From Bigelowiella natans CCMP2755 (lineage: Eukaryota > Protista > Cercozoa), in contig ADNK01000698.1 of the NCBI GenBank assembly GCA_000320545.1, positions 6,286 through 70,285 of the forward strand: a stretch of 64,000 nucleotides of DNA, read 5' to 3'. The translations under genes and the position numbers were made by a program. Positions 1-64,000 of this stretch are shown here, one piece after another. Positions within the stretch are counted from its first letter, which is position 1, and the number at the start of each line of letters is the position of its first letter. The notes under the pieces were generated by a model. That model had not been told where the DNA came from and searched no databases. It saw only the letters and a list, made by a program, of their open reading frames with translations.

Positions 1-88
1 CTGATGATGCGGTAAGTTAATCACAATCCCTTTGTAATCATCTTATCATCGTCATCATGACTCTCCTCATGTATTTCTAATTTTTTGC

Positions 89-173
89 AATAATGATGTT
101 GTTACGTATCATCATCCCTCAATCAGGCCAATAATAATGATGTTGTTGTGTATCATCATCCCTCAATCAGGCC
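89..173 (+). repeat. ~44 bp tandem duplication including a 3' splice acceptor
   Basis: aataatgatgttgtt(ac/gt)gtatcatcatccctcaatcaggcc occurs twice in tandem. Confidence 0.9.
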
Positions 174-1921
174 GAAGAGCGATCTGAAACTGTTGGTAAA
201 TTAGTTAAGTACCAACAGCGCCTACTACTACGAGAGAAAGACGGTGCAGGAGGAGAAGGAAGAGGAGGAAGACGAATAAGAAGAAGAGAGGCGGCAACTA
301 CGGAGTCCTCCTCCTCTTCCTCTTCCTCCTTATCCCCATCATTCAGTATTGACAAGTTCATGGTCGAAGTAGATGATCTTACCTCCTACATGGCATGGGT
401 TAACTATCATCATAAAAACATCATAATAACAATAATAACAACAATTACAACAGCAAGAATAGCTAGTGGCTAAATATTTGTCTGATTAGAACTTACCATA
501 TATCTGTCTGCATCATCGTCATCGTCCAAGTAGTTGTCTCCTACATGCTCTTTTTGTTGAGGGAGTAGCATGGTGACGCATGATTCGATTAGCTCAAACC
601 GCAATTGGCAACTTCGAACTCCCGCTTGTCTCTCCCCCCTTTTTTCCTTATCTACGAGCGCCACATCATCGTCATGGTCACCATGCATTGTCCCCGTTGC
701 TGTTGCGTTCCTAAACTCACAATGCCACATTGTGCGTTTTGGACTACTACTCAGGGGATGGGAAGGAAGAGGAAGAGTGCTAGGAGCATTGCTGTACAAG
801 AGTACGAAGCAGCAGCCTCATCGATGCCCCCCCTCCCGCGCCGGATGAGTTCTTCGAAGGAAGAAGACGTTGGAAGACGACAAGGCGCAAAGGTCATACT
901 GAAGAGCTTGAGTGAGTAGCATGGTGACGCATGATTCGATTAGCTCAAACCGCAATTGGCAACTTCGAACCCCCGCTTCTCTCTCCCCCCTTTTTTCCTT
1001 ATCTACGAGCGCCACATCATCGTCATGGTCGTCAACGACATGGTCACCATGCATTGTCCCCGTTGCTGTTGTGTTAGCGCAAGTCCCTGCCCTCTCTACA
1101 TCGCGAGGTCATCGATCTGACCAAGGCGGACAAGAGGAGAGAGAAAAGACAAAGAAAAGAAAGGAACCTTTCCGAACGAAGCGGAGCAAATGCAGGGAAA
1201 AATGAACGGAAGAAGGAATTGTGCGAGGAATTTCTCGAGCGTGGAAAGTGCTCATCGGGGCCTTGGTGTCCCTTTGCCCATCCCCCAAATCTCAAGGTTC
1301 TCATGCAAAAAGGAGCCTTCTTGTGAGTGAGAAGCCATGTAGTTCCTGCAACAGCGCGTTGTTCGATGTTTAGTGTTCAATGAAATTGATTTGTAGGGAA
1401 AGACTGTAGAATGTTGGAGTTAGGCTCTGGATGTGATTCCCTTGAATCGTCTCTTCTCTTCTTCCTGAACTCACAATGCCACATCATGCGTTTTGAACCA
1501 CTACTCAGGGGGTGGGAAGGAAGAGGAAGAGTGCTAGGAAAATGCTGGACACGTATCCAGCAGAGGAAAAACGCCATTGCCCGCACAAAAGGTGTGCTCC
1601 TGTCATCATTCTCTGTTCTTCTCTCTCTTCGTTTGCCTTTCGTCCCACGATGCGAATGATGAGCACACGGCTGTGACATGGCAGGCGTTCAAACGAGGTT
1701 TAGCCGATTTGAGCAGTTGCGTCGTGTGCAAGGATGCGTTGGTACTGGACGCAGCGACAGCTCTCACCAGCAGGAGTCTCATCTCCATGCGGAACCCAGC
1801 AAACATCCATGTGCCCAACCCGTGCGATGATGCACACCGCGCTCTCAGTTCTTCAGGTTAATGATTTGAATGCTTTGCAATCGTCTGTGTGCCACTACCA
1901 CTACCACTACGACTACTACTA

Positions 1922-1955
<34 letters not shown>

Positions 1956-2124
1956 GACCACTATTACTACGACTACCACTACTACGACTACTACGACGAC
2001 TACTACTACTACTACTGCTACTACGACGACCACCACTACTACTACGACTACTACGACGACTACTACTACTACTACTGCTACTACGACGACCACCACTACT
2101 ACTACGACTACTACTGCTACTGCG

Positions 2125-2157
<33 letters not shown>

Positions 2158-2256
2158 GCTACTACTGTTACTACTACTACTACTGCTACTACTGCTACTA
2201 CGACTACTACTGCTACTACTACTACGACTACTACGACGACTACTGCTACTACTACG

Positions 2257-2290
<34 letters not shown>

Positions 2291-3399
2291 TAACAACTAC
2301 GAACCAGATGTTGTTTTCAATTTGGCTAGGTGTTTGCACAGCACACCATTGCTCTCTTTCTGAATTTCTCTCCAAATGTGCCGATGGAGCTGGGCCTCGG
2401 CGATTTGGGACGATCTATCTCGACTACTGCAGCAACATGAAAAGCAGAAGGGTGAGTGCACACGAGTGCATTAACAACACTAGAGAGCATGTAGTATGTT
2501 TACGAAATGGTGTTACGGTGGTGGTGGCATTGGCCACAACGATGAATGATGACAATGTCCAAATTGTAACGCCTTCTCTCACAACGGTTCCGATTGCAAT
2601 TTTCCTTTCCAAAAATTTTTCCAGCAAATTGCACCACTACTTTTTCTGGCCAAATGAACTCCTGATGTCTTTCCTGTCCATGCCGCTGCGGTCTGCTGCA
2701 TTTTGACAAAATAGTTTAGCACCACTCCTGAGGAGGACCTCAAGAAGCTCTTCTCTCTAGAGCTGCTGTCGCCTGAAGGTTGCGTCTTGGCCATCACATT
2801 GTTGAAGCCTCCCGATGATGCTTACTACGAGGTGAGAGGGGGACACATGCAGCATGCATGTGGGGATGTTTGTCATTGGAGTTTTGTGTGGATTGATCTA
2901 GGCAGACAATCTGTCATGGGAAGATGGTTGTTTCTGTTGCTAGTCAGTGTAGACAGAGACATGGAACATGGTTAGACGTAGATGGACAAAAGACAAATAG
3001 ACACATGAGATGACAGACAAAGGATGCACATGAGAGGATGGACCTACGTTGACGGTTCATTTCTGAATCGTTTTTGTGAAGCTCTAACTTGGAGAGCGTT
3101 TCTCCGTGTTAATCGTCCAAATCCATCTTAGCTAGGTAGCTAAGACTGATCATTTCATCACTTCGGACATATCAGAGCCAGTTCTGCAAGCTGAGAAACC
3201 TTTTGACAATTCTGTGCGTGGAGCACAAGCTTGCTTTCCTCGTGCACGATGTCCACAACAGGTGGTGGTGCTCTTTCTTCTCCCATTTTTCCATCGACGA
3301 CTCTCAATCCATTGCTTGTCTTTTCCAATCACTTTCCAACACATTGGAGGTTCGATCCCTGGCTGCTGCTTTCGATCACTCATTCTTGTTCTCGATGTG

Positions 3400-3434
<35 letters not shown>

Positions 3435-4585
3435 AGCAGTGGTGGTGGTAGTAGCAGTCGTCGAAGTAGTCGTAGTAGTAGCAGTGGTAGTAGTCATAGT
3501 AGTAGTCGTCGTAGTAGCAGTGGTAGTAGTAATGGCCGTAGCAGTAGTCATAGTAGTAGTAGTAGTCGTAGTAGTAGTCGTAGTAGTAGTAGTAGTAGTA
3601 GTAGTCGTCGTAGTAGTCGTAGTAGTAGTAGCAGTGTTCGTAGTAGTAGTAGTCATATTAGTAGTAGTAGTCGTAGTAGTAGTAGTAGTAGTAGTAGTAG
3701 CAGTCGCAGTCGTAGTGTAGTAGTAGCAGTCGTAGTAGTAGTGGTAGTCGTCGTAGCAGTAGCAGTCGTGGTAGTAGTAGTAGTCGTAGTAGTAGTAGTA
3801 GTAGTATTAGTAGTAGCAGTAGTAGTAGTAGTCGTAGTAGTGGTAGTAGTCGTCGCAGTAGCAGAAGAAGTGGTAGTAGTGGTAGTCGTAGTAGCAGTGG
3901 TAGTGGGTAGTAGCAGCAGTCGTGGTAGTAGCAGTAGTCGTCGTAGTAATAGCAGCAGTAGTGGTAGCAGTAGCAGTCGTAGCAGTAGCAGTTGTCGTCG
4001 TAGCAGTGGTAGTGGTAGTGGTAGCAGTAGTCGTAGTTGTAGTCGTAGTCGTGGTGGCAGTAGTCGTAGTGCACTTGCCACCAGCACCATCATCGCACTT
4101 TCACTCCTCCTCTCCTCCTTCCATCTCCATCTCCTCCCACTGCTCTGCTGCTGCCACTGCTGCTACTGGCACTGATGCTGCTGCTGATGCTGGCTGCTGC
4201 TCCTGTTGCTGCTGCTACCACCACTGCCACTTGTGCCCGATCCTGTTTCTGCAGGTACGGCGACTTCTTGACAGAGTTTTACATCATCGGAACTCAGGAT
4301 TCAGTGGGAAAGCTTGTTGCGCAAAGAAGAAAGAGAGGGCAAAGAAAAAAAAGTGGGCAAAGAAGAAAAAGAGGGCAAAGAAGAAAAAGAAGAAGACAGT
4401 CACCTACCAACGCTCAAAGTCAAAACGTTGGCAGCACGCACAAACCTCGGCGGAGCGAATCTGCCCACATCGCTTCTCCTTCCAAAAAGAAGAAGACGCC
4501 CCCCCCTGTCCCCGTCCGCATGGAATCTCTGCTGAGGGGAGTCCGCTTCCAAGTGAAGAACAACATCGGTGTCGCTGATCGTTGA
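171..4585 (+). CDS. Spliced gene (5' end unresolved or outside window): CCCH zinc finger + class I SAM-dependent methyltransferase-like domain + basic C-terminal tail
   Basis: Exon 1078-1322 encodes CEEFLERGKCSSGPWCPFAH (C-x8-C-x5-C-x3-H). Later exons splice in frame: ~1650-1856 (ALVLDAA..IHVPNPC), 2330-2451 (FGTIYLDYC), ~2715-2831 (LLSPEGCVLAITL), ~3176-3261, ~4256-4585 (YGDFLTEFYIIG, K/R-rich tail, TGA). Exon phases upstream of 1078 and the acceptor near 1649 are not cleanly resolved. Confidence 0.55.
563..790 (+). repeat. Composite local duplication: 563-~705 copies intron ~915-1070, and ~709-786 copies ~1463-1540
   Basis: Near-identical blocks gagtagcatggtgacgcatgattcg...ccccgttgctgttg and aactcacaatgccacat...gggaaggaagaggaagagtgctagga. 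Confidence 0.9.
1893..2300 (+). repeat. Degenerate (TAC)n intronic microsatellite
   Basis: ~400 bp of TAC units with GAC/TGC/CAC variants. Confidence 0.97.
3432..4070 (+). repeat. Degenerate (GTA)n intronic microsatellite, the reverse complement of the 1893-2300 repeat unit
   Basis: ~640 bp of GTA units with GCA/GTG/GTC variants. Confidence 0.97.
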
Positions 4586-5965
4586 AATTGATTGCTGTGT
4601 TGGGGCGTGGAAAGGATTGAAAATAAAAGCGGACCTGTTTGTGCATTGATGGTGATGTGGAATGAACGCGTCTTCGTTTGTTTGTGCTAGCGTTTGTTTC
4701 TGCCTCAATCGATGTGTGCACGTGTGTGACGTTCACGCAAAAAGTGCGCACGCGCACTGAACCGAGTGCGCTTCTTGCCAACAATGCTGGAAAGGGCGGA
4801 GAGCACTTCTAGACTTGTGCATTTACTGTTGCAATCTTTTGTCAAATCGATGGCACCTGCTAGCCTGCTAGCCTGGTTCAGTGACGTCTGCACAGTTGTG
4901 TGAGACACGATGGAAAAAGGTGAGCGGGGAGGACAGGGAAGTTGTTGGAACAAAATCGTGCGATCAGAGACGGTGGCAACGCAAGTCTGGCTAGCTGGGT
5001 GCCTGGAGAACGGCGCAGCTGGCTGCTGGCCAGTTGTCAACACCCGAATTGTCCAGTGCTAGAGTGGTGTCGGACGTGCCAGGAGAACGGACGTGTGACA
5101 GCTTGCCAGCTCACCTCGTGATGAAACTCTCGTCTGGGTGGCTGGTCATCCACCTGGCAATGTGATGACGCAAGCTGCCAGACTGGAAAGTTCGTGTTTT
5201 CGTTGTGCGTCATGCGGCCAGGTTCAGCAGCTCCAGAGCTAGCTAGCTAGCTAGCTGGCAATTTGGCTAGCTGGGTGGCCAGCGCCAGTTGGACGCAACA
5301 GTTCAGACAATGCGTGTCGTTTCTCTGATGCGCACGCCAGCGTGGTGGCACGGTGCAATGGAACCATTCTGCATTGTTGGTTTCGTCTCTGGATCCATCC
5401 ACGATGACTGTTGTTGCGCCTGGAACAAGCTGGCAAGCTAGCAAGCTAGCAAGGTCCAGCAGGTCTGGCTACCTGACCAGCTGGAGGTGCGCTGACAACG
5501 CGACCAGAACGCTGCAACGCTGGAACGCAGCCAGCTGACGCGTGCTGGTCTGGTCAATTGCCAGCTGGCCAGCCTAGCAGCCTCCACAACAAGACAAGTC
5601 TGCAACTCTGGAACTGCGCAAACTAGCAAACCAGACGAAGGACGGCTGCGCGCAACGTGATTCCTAGCTAGCTAGCTCCAGCTGGCTGAGCTGGTGGCTG
5701 CCAGAGCTAGCTAGCCAGCTAGGCACACACAAACATTGCTAGATTGGCACGTCTGTGGCTCTGTGGCTGCATCTGCACCATTCTTAGCATTTCTGCATGC
5801 CAGCACATTTGTTCGTCCAGTCCGCTAGTCCGTGAAGGCAGGTCATCATGCTGAACACACATGCCAGCATGCAACAACACTGATGTCTTCAGTTGTGCAA
5901 AGGAAATGTTCCGACATTTGCTCATCAACACAAAACGTGTCGTGCATTCACAAAATCGTTGATTG

Positions 5966-8900
5966 TCATTCTTCCTCCTCATCACTGCTGCTGCTGCCGT
6001 CATCGTTGCTTTTGTTCTTTGAATCATCCTTGAGATGCATTGTTTCATGCAATGGAATGATTCTCCAGAGCTTCGAGTCGCCTTCAAGAAGCACCTAATG
6101 TCAAGCATGTCGATCATGCTTAGTGATCGCGCGAGGCAATCATTTGAACTGCAATGAAATGCAAAAGCAGAACAGAGAGCATTGTGTGTTGGGGAAAACT
6201 GAAGTCGAAACTAATTCCTTTCAGTGTTCTAACTCCTATTGAAGAAGCGACAGTGCTACCTTTGCGACGAAAAGTTCGACATTGCTAAGAGTCTCTGGCG
6301 AGTAATTGGCTTTGGCCAAGATGTGGTACTTGAGGTACACGTACGCCCAGATGCTGTGCTCTACGGTGATGTGGTGGATGAAGCCTTTGTGGTTACGGGA
6401 CTGATCGAAAGCGTGATGCCCCTTGCGGCAGATGACACACTTTGTTGTTACTTCCTCAAGCACCTGAGATTAGCCAAAAACCGTTTTTTAAAAAACAATG
6501 TAGTGGTGGAAGCTGCATAGTAACTCAGTTTCAACAGCAGCTACATGCGTGCACGTGAAAATGATACGCCCTTTTGAGTTTGGTTGGGTGTAAAATCAAA
6601 TACCCCACCAAGATGGTGGGGGAAAAATAATGAAACATCTCCAACTACAGATGTTACGTCAACCCGAAGAGAAAATACCTGATCTCTCGTTTCGCGCATC
6701 TCCGCGAATGTATCGATTATGATACCGGTGATAATAGACACCAAGATGGTGTTGATGGTAAGGAAGTAAATGAGATTGAACAACGGCGTGATGACGGGCA
6801 CAGGGTCTCGAGTGAAGACAGGGGTGTTCCGGAAGCCAAGATCCACAGCTCTCTGAACGCATCCCCACAACGTGTCGCACATGAAGACAAGATCATCGTC
6901 GACATTGTATACGATCTGGTCGCTGTTGATGAAAAGCAAGAGGCCACAATCAGGTGCCGAGGAGGATGCGAATGCTGAAAAACTAAAAAACGATTCCCTG
7001 ACCTGAAAAACACGAAGATGATGACAGCGAAGCCATAGACAAAGATGAGACCCATGAACACTGTCGCTAACAGCCTCAGATAGTGTCGATTCGTGACGAG
7101 CAAGATGTCCTTCAGGTGCGAGGAATAGGTGATGATATCAACGAGGTGAAAGGCATTCCACATGGGCGTGTGTACAGCAGCAAGAATCGCAAAGATTCCG
7201 TAGACGACGTAATATTTTATCATAGAGAGCCCCAGGGCGCGACGTGTAAGCGTGGTATAACGCCTGAGCTTTTGCACGAAGCTCTCATTATTCTGCCGCA
7301 GCCGCATCTTGTCAAGTGCAAAACCTGTGTGATGAAACCCATGATCGTCATCATCACCGACCTCATCATTTTATCATTTACCAACGGGAATTGCAGTAGC
7401 CTTTCCGTTGCCGACATTCGTTGTCGGAGGCTCCTCGTAATAGTTCGCAAGGCCATTCGAGAGACCCCAAGACACCACCTGGAACACCACCGATGTTGAA
7501 CATTTTCATGCCACACGGACGAAAGCGAGCGCATCCATGACAGCGTGAAGGAAGGAATGAGAAGACATCAACGGCTATGATGGTGACTACCATGAGCGTA
7601 GCAAATCCAAGATGAAAGAACGAGAGAAGACGAAAGACTAAGGAGTACGGATAGCAGCCTTTCTTCTCCTCATCGGAGCCTATCAGCTGAATGCCGTCGA
7701 AACCCAGCCGACAGGTTGCCGTGCCTGTACAACAAACAGTATCACAAATAGGGGGGGAGGTGGGAGAGTGAGTAGGGAGTAGAAAATCTTTTTAGATTTA
7801 GCTACTTTCTAACAACAGGCGGCTCAGTGCTGCACCCCCTCTTTCCTTTGTAACGAAGTTCGCAAGATAACACATCAAACACAACCGACCGAGGATGCGG
7901 AACTCGAAGAATTCGTCTTGGACGGTATCTGTTGTCCCCCAGCTTATCAGCAGCCCATTGATGATAAGCACCACGCAATACGTGATGATCCATAACTCGT
8001 CAAAGTGACCTCGGAGAAAATGAGTCATTTGAACCACCTGCACAAACAACAGCACCAAGAAGTTAGCAAAGGTCTATGTTTTTATCAAGATGAGTTTCAT
8101 CTGATCTCTTACCATATTACAGGTGCAGAATAACACTTGCTCTCAACTCTGCCCTCTCCCCTTCCCTCTCCCATTTCATGACATCAAGTGCTTGTAGCAA
8201 CTTACGTTCTTCTCGTGCTCCTCGAAACCAAAATTTCGAAGAAAGTTTGGCATCCGCACGTTGTGAAACTCGGAAATTTTCCACAATTGCGCCGATTTTT
8301 GCATGAGGTCGATGATGCGTTTGTCGTGGCGCTTCTCTCCGATTCTGACGCAGGAATCGCGGATCTGGCGTTTCATTTCGACGGCACTACCAGTCTCACC
8401 CAACGTAAAGAACCAAGGCTTTAAGAAGAAAACACGCTCGTTGCGCTCATGATGCCCGTTGTTGAGTTTCACCTCGCATTGCATTAGCATTTGTTCGAGA
8501 TAATACCTTGAAAATAAAAAAAGAGGGAAGGGGAGAGATTGCGGAGACTCATTAATATCGACGAGACCAGAACAATGTCGATGACTACCTAAAAAAATGA
8601 TGTAAGGCACATGGTGTAGATCGACAACACCCACGCAAAACACAGCATCTTCCTAACCATCCACACTCCCGACGGGAGAAACGACAAAATAAAGGAGGAG
8701 GAGGAGGAGGAGGGGGAAGAGGAGGAAAAACTCGAAAACCGAACATATATCTGCCAATATGCGCTCATCGCTTCACTCACTGCGGCTCGATCTTCGGGTT
8801 ATACTTCCATTCCGAGACTTTCTGCTTCCAACGGGACAGGTAGGTCGACACGTTCTTCACCTTCGACTTGTCTGAGGCCTCCACCACCGTGGTCAGGTAG

Positions 8901-10496
8901 GCGAAGTGCTCGAGGATGAGATCTAGGTGCTTCGATTGCGTGAGCGACTTGATATCCGCACTGTCTTTCTCCAACAGCGCTTGCTTTTGGCACTCACTGT
9001 GGAAGGAGAGGAGATTGTAAACCGTGCGAATGGGCGTGAGGCGACTCCCTGGCCGAGATCTTGCAGCGGCCTCTCGCTGCGCGGAGATGCTGTCTTTGTT
9101 CAACAGTGATGCTTGGAACGCAATCGTTTTCGCGTTTTGGCCGTCTATAACAGATCGCAGCAGACGCATGATATGGAGCTCGAGGTCATGCAGCTGATAT
9201 CTCAACTCTTCTTTCTCCTTTCTTTTCATCTCCAAGAGTTTCTTCTTTTTCTTCTGCCTTCGCCTATTATCGGCTCGGCTTGGCGCGCGTGTTCGACGCG
9301 GCGTGTTTGACGTTCCCATCCTACCGGGAGGGGTAGATCCATCGCGTCCTCCTCTATATCCCCCGCCATACCCATTATGTGGCGAGCTTTTCATCTCGTA
9401 CATTTCGATTCCTTTGCGAGTGGGCGTCTGGGGTGTCATCGTCGGCTTTGAGACTTCAAGTCTAAGGTCTTTACTGTACATATCGTCCTTAGCAGTCACC
9501 GCTGGTGTGGCACCCACAGCTGTGCTCACTATCTCAAAATCGGCGGTGCCAGTTGTGGGGGCGGTCTCAATCGTCGCATCGCTTCTTGGAGGATACCTTT
9601 GTATTTGTTAATGCTCTCATGAAGGCAGTGATATGCGTTGAATGTCGAAGAATGTGTGATATGTCATTTGATTCGTGTTTGTTTGCATGTGCATGTGCAG
9701 GTATTCACACGTGCCTGCAAAAAATCACGCTAGCGTGCCTACATGTGCACAGCAGATGGATTTGTACCGACACTATCGAATGCAAAAATGTAGTCCAGGA
9801 AGACCATCCCACATAGCCCGCCCCCCCGCCCACATGATATAAACTTTTTCAACAACAATTCAAGTATGCACGCTGCTTTACTTATTTTTCAGCATATTCC
9901 CGTCGTCCTCCATGCCTTCATCGTCGTCGTCATCGCCATCGTCGTTGTCACTGTTGTCTTTCGCACTACACTTGTGGCAGTGATCCCCATCTCCCGTCTT
10001 CATCTTCTTCTTCATGGAAGTTTCAGGGAAACCAATCTTCAAGTACTTCATCAGACACATCCTCAGCATCTCATAGCAAGCGTCAAGAAGGTGCGGCTGA
10101 GTGCCAATTAAGTTTTGATTCGAAGTGTTTGGCCCGTAGCAGACTTCACTGAGAACCTTTTGATGTGTTGCATGTGTTGCATGATCCAAACAATTCATAC
10201 ACGTGCACGTGTACACATTGCATTCCCCAAGCACCCCTTACCCCCCTCCTCTTTTACAAAAAATGGAAGGAGCGCATCAGCAGTAAATTTATAATCACGT
10301 CTGTCTGCGACGGGCTTTGGATTGAAATAAATGAACATATTTTCCTCCGGTGAAACAATGCTGTGACCCACCCTAAGAGCGTTCCGCATGAGCTGGAGCG
10401 ATGTTGATTGGAGTGTTGCAGTGGTCTCTGAGTTGATTACTGTGTCAACAAGCTCTCCGTGTGTCACGGCAATAAACCAGGTGACCTAAATATATG

Positions 10497-10531
<35 letters not shown>

Positions 10532-10636
10532 AATAGAATTTAATATCATCAACACTTGTCCGCGCTACTCGTGCTTTCATGATTAGGAGAACAAATGGTA
10601 CTGTAGGTATTATAAGCCTCCTCCTATTTACTACTA

Positions 10637-10679
<43 letters not shown>

Positions 10680-12346
10680 TACCTCAGACACCAAGTTGTG
10701 GTCTCGGTCGCCTTCCTGATCGCGGAGATAGTCAGCTGCATCGCCGCCATTCCCTCCCATACAGAGCCTGTACATAAATCCTAGAGCAAGTTCTAGCATA
10801 TGCACCTCGTCGGGGTCGTGCTAATGAATGGACGAATGAGGAGAAGGGGGGTGGGAAGAGGATCATGTGACGTTTAGCCCATTTTGCTTTGGTTTACATC
10901 ATTTCCGCAATCTTTATCATCAGTTTTCTTCATCATCATCTGTGTCGATTCGATGGATTTACTTTCTAACGTCCCCTCCTCGCACGTAGTGTGACACATC
11001 TACTTACCTGAAGATTCATGGTTGTGCTTTGATCTTTGTGCACGCGAATATTTCTCGAGAAATCCTGAAGGATGTCTTTTAGCACAGCAAGAACGCGATG
11101 GTCTTCATCGCTCTGCATAAGGCTCAGAAATTCCATTTGAATCAATGCATCGCCCGTGTTTAGCAGACAATTAGCCATGCGTAGGCCTAGCGATGTCATC
11201 GTCCCTAGTTATAGTAGTGAGCCAAAATTTTAGTTTAGGTTGCAGCATCATGCAGAGCGCCGTGAGGTCACATTCATTGCCATCATCATGATTCTCGATG
11301 GTATTACCACATTATTTCAGTGGTTATCATCATCATCATCATCATCATCATCACCCTTCCTAGTCTTCCTCCCATGAAGATCGAAGGAATCCATTATCAT
11401 GGTCAGAGACAGCTTCGCAAACTTAAACTCCGTGGCCATTAGCGTCATCATCACCACGTTGTGGGTATCTGCAATCGGCGATCTGTGCTTGCTGAAGACC
11501 TGTTTTTGATAAGCGAGTACCATGATTTGAGGCTGCTACATGTGTGTGAAACTTCCTAATCGAAGGAAGGGAAATACACATTATGGATACCTTCGATAAA
11601 GGCCGTGAGCGATTGTGTCGCATGAATCTAAGAAAGAATAACGTCAATATTATCGCCTTAAGAGTATGAATTTTGGAGAGCGATAACTTTCAATACTTAC
11701 AACCACAAACGCGCGCAACCACGCACACACAGGCGCGCGCGCGCGCACGCCACGCCTGCACCCACACAACGATACAAAGGCACAAGCCACTTAGCTAACA
11801 ACTCAACTGCTCAAGCATTCTAATGATCGCCTGGTAAAGAATGAGCGAGACCCCCTCCCTCTGCGTCTTGATGAGGGAGTATATGCTATCGAACATAATC
11901 GTCATCTCATAGTAGTCATCGTCTTCACGTTGCTGCTGCTGCTGATGTGTCATCAATTTTCCCCCATGTCGCATCATCGCTAACGCTAGAGAGCTGGACG
12001 TGACTCTCGGCATACGGTTCGCGTCTTCATCGAGTTTGATCGCTGTTGCACTCGCCCTCCCAGCAATTGGTGACATGACTACGAAGGAATGGGAGGGGGA
12101 GGAGGTTTTGACTATTAACGGTTCTAAAAGGGAATCTGCAATTCTTTATATGCCAAATGGCTGTTTAATGCATCCTCCTCCCTCAAAAACATCCTAGAAA
12201 AAAAGCCCCGAGAGATATACAATAATTCTAATTTGGGTAATGATCAAACCTGAGCTAGTCTGAAGGGCAAAGCTCGGGGCGTGTAGGCCATTGTCAACGG
12301 CATTGTTATTATTGAATGCCTACAAGGTGAGTTGACAGAGATAGAG

Positions 12347-12391
<45 letters not shown>

Positions 12392-12983
12392 TGAGTAGGA
12401 TAATGGAGAATAGGTTTGAATGAACTAAATGTTTTTCAAACCTCAAATCCAAAACACACCATGCGAAGCATACTAACAACTCGACTCATGTCTTAGGGGC
12501 TTATGAGTGTTATGTTTTTCTATATTGAGTGCTATTTCGTGCTCACTACGCTTCTTGTTATAAAAAAGCCTACCTCCTGTATTCGGATTTGCTGTTCGAT
12601 GAAGCATCTGTTATGAAGCGAAGAAACAACATGGCGCTGTGTTTCCTCAACACTCTTTTCAATCAGGCAAAGCAGCGGTCGTATGTGCGACAAATGGCAC
12701 TTATTGCAGTACAGCTTTCCTTTTACCTACCAAAAACAAAACACAATTTCAGCAAATTGCAAAGATATACAATAATAACTACAACTTCCAATTAAAGAGA
12801 TAAAGACCACATGGCACCCACCTCAACAAGCCTGCCTTTGCAGTACCCCTTTGCTTTATCTCCCCCCTTTTTATGCAATGGAGGTCGTGCGGATGTGACT
12901 TTTTGTTCACGGGATACTAGCTCTCCGTTGCGAATCGTCTGAGACCTTTGGGCTCGTGGCTGCAAGTAGGACGTGAATAAGCA

Positions 12984-13072
<89 letters not shown>

Positions 13073-14163
13073 TTCATCTTTCAAGTAGCAAATTACATCA
13101 TCATGCTTGAGGAGGTACTTTTTAATACTCTTGAAGTACATATCGTCGTATGGATATAATCAGCCATTCGACGTGTCCACGTATTCATTATTGAGAATCT
13201 AATCTAAATCGCCTCACCCTCCCAGCAATAGTGACTGACTGCTCCGAGATAGAATTACCATCCGTAAGCAGTTGGTAGTTCTATTGAGAGGGGGGAAGGA
13301 GGGGGGAGAGCGAGGTTAGCATAAGTAGTGACGACAGAAACAATTCTTTCAAAGGAGTGTTCGCACACAAACACGACCATACAAACAAATCACAAACGTA
13401 TGCAACATATATATGAAACACAATTAGTTTGAGATTCGTCCATTCATAAGCAAAACGACTTTGCAGTCGAGTAAATCATAAGCATCGACCTCATTTTGCC
13501 CGATCAACTCCTTATATCTTCCCCCTCCACCTGCCCCTGCGACCATCGCGCTTCTATTGTTGTTCCTCCCACGCAAGCAGCAGCTACAGTTAGCTTTGGT
13601 TACAATCGTCCAAATAACTTTGATGACCACGTAAAAGGGTCCCCATATGAGCGTCGTCAGCCCGACGAATAGAATACATCCGAGTTCCCAGGGGAAGAGA
13701 AGCGAGTTTAGCACCCTAACGTGATCATGGCGATGATGGTGGTGTTGGTGACGATTATGAGGATGATGAAGATATGATGTTTGTATGCTGGTGGTTTGCA
13801 TTTAAAAAAGCAAGACTTGTCGAAAAGGCAAGGAAATCTTCGAAGTTATTTTGGAACGGTGACCAAATTCAATATATCTTCCTCGCGTCGTCAGATACTT
13901 TGAATCAAGTCTCATTCCTCATAAAATGGGGACAATCAATAAGTACCATCCGCGGCCTTCCTCTCCGATCCAATAGCCGCCGATGAATCTTGCGCCCCGT
14001 TTCACGCCGATGAAAAAGCAGCCGCAAATTACCAGCGCAAGAAGGCCAAGAAAGAAGAACAGCGAGATAATAATCAACGTCATCGTTGCGATTATCGCCT
14101 TATTCGTAGCAAAACATGACGATTCAGAGGAGAAAACATCATTTGCAGAAAAACCCGAGTTGC

Positions 14164-14196
<33 letters not shown>

Positions 14197-14954
14197 TACA
14201 CACAAACACACACACAGGAGCAGCAGCGTTGCTCGGAAGTGTTGCAGACAAATTGATAGTTATCATACCTTAAATACTGCGCCAAAAAATCCCAAGATTC
14301 GCCACTCACTCTCACGCTCAAAGAGGTGTTGCGTAGTCTTCTGCTTATTCATCTGGCTTAGTTGCTGAGACTTCGATTGACAAGTCTTGCCCTTCCGCCC
14401 GGTACCCCCTTTTCTAGCCGTATTCATGTCTTTCCGTGGCTTCTCGGTGTTGCAACAGCAGCTGCACATACGCCTCCACCAAGGCATGGAGGACGACTCT
14501 TTTCAGTAGCATATTAGTTTGGCAGAGTAAATGCCAAAGGTGGAATCAGGAGAATACGATATGTAGATCATGGAACGATGTGACAATGTGTCTAACTACA
14601 AAGATCATTTAGATGTCCTCATATATGCGTAATCATCTCTAGCATCATCACCTTGTGGTGCTTTATCATCACCCTTCATCTCCATTGTCCCAGAGCCAGG
14701 CCATGCAATGTGACTGAGAATATCTTGCACGCTTCCCAAGATGTCCTCGGGAGGATATCTTTGCTGCTGGTTTGCCGCAGTCAACTGATCGGTCCCTGGA
14801 GCAATAAAAGGAATAGAGGAAGTAGAGAAAGGGGGGAGGAGCGAGACATCGATGAAAACAAGAGATGATTATAAACGTATCAGGAAAATCAAAGTTGCAT
14901 CGAGTCTATTCCCTGCTCGTGCTTCATCATATACGGTCACATTCGAAGTTGCTG

Positions 14955-14993
<39 letters not shown>

Positions 14994-16071
14994 AAGGCAG
15001 GCTACTCGCCCCCAACTCAACAGCATAGGCATTCCATCCATTCCTTCGCTGCAAACACCTTCTGCCTGCTCGACCACTCTTTTCAGATCGCTGTGGAGAT
15101 CTTCCGCTATCTTCAAAATCCCCTGCTTCTGCACATTGGCTTCGAAATCACTCACGCACGTAAGGGCAGCGGCAAGGCTTTGACTCGGCGCGTCGGTGGC
15201 AACACCGTCGTTTCCACGGACGTTTCCAACTCCTCGTCCAGCATGATTACTCCTAGTGCTCACGCCCGCATTAACTATTTCGTTGCGTTTGATGCGTTTG
15301 TTCTTCTCAACCCTTCTTCTGTGGAGAATTCTCCTCTTCTCTTCTTTCTTTAAGAGCTTAGAAATCTTGCTCTTCGTCCGCTGCGAGACGCTTTTCTGCG
15401 AGGTGTTGAAGAACATGTCTTCGAGAAGCCGGAGGAGCCCTTTCTTCACCCAAATCACGAGACGCTTTGTGTCTTTATACTCTTGATGACTGTGTAGATG
15501 TTTAAGTCGATGCTCATCCGCGCCTTTGCCCTCCATCTCCTCTGCCTTACCGCCACTGCTAACACGATTGTAAGGGTAGGTGGGGAGACGCGATGAGTTG
15601 AGAACAGCTAGAATTCTCTCCGCAGAAAATCTTTTCTGAGCTTTCATCTCCGCCCGTGGGTATTTACCTTGGTGAAAAATGGTCAGTCATATTTAAAATG
15701 GAAAATGTATAAGATGCGGAAGTGAGTGCAAATATTATTAGTATTATTGCATGCAGCCAAGCAAGATTAAGGAGTAGCACAAGGAGTCGGTCGATAATTA
15801 AGTGGTCTGTTAGTACGAGGGACTATGTGTACGCAACAATAACAACAACAACAACACACCCTCCCCAGTAACGGCGAGAAGCTTTAGAAACTGGAAGGCC
15901 TCGGTGTTGAACGCTCGCTGTTTTCGGGACAAATTGAAGACTACTGGCTTCTCAGTATAAAAACCGTATTCGCCAACAAGTGAAAGATTCTCGATCATAT
16001 GTTGGCTGACATCTGCAAATCCCACCTTCCGTTTCCAAATCAGATACGACCGAATCGCCCCTAGTGTGACC

Positions 16072-16109
<38 letters not shown>

Positions 16110-19100
16110 TAATATTCGCGTGCGCAGGATGCTGAGTGCATATAACGCTTGAATTCGATGTTAGCAAGTGCTCTACCGCCGGGCTGATAGGGCGCCATTG
16201 CGACGTCGACTTTGGACACCCATAGCTCTTCCGACTGCTCCGTCTTATTCCGAAGCTTGTCCTTTGCGCTGAAGGCGTGCGTAATCTGACTCCACGCCTC
16301 TGCCCATTCTAATCGTTTCGACCCGTCGCTGTTGAGGATTGTGTTCGCCCCCCCCTCGCTGAAAGCCATGAAGAGGGTAATAAGAGAGCGTGAAAGATCA
16401 CGACGACAAACGATGATTAAAACTTATGAGGATATTAGCTAAGCATAAACGCCACACATATGCGCCTCTATTTGTCTAGAATGTCGCGTGCGTCGATCAT
16501 GCAGTTTGTGGGCAACCTGTCGCCTGTTCCAAGCCCTTGGAGAACCCATCTTCGGCGTGTATCCTTGAGACCGACATTGTACAGCCTCGCAAATATTTCA
16601 ACTACCTCCTCGTAATGCCCCTCGTACCACATGCGAAACTCATGCTGGCAGCGCTTCACGCGGGCCAAGATTGAGTAGCAGCGAGCACGGCATCGATGGA
16701 CGTCGTAATCGCTGATTCCCACGCTCGAGGGCGTGTTCTTTGGGGGGTTATATGAAAAGGGAGGGGGGTGGGCAGCAAAATCCCATCGTCAATATCAGTT
16801 GTCTTTTCATATTTTCCCCCTATCTCTGAGGTGATGATAGCAATGGGAGCAATTACGCTATAAATCGCAGTAGAGGTGGTAGTAGTAGTATAGCGTACCA
16901 GTGCCTTCTCCAGATTCATCCTCCATGGCCCCCAGCTTCTTTCGAACAGTTTCAGCTGTGCTGAAGCTATTGTAGATGATGATCCATATTCCTCCCCTCC
17001 CCCCCCCCGCTCCCGTGACTTCAGAGTGTTCAATTCAAGGGGTGCAGGACGCCTTTTAGGCCTATCCCCGCTGGGGGTACTTGCAACTCCTGTAGATTGA
17101 GAGAGTTTCTTACTCTGCGGGGGTGTGCCTAATATTCCTACTGGTGTGAGGAGAGTAAATAAGTTTACTAACTTCCAAAACATGAGAAATCATGTATTGC
17201 TTCCTGAATGGATATGGACTCGGTCGGAAATATGTATTTGGATGTATCTTAATGTTGCGGGATTGCAGTGGGGGGGCGATGGCGTCAGTCTGTTCACCTG
17301 CATTCTGCTTTAAGTCATCGTCGTCGTCATCGTCGTTGTACGCAAGCCTTCTGTTGTTGCCCTTCCTCGACTTTCGCTCGCCTCGCACATTGTAGCGACC
17401 GTTCTTCACGCCCCCCCCCCCGTAGCGGACAAGGGGGGAGTAACCGGTGGTAAAACGCTTCACACGCGTTCGGATTCGTGACGTTAGGCCAGTAGACCTC
17501 GATAAAAAACGCGAGTTATTACGCTGTACATTGCATCTGTTCCTCGCTACGTTACCGGCACCATTAAAGATCATCAGATATATTTTCATGGTTTTGTCTA
17601 GTTAAGTCTATCTTAGTGCCAAGTAAACCAAAAGTGTTTGGTGGACTCTGATGCTTCATTCGTCATTACCATCTCACAAGCGGATGTGGCTCAGAGGACC
17701 CAGAGGCTAGTACTAAGCAGCGGAAAGGAAAGGAATGTGGATTATCATTGCAAGCACATACAGAAGGTGGGGAAACGAGGGAAGATGAACATTGAGTATT
17801 GAGCATTTAGCTTGACATTGTTGCGAAAGCTTCAACGTTCGAGCTAGGAAAACCACCTGGGGGTGTTTGTGGCTGTGGCGATTCGTCACTGTTAGTCTTC
17901 TTCTCATTATTATTTTTCTTCTTATTTTGGTTCTTTGTGCTGTGTCGATGCGTCTGCGACGAGGGAATATGATCTTTATCTATCCCTATCAGAAGAAGAG
18001 AAGGACGGGGGAGGTGGACGACGAGAGAGGGAGAAGGATAAATATAACGAAAAGGCAAAAAGGATGAGGGACAAAGTGCTGAACTTGTATATAATTCTGC
18101 TCTCTTCTTGTGTCCCCCACTTCCCTCCCCCCCCCCCCCCCTCTCTCCACCACATCTCAATTCCATCTTTATTGCACCAAGTGAGCTTGCCGCGGTGTTA
18201 AGCTGGGCCATCGCTGTCCCTTGACTGAGCGACGTTGATGCTGCCAACCGAGCGGCAGCTTTCTTCTTCACGTCGTTGCGTTGTAATTCAAAACGCGTTA
18301 TTTCCGAGACGAATTCCATGATCATGTCGCGCGAGCGGGCGGACGGGTTAAATGAGAAGACGCTCGCATCATCGGCACCGCCCTCTCTCCCTTCAGGGGA
18401 CGACGAGGGGGCAGGGCGATGAAAATACGCCTCCAAAGGCTTCATCAAGGAGTAGCTGTGTGGAGGGGAGGCACGGAGGGGCAGGCGATGAATATCGTGA
18501 CATCCAATGCCGATGCGTGAAAAGCAAAACGAGAAGAGCAACCACGTTCATGTACACGTTAGTATGAGCTCTATCAGGCATAAAATAGCTTACGGATGGA
18601 TGGAGGAGAGAGATAGGGTGGGATTCGCCGTCGCAGTCGTCTTAGGAAGAGGTGCGGAGAGGTGTTTGAACATTGGAGGGGTAGGAGCTGATGTGTTATC
18701 TGTGAACCATACAGATGCGGACGCGGGGCGGGTAGCATCCTCGCCCTCCCTAACTACACCTGGCAAAGACAGCAGTAGCAAACATGGGTGCTTTGGGATA
18801 CTATTGCTCACGCAACATCCATATATGCATTGATACAAGTATTGATTTAACATTAGCACCTGGCGTAATATCCCAGGTAGAAGGCTTGTCCTTTCTATCA
18901 TCATCGTCGTCGGTACTTTTGCGGGTACTACCAACGTCGATGCTTTTAGCTTCTTTCTCTACGTATTTTTTATCACCATTCTCGTCAACACCATCCTCCT
19001 CGTTTCCCCCTGCAATGCTCCCCTTCTCAGTCACGACGCTCTCTCCATCCGTAATCGAGTTCAGGCTGAAGACAGAGGGGGGTGCCTTCGGCGTATCGGG

Positions 19101-20926
19101 TGAAAGCGAGGTCGAGAGGGGGGAGAGGGAGGAAATTTTGCCTAGAGGAGGAATACAATTATCGACGAAAGACAGAGGAAGCCAAAAAAAAAAAAAGCCG
19201 GAAAACATCATCAAAATCATTCAAAACATCGACAGCGGTTGGCGAGATCGCATAATCTTACTGTCGTCAATTTCCAGCAGGTTGTTGGCCTCGAGCAACT
19301 CAAACACCTTTATTTGCGCCTCCCGATTTGGTACGTGAACGCCCCTCTCCGGGCTCATAATGCGACGAAGCAGGCACAATATGTTTTCGCAAGTGTAGTA
19401 CCTGGAAACGTGTGTGTTGAGAAAATAAAATATTAGTGTTTTGGACACATCGGTAAGACGATTCGGCGTGTATGTCACATTGCGATCATCATTTAAATGG
19501 AACGATTATTTATTTCTTCCCTTTCAAATAGTTTCTCAATGGTTTCAGCATTCGAATTTGTCAACGTCGTCGTCGTCATTGTCGTAATTATCGTTCCCCC
19601 TACTACAGCTCCTTCTACAACTACTACTCGTCTGATTGAAAGAAGCGCAGGCGAAGGTAAGAAGCAAAGAGAGTGGTAATCTGTGCTTCCTGAAACAAAC
19701 GGCAAAAGTGCGGCCGAACGCGGCAGATGGCGAGTAGAATATCAATGACTCGATTCGCACAAGAGTACCTACATGCACACAACAAAGAGAAAAATACGAT
19801 TAGTATTACGAAAACAAAGGCCGTCAACGAGCAATGATGTTTTGCGTTATGTATTGTCTCGGCTTGCACGAAGAGGGTGTTGCCGTATTTCGCTACGAAC
19901 ACTGTTGGAACGGTATAATAGTTCACCAAAGAGTGGGTTCTTTTTTGCAATGTGATCATCGCTAAATACTCATCATCATTTTCTTATTCTTCCCAATTTT
20001 CAAAAGTAAGTGTTAATGTATTACTCCCAGGGTGTTGGCTCCTCAGCCTCGTCGTCCGGTGTGCAGAATCGTATCAGATTCATGCATGTTTGAGGGAATT
20101 TCACCTACACATAATAATAATGCGGCACAACAGTAGAACGGGGGGGGGAGGAGGGAGGGAGGGGTGAATAAATATCGCCCAATATAGCTTTGTTTTAATC
20201 TCAACTGCCCTACCGAATCTAACAGCTCCACGTTCTTAGCGCAGAGCGCTGGCGAGCGAGCGGAAAGGTATGGCCTCTCCCACGCCACATCGATCCCAAT
20301 AAAGATGAATAGAATACGCAGGCAATGACTTATCACTGTCTCCAACGCCTCCTTCCCATCTCTATCGCTGTATTCACCGAGCCTCATCGTCATCTTTCGA
20401 ACCGTGGAGTCGAGGGAGGGGCGTGCGAGGGGTGAGTGAGGGGTGGAAGAGTAATCGGATTGTGGCGAAGCCACGCTAAGCACGCGTCCCAGACCTTCAT
20501 GAGGAGAGGGAGGTGGAGGTTAGTGAGCGGATATTTCCAAATTGCATCAACTTTTTTAATGTTATATTATGTCTTTCCACTCCGAACAACTTTCTGTCTT
20601 CTTCGTGTTTGCAGCTCTAACTGTACCCCACAATGCAAGATAATCTCTGCTCTTCTAAACAAAACACAAATCATTCCTTATCACCTGGAATTCCTCCCCC
20701 CCCGCGATGATGCACGTCTGGAGTCGTTACAGTAAGGTTGAGGTAGGATGAAGGCGACCGCCCCTCCGCCCCCGCCCCCACTGTTTCGTCTCGATCTACC
20801 CCTGAGGCTACTCCATATTGGCAAGATTTGTTCTTTCTTCGGTGAACTCCACCGCCCCCTGTGCCCCATCGTAACGAGGCGGAGGAAAGCATCGATGTCA
20901 TCTTGAAAGTGTACAAACAACACACG

Positions 20927-20960
<34 letters not shown>

Positions 20961-21390
20961 ATATAATTTGACACATATCAAGATGAAATGCATATATGTA
21001 TATAACGCGTGCGATTATTAATCCGAATTAGGCAAAAATCAGTCCCGAAAATCGAGCGAACACAAAGACGAGCCACAATCAGCACATACTCCTACACATA
21101 TTTAGATGATTGACGGAACTACATCTATTCTCTTCATTTTGGGATTCGCAGTTACACCTTGCGGCGTCTGAGATCCTCGTCGTTATAAGTGCTACTATGG
21201 CTATTCTTCATGCTCAGTGATACGATCCGGATAAGCTGATCGTGAAAATTGAGTGCTGCGAGAGAGGCCTGCAAAACTCGACGCTCGTCGTTTCCATTGT
21301 TGCTCCCCCCCTTAGTAAGAGTTAGTATGGACAAAGGTAAATTAAAGTAAACGGTAAAAATACTCTCCTCTTTCCCCCCGCCCCCTCTAG

Positions 21391-21471
<81 letters not shown>

Positions 21472-22571
21472 CATATGTCTGTGATAAAAGTTATGCCTTT
21501 GCAGCTGTGGAGCACCAAGCAACATAAAGCTTTGGGAATGTGGCAATTTTTCCTCTGCGCTCGCTTTTAATGTGAAAGTTTGTAGGAGCAATTGTAAGAT
21601 ACGATTACTTACTTTCCGGCTTTCGTTGGAGGCGCGTCTTCCCCTCCCTACTTTTGTGTCGTGTTTGCGGTCTGCTGCTGCTGCAGCTGCTTTGGGCTCT
21701 TCAGTGGAAAGGTGACGCTGCGGAATCTACAAATATTAAGACAAGGGGAGAGGGAGGGCGGGAGGTCTAATTGATTACGATAATTTTAGCTGCCATCGAC
21801 TTCAAATTGCTCCCGACTGTGACAGTTTCGTTTTCTCTTTCTCGATCCTATTACCTTCCACCCCAAGCCCAAAGGAAGAACTATCTCTCCGCTGTTTGAC
21901 TATTACGCCTACTAACCATCCAAAGAACGTCATACCGTGTCTTGCCTCCACGGTTCAATGGTAAGCCGAAGCCTAATCTGCAAATCATTGAGAACCTGGG
22001 GAGGCGGGGAGGGGGGGGGGGGGGGGGGGGGATTGCGATAAGATAATTTACTGGCTACACCGACAATATTAAATGATTTCCCTAGTAACAAGCTGCAAGG
22101 CGAGGGTCTCGCTGCTCACCATTTGGAGGGCCTTCCATTCTTTCGAGGAGCATGCGCATTCCTAACAACCATTATTGCGATGCGAGGAATACGGTCATTA
22201 ACATAGGCAATATTAAGATCAATAGTCAACCACCATCTTTAGCAATTTTTTGTTTCAAAAGAGGAGAAGAGAGAACGGGGAGAGAAGATAGGCCGGCGAA
22301 GAGGGGACAAGCTTCGTCTAGACGACGTTAGATTGATATGGATGTGCTTGTTTTATATATATTTCTAGGTCGTGTGGGGGTCCTGCCTCATCGAACTCCT
22401 CCAAAACAAGCGATATGTCATGAAGCTGATGGTATAGCGGCGGCGCAATTCCCTTCGTCATGTTCACTAAGACCTTTAGATGGCATCATTAATAAGAATT
22501 GAGAACCAAGGCAAATTTGAGTTGTAACGTGCTATCATCCGCTCACTCTCCTTCTGCTGATATGTCGAAAC

Positions 22572-22616
<45 letters not shown>

Positions 22617-24514
22617 CCATTGTTTTAATGTATATATCAGGATTTAGTCTATCCTTCGCCAGATCCTAACCTCGTGCAGGCAGTCACGAGCCAGGCACTG
22701 CGCGTAGAGATCAGCAATTGCTAGCTCATGCTTACGAGTTACAGCAGCCCAATGCTGAGAACAATTAAAGAGGAGACCTTAAGCAGATGTACGTGTTTGT
22801 TTACTTTCGCGCGCTAACACACACACACGCGCGCGCGCGCGCGCATAATCTGGGTAAGTCTTTCGACTTTATTGTTTCTACCTCGGGGCCTCCAGCCTTG
22901 CTCGTGAGGCTCTTGCTGCCTATCCTCTTTCCTTCCCGATCGCTCTTAGAGAATATCAGCATATCGCTGCCCTTCTTAAGCAGCTGTTCGACGAAGTCAC
23001 GAATCTCTACCGGAAATTGACCGCGAATATTGTGGCGCTCACGGTAAAAGTGCAAGGATTTTAGCTTCGGTCGAACGTATAAAACCGTCATTAGCTTTGT
23101 ATTGGTAGTCAATGCCATTTAAGTGTAATGCCGAAGAGGTAGAAAAAAGGGGGTATGGGGAGAGGAGGAAGGAGGAGAAACACATAATAAACACATCAGT
23201 ATCAACTATTAAACTTGAAACAGACATATGACTCCAACACTCACGCCTATCAAAAAATGGCGCATGAATATGTGAGTGAGAACAAATTAAATGCGTTTGG
23301 TGCGTGGTTGACGCCTACATCCATGGTCAACAAATATCAGAATCCTATCCATCAATTTATACTGTAAGCATTTTATCTATATACGTTCACCACCTCGACA
23401 ACATTACGCCTGAGACGCAACAAATCCACACTGTTTCTCTTCGTTGGCTTTCTGGAGGTTGCAAGAAGATCTATGGTGGCCTTTATCGCAGGGAGTTGGA
23501 GCAGCTCACGGATCTTCTCGATTACCTGAAAACAACAACTCGTTCAGCAATGAAGGTGACGACGACCATGCTGCACAAAGAAACTCAATGCTCATTGTCG
23601 CGAAAGGGTGCTTGGGAAATATGTACTACCACTGTATACTATAATACTACCGTAGGATTCACAGCTGCCAGCTTGCAAATGAGCCACAAGCAGCCTCGAA
23701 AATAGCTCAGCGACACCCTTCTACGCTGTGATTGGTTCGGCCCCTCCCCCCGCCGTTTCTTAACTGTTGCAGTTGGAGATGTGATCTTTGCAGAGGACGA
23801 CGGCTGCTTGCCGATATCAACGAGCCACTCAGTCAAGCGAACCTCATCAGAGAGGGACACGGAAACTTCTCCCCCAGTCCCGTTGTAGTAGTTGCTGTTT
23901 GGGTTTCTGCTTTGGCTGTATCTGTGAAGGAGAAGATGAAGAAGGAGAAGAGTGTAATGGGATAGCAAGAGAGAGGGGAGGGAATGGGGGAGATGGGGGA
24001 GATGGGCACAGGTAAAGAGTGGATCAGCATGGTTTTATCGTATAGTTTTCAGTATTAAAAGCCAGCTATCTTGAGCGATGCATTTCCCTCTCCCTTCTCC
24101 TGCCCCCCCTCCAAAAAACCTTTTTTTTCCCTTCGCACACATGCTTGTTTTTTGTTTTACTCACTCAGCCTGGAGCACGGGGGAGGACAGCCCCGACGGT
24201 ATGGGGCTGAGCGTAGAATCCAACGGGTTGTTGCCTGTGTGATAACTGTTGTGTTGCGGGCTCATCATCGCACCAGCACGGCCGATTATCGTCGTCGCCT
24301 GGCGCAAGATCCACTTGTGGACTTTGCAGGACTTCTCATCGTACGGCAGATTCTTAGCGTCTAGCGAACGCGGCTTGCAGATCTTTATGAAGATCTCTTT
24401 GTTGTTCATCCAAATCGACGGGTAGAGCCTCAGAGGAGAACAAATGATTAGCATCAAGAAACGAAGACGATGACGACAACGACGACGACAAAATCCTCAG
24501 TCCTTATATACCAC

Positions 24515-24565
<51 letters not shown>

Positions 24566-26649
24566 TATTAAAGGAAAATCTGCTCCTTAATTTCTACCTC
24601 GAAAAGCCTTCCTGCACTAGTCGAGAGCCTTTAAAGAAGAACTTCTTAAACACCGCCTCCTGGTTAGCCTCGATGGGCAGATCGCGTTCATCCATCAGAA
24701 ACGCCGCGAGGAAATCGGGTAGCTTTTCCCAGCAGACTCGAAAATTGTGTCGGAATACGCGCTCGGCGTACGAAATCCACACCGAGTTGTTAGCCAGTTT
24801 CTCCGGGTTGTTCTTGTATGTATAGCGAATCATGTAGAGCAAATCCACCGCGAGAGGATACGTTGAAACAAGCTCGCCGCGCTCAAACGCCTACAACGGC
24901 AGTTCGGAGAGATGAAAAGGAATTGGAGCAGCATAGGGAGAGAGGAAGAGGGGGTGGGGAGGTAGAGAGGGTGTGATATGAGAGAGTAATAAAGAACACA
25001 ATCGTCATCTGAAAGATATGGTAATAAATTTCATATCGCTATTGCACTGGCTCAATAGCTGCTCATAAAGTGCTTGTGAAAGACTTCTTCTCCTTCCAGT
25101 AGCACTACCTTACGCTCCTTGTCGCGGTTTTTCGGTGCCCCCTCCCTCGTAATCCAGTCCCAAGCGTATTCCAACAGGGTGACTTTCTCTTTTCGAGCCC
25201 CCGTCTCGTTATCTCGCCTCCACATTTCCATTCCAGCGCATTTATTCTTTATGGCACGGTTTTGCCACATAACCTTTGAAGGAAGGTGGCTGGTGTTAGA
25301 GATATCTCATATTGCTTCTTCGACACAGACAAAGACGTACAGTTGCTGTCACGTGGCGAGTCTCTATGTTTTTGGTGTGGATATTAGTCTGGCATTTTCA
25401 AAATGTGTGTGATATGATGTGATATGATATGATAGCTTCTCGCGGTTCAGTCTCAGCCACCAATTTGAGGAAGTTGAGGAGCGAGATGAGAAAGCTTTCG
25501 AAGCATTCCGTGGCACGTACGAGCAGCTTATAGAACTTCTTGAATCCATCTGGCAACGTGTAGTCGAAGCCGGGGATCACAGTCGCGCCGCTACTACTTC
25601 TGGGATAAAGGAGGGGGAGGAGAGGGGGGGACAATGATAGAAACTTAGCATTTTAATCTTTCTTTTCTTCCTCCTCTTCCCTCCAATAACCGCACCTCCA
25701 CCTCTCTCATCTTCTGACTTCATCCTCTACCACGACTATCATAAGTTGTCTGGTTCGTGACACATTCAAAGCTACAAACCGAGCGCTCCTCTCCTTCCTT
25801 TCCTCCTCTTCCTGCTGCTGAGGCCTTCCCTTGCCATTATTCCTGGCTTTTTGCTGCCTCTTCATCGCGCGAGCGATCATAGCACGCCCCCCACCCAGGC
25901 GCTCGATGATTTGGGCCACGCACGTATTCATTTTCCGGGGGAAGCCATCACAGTCGAGGAGACGGTTTATACCGTTCTTTATGGTGACTGAGTTATCTGC
26001 CCTCAGCCCTGCCTCGAGCGCCAGCTGTAATGCGTAGAGGAGGACTTGCGGGTGCTAAGATAGTGTACCACATCACCAGAAGCAAGGTCGGAGGAGGGAG
26101 GGGGGGGCGAGGATAAAAATCAAGGTATGACCCGATGCGAAGCATAATGAGGAGGACAAATTGCTTTTTTCGATCCTATTCGTAGTGAGGAGATGAGAAG
26201 TGGATCACATAAACATGATGGATGTATTATGTTTGTATGTCTCTCTATGTGTGCGCGGGGGGAGGAGGGGGGGGGTATGTTACTATTCAGTAGTTACTAC
26301 TCAGCAGTTAGTAAGGCAAGTGATTCAGAGAAGTGGATAACCGTTCCAGCTCTAATGATGAGTTCTCTCGCTACTTGCACCTAATAATATCAGAAAATGC
26401 TCATCTGATGATAAAATTTCCAGAAGGTACATATGTGTCGTTGTGTTGATATGTGTGTGTTAGCAGCACAGCAGCGCACATTTCGTCTTCGTCTTTCCAT
26501 CTTGCTTCAAATTTAGAGGTAATAAGGCCTATTTTTCATCAACTCTACCCGTGCGTTGTTGAGGGTTTCAATGATGATAAGAGTATTGCTGATAACGTGC
26601 AGTCGCATCATTAACCGCTGCTTCTCTGGAATCTTATTTCCTGGGTAAT

Positions 26650-26694
<45 letters not shown>

Positions 26695-26777
26695 TGGGGG
26701 AGGTAATGCTGGTGTTTTATCACGTTACACTAAATTGCATGCTAAGATAGACTAGCTATTCCTCTCCCTCTATCTCT

Positions 26778-26827
<50 letters not shown>

Positions 26828-26930
26828 CCTTCCCCAACCCCCATTTCCTCCTCCAACTCCCAAGTATGAAGGTAACAACAACCGCGGCGTTTTGAAGTGT
26901 CCAGGCGAGTTCCTTGGAGGGAGTAAGGAG

Positions 26931-26973
<43 letters not shown>

Positions 26974-29209
26974 TACAGGGAGGGGTAAGAGTGAGGTTAA
27001 TGACTGTAAAACCATCCTGAAGGCACCAATGACTATATCCAGATCAGAAGACTTTCATATCTTGAGGGGGAAATGGGGGGGGGGTGGGGGGGGGATGGAC
27101 CGTCTGTGCATGTCCGAGCAAGGTTATCGATGAGCTCCACAAGATGCGCTATTTTCTCCTCACACTGAAGCACACGTTTTTGGACCGTACGTCGGTTATT
27201 AGATAGAACCTCCTTCACACCTAGGAGGAGAGTGCGAGTTTAACGAGAGAGACAGAGGAGGGAGGAGGATGAAGCGAGGAAGTGCGGGAGAGAAAGATAA
27301 AGAGAGCGGAATATATAGAGGATGGGATTGAGAGTTTGAACGAAACACAACATAAAAACTTGTCTAAGTTCCACTCTTCCAGTTATACTACTCCTTCCCA
27401 ATTTTGTGTGGTAAATGGATTGATATCGTTAGACATCAGAGATAGTGGACATAAAGGTTGTTCGTGAGGAGAACTACGATATACCATCTCTTGGTTTTAT
27501 ATCACTATGATTACTATAATTATATGAGTAAAAAAGAAAGAAGAAAAATACAAATACTATTACCTGTTTCCTTATAAAATTTATAAAAGTCGAGGATGCT
27601 ACTTTGGGCATACCTGGGCGACGTTAAAGAGAATATCAATTGCTGTGCTTTCATATTTCGATCAAAGAGCAACATATTTAGCTGGCTACGGATTGTTCGT
27701 CGGTTACCAGATATCGTAAAAGCTCTCCAATTGTTTAGGCTGGATGAGCTTGAGTTGAAACACGTCTGGTGATGAGAGTGAGGACAAGGGGGGGGGGCGA
27801 CGAAACTAGCATGAGAATTAAGGGAGAGACAAGCAACTTCATCTCATCTTGACCTTTCCACGGAGGCTTATCCTCATCGTACTTCCAAAGCTTCATAGGG
27901 CTGGATCCGCATTTGTAATATTCGTCTTCACCGTGCCCCACCCAATACCACCTTAATGTTTGAAACGGGAAAACGGGGGGGGGCGATGAGGGCGTTGTTA
28001 TGCGTGCATTTGCACGAGTGAAGAAATGAAAACAAGAAACATTTGAATGATGGCTGCGTTGCTATTCTACTAGTGCTCCTCCATTCCTTTTTCCTTTCAG
28101 TGCCTATCATCATTACCGTTGTCTGGTCGAGCAAACTGCAATATGAACCATGGACTCGATATGCACGAACGGTGGGGTGAATGAAGGAGCCTTCTTCTCT
28201 ACTCCCCAGGCTCCATTGCTACTGCTAAACGTGGATCCTGTGCCCTTTCGATTGTAGTCGTGTAAACGAAAACGAAACCTAGGAATGATGTGGCAAAGCA
28301 GCTGTAACTACAGTGATGAGGATGGAATAGGCTAGGGAAGAGAGAGAGAGAGAGAGAAGGAGAGAGATGGGGAGACGGAGAGGCTACCTTGAGGCTCGAT
28401 CACGGTTACTTGTCACCTTCCACGAGCCATTAGCACCCGTATCATTCATCTCCAGAACCAGAAATAAGCCTGATAATTTATTGACCAGAAGGCCCTCAAA
28501 GATCATGGCTTTCGTCTTGGTGGTTCTCCAATACTGTGCGAGGCCGCTGTTTGCGGTGTACTTCGCATCGCAGTCCAGCTGCCACACTGCTAGAGGATTG
28601 CTCACAAAATCCGAGGAAAAGCGAAGGTTTATATTGGTACGACCCTGCAAGGGAACATAAGGAGGAAGGGGGGGGGGGGGGGGGGGAGAGGAAAATGCAA
28701 GAAGGGGGGAAGCTTTTTACGTTGAGGAGTTTGGAGAGGATTGCAGTCTATCCCCCTCCAAATTGGAGAGCATAGGAAATGCCATGTATCCCGAACAAAT
28801 ACGATGGCACTTCTGTTGTGCTGTTTCTGCTATTATGACTATGACTATGGCATTTTCAGACGTACTACCTACATCTCGCATTTTACTACCTCGTCATCTG
28901 CCTTCGACTCCATTGTGGAAATACGGCCAACGGGATTGCTCACTGTGCGGTCACGGTAAAGCAATGGATCTCCGCTGGGCATCTCCTCGTCTAAACCGCC
29001 GCCATCTTTGCCCTCCTCGTCAATTACCAACATCCTCCCTGTTTTCATGTCGCTGCTCCTCGCTGAGGTGTGTATGTGGATGGTGGTCAATTTGTGGGTA
29101 GTATGGTGACAGCCAGTCGCAGCTACAGCCATAGTAGTGCTTGCTTTGCATTTGCGTGTGTGTGTGTGTGTGCATGCGTGGGTGGGTGCGTTTATGCGCG
29201 GGTCTAGTC

Positions 29210-29252
<43 letters not shown>

Positions 29253-30666
29253 TGTAGTTATGCTGCCGGTGCTTTCAAGCGACTTTTAGAAAGCCTAAGG
29301 TCGGTCCTCGGCGGGAGGTTGGACTGTGCTTTACCCGCCCCTTTAACATCGCTGTCTTTGTTGCTACTCGCAGCTCCCGCCGCGAGAATAAGCTGGAAAC
29401 AATCTTCGGCTGTGATTGAACTCGAATTAGCAGAAGACGCGGCGATGGCTCGCACAGAATTAAGGCCAATGTATTGCAGCTGCAACAAGTCGCCATGTCG
29501 TAGATGCCTGCGTATGGAAAATATGAGAGTATAGCAAAAGTCTTATTCATACTGAAACTGAGATCACTTACGTTAGCTCCCCAAGCGCGTCCCTCATGAC
29601 TCGGACCTTCCACAACGACTCCACGGCCTTCTTACTAGCGAGAGCTACGCTTTCGAGCTGATGGGCGAATATCACATTTTCTGGATTTTCTTCATCGTAT
29701 TTAAGATAGTAATAGTTGGAGTCGGTGCCATGTGCTTGCATCCATAAATAACCATGCCGCTTTTGAATGCGGTCGCCTGAGAAGCGCAGCAAAAAAGAAC
29801 AGCGGATGAGAGTCGGATTAGGAACATTTCTCTTCAATTATGTATGCAGAATGAAAATTGTGCGCACTATCATACCATGATTCACGAAGCCATTGTCCGG
29901 AGGCATGATGGTAAGATCCACGCCCTTAACATCTAAAGTCATGGACATCGAGCCATCATCCTGCACTCCTTTATCCGCATCACGGGATTGGAGGAAGAGC
30001 GAGCTAAACAACGAAACATATCATCGCTTACAGCTTACAGCACAACATCATTCTCCACTTCCCAAGAATAAATATAGTTTGAAGCTTGATTGCAAACCTA
30101 TACACGTGTCGTAGCTTTATTTTGTCGCCATAGCGCAACTCCTCCCCTGGGGGGCGGAAAAGGCACACGAATTGCCACAGGCAGCTCTCCTCGTAGTGGA
30201 CCGGGTTGAGCAAACATGAGATCTTTCCTTTGCTTACTTTACGATTCCTGCCCAGATAATATGGGAGCGACTCCGGGGACAGCTCCACGATGTCACCACT
30301 GATAAATGAATGGGTTTAAAAGATTCTTGACTGGAATGCGATAAGAAAGCGTTTACTTCTTTATATAGCCGAGCGCTTCGATTCCTGTCACATCTGCAAG
30401 GGATCTGCTGGAATAGTCCTGATGAAATGATATAAGTGATTTTTTGGCTATCATGAATGTCATTGTTTGCGCAATTTCTAGCTGCGTAATTTCAGACGTC
30501 TTCAAAGGAAGCTGTGGGCAAATACCCATAGGATTATTCCGATTCAGAATTCCGCATTAAGTACGGACAATATCTACTAATTCTGTTGCTGAATTCTGAT
30601 CGAAACTTGGGTGGAAGAGTGTATGATAGGGAGCTAATTGCCTTAGGGGGGACAGGCCCCTCCATC
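5966..30666 (-). CDS. Inositol 1,4,5-trisphosphate/ryanodine receptor-like Ca2+ release channel (multi-exon)
   Basis: N-terminal NGDIVEL..CLWQF..RYGDKIKLRHVY (IP3R/MIR-like, ~30100-30420). RIH-associated-like LSEVCYGPNTSNQ (~10100-10160) and RLLRSVIDG. S6 ILVSIITGIIIDTFAEMRE (~6690-6760). C-terminal zinc-finger KCVICRK..FD..F..H...EHSIWAY (6300-6450). Last exon 6094-5966 VLLEGDSKLWRIIP..EEEE*. Start (MEGPVPPK) is tentative. Confidence 0.85.
10631..10682 (+). repeat. (CTA)n intronic microsatellite
   Basis: Nearly pure CTA run. One of dozens of (TA)n, (GA)n, (CA)n and trinucleotide runs in introns across the window. Confidence 0.95.
21394..21471. repeat. Compound (CT)n(GT)n(GA)n self-complementary microsatellite
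   Basis: CT run and GA run flank a GT run, so it could form a hairpin. Confidence 0.9.
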
Positions 30667-31831
30667 TTGGAGGATAGCAGTCGGTATTCAAAAGAGGTGA
30701 TTCGTTTTGTCATGCAATCACTCACTCGTAGCTGTAATTGCTGCTGAAAGCAAGAGCCGCCATCAACTTCCCGTCTAATTTTTTCCCGGCGGCTCAATGC
30801 ACGTCAAGCCATTGCTGCACAATGAACTCTTGGAAGCAAGCGCACGGGTCGAATGTATCTCGTCGGCCACGGAGGACCGATGTCGTCCTATTTAAAGCAG
30901 GTTAAGATGCCTCATTTCTCATTTGGTCAATAATGTCTATTTTTATTTCGCGACAACAAAAACACGTCAAACGATGATAGAATCTCCTTTAATTTTAGAT
31001 TCCATATGGTGGTCTCTGTTATTTCGTTTACAGATCTGAGAACGTTTGTCGCTTTAAGAAATTGCACAGTAATGTTCATAAAGAACTCCTCTTGTGGAAA
31101 TGATAGGCCGAAATATTCGTACTAAAAAAAGGTTTTTAGAAAAATCTTTTACGTTTTGGGAAATACCGGGCTAATCCCGAAGTATATGCAAGAGAATAGG
31201 TGAATTTTGAAGTCGCATTAGGCGAACATCCTTTTGGGACCACGTTCTGATCTTATCCGGTGATATTTCCACAAAAAGGGTAAAATTATCGCATTATACC
31301 TTGACGACATGTCCAGATTGCTGAAATCGATGGGAATACGCCGGGGTACAGCTTAGTTCATTGCGAATGTTATGCATCCGAAGTGCTCAAAACCCAAGAA
31401 GCTGCGGTTAGCCCTCCCTCTCTCGTGTTGATGCATGTATCGTGACTTCAATAACTTAAAATGCATTGGATGGGTGTAGAATTTCATTTATATGGGACAT
31501 TTATTTGTCTTGCAAACGCAAGAGTGCTCCATTAGTCGACACTACCTTTACAGTGTGAGGGGGGTACCACACAACACAATTCTATGGCATTGCGAATTAA
31601 AAGCTGGAGAAGCGAGGCTTCGATACTCTATTAGAGCCGCAAAAGTCCTGGCGTAGAGCACGCATTCGCAAACATAGGCTAATCAATATATATAAGTTCA
31701 CCAATGAACCAGAGAAAGATAATGCTTTTATGATAGGTTGGTTTTGCTTCTCTTTACTCGCAGGGGACGTACAGGGACTCAGCAGAATGCAGATAATATC
31801 ACGCGAACGTGACCCTTTGGTCCGTGGATCG
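30667..31831. promoter_or_regulatory. Divergent (head-to-head) intergenic region between IP3R-like and CPOX
   Basis: AT-rich, microsatellite-poor spacer between opposite 5' ends. Promoter function is inferred from position only. Confidence 0.45.
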
Positions 31832-33553
31832 ATGCGATGGCGTAGTATGTCGTCGTCATTGCTGCTCGTAGCTGTAGGACTAGTTGGCTGTCTGGCTTTG
31901 ATTTCCTCTGGAAGATCAATGTCTCCTCTCTCGCTTGCTGCAGCCCCAAGAATGGCTGCTGTTAGAAATAGAGTTGTTCCGAACTCTGGAAGGGTAAGAA
32001 TAAGAAGGATCAAATACTGTGGATGTGGCGATTTACATGCATGATGTGTTTGCGTTTTTTATGCACTGTATATGAGACATGTGGTATCGATCGCTCCGTT
32101 GCACTAGCCTGTTCAGCATCGAATGAAACAATGTCCTTCTCCTCTAAAAGTTTGCTGGAGGTCCCTCCTTTCTCACAGCTTCCTCAATAACAGCAGGTAC
32201 GTTTACCGAACAAAATATTTCGCATTCATCCACATACCAACTACCTGGCTATTCTTGCTTATACCTGCCAAATACTTCTAATGAATCGTTCCTGCTCTCT
32301 CTCTCTCTCTCTCTCTCTCCCTCCCTCCCTCCTCTCTCCGAATAAAATATACAGATGGGAAGAAGCAAAGCTCGGCAACTGAATTGACTCCTCATCTGCT
32401 TCCTCTCCAAAGCATGCGAGCAGCAGCAGTGGAAGCTCCAGTGGAAATTTCGGCTAACAGCCCAGGTTATGCGAATATCTGTAAGTATATATGTACACGC
32501 ATATGCACCAAGGGGGAGAGACTGGGTGAGAATAGAGGAAAATTACGTCCGACACACATGATACTTACCACCATCGCTTTCCGCGTCGTATTGCTCTCCC
32601 CTGCCCACTCATTCGTTGTGACGTATCCTTTGCCAGAGGAGCAAGATAAGAGTCTGCTTCCGGATGATGTCGAATTTGGCGACCCAGAGATCCGGTATAC
32701 TCTCTCAACAATCATCACCTGCCTGGGAAACGTCGCACACATACGCATGCACACGTTCATAACACATAAACACACAGCAAACGAGCCGAGCGCATACACC
32801 ACAACCGACATAACAGTATTCGCATCATCTCTTACAATGTCTGGCAATGGATCAGAGCAAAGTTTGAGCGAGTTTTGATGAAAGCCCAGGACAACATCTG
32901 CAAGTAAGTCGGATTGAGATGCCAGCAACAGCACCATAGACTCTTTTAAATTTAATCTCGCCATACTCTACTGCTGTCAACCTCTGCGACTTTGCAACGT
33001 GAGCTTCGAGTCGGCATAGCCGCTAAAATGTTATCTTTCGAAGCGAAAACCAACCAAGCAAGCGAGAGGCTACCGCCATTTCTTAGCTATCCTTCCCGTA
33101 TGTTCATGATAGTGTGTTTACCCTCCAGGGCTCTTGAAGAGATGGATGGTGAGGGAAAGTTCCAACAGGACAGGTAATGGAGACAGAGAGCGATAAGAAG
33201 ACTGTATGGTTCGGGTGAGTCGTTACTGAAAAGGAGGGGATCGAGAGCTATGAGTCTGCACAATAGGGCACAATACTCCGCGGGTTCACTGATCTTCCTG
33301 CTGTGTGCTTCTGCTACTGTTGTGTGTTTATCTTTGAATGGCACGTGGATTTTTAGATGGTTGAAGTCCACTGGTGGCGGAGGTAACGTTAGCAACAGCT
33401 CCCACGACGGCCATTTAAAATGAAAACGAGCGCTGTCTCCGCGCTTTCGTACAATGATGAGTTCATCTGGTATTTTTACAGGCCGCTCACGCGTGATGTC
33501 CGAGGGGAAGGTTTTCGAAAAAGCCGGTGAAGCTACAGCTATTACTATCCTTT

Positions 33554-33594
<41 letters not shown>

Positions 33595-36371
33595 ACCAAG
33601 CTAGTAGTAGTGCCTATCTTGATACTTTTCTCTTCTTAGGCATTAATCTTTCCGTTCTGAAAGGCGCTTTACCATACGAGGTGTGAACTTGTTTTTGGGT
33701 TGCCGCACCAGTGCTAGTTGTGTGTTTATTCATACCCGTCTCTGAATCTCCTCTTTCTCTCTCTCCTTCTCTTTCTCTTTCTCTTTCTACCGTTCCTGAT
33801 CCTTCGTATTTGTTTCTGTGTGGGCTTCCCAATTGCCTTAGTTTATTGCTAAGCGCGGCGAGTGCAAAGGCTTCAAAGAAGGTAACGTTTACCAGTTCAC
33901 AAGACCAAACCTGTTCATCACACGATTTTGTTTTAAATTCAAACTCATTTTGGCATCTCTCCTTACTCCCTCTAAGGCGAAAGGATACCCTACGTGGGAA
34001 TGGGCCTCAGCTCTGTGATTCACGTGCGAATGATGAGTTTACTCGACAACATGATGATGACGATGATGATAATGGTGGCGGTGGCGGCGGTGGTGATAGT
34101 GACGGCGATTGTCATGAAGAATGGCGACCATTTCCAAGGAGAAAGGGAAGGAGAATGAAGAAGAAGGAGAAGAAGAAGAAAGAGAAGAAGAAGAAGGAGA
34201 AGAAGAAGGAGAAGACAAATCTTGTGAGAGAAGCAAGAGAACGCACCTATTTTCTAGGGCGCATACATATAGTCACATTGCACATCCAGAGCGCGGATCG
34301 CAAATATTAGGCTCTTCCTTTTGCCTTTACGCACGCATGTTCTAGTTTGAATTGCTTGCTGATGGGTGCCTGCTGCTATTAACAGCCCCGAAATCCATTC
34401 GCACCGACGATGCACTTCAACTACCGGCTCTTTCAAACCGAGTGCGGCGTGTGGTGGTTTGGAGGAGGCACGGATATTACTCCAAGCTACATCGATAAGG
34501 ATGACTTGAAGCTCTTCCACGGTATTCGATCCCAAATTTGCACTGCGCTGGTATTTGACTCTGATAATGTACCCGTGTTTGTTGTGCTTGATTGCCGTTC
34601 TTGGTATGTTTCTCTCGCATAACAAAAGGCACATACAAGGAGGTAACGTTTCTGATAGCGGCAAGCAAATGCCGCGCCACGCAGCACACCGTCCATGCCC
34701 TGCTACTGCTGATGATATATTCTTGCTGCTGCTAAATGTCTAACAACAAAGAGAATTTAATCCGAAAATCAATGAGTTTCTCCGGTCGACAATCCGCCAA
34801 GGGTGGTTGTCGATGATGTAGCCATCGTTATGCGGCCTCAGCCCGCCTTGAGCGGATGCCGATTTTGCTGCCTCATCAGGTGTGCGACAAGCATGATCCA
34901 GAGTTCTATCCCAAATTTAAGAAATGGGCTGATGAGTACTTTGTCATCAAGCACAGGGGAGAAACAAGAGGCCTTGGTCATATGTCCCTCGCACTATTTT
35001 TCACCATAACGGCACGCATCCGCAATAGAGAACACGAGATGCTGAGAATACCAAAACTGTTGTTTTGCCTTGTGCTATACGGCCTTTTGGTCAGCTACTG
35101 CCATGCTAATTGCTGCATCAACAACTACATTAGGTGGCATTTTCTCGGACGATATGAATGATCGGTGCTATATTTTTCTATATAATATTAATGGTGGTGG
35201 TGGTGGTGGTAGCTAATGGTGGTGAGAATAAACAGGGAGTCAAGAGAAAATATTCTTTGCCATGATCATATCTTCCATGTCAGCGATCCGGAGAAGCTAC
35301 TCGAATTCTACACAGACTGTGTCAATGTGAGTGATGATACTTGTCTCTCCTGATTGATGCCTTGAAGCCATGCCACATCCCCGTTCCCTATGTAACACCC
35401 GCCGTACGAGTGACAAATCTTTTTGGTTTTCACCTTAATTTAGAGCGTCGTGCCCGCGTACGTTCCTATAGTGAAGAAGCACATGAACGATGAGTTCACC
35501 GCTCAGCAAAAGGAGTGGCAGGGGATGCGGAGAGGCCGGTACAAATGTCGCATCTACCATTTTCTCTCTTAAAAGCAGCTCGCCTCGCTCTAATACAGAA
35601 TATGTACCAAAACTTAAGTCCTGAATGTGACCGAGAAAAACGCTATTGAACTGTTGCTTCCACACCTCTCTTCCTCTAATCCCCTCTCCTCCTCCTCTTC
35701 TTCCAACTTCTACTTATGGTGTCGCAGGTACGTTGAGTTTAATGTAGTGTACGATCGTGGGACTATCTTTGGCTTGAAAATGGTAGAAGTTATAGAGAAA
35801 TGTTAGTGTTCATAGGAATAATTCAAATATTTATATGCGGTGTGACGATGTGACGGTGATGATGGAGGATGGAGAAAGAAATCGATTAGGTTAGGGTACT
35901 AAATCTTTGGTATGACGTAGCAGCAGTATATTGGGTGGTGGTGATATTTGTCTTTCATCCTCCCTTCCCCGCTCAAAATTCTGGAAAGCTCTAACTCAGC
36001 CCTTGCTTCTCTTCTGTCTTTTGCTGTCTGTGTGTGTGTGTGTGTGTGTGTCTCCGTATCGCACGTGCTATTATCAGGGCCTTAACACCGAACGCATTCT
36101 GATGTCCCTTCCACTTCAAGCTAGATGGGAATATGACCACCAGATAGAGCCAGGTAGTATGAAAGGAAGAGGAGGAGCGAGGCGGGGGCACAATTGAGAT
36201 TTCCATGCTATCACAGCTGATTTTCTCTATTGATACTAGTTGCCCATATCTAGCATATCCATACACAGAGAGAAGTGTGAGCGTGTATTTGTGTTGTGCT
36301 GCCTACCCTTCACAGGCTCTCCTGAGGCAGACATCATGGATGCTTTCAAGAATCCGAGGGAATGGGTTTAG
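31832..36371 (+). CDS. CPOX: Oxygen-dependent coproporphyrinogen III oxidase with bipartite (signal + transit) plastid-targeting leader
   Basis: Spliced exons give [124 protein letters not shown]. Confidence 0.95.
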
Positions 36372-37114
36372 AAACGGATGGGCAGGAGAGAATAATGTCG
36401 GTCTAATACGCTCATAGTTGAAGCATGCTCATTGCACTCGTTCGCCATGCCACAATGTTGTCTGAATGCACAGTACATAATGCGTGAAAGTGATTGGGAA
36501 AAATTAAACATTTCATTACATACACCGTCTCATAATAATGCGCGTGGAAAGTGAAGTCTGTCATTGATCATCCTGCGCGCATGCATGCATTGTGGCATGC
36601 AACAAATCATGTGGACATGTTTGTCACTAGCTCTAGAAGACATGCTAGCATGTGCATGTACGTCTCATGTGTGCTGCACAAAATTGCAAATCCATTTTGG
36701 GCAATCGATCTAGCAATGGCATGTGCATCTCTAAATCTATGCATCTAACTAGCTAGATGTACCATGATCGAATGCAACACAGCTAGAGATAGGCACACGT
36801 ACGTGGAAGGCTGAAAGATGACATGACCATTGGATTCACATCTGAACTTGGTGCAGTAGCGCACCCCCGTTTGCGACAAGCTTGCTAGCTAGAGATGACG
36901 ATGTGCTCAACGCTCGCTAGCGCGTGCGATGCAGTCGCGCGTGCACTCGTAGGTCGATCTAGATCGACATGTGACGACATCACATCGCACACGTAAGAAC
37001 GAGTAACATCGACAAAATGCTTATCGTGCTAAAGATAAAGGCTCATAGATTTGATGGACCAGAAGCTATCATTCAGGATTTCTCTAGCTCTGCTGTCTGG
37101 GTGGTTCCTATTTC

Positions 37115-37607
37115 TTATGCAATTTCGAAGTCCTTGATCTGAGAATTAACCTCTTTCACATAGGCTGCTTCAGCGTCTTCTTTGCTCATTCCTTTGTACG
37201 ATATACGATATATGGAAGAATGTTACATCTTAATTTGAAATAAGACACTTCTCTTCTCTTCTTCCCCCCTCTCTCTATTTAAACTTTGTTCATACCCTTG
37301 AGCTTTGCCCAGGCATCATACTTGGCACGTGCTTCCAGCTGGATTGCCCATGGTTGGGAACCTTTTACATCCCCCTCCTTTACTTGCTTGTAGTGTGCGT
37401 AAAGAGCCAATTTCCTCTCGTTTGGTACTGTCTTCTTTGGCTGGTGCGACTTATCGCTGATGAACTTGACAGCCTCCTCGAATGATTTTAATTCCGATCT
37501 AAAGTATATAATTTACTGGTTATTTTCGACACGATGCAGAGCAACTCTACGCTGGGCGATGAACGCGTGGTGATTGGGAAGGGGGGTGGGGGAAGCTATT
37601 ACGCCAT
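37115..37607 (-). CDS. ACBP: Acyl-CoA-binding protein (3 exons)
   Basis: MA|SELKSFEEAVKFI..KLALYAHYKQVKEGD..P..QLEARAKYDAWAKLKG|MSKEDAEAAYVKEV..*, matching the ACBP signature. Confidence 0.93.
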
Positions 37608-38019
37608 GTTGTGCTCGTAAGCTTCGCTTTAGTGCGGAGTATCTTCTAAATATCTCTCTCGAGATTGCTGGGCAAACATTGCCTGCGACAAGCAATTGTT
37701 TCACAAAAAGTTAGTCTAGAAAGGCAGGGATTGCATTGAGATGAAACACAACATCGTGCAAGATGACACGAGACTCAAACTTAACAACAACGAAGACAAA
37801 ATTTGGAAATAGTAACAGGAAAAACGACGAAGACAAATGATAAGTAGCAAAAGAATGAAAAAAGGGCCCAGGTTCAGAAATGTTTCTAAACTGAGTTGCA
37901 TGAAAGTAGTTGTCGCAGGTGATAAATCCAACACATTTCGGCCTCCAATATCGAATCTGCCGACAGGCAAATACGACGACCTAAGCAGGCCACGCGCTCG
38001 TACCAATCACGAAATAGAA
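37608..38019. promoter_or_regulatory. Short divergent spacer between ACBP and the reductase (~410 bp)
   Basis: Opposite start codons ~410 bp apart. Bidirectional promoter is inferred. Confidence 0.45.
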
Positions 38020-39010
38020 ATGGGAGGAGCACAATGCACTGGAAGGGGCGGACGACTCAAGGTGGAATCCAAGCTACCTGCGTTCAACGATGTTAAGGGT
38101 CGATCAGTGCCGCCTGGATCCATTGGTACTGCTGCTACTACTATTCCTACTAGATAGACCTTCATGAAGATGACGAATGCTTCTTACATTGCCGCATCTT
38201 TCCGAAGTTGCCGTGACCGGCGCATCAGGATTCATTGGAAGCCACGTCGTGAAAGCGTTGTTGGCAGCTGGATACATCGTGCGAGCCTGCGTTAGAGATG
38301 CTGAGAGCAAGGTGAGTACGAATGCCCTGTGGCAGTAGTTTATAATAGCCATGCTTATTAAACGCATGCAATCCGCAACAGGAAAAGACGGCCCATTTGA
38401 CTGCGATGAAAATTGGCAGTGGAGCGAAATTGGAGCTTTTTTCAGCGGACCTATTCAAGTCTGGAAGGTCTGATATTTATAGATGATCGCCCTCTTTTTC
38501 ACATGCAAAGCTGACGCCCCATCCTGCCAAATGTAGCTATGATTCTGCGTTCGATGGAGCTGACGCTGTAATTCACTGCGCGGCTGTCGTTGCCAATAAG
38601 AACTCGGTAAGAATTCACAACTTGAGTATTCATGCATGTTGTCTTGCCATGTTGCTTCAGAAAGGAACAGCGAAGTACAGTCCACATTGTTCTTGGAAGT
38701 GTAATTAACGCGTGCTTGCAAAGGTGAAAGGGGACCCATATGAGGCAATTGTATCGCCTAGTGTAAAAGGTATTTGAGAGACTTAAATTATCGTAATTTA
38801 TTCATCAAAACGAACATTAATGAATACGTGTGTACGACATGTTGTAGGCACCCAAAATGTAACTACATCGATACACAAGGCAAACTCAGTAAAGCGGGTT
38901 ATTCACACGAGCTCTCTTGCTGCTATTCAGGTTGCTGATCATACATACATACACCCAATAAAGTCCCTCTATATTTCACATACCCACATATACACACACA
39001 TATTTAATAC

Positions 39011-39052
<42 letters not shown>

Positions 39053-40590
39053 TATATGTATATATGGCACAATCTACATATGCGTGTATATATGTGGGTG
39101 CGCGAAGTATAAGCCTCATATCCTAACCCTTCACCTATCAACCAATGTTACCAGACCTACGACAAGGCACCGAACTATTTCTTCTCAGAAAAGGACTGGA
39201 ATACTTGGTAAATTCCCCACCGATCATTAGTTTTATGAGTGCCGTCGTTGTCTTGCAACGGCAAAAGCAGCCCAAACGTAACCACAGTCTCTTCACTCTC
39301 GCCGTCCGACCCCTCCCCTTTGTTCCTCGTGTGCTCCAAAGGTCCAACGAGGTCAACCAAGATTACTACGGGCTAGGGAAGACACTCGCCGAGCAAGAGG
39401 CCATCAAGATGTCGAGCGGAAAGTCCTACGACCTAGTTGTCATCAACCCGTGCGTTGTGCTGGGCGAGTGTCTCACCAAAAAGCATACGAAAGCTTCACC
39501 AGGTAAACTAGAAGAAAGTAGAAGTAGTAGTAGGAGGAGGGGGAGAAGGAGGAGGTGATGGAGGAGGAAGAGAGCTTCACTAGCGTTAGCGGGTGAACAT
39601 CTGCGTGTGTTATTTGACTAAGAGGTTATGCGTGTTGTTACCCTTTGGCTGTGATCATCCATCCGTATGTTCATTCGTCAGTATTCGTTCGGGAGCTGCT
39701 CTATGGCAATAAGCTTCCGGATACACCTGTCAACTTCGTCGGTAGGACGCAACCAAACAGAATACGCATTGCCTTATGAGAAAGACCACCCGTTACATCT
39801 AATCTTGCATTTTGTCCTCTCCGCGCTGCCCCCCCCCCTCCCTCGCCCGCGGCAGATGTTATCGATGTTGCAACGGCTCATGTGGAAGCTCTCAAGAGAC
39901 CCGAGGCAGGTTAGCATAGCGTGTAAAAGCAAGACTATGCAAAAGCAGGCGGTTGCTGCAGCTACGACGAGTGGGATTGTTGATGTGAGAGAGCTGCGCC
40001 CTCGTCGTAGTGTCAGATGCTGTTACTGATGAACTCCCCCCCCCCCCTGCCGATGTTGCCATCTTTGCAGGATCTAACAGATTCCTTATCTCGGGAGACC
40101 ACACGTCCCACTTTTGGCGCTTTGCTAAGCTAGCTCAAAAGCTGGGGAAGCTCTACCCGCAGTACACCTTCAAGGCTAACGTTTACTCTGGCCTCCTCTA
40201 CAATATTGCTTGGTAGCTCTTGAATTGCAATCGACAACGAATGCGGAGAGAAAGGAGAGAGAATACATCACGCTATTCAGCCGGTGAATAGATTAGGAAT
40301 CGAAGCATATGATGGCTCTGGATGGAAATGACGATGATGACGATGATGACGATGTGGTGATGGTTACGATGTAATTATGGTGGTGGTGATCAAAAGGTAT
40401 ACAACTATGACCGAATTCGAGCGTGCAGTCATTCAAACCGACATCAAACTGGACAACACCAAATCAAAGGAGGTTGATGAATAGTACACAGTTTTCCTGA
40501 TAATGTAGGCGTAGTTCAGCCGTAGTTATTTATAGTAGTAGGAATGGTGTTAGTAGCTGATCCTGTTGTAGTCGCTAACCAGTCACCAGT

Positions 40591-40626
<36 letters not shown>

Positions 40627-40842
40627 ATAGTAGTAGTAGTAGTAACACAAGGGAGAAGTATATTATGTCGTCCACAACTGTCTCAAACATAACTCTACGA
40701 GATCTACGATCGGGTTGTTACGTGACGTCATTTTTCCTTACAGGTTCTCGGCATTAAGTATGCTGATTTCGATGACACACTGAGAGCTACTATCGACTCT
40801 ATGGTTACCACCAATTTTGTTAAAGTCAAGAGAAAGGAATAG
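38020..40842 (+). CDS. NAD(P)-dependent extended short-chain reductase (dihydroflavonol reductase / cinnamoyl-CoA reductase / aldehyde reductase-like)
   Basis: PPGSI|VAVTGASGFIGSHVVKALLAAGYIVRACVRD, DGADAVIHCAA, VKRVIHTSSLAA, YGLGK (YxxxK), VVINPCVVLG, DVIDVATAHVEAL, last exon VLGIKY..FVKVKRKE*. Confidence 0.9.
40592..40644 (+). repeat. (TAG)n intronic microsatellite
   Basis: Nearly pure TAG run. Confidence 0.95.
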
Positions 40843-41700
40843 TCGCGTTGCTTTTTAGTATAATTCTGCATCGTTGAAGATTTAGGATCGCTAGATAGGG
40901 CTGTAATATGGTTTATTCTAGTAGGCGCCTAAGCGCTTGATAATTACGTACTACATGGCCTTCGCACTGCTCCTGCAGGCATACCGAATCGTGTTAGTGC
41001 ACGATTGCTTGCATTTGGCGCGGCATATCCATCCATGCAATATCATCATCATGCACTGAAATCTGACATTTAGTAGCGTTATTTCATATGCACATGTGGC
41101 GTGCTAGCGCCATGCTAGAATGGCACACATCTGGACATGTACAGGTCTAGAGGTGCGCGCAGCAGAACTACTAGACTAGTATATACTGGACAAAGTCGAA
41201 CCATCGACCTAAAGCGCGATGTAATATCGATATCAAAAATGTGCTAGTGCGTCATTATAAGGACATGCTTGCATGTATACATGCGCACAGCATGCTAGCA
41301 TGCAAATGAGCTAGAGAGGCAAAGCTAGCAAAGGTTGTCATGATAGACATGCAACATTGTATATGCATGATTATGATAGACATGCGGTGTCTCCGGCCGC
41401 TCATGCTAGCGTTGTGCATGCGTCACTTGCTGTGATTATGTAGTGATGGAGAAAGCATGCGCACGCATGTGTGTGTTGTGCACGTCATACACCTTTAGAC
41501 ATGCTAGAATGTACTTGATGTACGTGCAGCAGTGAAAATGAACACTACCGCATCATACTAGCAAGCATGCATGAAAACAATAGAATCGGACAACAATTGG
41601 CATGATAAAAAATTCAATTGGTCTACTTCTTTCAAATTTGTAAAATGGTGCGAGCAAGAATCACGCTCCTATTCGTGTGTTGTGCGCTGCAAGCAGCGAG

Positions 41701-43728
41701 CTACACCCGCTGGCGTTTGTTAGCCGGCTCAGTCCCAGGAGGGCCTTCAGCATTTCGCGAAGTGCCAGGAGGTGGAGCGGCGGCATCGTTGGGTGCAGTT
41801 CCAGGTGGCGGAGCCAGCCCAGGAGGCCCCTCACCTGATGGAGGGGGGGGGTAGCTTCCACCTCCTTGCTGTGGAGGGTATCCAGGATATTGCTGCTGCT
41901 GCTGCTGCTGCGACTTGCTGTCCCCCCCTGCTGCTCCTCCACTCTGTCCGGGGTATTGCTGGCCGTAAGCAGCAGCAGCTTGATACTGGCCGTATGCTGC
42001 ATACCCGTAGCCGTAGCCCTGTTGAGGATATCCTCCGTACCCGCCGCCATATCCATACGCTGCCTGCTGTTGCTGCTGCTGAGGAGCTTGCGGTTGCCCG
42101 TTTTGAGCGCCACCTTTGCCTGATGATGATAAAAACACGATGGTCAGCGATGCTTTCCTGAGCGAGTGATGGCAGCTCTCAGGGTTGATATGCTACTGCT
42201 ATTTGTGCTTGGGTGGACAATGTCCATTCTGTCTGTGAGAATTATGCAGCATGTCATTGCAGGGAGCTTCATTTTCAACGCCGACCTCCGTTGGGAGGCT
42301 GTCCGCCACTTGCTGCCTGCTTCCAAGGAAGGAGGGGGGGGAAGGGGATTCAGAAAGGAGGGATTGAGAATAACAACGACGACCAACAATAACAAACAAC
42401 AGCATGGTTCTCTCTGTGCTCTGCTGATGGAATGCAGAGGAAGGAAAACGATATATGAGGGAGGGCGATGAGAATCAAATCACCTGCTGAGGAGCACCCC
42501 CCTCTTGTCCGCTCGGCTGACAAATTGATGACCAAGATACATCACAATGAGGATGAAAACAGCACAGCACCAATGCGCATCCCTCACAAGTTAAACGCGA
42601 AGTTAAATACGAAAAGGCGGAGGCGTACTCAAAAACCTCCACCATTCCATTACACCCCTCCTCAAACATATCAAGCTCCCTCCTCCTCCTCTCCCCCCCC
42701 CCGTCTCTCTCTCTCTCTCTCTCTCTCGACCACCTTCTGTGCTTGCTGCTGATACGCTCCACCGTACTGGGGTGGGTAGCCTGGGTAGTAGCCACCTCCT
42801 CCCTGTCCATATCCTCCTCCTGCTGCTGCTGGCCCAGGTGCAGGGTACCCATATCCATAAGGGTTGCCGTACCCGCCGTACGGGTTGTGCGGAGGGAATC
42901 CAGTGGGGGGAGCCCTTTTAAGAAGATACAATTTGCGTTATTAAGTCACAGACCCAGCATCGGCAAGAGCAGTATTAGCAGCAGCAGCAGCAGCAGCAAT
43001 AACATTACGATTTGGGCAAATCAAGGGAATCTTCCACCACCACCCCCACTCTCATTTTATATTCCAAACAGACTTGGCGTGATACTTTACCTCATGCCAC
43101 CGCCTCCGCCTCCTCCCTGCTGGCCTTGCATAAGCGACTCGATTTCACTCTCTGGAAGAAACAAACAAAGATATCTATTAGCTGCGTCACATTCTGCTCT
43201 CGTCACTTTAACCATACGGTTTTATTTGGGGGCGCGAGGGGAGGAGTTATGTCCAAATTTGCTCTTACCAGCATGAGCGACTTGTCTATCTGTACCCGAG
43301 AGGCTCACCTGCCAGCCACAACAAATGCAGTAGTCAGTCGTATTTAGCTACGAGCTGCTGAGCGGGGTCGCGGCATGCACGTATTCATTTTCGTCCCATT
43401 CGCGACTCCATTGCGCACACCATGATGACGATAGCGACTCTGACTACGATGATAAATACTGCGACTGTTGGAGAGACAGCAGCAGCAACAAGCAGGGCCC
43501 TTGCATCATTGTTCTCCTCTCACCTGCCGTGTTGGTGCGTTCGGGTCGGCCTCAGAATCACGGGTCACCTGGGAGAACAGAGAAGAGAGAGAGAAAGAGC
43601 AAGAAGCCCAATACGGTCAGCAAAGAAAGGGGGAGGAGGGGGCGGTTTAACCGAGGACGATAGCGGTGATGATGCGGTGGGGGGTTATAACAGTAAAGAG
43701 AGCAATGTTCATGTGTAGAATAGTATAT

Positions 43729-43804
<76 letters not shown>

Positions 43805-43945
43805 AAGCTAGGCATCGTGAGAGAGAGGAGTACGCAGCGGTAGCAGCACCTGAATCCTGCAGCCCGTGTTTGCTTGCAGGTTTCTAATCGTTTCGCCTCC
43901 TTTCCCAATCAGAAGGCCAACCTGTAAGATAGATAGATCATCAAT

Positions 43946-43984
<39 letters not shown>

Positions 43985-44729
43985 CTCGTGGAGATGCTAC
44001 ATCGAGACGACGATGAGTCCTTCATGGGGGGAAACAGGAGGAAGATAACGCGTGTGCATTGGGGGGGGGGGGGGGGGGCTGCTTACTTTATCTTGAGGAA
44101 TTTGGATATGTTTTTGTGCGGTGTCTCCTCGATCTGGTTGTAGGACGATAATGGAGAGTCGCAGCAGCAGCAGCAGCATCAACAACAGATTAGCGTCGCT
44201 GCCCATGGTGGCACACAGGAGACACAATACCATTGGACCACCGCCACCACCCCGCTATTCTACTCTTTTCGCGCGGGCGCGGCATGATCATCATCATTAT
44301 TGTAGTAATTCTTCATCATCATCCTCGTCATGGGTGGGGGTTTTACGTAACATACTTCCTCCCCCTCCGCCTTGATGCCTCTGCCTACTCTCTATCAGTC
44401 CGAAAACCTGTGAGGAGCGAATATAGATCATCAGAGGAAGAAGGTGGTGGTGGAAAATGGCAATGACACACGGCTGCTCCCATGCACCAGATACACTCTA
44501 TCATCGAACGAGAAGACGCATCCTCTCTCCTCATCTCAATCCCGCACCTCTTTCTCAACCAAACGGATTTGCTCTTCACTGCCGCTGAGCGTCACCATCC
44601 TGTTTGGGGACCCAGGGCGTGGCTCCTTCGCAATCTGGATGCGAGCTCCGGTATCAGCCTGGAAAGAAGAATAATAAGAAGAAGGCAAAAGGAGCAAAGG
44701 AATCAGATCAGAGAACAGCGTGGATGTGC

Positions 44730-44781
<52 letters not shown>

Positions 44782-45035
44782 GTGTGCTGCTCACATATAT
44801 GGCAGAATTGCGATAGTGAGTATGATACAACATACCTGAAGGCTTTTTATTGTCTCCCCTCCCCTTCCGATAACGAGGCCCACCTGCCATGGAGGTCACT
44901 CACTCAGCATCAAAAATTGGTCGTGGTAGTAGGTTATTATGATAGAGGAGGGGGAGAACATGTGCAAATTTGTACTTTGTCATTTGGAATCTTTATATCC
45001 TTGGAGCTTGTGAAGCCTAAACCTGGTAATGACGA

Positions 45036-45066
<31 letters not shown>

Positions 45067-45266
45067 AAGAAGAAGATCAAGAACAATAACAAGAGATTCA
45101 GGGCACCGTACGCGGAGCACAAAAACCACCTTGCCGATAATCAATCATCATCCCATCACACAACATAATAATGAAGCCCCTATGCATTCGAGTAAGTAAA
45201 GCAAAGCTGCTGAATAATGCTCACCGGATCGATCTCCTCCTGTCCTTACTGAGGGGTCGAATCCTG

Positions 45267-45298
<32 letters not shown>

Positions 45299-46984
45299 TA
45301 TCATCGTTATATAATCATTTCCCCTTGTCGAATTACGCCTCACGTTCCGTAATTTAGCGTGTGAGAGGCAGGCACTAACTGACCTTCCGTGACTTTCGAA
45401 TCGTACAAGCTTGCAGGCAGGTCGGGGGGGGCTAAGATTGGGTATTTATGAAAATAAGTTCCGGGGATTTATGTGCGGAATTTCGCTCTCGGCCCCCATT
45501 CTTTACTTCGCATCGTTTCTTACTAACCACTGCCAGTGAGCTCTGTCAGCTGCTCACGTTTCTTCGCGTACAGATTTTCCTGATGAATAGCGCAGAAGGA
45601 GAGGGAAAGAGTTTTGTATCAGCGCTGCTGCACCCTCCTCATGACGACTGTCCTCCTCGTTCCCCATCGCTATTATTTGTTTAGCGCTGGCCGTTAAAAC
45701 AAATGCAAATGCACTCTTACTACCCTGTTGAAGATGAGGTCATTGACAAGCTTCTCGCCATCTTTGAGCTGAAAAAATAATTGAGCATAGCTTCAGTCAG
45801 GCCAACAATATCTAATGATGTATGATCGTTTTGCAGGGAGCAAGACACAGCAGCCTCATTTGCCCCATCTTCTCTTTCCAGGTTATCATTTCTATACAGC
45901 AGCTACTGCAGCAGCCGCCACCTGTTGTTCAGTATCTGCCACCACAAGGACATGCAAAGGTTCGTCTGGGGCGTCATCATTTCCTAATAAAAAACAAAGA
46001 GTCCTCAGAGCACCGCAGAGCTTCTACTACTCAAAATATTCTCGACGATACCGTCTTTGCTGGAACCCTTGCCTCGGATGATGAACTTCGCACCACTTTT
46101 CTGCGACATTTCCTAATTTACGTGTTCAGTATATCAGACCCCAAAACCCCAACCAACTTGAAAGCATTGAATTCTAGGTGATCTACACCGCAAGACCGGT
46201 TGTTATAACTCAGTGAATAACCCTAATGCCCCTTCTCAATAAACAAGCAATCTCTACACCTTGATGGTCTTTCCGGAGGGGCCAATCAGCAACCCGAGGA
46301 AGTTGATATCAGGATATGTCTGAGGAAATAGAGAAACAATCGCGAATTTAAACCCATAAGACACAGGCCGAGATGGAGAGCTATTAAAAACAAAAATGAG
46401 AGCGGAGGATAAGTACAGCCGAGTGATTGTGTTGCATTAATCCACATCAACACAACCTGGACTGGGATGTTGATCTTTGTTCTCTTCTTGTCACCATGCA
46501 TTGCTCCAGAGCTGATTGGCATCTGCATCTGCATTGTTGGTACCCCAGCTCCCCCCGGGCCTCCCGCTGAAATTAACCATAATAATATGTGACTTCCCCC
46601 GCAATGGTCGATGAGCATGGCCTCACGTGCTCGTGAGAAATAGTTGAGTGAGTGCAACGTATCATTTTTTATGGAATGTTCCCCAGTAATAACAATTGCA
46701 TTTAAATCTAGGTTTAACTGCATCATCCGAAAACACGGGAACAGCCATCTTGCTGATTAGATATACAGTGGAAAAGAGTAACAACCGTCGCCCCCCTTTC
46801 GTTTGCAACATCCTTACACTAATCCTATCAACATGCTTGAAAACTTACAGCCGAGCTGCCCTGAGATCCTATTAGCTATCTCTTGCGCACGAGCTTTTGC
46901 CTGAGCAAGAATCGTTGCCATGTCCACTCCTCCACCAGACGAGGACGACGCTGCCGCGGGCTTCTCGCCCCATCTTGATGCCAT
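41701..46984 (-). CDS. Multi-KH RNA-binding protein, FUBP/KHSRP-like, with an SF1/STAR-type first KH and a Q/G/Y/P-rich C-terminus
   Basis: MASRWGE..AQAKARAQEIANRI. KH1: KINIPVQ|TYPDINFLGLLIGPSGKTIK..IRGKGSSKD..DEPLHVLV. KH2: IPNDK|VGLVIGRGGETIKSLQ|ADTGARIQI. KH3: VGLLIGKGGETIRNLQANTGCRIQ|VTRD. Low-complexity tail ends ANKRQRV*. Confidence 0.85.
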
Positions 46985-47527
46985 CGTTTTACCTCTTTGA
47001 AGTACAGTTACGTTTCCTGGATCATAAGAATAAATTTGTTACATCATTCATGTCGACTTCCCGACTTCCCTCAGCATTCTCTCCCCCGCCCCACAATATT
47101 ATCTCGCACCGCGCTCCCCACCTTCTCCGAGAGCGAAGCGTGGGCCACTTACTTTTCACCAACTTCCCTGCAGAACATCGTACAAAATATCGCTATTTAT
47201 TTGCCCTCTAGTCTATATTTATCTGTCGCAGATTACTAATATCCTGTCTTTCGCGTATATAGGTTCGAAAGTATCCCTGCCGGTAGGCTTGAATTGTTGC
47301 ACGCGGAAAATTGCGTGAGCCAAAGCCAGGATTCTTGAGTTCAATGTGAATCCCGGTTTTCTTTACTTTTTTAATGAATTAAAGGCGATTTTGGGCATTT
47401 TTGGGTATCGCTCCCTCACGCACCCTTCACGCATATCCAAGCGGGCGAGGAGCAAGCAAGCTGAGGGGAAGGATCAAACACCTCCGCTTCGAGGACAAAA
47501 TCTTCACCGTTTGTACACCTCCCAACA
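46985..47527. promoter_or_regulatory. Short divergent spacer between the KH gene and RNPS1 (~540 bp)
   Basis: Opposite start codons. Bidirectional promoter is inferred. Confidence 0.45.
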
Positions 47528-48456
47528 ATGCCACGGTCTCCTTCGCCTTCCTCCTCATCCAGGAGCCGCTCCTCTAGTCGCTCCAGGAGTCCTAGGAAAG
47601 ACACCGGTGCGAGAAAAGGTGCTCCCCTTCGTGTTCGCTAGTAAAATAGTCGAGATGAAAATGTCAACCCTTTTCGAATTTTGACCCAAGCTCACTCTCT
47701 CGCAACTTCGCATCCCACTCGTAAATTTTTGTCAGCCGGGAACGAAAACACGATCCTACACGTCACTAACTTGACAAGGAATGTCAATAAGGTTGCTAGC
47801 ATTAAATGTGACAATTCTTTACTTCGACTTTTCAACGCTTATTTTCGTTGTGGCACCGCCGTGCATCGAAGATATTAGAGGAAAAACTTACTGGTTCGTT
47901 CCTCCCTCGTGCGAAATGTAATATAGGGTCATCTGGAAGAAATATTTGGCAACTATGGAAAAGTAAAGGACGTAGAACTGGGAATAGATGAGAAGGTTAA
48001 TAATATTTTAAACCAACGACGACATGAGCAGTTTAGATCAGCCGTGGAGGCTTTACTTTGCGATCTTCTTCTAAACTCCACATGGTGATACCTCAGGTGA
48101 AGCTCCCGCTGGGATACGCTTTCGTTGAAATGGAAGACAAGGACGGTGCAGAAAAGGTGGTTCCGCCTGAAAATGACGTCCTGAGTGGGCCTTGTGTCTA
48201 ATAATTGCGCGTACATTGCAGGCCTTGAAGTACATGGATTCGGGACAAATAGATGGAAACAAGCTCCGAGTGAAATACAAGTTAGTTGCGAATAGCCGTC
48301 GGAGCCCTGATCGCGGCAGGCGGGAGAGGAGTCCAAATCGTCGTGCACCTCAGCGTAGAGGAGGAGGAGGACGGAGCCCCCCCCGGAGGTTGTTGGGCAT
48401 GAATATGAGGAATTCCAAGTCCTTTTTCCTGATGAACGATGTCTAGTCTGTGTTCG

Positions 48457-48502
<46 letters not shown>

Positions 48503-48826
48503 GCTCTCTTAGACCCTCTTCCACACTAAAAACAACAACATGATGTAAATTATTTATCTCTCAGGCGTGTGCCTGTTCGTCGAAGTCGGTCACCTCGCAG
48601 AGGCCCAAGGCGTGGACGATCTCCTCCGCGAAGAGGGGGGCCACGACGACGCTCGCCTCGTCGAGGAAGGTCGCCTGTCCGACGCCCTCGCAGATCGAGA
48701 TCGCGCGGCCGTGGAAGAGGGCGCCAGCCAAGGAGAAGGTCAATGTCGTCCTCAAGTGATGACTCGAGAAGCCGGTCTCGTTCAGGGTCTGACTCTGACT
48801 CTGGAAGATCAAGATCCCGATCTTAA
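47528..48826 (+). CDS. RNPS1: RNPS1/SR45-like RRM + RS protein (ASAP/EJC component)
   Basis: Ser-rich N-terminus [30 protein letters not shown]|GHLEEIFGNYGKV..LPLGYAFVEM..|ALKYMDSGQIDGN, then an RS/RP-rich C-terminus. Confidence 0.92.
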
Positions 48827-49104
48827 GAAGTACTAGTAGTGGAGTGGCATCAGTAGCCTGCTCTCCGAAGCTTCGTTTGCCGCCCTCGTTAGTTAGTATC
48901 GAACGAAAATGCCATATTTTTAGCTAAGGTAACATCTTATGATCTGTCTAATTCCTCGCGTCCTAGTACCATCTTGACCGCAGGTTTGGTTGCAAAGCTT
49001 GCATTGTGAAGCGAATGTAGAAATATTCATGTTGACAATTACGATTTCAATACTGCAGAATGCATGTTATGTATTATTGTATATGTATACACACACACAC
49101 ACAC

Positions 49105-49160
<56 letters not shown>

Positions 49161-49303
49161 TGTAGATAGAGAAAGAGAGAGAAGTGATGACATTTCATCA
49201 GCAGAATCAACAACAACGACAAACACCTTTACATTTTTGCACGCGAGACCTAATTATTTGAGTCGTGCTGGCGCACGTAGTTGTTAATAATGATGGGCCA
49301 CAC

Positions 49304-49338
49304 AACGTAAGGGTGTGCAAAACGTAAGGGTGTGCAAA
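49304..49338 (+). repeat. 17 bp tandem duplication
   Basis: aacgtaagggtgtgcaa occurs twice. Confidence 0.9.
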
Positions 49339-49935
49339 CCATGCTGCTAGGCAAATTTAAAACAGCGCATGCTAAATGCACACGTACGTGTAGGATCACT
49401 GCACATAGCTAGACAGCACAATGCGAACAAAGGCAATAATAATGCTGTGTGTGCTGGGCGCATGTGTTTGCATGCCTGCACGTTGTATATGCTAGTATGC
49501 TTGCACAATCTTGCATTATTCTAGACATCAATGTACTTTCTATATAAGCAACCAGAAGCTAGTCAGAAACTAGTCACACTAAGTGCCGGATAAGCGCATC
49601 ATGCTATGCTAGCATGCGCGCGCAGTATGATTATCGGTCAAACTGCACGATCGATGCGGATGTTGTACGTGCGTGCTGTCGATCTAACATGTCTAGATGT
49701 CACAATACACCGCGTAGGTATCGCGTGCATGTTGACCGTGATTGTCGTGCAGTCGATCACGCGTGCGGAAGCACATGTCATGCTTACTTATAACACTTTG
49801 ACTTAGGCTACATTTAAAAGCACGTATGATGCTACGTACATTCACAAATGTGCATTGTTTGTATATGGCCACATATATATGCTGTTTTCATGCATGCGCC
49901 ATGTGACCAAGGAAACAAATAGATACAATTTAAGC

Positions 49936-50361
49936 GCTGTAGCCGCTGCATTGCATAGCTACATCAGGATGACCATTGAAACAATTTAAACATTTCATTA
50001 CATCCGTCTCATATATATGCTGTAGCCGCTGCATTGCACAGCTACATCAGGATGACCATTGAAAAAATTTAATTTGTTCATTACATCCGTCTCATATATA
50101 TATGCATACACATAGCGCATATATGTGTACACAACTAATGACTTAAAAAAGGGCTCGCACCGGCTGCGTGCACTGCCCGACATCGACGACTGGACATGCT
50201 AGCATGGATGCTTTCAAATGCATGAAACACATTGTGGAAAAAACAAACACACACACACACACACACAACATAAGGGCTGTAGCCGCAGCTTTGAACAGCT
50301 ACATCAGGATGACCATTGAAAATATTTAATCAATTCATTACATCGCCATCCGTCTCATATA

Positions 50362-50365
<4 letters not shown>
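49936..50365 (+). repeat. ~83 bp repeat, three copies (49936 and 50019 in tandem, 50276 dispersed), with an internal hairpin
   Basis: gctgtagccgc...gctacatcaggatgaccattgaaa...ttcattacat..ccgtctcatatata, with TGTAGC/GCTACA inverted arms. Confidence 0.9.
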
Positions 50366-50402
<37 letters not shown>

Positions 50403-50512
50403 CACACGTGTACGTGTGTGCAAATCCCATTATGGCACACATTGCTATGCCACGGACGATATCAGACGATTATGTATGTCGTTTCAATTTTGCAACATGC
50501 TCCTGCCCTAAC

Positions 50513-52497
50513 TTACTTTACCGTCAGACCCGTCGACGTCTTCTGAGTTATAAAGCCGGAGCTGGTGTATCCTAACACATTCAACGCAGCCCATTTCAAA
50601 AGCAAAAACAAAGTAATCGGGGGAAATCCACACCAAAAGTTCGAATGTTTTCCGTTCACTCTACTATTCTCATCCTCTCTCACCCGTTCCCTTGATAAAA
50701 ATGTTATGAAGGTAATTGAAAATACTGGCTTGATGCGCGCTTCCACGCTTAGATATATTCACCGACACGCACCATTGGTCTCGATGAGACTCGCTTTCGG
50801 CCTTGATTAGATACATCCTTGCTGGCGCCCCGAGCTTGTACTTGGTAACAATACGAATGTACTTTGGTTTGCCCACAACGTGCGCCACCACTGCCCCGGA
50901 AAGCACCATGACACCCAATTCCTTCTGGTCGCGCTTAGAAAGGTAGTAGCAAAAGAAGTAGCAATTCTGTAGCTTTTTCAGCATGAAATAGCGCTTCTTC
51001 AACGCTTTGTCAGCGTTGACCCCGCCTCTTTTCTTGAGATATCCTTCACGGATGACGGTTGCATTGGTAAGATCGGGGAAGTACTCACCACGAGGGGCGC
51101 TTGGAGCTCGAGTGTGCTTCGGCTGTTTGCCGAACACTTTTGGGACAAAAGACACACCGCGTTGATGCCGCCGCCTTCGCCCAAAGAATGACGTCGTCCG
51201 TGCATGTTTTGGATTACCCCCGGGAGAGCGACCTGGTTGGTGGGTGAGGAAGCAAGGTGGGATGGTGAAATATGCTTCGGCTGAAGGCGTGAGCTCTCAA
51301 GAAAGGTAATGACTTTTTCTTCTATCGTGCATCGTGCAAAATAACCTGCATTCTTCCGGCTTCCTGTCAACTACCCAACGCGCCTACTGCCAAGGCTGCT
51401 GTCGTCTGCCCCAAGCTTGGAGCTTGTTGGTGCCACTCGCTGTCTCCCGGGACCTGTGCTCTTACTGCGTGATGATGCCGCGACAGGGAGAGCGCTCAAG
51501 GTGCCACTGCCCTTCCCGCTGCTTGCCATTCCAGGAGGGGGAGGCAGGGCCACATCGCAGGTCTTTGGAGGGAGCTCCTAATGCGTGCAAGTGGTGTTAG
51601 GAAGAACGCACCCTACGGTTCTCTCAACAAGACTATCCTAAAATCCATATCAGTATTGTCGTCGGGAGGGGGGGGGGAAGGGAGGGAAGGGGGGAAGGGG
51701 GAATGGATCTCCTTCCAGCATCACCAATGTAAATGGCACCCACGCTCCCACCTACTGCTTATTCTACCGGGAGTGACGGCGGCATTTCCATGTTGCAGGC
51801 ATGAGGAGGAGGAGGCATGATCGGCTCTCCATTGTTATATTCTTCCACTTCCTCATCCGTGTCTACATTCGAAATACAAAGTTTAAAATTATCATATATA
51901 ATCGTTTGACATATCCTCCCGAGGAGCACGTCTGTCGTAGATTTTGACAACTTCGTATGTTCTCCCCCCTACGCACGAGGCAGCGATCTTACCGCTGAAG
52001 TTTATCTTGATATCAGGCTCCGAGAGGGCTATATTCGAGAGATCCATAACAGATTTCTTGATGTTCTCGATCGAGGAGCTGGAAATTTGCTCGAGTTTCG
52101 GCGCCGAGTCGTCGCACTGGTTCGCATTAGACGCTGCCTGGAGAGGTGATGGCGTTGGTGGTGCGATCTGAGCAGCATGGTCAGGAGGAGAGAAAGGAAA
52201 TCACTTCGTAGATGGCATAGGGCACGATATGAACGTCGTTAAGCTGCACAGTTAAAGCGGTCTCAGCGCCACAAGACATCGCTTCCGAAACTTAATTACC
52301 CATACGCTAGCGACATGTACAGCTGTGACCCGCTGCACCACACACTACTCGAGTGTACCATTACCTTTATCTCAGGCCGAGATCGCCGCCATTTCTTATC
52401 TGGTTCTAGAGGAGACGCCAGGAAGTCCTCCCCTTCGTCCTCGCTCGAATCCAGGCCTATCGTACAACACACACACACACACACACACACACATATG

Positions 52498-52532
<35 letters not shown>

Positions 52533-53468
52533 TATATTCTTTACATAATTGCACATGTCACCCGGTAGAATTGGCGGGTGATCGGCATCGTTGAGCTCCT
52601 CTTGAATGTTTCGCACTACTCTTTCCAAGTGCGGCACCGCACCAGAAGCCTGAACTTGCGGCCGGCCCATCAGCGCCTGCAGCTGTAGTGGTGGTAGTAG
52701 TGGTAGTAGTAATTGTAGCAGTATTAGTGCAAGCAAGGAGAGAAGGAAGGCAAGAAGAAGAGGCTTGGTAACAGAGCAGAGAAGGTGACAATTGATTCAA
52801 GTTGATTCATGCTCAGAAAACGGTTGGAAAAAGTAGCTCCTCAATGAACCTGCCTCATCTGCGCTGGACCCGGGGTGATGAGATCGCTGTCGAGCCCCTT
52901 GAAAACACCCGCAATATACCTGGCAATGTTGTTTTCAAATCATAAAAAAAACCGGAACGTGATAAACAAGTAAACAAATACGGGAGCAAGCAGATGACTT
53001 ATGATGTGCGCAGCTGCTTGGGTAGTAATGCTCTTCCTTTTTGTTTGTGTGTTTGTGATGGATATCCTCACCAGTCAATGAGCTTGGAAGGATGGTGAAT
53101 GGCGCTGGCGTGCTTAATGATGGCCGCACGAATCTGGGACTCGCTCGACTCTTCACGACCCCCCCCCTTCGAATGGGTGCTACCACCGTTGCTCTCCTGA
53201 AATTTGGGATTGAGGAGACCCTCAATCTTCGCCTCGTGTCCCTTCGCTTCGACCTCCACATCGTGCAGCTTCCTTCGGAGAGCAATAAGTTGTGTTTCCT
53301 TCTCCTGGAGCTCTTGGTCTTTCTGATTCAAGACCTGCGATGGATTGCGAGGAGGACGGGGGGTGGACAAGGAGGGGATGCGATGATGGATAGATGAATT
53401 TGGTGGTAACATTTCGGTATTCCACTGTACGTGTAGGAATAATGGGATTTATACACACACAAACACAC

Positions 53469-53518
<50 letters not shown>

Positions 53519-54460
53519 TCCGTTCGTGAGACAAGCAACCGATTCGAGCCTTTCCTTCTCTGCCAGTATACGCTGCCGAGCTTCCTCTACTATTCGCTTT
53601 CGATCTTCCTTAGCGATACGCTTAGCCTCCTTCAGTTTTTGCTCTACTTCCCGCTCGAGTGCCTCTACGCGTGCATGCTCGGCAGCTTTCTCGGCTTCCT
53701 CAACCTGCTTTAGTCGCCTCTCGCGGTCCAGTGCCTCCTTGCGTGCAGTCTCCTTTTGTTTTTCGTCCATTCGAGCTAATGCAAATGACAACACATCATG
53801 ATAAACTAGCATGCGGTGACAAGAGTGAAAGGCAATCTGTTCGCATCTTGAGGATGGGTTCATAGATGTTGTCGTTTGTTGTTGTTGCTGTTGCTGCTGC
53901 TGCTGCTGTTCTGTTGTTTTTATTATCGTTATTTGTTGTTGTTTTCCAGTTTGACCATAAGTGTTTTGAAGCTCAGCCTGGCCGTTAGCGACACACTTAG
54001 TGAGATCTTGGAGAGTGTTCCCCTTGATGTGCGAGTGAAGGGCCTCGGAGAGTAGCATCTTCGCAGGAGTCATGGCGTCCTGTAGCAGCGGAATTGCTCC
54101 GTCACCCATTGACGGCGCGAGGTTTATCGCGTTCTGCAACCTATGTACATGTGTATGCTTGTGCTTCATTTAGAGTTGATGGTAGAGGCTGTAGTAGCTG
54201 CTGGAGGGAATCAGTAATCCCCAGCAGTCACATTTTTCCTCTTCTTCTTCTTCTTCTTCTTCTTCTTCTTTTTCTGAATCATCTACCATCTACCATCTAT
54301 CATCATCATCGTCATCATGATCTTCATCATCCTCTCATGATCATTGTCACTGTCGTGGCGCCGACCTCTCAAGCGCCTCACGCATTCGGTTCGCAAGGAG
54401 CATGGTTGCTGCAATTTGAGCCATGAATCCAGAGAGCTTGCATCCAGCCTGATAAGTAGA

Positions 54461-54505
<45 letters not shown>

Positions 54506-56495
54506 TGAAAGATATCGCTCTAGCCCGGTGACATGCTAATATACTAGTAGGCTATTGGTCTTTGTACTCTTCAATCTTATTTATGTACATTTCTGTATGT
54601 GTTTTGTGTGTGTGTGTGTGTGTGTGTTTCTTGCCAGGGATAGTTGTGTACACGATGGGAGCTCGCCGCTATTTTGTGTAGCGTGGAAAATCAAGTAAAA
54701 ATACAACACTTCTTCTCGGCAGCTCAACCTGCTTTGCCCAGTCAGGGTGCGACGCCATCTTCTTCTCGCACACTTCCTGTATCTGCTCCATTTCCTCAAT
54801 CACACGGCTCTTTATAGCACCGTCAACCTTTATCTCTAGCGTTATGGCGGAAATGACCTATCGTATGATTCAGCATGTTGTGAGGAGATGATGATCCCTG
54901 TCCTTGCATTAGGCATGTAATGCGGGTTTTGAGTCTACTATTGCTTTGGGTTTCTTGAAGTTCATTCACCTCTTTAGCTTCGGCCAAAATGGGTCGATCA
55001 AACTGCTCTCGTGCCGCCTCTGCCTCCGCTATTTTGATGTCCATCAGCGCGCGCTCCTTGATGCTCAGCTGTTGTTTGGAAACGAGAAATGATCAATCCA
55101 AACGAGGGCGGGTAAGTGCGCGCATATATGTACAGATAATCAAGAGAGGCGGGAGGCAGAGAGATAGAGAGGGAGAGAATGTGAGACAGGAGAACACATG
55201 GCAAATGGTGGGAATACTGATATCACCTTTAGTTTTCGCTCAAGAGCATCGATTCTCTCGACTGTCCGAAGCGCGTGGTCAACCTCCTTCTTAGCTCGCA
55301 AATTCAGCTTAAACTTATCTCCAAAGCTTCCACACAGTAGCTCGCATGATGTGATGATACTCATGAGCTCCTCGGTACCGCGCTGTGAGCTTCGCGCTCG
55401 CTGATTTGCAAGTGGAGGGGAGAAATGATGTGGTCCGTAGATTGGGAAAGGGATGCGAGCTCGAGAGGAGAGCACAGAAGAGGAGAAAATCAGATTTTGT
55501 GAGTTTTGTTATACGCACCTTTAATGCTCCAGGAATTGCTTCTCTTAGCTCGTTTAGCCGCGGCAGTACCTTGACCAACACCACTTGTTCGGGAGAATTC
55601 TTCAGAAGATTCTCCGACGCCTTGAGCGCGAGGAAGATATCCTTGATTCGTTCCTCTAGCGACGGCTTCGACTCCGACATTGCCTTAGAGAGCTTGTCTC
55701 GCGCGGCCACTAAAGCCGCCACTGTTACCTTCGCTTCCTGGAATGATATTGGGAGGATAATTTGTGCAATAGCGAGTGAATATTTTACGCGCAATATACG
55801 CTTAAATTACTTTAGCACTATGTGGGTGGAGTGAGGACGATTTCTCACCTTAAGAAGGCGGTCAATAACGCGCAACTGGCGGCACTTTTGCAGGCAAACT
55901 TCGATCTTTTCCAGTGGTACGTTTGGATTTCGCACTGTCTTCGAGAGCTCTTGGTAGGCTGCTTGCATCTCGATGTACTTCCTCCGCTGCCCATATCCGC
56001 GGATATACGCACTGATCACACAAGCTGCCCTTTTTTTCACCTTTTTCGTAGTTTTTCCAGAGATGTCTTATGTCTATTTCCGATGACACTGCTTTTGCTC
56101 CTTTCGACTTCCCCCCCCCCCCTCCATCCTCTCTTGGTTCTCACCCCATTCTCTCCTGGAATTGGTGTCTCGAGTATGGTTTTCATCGAATGTGCGGTGG
56201 TTCGCGACTGACCTCAAGAAGGTGTCGCTCCAGCTCGCGTTGGATGTCGGGCTTGTAGAACATGACACTGACCCCACTTTGCCAAAGTGCGATGGGAATG
56301 CGATCTTTGAGCGCCTTCGGAAGCTTTGCCTCCACCTGTCTGCATATCTCTGCGTTTTCCTTCTTAAAATCTACGCCCTGTGTTAAGGCGACGGAGAGGG
56401 GAGAAACATGGTGGTGGAGGGAAACAATACGTAAGCGTTAGTGAAGCTGAATTCTACTTACTTGGCGATAATATTTGCATATTTTTATGTGCATA

Positions 56496-56526
<31 letters not shown>

Positions 56527-59034
56527 ATAATATTACGTAATATGCATCTCTACACTATTAGTCATTCTTCCTCCCCCTCCCCCCCACCCCCAATATTGTC
56601 CTATTCATATCCCCTGCTGATTTCCAGTAAAACCTTCTTCCAGTAGATGCTTGCTCCACGGATAATACCGTAGCGCTTAAAGAATTGCCAGTGCGACATA
56701 CGGTTTGTATAGCCTAACTTCCTCACGGTGACAGCATCCACCACGCCGCACGTCGTGAGCTGGCGCATCACTTCCGATCGATCGATTTCCAACGGCGCCT
56801 TCTCCTTGTTCGGCTTGATGCATCGTACGAAGTGGGAATCCGTTGCGCGAATGGTAGCGAGAAGACTGCTGAGTTGGCTTTGGAATTGTTTGGCCAAGCT
56901 AGTTGCCCCCCCTCTTCTCTTGCGTCTGCCACTACGCATTCGCCCTGTCTGCTTCATCTTCCTCTTGCTTCCCTCCTTCTCCTCATCCTCCCGACTCCCA
57001 CCCCCTGTGCTCGTGGCAAACATCTTCTGAATTAGTGAATTCGAAGAGGTGCGCATCATGTCCTCCACATCCAACGTTAGTTTGCTTCGGTTCTTGGCTA
57101 GAAATCCGGTGGAGTCATAGACGACGTCCTCGGCAAAGTGTTTGATTGTGAAGTGCGGGTCGTTTGCCATGCGCGGCGCAATGAACTTGGGGTGAGCGCT
57201 GTGAGCCTTCTGAAGCTTGCTGACAAAGCCAGTGTCGGAGCCGGTTTTCACCTGCCATATAAAGAAAGAAGAGGGGAAATTATAATAGATTGGCGGAGAG
57301 AAACATTGTAGCGGTTGTGCAAAGCTACTTGTTACTTCGTGGCACTTTTACCTTAAGCTCGTCCCTGAGCATGAGGAAGACGCCTCCCTTCTTTTCCAGA
57401 AGTGCCACAGTGTCGCTGAAGAAAGAAAGTTGTACTGATTTTATTAGAACTCATAGTGCACAAATCTGGTAGCACATGATCCCCCCCCCCCCCCCCTCTC
57501 TATCTGAAAAATAATCAATTACACCCGTGTTTGTGAGTGTGTTTGTGTTTGTGTTTGAATCGACCTGTTATCTGGGTAGGGCATCTTGTCTATGTTAATT
57601 TTTTCTTCGCTGTACACACGAAGCTCCATTTTGAAGACCTTTTCACCGTAAGAAGAAGCAAAGATGATTCAGCACCAATCAACTCTCCGCAGCCGTCTCA
57701 ATCAGTCGGTAAAACCCTCTAGAATACATGAAAACAGTTCTTCCTCCTCCCCCCCCTCCTCCCCCGTCTTCGCTTTTTGGATCAGATCTCTATTTTCAGA
57801 ATCAAACATGCAGAATCAAACGGACAAGCACCTGCTCCACGAAGTATTGCTGCAGCTTCTCATTGGCAAGGTTGATGCAGAGCTGCTCAAAACTGTTGTG
57901 CTTGAAGGCCTCAAAACCGAAGATATCGAGTATACCAACGACGCGGCTGCTCTCAGGGTCGAACGAAGTTTCTCCCTTGTAACTTGCCCTAAAGGAAACG
58001 TTGATGCGCTGCACGAGCCAGGTGAAAAGCCTTCCATAGATCGCCTTCGCCAAGGAGTGCCTATTCGCCTCAGCGGATTTCTTTTCGCGCGGCAGCGAGT
58101 AGAAGGAGCCGCTCGGCATCGTAAGGTCTTGAATGGTGAGAGTACGCCGGAGAATAACCTGGAAAAACGAATGTAGAATCAATTTTGTTATCCTTCATTC
58201 TTGCCATCCCCCCTCAGCCTCCACCATTATCACGATCGATATGGTGTAGTTTAGCTCAGCATCTCGTGTTCACGGTAAGAATCACCGGGTCAATTTGAAG
58301 AGACTTGGCAAGCTGCTTGACGTATAGCGAGCATTTTTCCGAAATCTCGCTTGAGCCTTTACCTTTGAGGACAGGGCCCTCCTTAAACTCGACGTTTCCG
58401 AGGCAGAGCACTGCGCTGATGTGGGCATCGATGGAGTGAAACACGCACATAGCATGTGTGCACCACTTACTAGCGGAAGAAGAATCAAACTGACATGGCA
58501 TTGCTTCAATCATTGTGAGAGATTAGAAGCCGACGTTTTGGTTACACGGTTGCATTTTTAGAATGTACATTAAGTGGCAGAGATTTGCGCACGTATTTCA
58601 TGCGACAGGATGCATAACTCTATAAAAGTTTCACCGGAGAATATTGAGGACAGAAGCTTGCTCCTCCTCGGAAAACCCAAGGCTATCAAAGCATGACATG
58701 AGTTCTTTGTAGAGTTTGTAATCGTTGGCACCCTTCACAGTGTAGCAGCCTATTCCATGAAAGGAGAAGCACATATGAGTAGTTTAACAAGAGGAGGGGG
58801 TGAGATAGGAGGAGGGGGACAATAAAATACAAGAATGAAGTGTGTCATATCCAATTATAACCCGATTTTTTAAGATATTCAAGCTTCTTAGGATTCATGC
58901 TAGCGGTTTCTTCAGCGGTGATTTCCTTCTCCCACGCGCTGCATACCTAGCGATAGCAGCAGCGAATATTGCTTATTAACAAATATCGTGCAATGACCAT
59001 GCGTAATGCTGCTCTCCTTCTCTCTCTCTCTCTG

Positions 59035-59066
<32 letters not shown>

Positions 59067-61325
59067 TCTCTGTCTCTCCCTCCTAAAACGAAACCTGGTA
59101 GAAGACGTTGTAGCTGCGCTCGCCCTTATCCTGGTGAACAACCCGAGACTCCTCAAGCAAGTACTTTGTCATGCTTGACATGATTATCTAAGCGAATTAG
59201 CGTAAACAGATGCGGAGGGGACTTGAACGCTTGCACAAGATCGTCGTGGAAATACTTGAGAGATGTCATCGAGTTGTCAAACCTGTCCGCTATTGTTGAA
59301 ATATATGTTCAGCCACCGACCGAATCGGCTAAATGAGACACAGGAAGAAGTGGTGTAAGTATCAGATGTGATTTGAATCCGAGGGCTGTAGACGCGAGTG
59401 AACGATATCGAAGAAGTTTGTGTTTCCATGAAGGTGTACAGAAGCATTGGGGTCTTCATGCCTGCTGTTGTCGTTGCGAAGGGTCTTCGCATTGCCGAAG
59501 GCTTCCAATATGGGGTTAGCTTGCAGAATTCTGTAATATTCGAAGCAAATAAGAGAGAATAATCGAAAATGCACTTCTCAATCCTTTCACTGGATAAATG
59601 CTATGCTCGGGCGGGTCGTGTGGAGCTCGCACCTTTCTTCGATGGAGATGTTTTGGTCCTGAGATCACCAAAATGACGCGTACTTACACCATTACATGCG
59701 AGAAAAATTTTATATTTGAGCCATGCACCTTCCCGCTGTTGCCACTGATAAGCTCAGACTGTTTGGCGAAATAGCGAAGGAACAGCTTCGTTGCCTCTGT
59801 TTTACCCGCCCCACTCTCTCCGCTAAATAATATTCCTTAATAAGTACGATTTTATGTGTTGTTATCTATTTGTCCGTGCTTGACTGAGTGATATATGCTA
59901 TAATTAAACAAATGACTATGAAATGTTTTCGTTTTCGAACGATGTTTCCTTTCTTTTTGATGCAGCTTAGAATGGATGACTGATGAGCACAGATTGGTTC
60001 TTCGGTTCGCCCATAGGGAAAAGCTATTATCCCACACAGGTGGTTGGGTTTTAAAAACAAAGGCATTAATGGCAAAATCCTCTCGTCGGAGTGACTACAT
60101 TTTCGAACCATTTGACGGAAGGCTGCCTTAGCCACTTTGAATAGGTGTGGTGGCGCATTTTCTGTGGGGAACATCAGAGTCACGAATTTAAAAAATATGC
60201 CAGAAAAAGCAGCATGTTCATCTTGACTTCGAGCTATTTGAAACTGCTGAAGGATAACAAGTCTCTGAGGTTTTAGATGATGACACCATAAAACTCGATG
60301 AAGGGCAACAAAAATCTGGTCATGATTCGAAAAAGGAATACATTAATGCCGTGGTGGTAAGATTAGGCTGTAGTCTCGCGTCATGGAATACTTCGTCAGA
60401 CCTGGTTGCCTATCATGACGATAATACTCATACATGTCCTCCTTGTATATTCCTAGGTCTTTGAATGGGTTCAGCTAAATATGGAGGCCAAGGAGGAGGA
60501 ATGCGGAAATAACAGGTATTGATTTCAATGTTCAAACCCGGGCGCTTTCTCTTCTAACTTTTTTCAACGAGGTGAGATAGGAGATGGGGAGTGAATCACC
60601 GATATTAGAATCGAGGACACAGAGGTATATATCTTATTCTTCGCGAATCGGTTTAATACATTGTCAACCTGAGGCATGAAGAAGAGAAAAGGAGGGTGGT
60701 GGTTCCGGGATCATCTTTTCAGGCGTGTAAACAAGACACGTACATACCGCAAGGCCACCAGTGAAATCTGGCATGAAGACCATATCATCGTAGTCTAACT
60801 TTTTGTCTGAGTGATTACCATTGTACGTTAGAAATTCATTTTGTCTTAGCTTAGGCCAATTAATGCCATGAGCTACCACCCATTATCTCCGTTGTGGGTT
60901 GTGGGTCAGCGCCTGCAAGACACGTAATGACTTATCATTCTTTGCGTTCCAACGCGTTTCTACTAAACGCGACGCGAAATCGAACACTATATACAACTAC
61001 CTGTAGCCTCTTCCTGAAGAGATTTTCTGGTGGCAAATGTCTATACTGAAGACAAAAGGCAGGATGAAAGCTTAAGGCCAGGTCAGTTGAGCCTTGGGGG
61101 AGGGGAGATCGTGATTTGGATCCGTTTAGTAAACCGTGACTGCACTAATGAGATGACGTCTTAAAAAATCGTAGGGGATTTTATATCATAAAGCGGTAGT
61201 CGGCAGCGGGTTCACATCATCTTTGTGGATCTTTGCATGCGTTACGAGCGTCGAACGATCCTTTGCAAGTCGCTCATGGGAAACGCCCTGTGAGCGAGTC
61301 ACCGCAACATATTCGTACTCACTTT
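50513..61325 (-). CDS. Unconventional myosin: motor domain, IQ motif(s), helical/coiled-coil tail, C-terminal PH domain (5' end uncertain)
   Basis: [49 protein letters not shown]|[61 protein letters not shown] (IQ), and PH domain [32 protein letters not shown]. Confidence 0.9.
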
Positions 61326-61390
61326 GTCTGGAGAGAGAGAAGAAATATGGTTAATTGAATATTTTCTGTTGTCGCAATTTCGAAATCCAT

Positions 61391-61416
61391 CCCTTTACAC
61401 GGTCCCTTTACACGGT
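61391..61416 (+). repeat. 13 bp tandem duplication upstream of the last recognised myosin exon, toward DBP2
   Basis: ccctttacacggt occurs twice. Confidence 0.85.
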
Positions 61417-61763
61417 AGCTTCGAATCGAGATCTTTAAGCACCACGCGCAAAAGGGAAATACTCGATACCTTTATTTAGTCTCCTCTTTTGGTCCACGAT
61501 CGCAGGGCGATTTCCAAGATTTTGATGTTGTTGATGCCATATTTGGCAAAAAAGGGGTTCGAACTGCCGCAGGTACTCAATTCTGCCCGGAAGGAAGGTG
61601 GGACAAACACGAGGACGTGGGGCTGAGCTCGACGGAAAAGGGGGCAGAAGAAGAATATTAACGTAAAGAGAGGAAATACAATCGACCAAGAACAGGTAGG
61701 ACTTAGGCCCGTTGCTAATAAGGTCAACCGTTTAACGATGATTTTTTTCCTTTGAAGGTGCCA

Positions 61764-64000
<2,237 letters not shown>

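Follow-up and report, generated by a model that had tools for sequence, protein, structure and literature searches.

The spacer between two convergent genes in the 64-kb stretch of Bigelowiella natans DNA analysed here (the window) has lost nearly all of its TpA dinucleotides except those in the word CTAG. This pattern very probably reflects two superimposed processes: the insertion of CTAG as a scar, and hypermutation of TpA to TpG/CpA, neither of which is a decay of CCGG. The conclusion draws in part on the mapping of 168 published mutations and on islands collected with a sequence seed, using the 91.4 Mb assembly (3736 contigs).

Positions 4681-6180 contain 28 TA against 82 expected from composition, and 23 of them lie in CTAG, the others being in CTAA (1), CTAC (1), TTAC (1) and TTAG (2). 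The same segment has no CCGG, 24 CCAG, 25 CTGG, 18 TGCA, 8 CATG and 74 CG. The initial annotation had counted about 23 CTAG, about five other TpA and no CCGG, figures that proved exact, and it was also right that several tens of TpA would be expected, that CCAG and CTGG are abundant and that other CpG remain common; CATG, which it listed as abundant, shows no special excess. The rho values of the island (TA 0.34, CA 1.59, TG 1.62) lie within the limits used to define TA-poor clusters in this species (TA ≤0.43, CA+TG ≥1.52), and its length is below the 3-kb minimum applied there (10.64898/2026.01.13.699255). The loss of TA is a local island. Elsewhere in the window there are 55-133 non-CTAG TA per 1.5 kb, while in the erased zone there are 0-2 per 150 bp against 6-12 expected, and positions 4824-5470 form the longest gap without a non-CTAG TA in the 64 kb. 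The features of the region are listed in Table 1.

Table 1. Coordinates of genes, composition features and CTAG scars in and around the spacer (window positions).
Feature	Position	Strand	Details
Left gene, last coding exon	4255..4585	+	Stop 4583-4585; GT..AG introns ending near 4252 in RNA-like run; translation
TpA-erased zone	4350..6150 (edges approximate, ~1.8 kb)		Extends into the last coding exon on either side
183-bp segment with one TA-rich paralogue (G000:C1085)	4600..4783		80% identity; polarises substitutions
Convergent spacer core	4681..5870		7.4-fold excess of C-Y-R-G words; exact NNNN-CYRG-NNNN scars at 21 positions
Single scar ACTT-CTAG-ACTT	4805..4816		
Double (re-targeted) scar CCTG-CTAG-CCTG-CTAG-CCTG	4856..4875		
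Mutated scar AGCT-CCAG-AGCT, then CTAG run ending CTGG	5229..5258		
Triple scar on CAAG	5426..5453		One core CTGG, two CTAG
Further scars	5516..5871		Cores CTGG 5520, 5608; CTAG 5574, 5623, 5668, 5739, 5825; CCAG 5864
Right gene, last exon	5848..6094	-	Stop 5966-5968; CT..AC introns

A single repeat family whose consensus already had this composition can be set aside, as a DNA search found the island to be single-copy; its sole matches were the 183-bp paralogue and a 49-bp low-complexity match. A coding origin was likewise rejected (no ORF, no Pfam match), and beside the 183-bp duplicate no viral or transposon sequence and no repeat family could be recognised in the spacer. Two DNA runs compared with the reference over 4065-8200, where few targets remain, showed no differences. 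Milder CTAG/CATG islands occur at 36550-37050, 41050-41600 and 49300-49750, with scars present and much TA intact, and those at about 41.3 and 49.5 kb also appear to lie between convergent genes. An 83-bp repeat with an (AT)n tail is found in CTAG islands (window positions 49885-50363 and 36501-36535, and loci L005 and L033); its copy in an erased island has lost GTAA and kept GTAG and CTAC.

The island is the spacer between two convergent (tail-to-tail) genes, as RNA-like contigs carry GT..AG introns on the left and CT..AC introns on the right. Raw RNA reads cover the exons, with almost none over 4664-5845. The loss of TA reaches both flanking last coding exons: that of the left gene has 3 TA against 18 expected, and in that of the right gene the 131 coding bases contain no TA, compared with 35 across the 867 coding bases upstream. 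The last exon of the left gene has no Pfam match, and a homology search with a myosin fragment, limited by query length, gave no match. The right gene probably encodes an IP3-receptor-like channel, judging from a resemblance at its C-terminus (a weak ITPR match, E 0.11, in one exon only). Introns of the left gene contain or adjoin two long degenerate tracts, (TAC)n and (GTA)n in opposite orientation (1894-2290 and 3433-4070), and the second is TA-rich despite ending 300 bp from the erased zone. Local duplicates occur at 563-800, 915-1080 and 1465-1560; the differences among them amount to an insertion of 15 bp and a small number of transitions.

Hypermutation of TpA to TpG/CpA has been measured in mutation-accumulation lines of B. 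natans (Mettrop et al., bioRxiv 10.64898/2026.01.13.699255). According to this preprint, integrated viral DNA is hypermutated about 1000-fold, nearly always by TpA to TpG/CpA changes; 230 of 231 hypermutations are A:T to G:C transitions and one is C>T. The targets are integrated NCLDV and virophage DNA, the NCLDV target being single-copy, and 124 TA-poor clusters were found genome-wide. ADAT2-like adenine deamination is put forward there as a hypothesis for the agent, a candidate only, and the preprint makes no mention of CTAG, CCGG or wider context. Its Table S2 contains many de novo insertions ending in ACA (or TGTG), several of which adjoin a substitution, and these are possibly the trace of a second stereotyped insertion or footprint process.

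Substitutions in the spacer can be polarised with the TA-rich paralogue. The window copy has lost 12 of 13 TA and kept the CTAG at 4687, and at 23 of the 29 differing positions it carries an A>G or T>C change. Both TA to TG and TA to CA changes occur, on both strands. Several TA have progressed to CG, so CpG is partly an end product. The paralogue and the published measurement together uphold what the initial annotation had proposed, a change of A to G at TpA on either strand with a polarity opposite to that of fungal RIP, TA being lost and not created. Its alternative agent, a TpA-specific adenine deaminase, is also the hypothesis of the preprint. The TA component of the island is thus an already known process; it has been shown in this species, and its action at the spacer is suggested by the paralogue and by a matching context spectrum.

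The context preference of the mutator was derived from the published mutations. On contig C3187 the mutation positions could be placed at one unique offset, with 42 of 44 falling on TA, a fit that confirms the genome as that of B. natans, and 168 of the 210 listed A:T to G:C mutations of scaffold 10 were mapped over 120 kb, 164 of them on TA. Over these 120 kb none of the 164 changed a CTAG, against 6.2 expected (P=0.002). Relative rates per available site were 0.31 for CTAC/GTAG, 0.48 for CTAA/TTAG, 0.74 for GTAC and 1.15-1.63 for the others, and the flank effects were 0.44 for G after TA and 0.61 for C before TA. C before TA and G after TA are each protective, and CTAG is the least mutated context, slow and not immune: the zero count bounds its relative rate below about 0.5, and simply multiplying the effects of the two flanks gives 0.27, a value compatible with that limit. 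Three of the four off-target mutations were CA to CG, and one of the 168 was at AA. The TA classes left over in pooled erased islands anticorrelate with the de novo rates (rho -0.87, P=0.0025, nine classes); this inverse ranking ties the islands to the same mutator. Among the non-CTAG TA left in the spacer, four of five belong to two slow classes. The context rule is an addition to the published mutator, absent from the literature searched, and offers a fingerprint for testing ADAT2/3-like candidates in vitro.

Slow mutation does not explain why CTAG is so frequent. The whole C-Y-R-G family is in 7.4-fold excess, so sparing of CTAG alone is insufficient. The initial annotation had explained the excess without insertions; it is accounted for by 8-bp scars, each consisting of an inserted CTAG and a duplication of four, sometimes five, target bases. 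In the core, 14 of 23 CTAG are flanked by identical 4-mers (10 non-self, against 0.7 expected by permutation), as are 7 of 49 CCAG/CTGG (5 non-self, against 0.4). Similar results came from 29 other islands, a biased sample because they were gathered with a CTAG-rich 18-mer seed: 150 of 603 CTAG have a flanking repeat against 3.3 expected, with a peak at 4 bp and a minor one at 5 bp, and none of 27 CCGG has 4-bp flanking repeats. Exact 8-bp tandem repeats number 26 in 29 similar islands against about one expected, and there is no such excess for 7- or 9-mers. Filled and empty sites, both in the arms of an inverted duplication and in a 40-copy MITE, differ by CTAG and the target duplication, which identifies the scars as insertions. 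The target preference is [AC]NN[GT] (276 sites, with the strands pooled, which forces symmetry).

Scars pile up in tail-to-tail spacers and reach about 15 per kb in the one studied here. The CTAG run within 5229..5258 would represent scars inserted into CTAG itself, and the 39 CCAG/CTGG left once exact scars are removed may be older scars. The link between scars and erasure is loose: some islands rich in scars have kept their TA, and mutation has struck the NCLDV region, which is nearly free of scars (one in 120 kb). The preprint lists 21 de novo indels, and CTAG occurs in none of them (10.64898/2026.01.13.699255).

The direction of change runs from CTAG to CCAG/CTGG. In the seed-collected islands, a biased sample, the ratio CTAG:(CCAG+CTGG):CCGG is 200:56:7 in TA-intact islands and 163:166:7 in erased islands (Fisher P=1e-12), and mutated scars rise with local erasure from 11 of 76 (14%) to 46 of 123 (37%). 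A single MITE site holds the scar as CTAG in one element and as CTGG in a second, and the two copies of a hAT target duplication differ in the same manner, CTAG standing against CTGG. CTAG is therefore the precursor. A single mutation removes its TA, so CCGG is almost never reached.

These data run opposite to the order proposed in the initial annotation, in which methylated CCGG deaminates to CTGG/CCAG and then to CTAG, with Pol eta-like patch repair changing A to G at nearby TA. The proposal drew on the absence of CCGG from an island rich in CCAG and CTGG, and C5-methyltransferase and Y-family polymerase domains do occur in the genome. The absence of CCGG is real, yet within chance: 0.7 (from local CCG and CGG) to 1.9 (from the window rate) would be expected in 4681-6180 (P(0)=0.16), 10 of 42 1.5-kb windows also have none, and the actively mutating region shows no depletion (170 against 151). 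Nor does CCGG share the 4-bp repeats seen at CTAG and CCAG/CTGG (0 of 27). In the baseline, about 7 of 31 C>T changes are at CpG (hand count; P ~0.65, n=32), compared with 20% of C/G in CpG, and there is only the one C>T among the 231 hypermutations. A polymerase of the eta type would mutate A at both TA and AA, with transversions; AA (93 against 79 expected) and TT (81 against 85) show no loss at WA, and the mapped mutations include the single AA change noted above. Deamination of CCGG with such repair is thus extremely improbable. An intronless C5 DNA methyltransferase ORF with hydrophobic ends (PF00145, E 3e-77) lies beside a TA-poor stretch at L034:1024-2955.

It might also be supposed that CTAG is unprotected and that the scars are merely younger than the erasure of TA. 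Most CTAG in the spacer are insertions, and MITE copies without other TA carry intact scars, in line with this view. It is nevertheless quite improbable: the de novo shortfall of CTAG (0 against 6.2) was found in a nearly scar-free region, the CTAG at 4687, which belongs to no scar, was retained where 12 neighbouring TA changed, and a third of the scars in erased DNA are mutated, so that many predate the erasure.

The most likely cause of the scars would be the insertion and excision of a cut-and-paste element whose ends read CT..AG or CTA..TAG, which fits a constant core between target repeats. A search for the donor covered hAT elements, a CACA..TGTG MITE and DDE_3 transposases, with 15 Harbinger-type DDE_Tnp_4 loci left out, and found none; DDE_3 gave no match, and a scan of the collected loci for terminal inverted repeats gave no candidate. 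The 8-bp target duplication of hAT elements was rejected as the source, because a scar with a single CTAG implies a duplication of 4 bp, and the hAT found locally has TAG..CTA ends and duplicates 8 bp. An apparent CT..AG element at L051:690-1525 proved to be the left part of that hAT, and the CACA..TGTG MITE was rejected as donor since its duplications are 2-3 bp.

Several of these elements have features of their own. The hAT transposons (L050, G000:C2351, ~208030-211890; and L051:685-4660) have TAG..CTA-type ends, 8-bp duplications and TA-erased interiors (1-7 TA per 500 bp, compared with 15-53 outside), the transition at their edges being fairly sharp. The MITE is about 405 bp long with CACA..TGTG ends and is present in at least 40 copies (L052-L089, e.g., G000:C3123:177421-177825) of 90-95% identity with 0-8 TA each; the copies also contain numerous 3-bp duplications and other small insertions. 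A near-perfect 290-bp palindrome lies inside an integrated NCLDV stretch at L039:951-1240 (G000:C3187, ~100950-101240).

The main rival to a cut-and-paste element is a host enzyme that makes topoisomerase II-type breaks with a 4-nt stagger at the supercoils of convergent transcription, a fixed CTAG being added on repair and the TA mutator remaining as described. Scars do cluster between convergent genes, no donor was found, and Top2 breaks in yeast give 4-bp duplications by end joining (10.1101/2020.05.03.075358). The accessible part of that report mentions no constant insert in those duplications, a fixed palindromic core is the expected trace of element ends, and the same spacers contain MITEs and footprint-like 3-bp duplications; an origin from such breaks is accordingly unlikely. 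A broader proposal has the host mark its tail-to-tail spacers by means of a non-transposon enzyme that cuts with a 4-nt stagger and inserts CTAG, the same chromatin or convergent RNA recruiting the TpA adenine mutator. This is decidedly unlikely; if true, the mutator would edit not only foreign DNA but also the ends of host genes.

Slippage might have expanded a (GCTA)n microsatellite that has since decayed, or the motif might act in termination; either would account for CTAG runs with period-4 spacing at gene 3' ends in an SSR-rich genome. Tandem repeats of 4 bp are not above Markov expectation, whereas those of 8 bp are (26 against about one), and most scars are a lone CTAG between unrelated 4-mers that is missing from sister copies. 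Such an origin is highly improbable; slippage is largely refuted for isolated scars and may lengthen CTAG runs.

Taken together, two processes would explain the spacer. A stereotyped insertion adds CTAG with a duplication of 4 (sometimes 5) bp, preferably at [AC]NN[GT] targets, and accumulates in tail-to-tail spacers. The TpA to TpG/CpA mutator would have acted on some 1.8 kb of this locus, reaching into the last exon of each gene, perhaps drawn to the spacer by visits of mobile elements. CTAG is the slowest context, the C before and the G after TA each slowing the mutator, and one mutation converts it to CCAG or CTGG with its TA gone. In other contexts a weaker CA to CG step produces CpG, which thus stays common.

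The island shares with the published hypermutation of B. natans (10.64898/2026.01.13.699255) the species, the assembly, the change of TpA to TpG/CpA on both strands and the TA-poor, CA/TG-rich composition. It differs in that the preprint concerns integrated NCLDV and virophage DNA, whereas here a host spacer of 1.8 kb is affected together with the ends of two host exons, and in the 4-mer context rule. The range of the mutator would accordingly extend beyond integrated viruses to host intergenic DNA and coding exon ends.

Pol eta, in immunoglobulin hypermutation, changes A to G with TA among its hot contexts; the B. natans signature lacks the AA component, is essentially without transversions and has no accompanying C to T changes. 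Excision of Tc1/mariner-type elements leaves a footprint consisting of the target duplication and a few terminal bases. The scars resemble this in placing a constant core between direct repeats of the target, and their target preference reads as symmetric, as pooling the two strands forces it to; a variable 4-bp duplication with a CTAG core could be matched to no superfamily, and no donor was found. They resemble the products of Top2 breaks and end joining in having 4-bp duplications from a staggered cut, and differ in that no constant CTAG insert is described in the accessible part of that report (10.1101/2020.05.03.075358). The scars are an addition beyond the known mutator: searches on CTAG footprints and on CTAG in chlorarachniophytes returned nothing relevant, and a CTAG core with a 4-bp duplication points to a mobile element or repair activity not found described in the literature searched.

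Fungal RIP is a local, dinucleotide-directed and strand-symmetric hypermutation that leaks into neighbouring DNA. The loss of TA in the island is likewise local, dinucleotide-directed, strand-symmetric and leaking. It differs in that RIP changes C to T and creates TpA, whereas the island has changed in the opposite direction and is nearly single-copy. A comparison with RIP is also drawn in the preprint (10.64898/2026.01.13.699255).

Follow-up and report, generated by a model that had tools for sequence, protein, structure and literature searches.

Tail-to-tail intergenic spacers in the 64,000-base stretch of Bigelowiella natans nuclear DNA analysed here (the window) carry islands of distinctive composition, which are probably (at a rough probability of 0.6) sites where mobile or foreign DNA settles, is retained and degenerates, in stretches that lie outside both transcripts and promoters. 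The signature of these islands is made of separable layers: alternating purine-pyrimidine words (CATG and TGCA, with few CC and GG), 8-base scars and loss of TpA. Gene strands were assigned by eye from protein motifs for nine genes, the first 1.9 kb of the window not being resolved, and match the strands given in the initial annotation. The nine genes read alternate in strand with no head-to-tail junction among them, and in the window an effect of convergence is therefore indistinguishable from an effect of lying past the end of a gene. Its features are given below in order of position.

Ends at 4585, + strand: gene, read by motifs
4586-5965: tail-to-tail spacer 1, GC 0.54, the most heavily edited island
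5966 to about 30.7k, - strand: IP3R-like gene, a single gene by its protein motifs
9672-9760: short TGCATG-rich patch in an intron of the IP3R-like gene, without scar
30750-31400 (approximate bounds): head-to-head spacer separating the IP3R-like gene from the + strand gene that follows, without signature and without scar
Ends at 36371, + strand: gene, read by motifs
36372-37114: tail-to-tail spacer 2, island core at about 36560-36990
36493-36534, + strand: 42-base fragment of a 117-base repeat family in spacer 2, 83% identical to 49975-50013
From 37115, - strand: gene, read by motifs
38446-38819 (approximate bounds): head-to-head spacer, without scar
Ends at 40842, + strand: gene, read by motifs
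40843-41700: tail-to-tail spacer 3, island core at about 40930-41560, GC dinucleotide ratio 1.96
41701 to about 46990, - strand: multi-KH protein gene, by protein motifs
47000-47350: head-to-head spacer between the multi-KH gene (-) and the RRM/RS gene (+), without signature
Ends at 48826, + strand: gene for a protein with RRM and RS domains, by protein motifs
48827-50512: tail-to-tail spacer 4, rich in AT (GC 0.40), with a TpA ratio of 1.12 that shows little editing
49900-50020, + strand: full-length copy of the 117-base repeat with a TA-rich tail, in spacer 4
50019-50101: 117-base repeat copy without its 5' part, head-to-tail behind the 49900-50020 copy, with a TA-rich tail
50265-50363: third, older copy of the 117-base repeat, with a TA-rich tail
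50513 to about 61.3k, - strand: myosin gene, by protein motifs
61300-61560: head-to-head spacer flanked by the myosin (-) and DEAD-box helicase (+) genes, with zero CATG, TGCA and CTAG
After the 61300-61560 spacer, + strand: DEAD-box helicase gene, by protein motifs

CATG, CTAG and TGCA together average 5.05 per 400 bases over the window (sd 4.5), and all 400-base stretches scoring 17 or more fall within the four tail-to-tail spacers, with peaks of 31 per 400 bases at 36401-37000 and 41001-41600. Background stretches taken at the same length never reach the count of any of these spacers. Nothing unusual marks the four head-to-head spacers, whose counts are reached by fractions of 0.65, 0.08, 0.48 and 1.0 of background stretches; the 18.7 CATG plus TGCA per kb of 38446-38819 are the highest among them yet lie inside the background range. 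Composition follows the same division, with observed/expected ratios in the tail-to-tail spacers of 1.5-1.6 for CA/TG, 0.46-0.63 for CC/GG and 1.45-1.96 for GC, against 0.92-1.22 for CA/TG and 0.84-1.10 for CC/GG in the head-to-head spacers. Thus word counts and composition agree with the initial annotation that the signature marks every tail-to-tail spacer and no head-to-head spacer of the window. Its further description of the head-to-head spacers stands in part: TpA is indeed kept there (0.64-0.92), but it is kept in spacers 2 to 4 as well (0.73-1.12), strong loss being confined to spacer 1 (0.37) among the four tail-to-tail spacers, and CCGG, described as mostly kept, is scarce throughout the window (0.26 of expectation in islands versus 0.42 elsewhere). 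When TpA within CTAG is excluded, the ratio of spacer 1 falls from 0.37 to 0.05. Purines and pyrimidines alternate at 62-68% of steps in the islands versus 49% overall. Transcribed DNA too has small traces of the alternating layer, as seen in the intronic patch at 9672-9760. Decay through deamination of 5-methylcytosine was considered and rejected, since the CpG ratio stands close to expectation in spacers 2 to 4 (0.96-1.05; 0.72 in spacer 1), which speaks against the methylation initially proposed.

The scar is an 8-base unit of the form NNNN-CTAG-NNNN found at CWWG targets. Identical 4-base flanks occur at 21 of the 149 CTAG of the window, with 0.4% expected, and at 110 CTAG in 196 kb. The four tail-to-tail spacers, 4,667 bases in all, contain all 21 perfect scars of the window, and the remaining 59,333 bases none. 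Spacer 1 holds 14 of them, starting from 4805 to 5821, together with seven whose core is now CTGG or CCAG; spacer 2 holds a single perfect scar, CATG-CTAG-CATG at 36641, and five with one mismatch; those of spacer 3 start at 41143, 41167 and 41291, and those of spacer 4 at 49488, 49689 and 50195. The onset of the scars lies 124 to 860 bases past the stop codons, and in spacer 2 the island core is separated from each stop codon by 130-190 bases of ordinary sequence. Scars make up 1-8% of island length, recur at the same site and display a preference for the weakly palindromic target CWWG; CATGCTAGCATG has 3,828 genomic occurrences versus 7 for its reversed control. Decay of the core is visible in CTGG and CCAG: of 114 cores with these sequences, 11 have the flanks of a scar, versus a background of 2.7%. 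Excision of Tc1 by cut and paste at its TA target leaves the footprint TA-CATG-TA. The scars resemble such footprints in that a target duplication flanks a short palindrome, perhaps with two bases from each inverted end (CT...AG), but the duplication here is of 4 bases rather than 2. Neither a parent element nor inverted ends nor a transposase came to light: a search of 196 kb for intact elements bounded by CT...AG and flanked by 4 duplicated bases returned only microsatellite and CTAG-palindrome artefacts, and open frames inside the islands gave zero matches to transposon proteins. The CTAG scars would represent a separate enzyme activity, distinct from editing.

Dispersed repeats form a further component of the islands. 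The initial annotation saw no extended homology among the spacers, which does not quite hold, as spacer 4 has three copies of a repeat of about 117 bases and spacer 2 a 42-base piece of it. This family has at least 1,516 candidate genomic copies, many of the 40 scored being 95-99% identical. All 17 matches in 196 kb fall within islands, with none in genes, introns or head-to-head spacers, and a further contig has the repeat in six of its islands. Where the 5' part is missing, copies still share the same 3' end (query positions 37-119, 41-119, 46-119 and 55-118), and the TA-rich tails follow ...CCGTCTCA in the repeat copies. No inverted ends were seen by eye on the copies, a search of 49700-50520 against Rfam gave zero matches, and the repeat lacks a stable RNA fold (z = -0.66). 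Judged by its sequence the family looks like a retroposon, for which SINE-like retroposons and LINEs that target microsatellites are the class of comparison. It shares with SINE-like retroposons the 5'-lacking copies, the simple-repeat tail, the high copy number and the head-to-tail nesting; Pol III promoter boxes, a partner LINE and clear target duplications could not be demonstrated from its three full copies. A second family, with a unit of about 440 bases, numbers about 20 copies, of which two lie in islands. Recognisable repeats occur in eight of about eighteen islands and cover these partially, with zero in spacers 1 and 3 and in the head-to-tail island described below.

Changes among ten copies of the 117-base repeat are in excess at TpA, where transitions affect 34 of 178 bases (19%) versus 35 of 484 (7%) at other A/T bases (Fisher p=4e-5), although these copies are interdependent and some sites leave the direction of change ambiguous. 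Read in element orientation, T-to-C changes at TpA outnumber A-to-G by 26 to 8. When 90% conversion of TpA was simulated in a weakly edited spacer, the values obtained (CA/TG 1.9, CC/GG 0.55, GC 1.4 and 32 CATG plus TGCA per kb) were near those of real islands, while a head-to-head spacer under the same simulation differs. The same TpA to CpA/TpG change has been measured directly in mutation-accumulation lines of this species (Mettrop et al., bioRxiv 10.64898/2026.01.13.699255), where TpA-only hypermutation targets two inserts, a transcriptionally silent viral one of 186 kb and a virophage one of 25 kb, and where TpA-poor genes are enriched in transposase and reverse-transcriptase domains. The mark of that preprint, low TpA with high CpA+TpG, is also present here: the cut-offs of TpA at most 0.43 and CpA+TpG at least 1.52 are passed by spacer 1 (0.37 and 1.61) and by a head-to-tail island on contig C2411 (0.33 and 1.64). 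Spacers 2 to 4 lie at or near the second cut-off (CpA+TpG 1.51-1.52) and miss the first (TpA 0.73-1.12), and since spacers 3 and 4 keep normal TpA, their composition is not explicable by editing alone. The preprint ties the mark to transposon-type genes, and the islands here hold copies of mobile elements; it covers the two viral regions together with 124 clusters, each 3 kb or longer, and is silent on short islands downstream of genes, on the orientation of genes, on CTAG scars and on the 117-base repeat. In the same lines, of 71 mutations that fall outside both viral regions, no more than 2 are TpA events away from virus-like DNA, so that ordinary spacers are not edited at that rate now, and no 8-base CTAG insertion appears among 21 de novo indels in 3,132 generations of a study in which the islands may not have been callable (10.64898/2026.01.13.699255). 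Given this near-absence in the lines, scar formation and TpA editing may be episodic or old. The expectation that heritable mutations are left in these spacers is borne out by the stereotyped 8-base insertions and the TpA to CpA/TpG changes, which form no conserved motif. Fungal RIP is likewise a genome defence acting through transitions in one dinucleotide context and leaving skewed dinucleotide ratios, but it turns CpA into TpA and raises AT, whereas here TpA is lost, GC rises to 0.54-0.56 and single-copy DNA is affected. A fungal-type RIP was rejected because the direction is opposite, with TpA lost and CpA/TpG gained.

The initial annotation explained the signature by convergent transcription, whose collision or read-through (dsRNA, small RNAs, R-loops or supercoiling) would bring a mutator to the termination zone. 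In addition to the four tail-to-tail spacers of the window, all six read on contig C2411 carry the signature, as this explanation expects, and eight head-to-head spacers have zero islands. However, the head-to-tail spacer C2411:106315-108261 carries the same island without a convergent partner, a full island with six scars, TpA ratio 0.33 and CpA+TpG 1.64 adjoining the end of the upstream gene on the tail side; the last 611 bases before the start of the next gene contain zero CTAG. Its assignment as head-to-tail is a by-eye reading of the two flanking genes, the downstream one through an F-box-like motif split over two exons and without database support, and it is a single example; a tail-side rule for head-to-tail spacers is supported by this one example, read by eye. 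The link to orientation thus meets a counter-example in the form foreseen at the outset, the signature in a tandem spacer, in one C2411 spacer with strands read by eye. Strand polarity is divided. TG exceeds CA for 0.5-0.9 kb downstream of a + strand gene in spacer 1, in C2411:101600-103970 and in the head-to-tail island; the bias flips further on in the first two (in spacer 1 from 33:10 at the left to 26:31 at the right), which fits A-to-G change on a displaced coding strand, and pooled left and right spacer halves differ in TG/CA (Fisher p=0.02). Against this, the bias is carried by two of 11 spacers, 14 of 22 half-spacers are as expected (sign test p=0.29, Wilcoxon p=0.19), and gene bodies are without coding-strand bias (ratio 0.97). 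Furthermore, measured hypermutation falls on viral inserts of up to 186 kb rather than on termination zones, the scars lie mid-spacer, away from the expected 3'-end overlap, and mobile-element copies in the islands are a simpler reason for both layers. With the head-to-tail island, the non-significant strand bias and the hypermutation of viral inserts speaking against it, targeting by convergent transcription is not supported and appears distinctly improbable. In fission and budding yeast, heterochromatin and cohesin are found at convergent genes, a state similarly tied to tail-to-tail pairs and of the type that the initial annotation envisaged. The yeast systems are not known to leave sequence scars; here scars are left and a head-to-tail spacer carries the same island.

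Relaxed selection alone, under which slippage and small insertions build up in unselected DNA with neither mobile DNA nor targeting, is a little less improbable, although still unlikely. Untranslated regions and promoters are free of islands, and de novo insertions are mostly short alternating units (+ACA, +ACACA, +TGTG and +AC), with 17 of 21 indels intergenic. Yet of the 110 scars and 17 repeat matches in 196 kb not one falls in an intron, although introns are weakly constrained too. The mutation-accumulation lines recorded 43 point mutations and 17 indels in intergenic DNA versus 16 and 1 in an equal amount of intron DNA (10.64898/2026.01.13.699255), and the difference is thus at least partly mutational and not due to selection alone, intron indels being 17 times fewer in lines with minimal selection. 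Nor does generic slippage resemble the scar, which reflects a single stereotyped event that prefers a particular target. Selection for function, with the islands as terminators, insulators or chromatin boundaries (through Z-form DNA, nucleosome exclusion or absorption of supercoils between genes), is the least probable of these alternatives. Such a role would fit a composition that is consistent across tail-to-tail spacers without shared order, the 62-68% alternation and the invariant blocks that some stretches of the 117-base repeat retain in ten copies otherwise 70-95% alike. It is opposed by the lack of any motif common to all islands, by their spread from islands rich in AT and TpA to GC-rich ones free of TpA, by decaying scars and repeat copies, which behave as unconstrained DNA, by the missing RNA fold and Rfam match of the repeat, and by intact (TA)n and (CA)n runs, equally frequent in introns; spacer 4 has such (TA)n runs at 49108-49159 and 50370-50399.

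Landing and decay of mobile DNA, the preferred reading, would proceed in the DNA past the 3' untranslated regions of genes, presumably the sole non-transcribed, non-promoter stretches of a compact genome. Retroposon-like repeats with TA-rich tails would insert there along with other repeats, at times into each other's tails, and would provide AT-rich alternating purine-pyrimidine DNA. Editing of TpA to CpA/TpG would then turn TA runs into CATG, TGCA and GpC-rich strings, and because it creates neither CC nor GG, these and CCGG would remain scarce. As a third step, a putative enzyme would make a 4-base staggered cut at CWWG, leaving an 8-base scar in which the duplicated 4-base target brackets CTAG. 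The link to orientation would be a by-product, tail-to-tail spacers consisting wholly of such DNA, head-to-head spacers being all promoter and head-to-tail spacers offering the tail side only. The layers, their positions, the repeats and the excess of TpA changes among repeat copies are observed; we infer that the islands were built mainly from repeats, which were edited after they had inserted, and that either silence of the DNA or selection confines the process. More tentatively, the editing might be the work of an adenine-deaminase counterpart of APOBEC3 restriction, an unlikely though specific proposal. It would act on single-stranded DNA of mobile elements, either first-strand cDNA at the time of retroposition or a strand that read-through transcription displaces. 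Editing of single-stranded DNA by an adenine deaminase would account for the 26:8 T-to-C bias at TpA in the 117-base repeat and for the TG/CA polarity that follows the adjacent gene in three heavily edited islands. If this is true, the islands would record a strand-specific defence through DNA editing, of a sort that has not been described in eukaryotes.

The window is intron-rich eukaryotic DNA with a GC content of 47%, in which CATG, CTAG and TGCA together occur at a mean of 5.05 per 400 bases. Scores of 17 or more per 400 bases occur only inside the four tail-to-tail (convergent) spacers at 4586-5965, 36372-37114, 40843-41700 and 48827-50512 (spacers 1-4), with peaks of 31, and the counts of these spacers are unmatched by any equal-length background stretch, while those of the four head-to-head (divergent) spacers are unremarkable against such stretches. 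Dinucleotide ratios also set the two classes apart, with CA/TG at 1.5-1.6 tail-to-tail and 0.92-1.22 head-to-head, CC/GG at 0.46-0.63 and 0.84-1.10, and GC at 1.45-1.96 and 0.88-1.31. The most enriched four-letter words (TGCA, ATGC, CATG, GTGC, CACA, GCGC and ATAT) all alternate purine and pyrimidine, and only CTAG, TATA, CTGG and ATAT clearly exceed (at least 1.8-fold) the prediction from their three-letter parts. Thus the excess of CATG and TGCA is compositional and CTAG forms a separate layer. Spacer DNA with this signature (rich in CATG and TGCA, poor in CC/GG, carrying CTAG scars and variable in TpA loss) is termed an island. The CATG-rich stretch at 2834-3060, ACATG-rich and intron-like in look, was rejected as signature, its CC+GG count being normal.

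A scar is a CTAG with identical 4-base flanks (NNNN-CTAG-NNNN). Such flanks are found at 21 of the 149 CTAG sites of the window, against 0.4% expected, and all 21 lie inside spacers 1-4, which together comprise 4,667 bases. A second contig, C2411, carries 89 scars in about 15 clusters, and no scars occur in the eight head-to-head spacers of the window and C2411. The claim of the initial annotation that all four convergent spacers are marked and the divergent ones are not is thus confirmed for the window.

Gene strands were assigned from protein motifs read by eye, after four statistical strand callers (a self-trained hexamer, a periodic Markov, a 7-state and a 53-state gene model) had been dropped; all miscalled real genes, with the opposite strands of the myosin, multi-KH and RS-domain genes passing as plus-strand genes. 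The genes identified include the following.

5966 to ~30.7k, minus strand: IP3R-like gene, with RIH_assoc and ion-channel S6 matches in one gene
41701-46990, minus strand: multi-KH gene, whose product resembles an FUBP/KSRP protein in having several KH domains and, after them, a long Gly/Tyr/Gln/Pro-rich tail
ending at 48826, plus strand: gene with RNP motifs and an RS domain, from motifs
59729-59821, minus strand: P-loop GESGAGKT of the myosin gene, from the motif and a Pfam myosin head match
plus strand: RGG-rich DEAD-box gene, from motifs

The antisense strand of the multi-KH gene scores as coding in all statistical models built, and at 1734-4175 coding scores are inflated by long trinucleotide repeats, which keep several frames open in both directions. 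The ion-channel S6 match is found further downstream than the RIH_assoc match, so that 5966 to ~30.7k is read as one gene; this disposes of a separate gene at 5966-9550, which would have placed a head-to-tail junction at 9.6-9.9 kb. Beyond the first 1.9 kb, the nine genes read alternate between plus and minus throughout, giving four tail-to-tail, four head-to-head and no head-to-tail junctions, and the gene map of the initial annotation agrees with these motif-based strands. Eight successive alternations are rare under random orientation (about 0.4%); C2411 also displays many alternations, with small hidden minus-strand genes. Pfam searches of open frames flanking islands mostly gave no match, and two proteins searched (window and contig) had no self-match in protein collections.

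Because there is no head-to-tail junction among its nine genes, the window cannot separate "convergent" from "beyond a gene's tail". The comparison sample, C2411 (132,391 bases), makes up 196 kb with the window, holding roughly 18 islands. Its features relevant to orientation are as follows.

C2411:13.4-15.7k, 19.6-21.3k, 42.2-44.3k, 102.0-103.6k and 118.7-119.7k: convergent islands, from the flanking genes read
C2411:113975-114355 (L005:3975-4355, L005 being a piece of C2411), minus strand: DAP1-like (death-associated protein) gene, Pfam DAP E=0.001
C2411:106312-106314, plus strand: stop of the gene left of the spacer 106315-108261, a coiled-coil gene with a Met-Ala-Lys-Lys start and GT...AG introns
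C2411:108262, plus strand: start of the gene right of that spacer, with an F-box-like motif across two exons, without database support

Three of the four C2411 islands that statistical callers had placed between same-strand genes turned out to be convergent after small minus-strand genes were recognised, namely a VPS37-like gene (Mod_r, E=0.001), the DAP-like gene (E=0.001) and an ABCC transporter. The DAP1-like gene, small, easily missed and with the C-terminus ...IQQPRK, changed the orientation call of the adjoining island. The spacer at C2411:106315-108261 is apparently head-to-tail, as judged from its two flanking genes read by eye; the F-box reading of the right-hand one found no support in a PDB sequence search. 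The tail-side 1.3 kb of this spacer is a full island (6 scars, GC 0.56, TpA 0.33, CA/TG 1.64 and CC/GG 0.60), and CTAG is absent from the 611 bases upstream of the next start codon. Islands therefore appear not to be restricted to convergent junctions, on a single example of the very case that the initial annotation had named as speaking against its proposal.

That proposal was a targeting system tied to convergent termination. Bearing on it is an excess of TG over CA downstream of plus-strand genes, seen in spacer 1 (33:10, dropping to 26:31), in the initial quarter of the head-to-tail island and in C2411:101600-103970, and the TG/CA values of left and right halves differ when pooled (p=0.02). 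The bias stems from few spacers, is not significant per spacer (14/22, p=0.29) and is not present in gene bodies. A convergent-termination trigger is not needed, and the one head-to-tail island contradicts it. The TG:CA ratio is about 3:1 beside the plus-strand gene at 4586-5965, C2411:101600-103970 and C2411:106315-106800, and falls below 1 on the far side of the first two; the strand polarity this gives to the edited DNA could not be generalised. This polarity is a lead, not support for a convergent-termination mechanism. What the signature most likely marks is untranscribed, non-promoter DNA, in which mobile elements would land, be edited at TpA (TpA to TpG/CpA transitions) and then decay, and where a putative enzyme would leave CTAG scars; the orientation rule would then most likely be a by-product, giving no evidence for a termination-coupled system.

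The scars display a CWWG target preference, the first base of the duplication being C in 58% and the fourth G in 61%, and CATG and CTAG supply 16 of the 110 duplications each, tenfold their local frequency. As the source of most palindromes scars were rejected for the window, their removal costing 1-8% of island length. CTGG/CCAG cores also carry flanking duplications above background (11/114 against 2.7%), and thus scars are themselves later targets of TpA change. A search of the 196 kb for an intact CT...AG element found none, no open frame within an island matched a transposon protein, and an 8-base CTAG insertion is found at none of the 21 indels of mutation-accumulation lines (tables of bioRxiv 10.64898/2026.01.13.699255).

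The convergent spacers had been described as sharing no extended homology visible by eye; BLAST between spacers finds dispersed repeats of two families.

49900-50363 (three copies, spacer 4) and 36493-36534 (fragment, spacer 2): ~117-base repeat, by BLAST
C2411, 13 matches, e.g. L005:9130-9251 and L005:9505-9621: ~117-base repeat, by BLAST
C2411:42834-43271 and 20467-20897: ~440-base repeat, in two different convergent islands

Every match of the ~117-base repeat in the window and C2411 lies in an island, and at least 1,516 candidate copies are present genome-wide, many of them 95-99% identical. Those copies that are shortened at the 5' end retain the 3' end; copies have TA-rich tails, head-to-tail arrangement occurs, no inverted ends were seen by eye, and blocks such as GCGCTGTAGCCGCTG and GATGACCATTGAA are invariant or nearly so, old copies included. 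Judged by its sequence, the repeat shows the pattern of a SINE-like retroposon. Its RNA has no stable fold, and Rfam gave just weak sub-threshold matches over adjoining simple repeats. The ~440-base family has about 20 genome copies, 76-93% identical.

In 10 aligned, non-independent copies of the ~117-base family, 19% of TpA bases have undergone transitions, compared with 7% of other A/T bases (p=4e-5), with T-to-C against A-to-G at 26:8 in the orientation of the element. A 2026 preprint describes a mutation-accumulation experiment in B. natans, in which a transcriptionally silent giant-virus insert of 186 kb and a virophage insert undergo TpA to TpG/CpA changes about 1,000-fold more often, and reports 124 TpA-poor clusters, with TpA-poor genes enriched in transposase and reverse-transcriptase domains (bioRxiv 10.64898/2026.01.13.699255). 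Neither gene orientation nor islands behind genes come up in it, and CTAG and the ~117-base repeat are likewise absent. Its tables give 43 point mutations and 17 indels in intergenic DNA, compared with 16 and 1 in introns of the same total length, and just two TpA events in DNA without virus-like genes; ordinary spacers are thus not now edited at the viral-insert rate. Among the de novo insertions of two or more bases in its Table S2, 7 of 10 end in ACA (+GACA, +CAACA, +ACA, +ACACA, +TGTTTGTAACA, +TACGCGCAACA and +CATTACA), and one multi-base change is TGGC>AACA; the ACA-ending insertions look like a second stereotyped insertion process. An adenosine deaminase gene of the A_deamin (ADAR/ADAT1-type) family lies at G000:C2414:14438-15741, with three exons matched (best E=4.6e-14); together with an ADAT2-like gene that the preprint names, it is a candidate deaminase for the editing.

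When 90% of the TpA sites of C2411:53150-54341, a weakly edited spacer, are converted in a simulation, the outcome is CA/TG 1.9, CC/GG 0.55, GC 1.4 and 32 CATG+TGCA per kb, near real islands, whereas the same conversion of a head-to-head spacer did not reproduce an island-like composition. Thus the starting DNA must be AT-rich, CC/GG-poor and full of TA runs, raw material that is supplied by retroposon tails and TA microsatellites. Since spacers 3 and 4 retain normal TpA, editing is part of the story only.

If this reading is true, three phenomena hitherto observed separately would belong to one process: the CTAG scars, the TpA hypermutation of viral inserts and a small repeat of very high abundance. 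A compact algal genome would keep its mobile DNA in the unused DNA behind genes and edit it past recognition, and the published "antiviral" hypermutation would have left its mark on much more of the genome than the 124 reported clusters.
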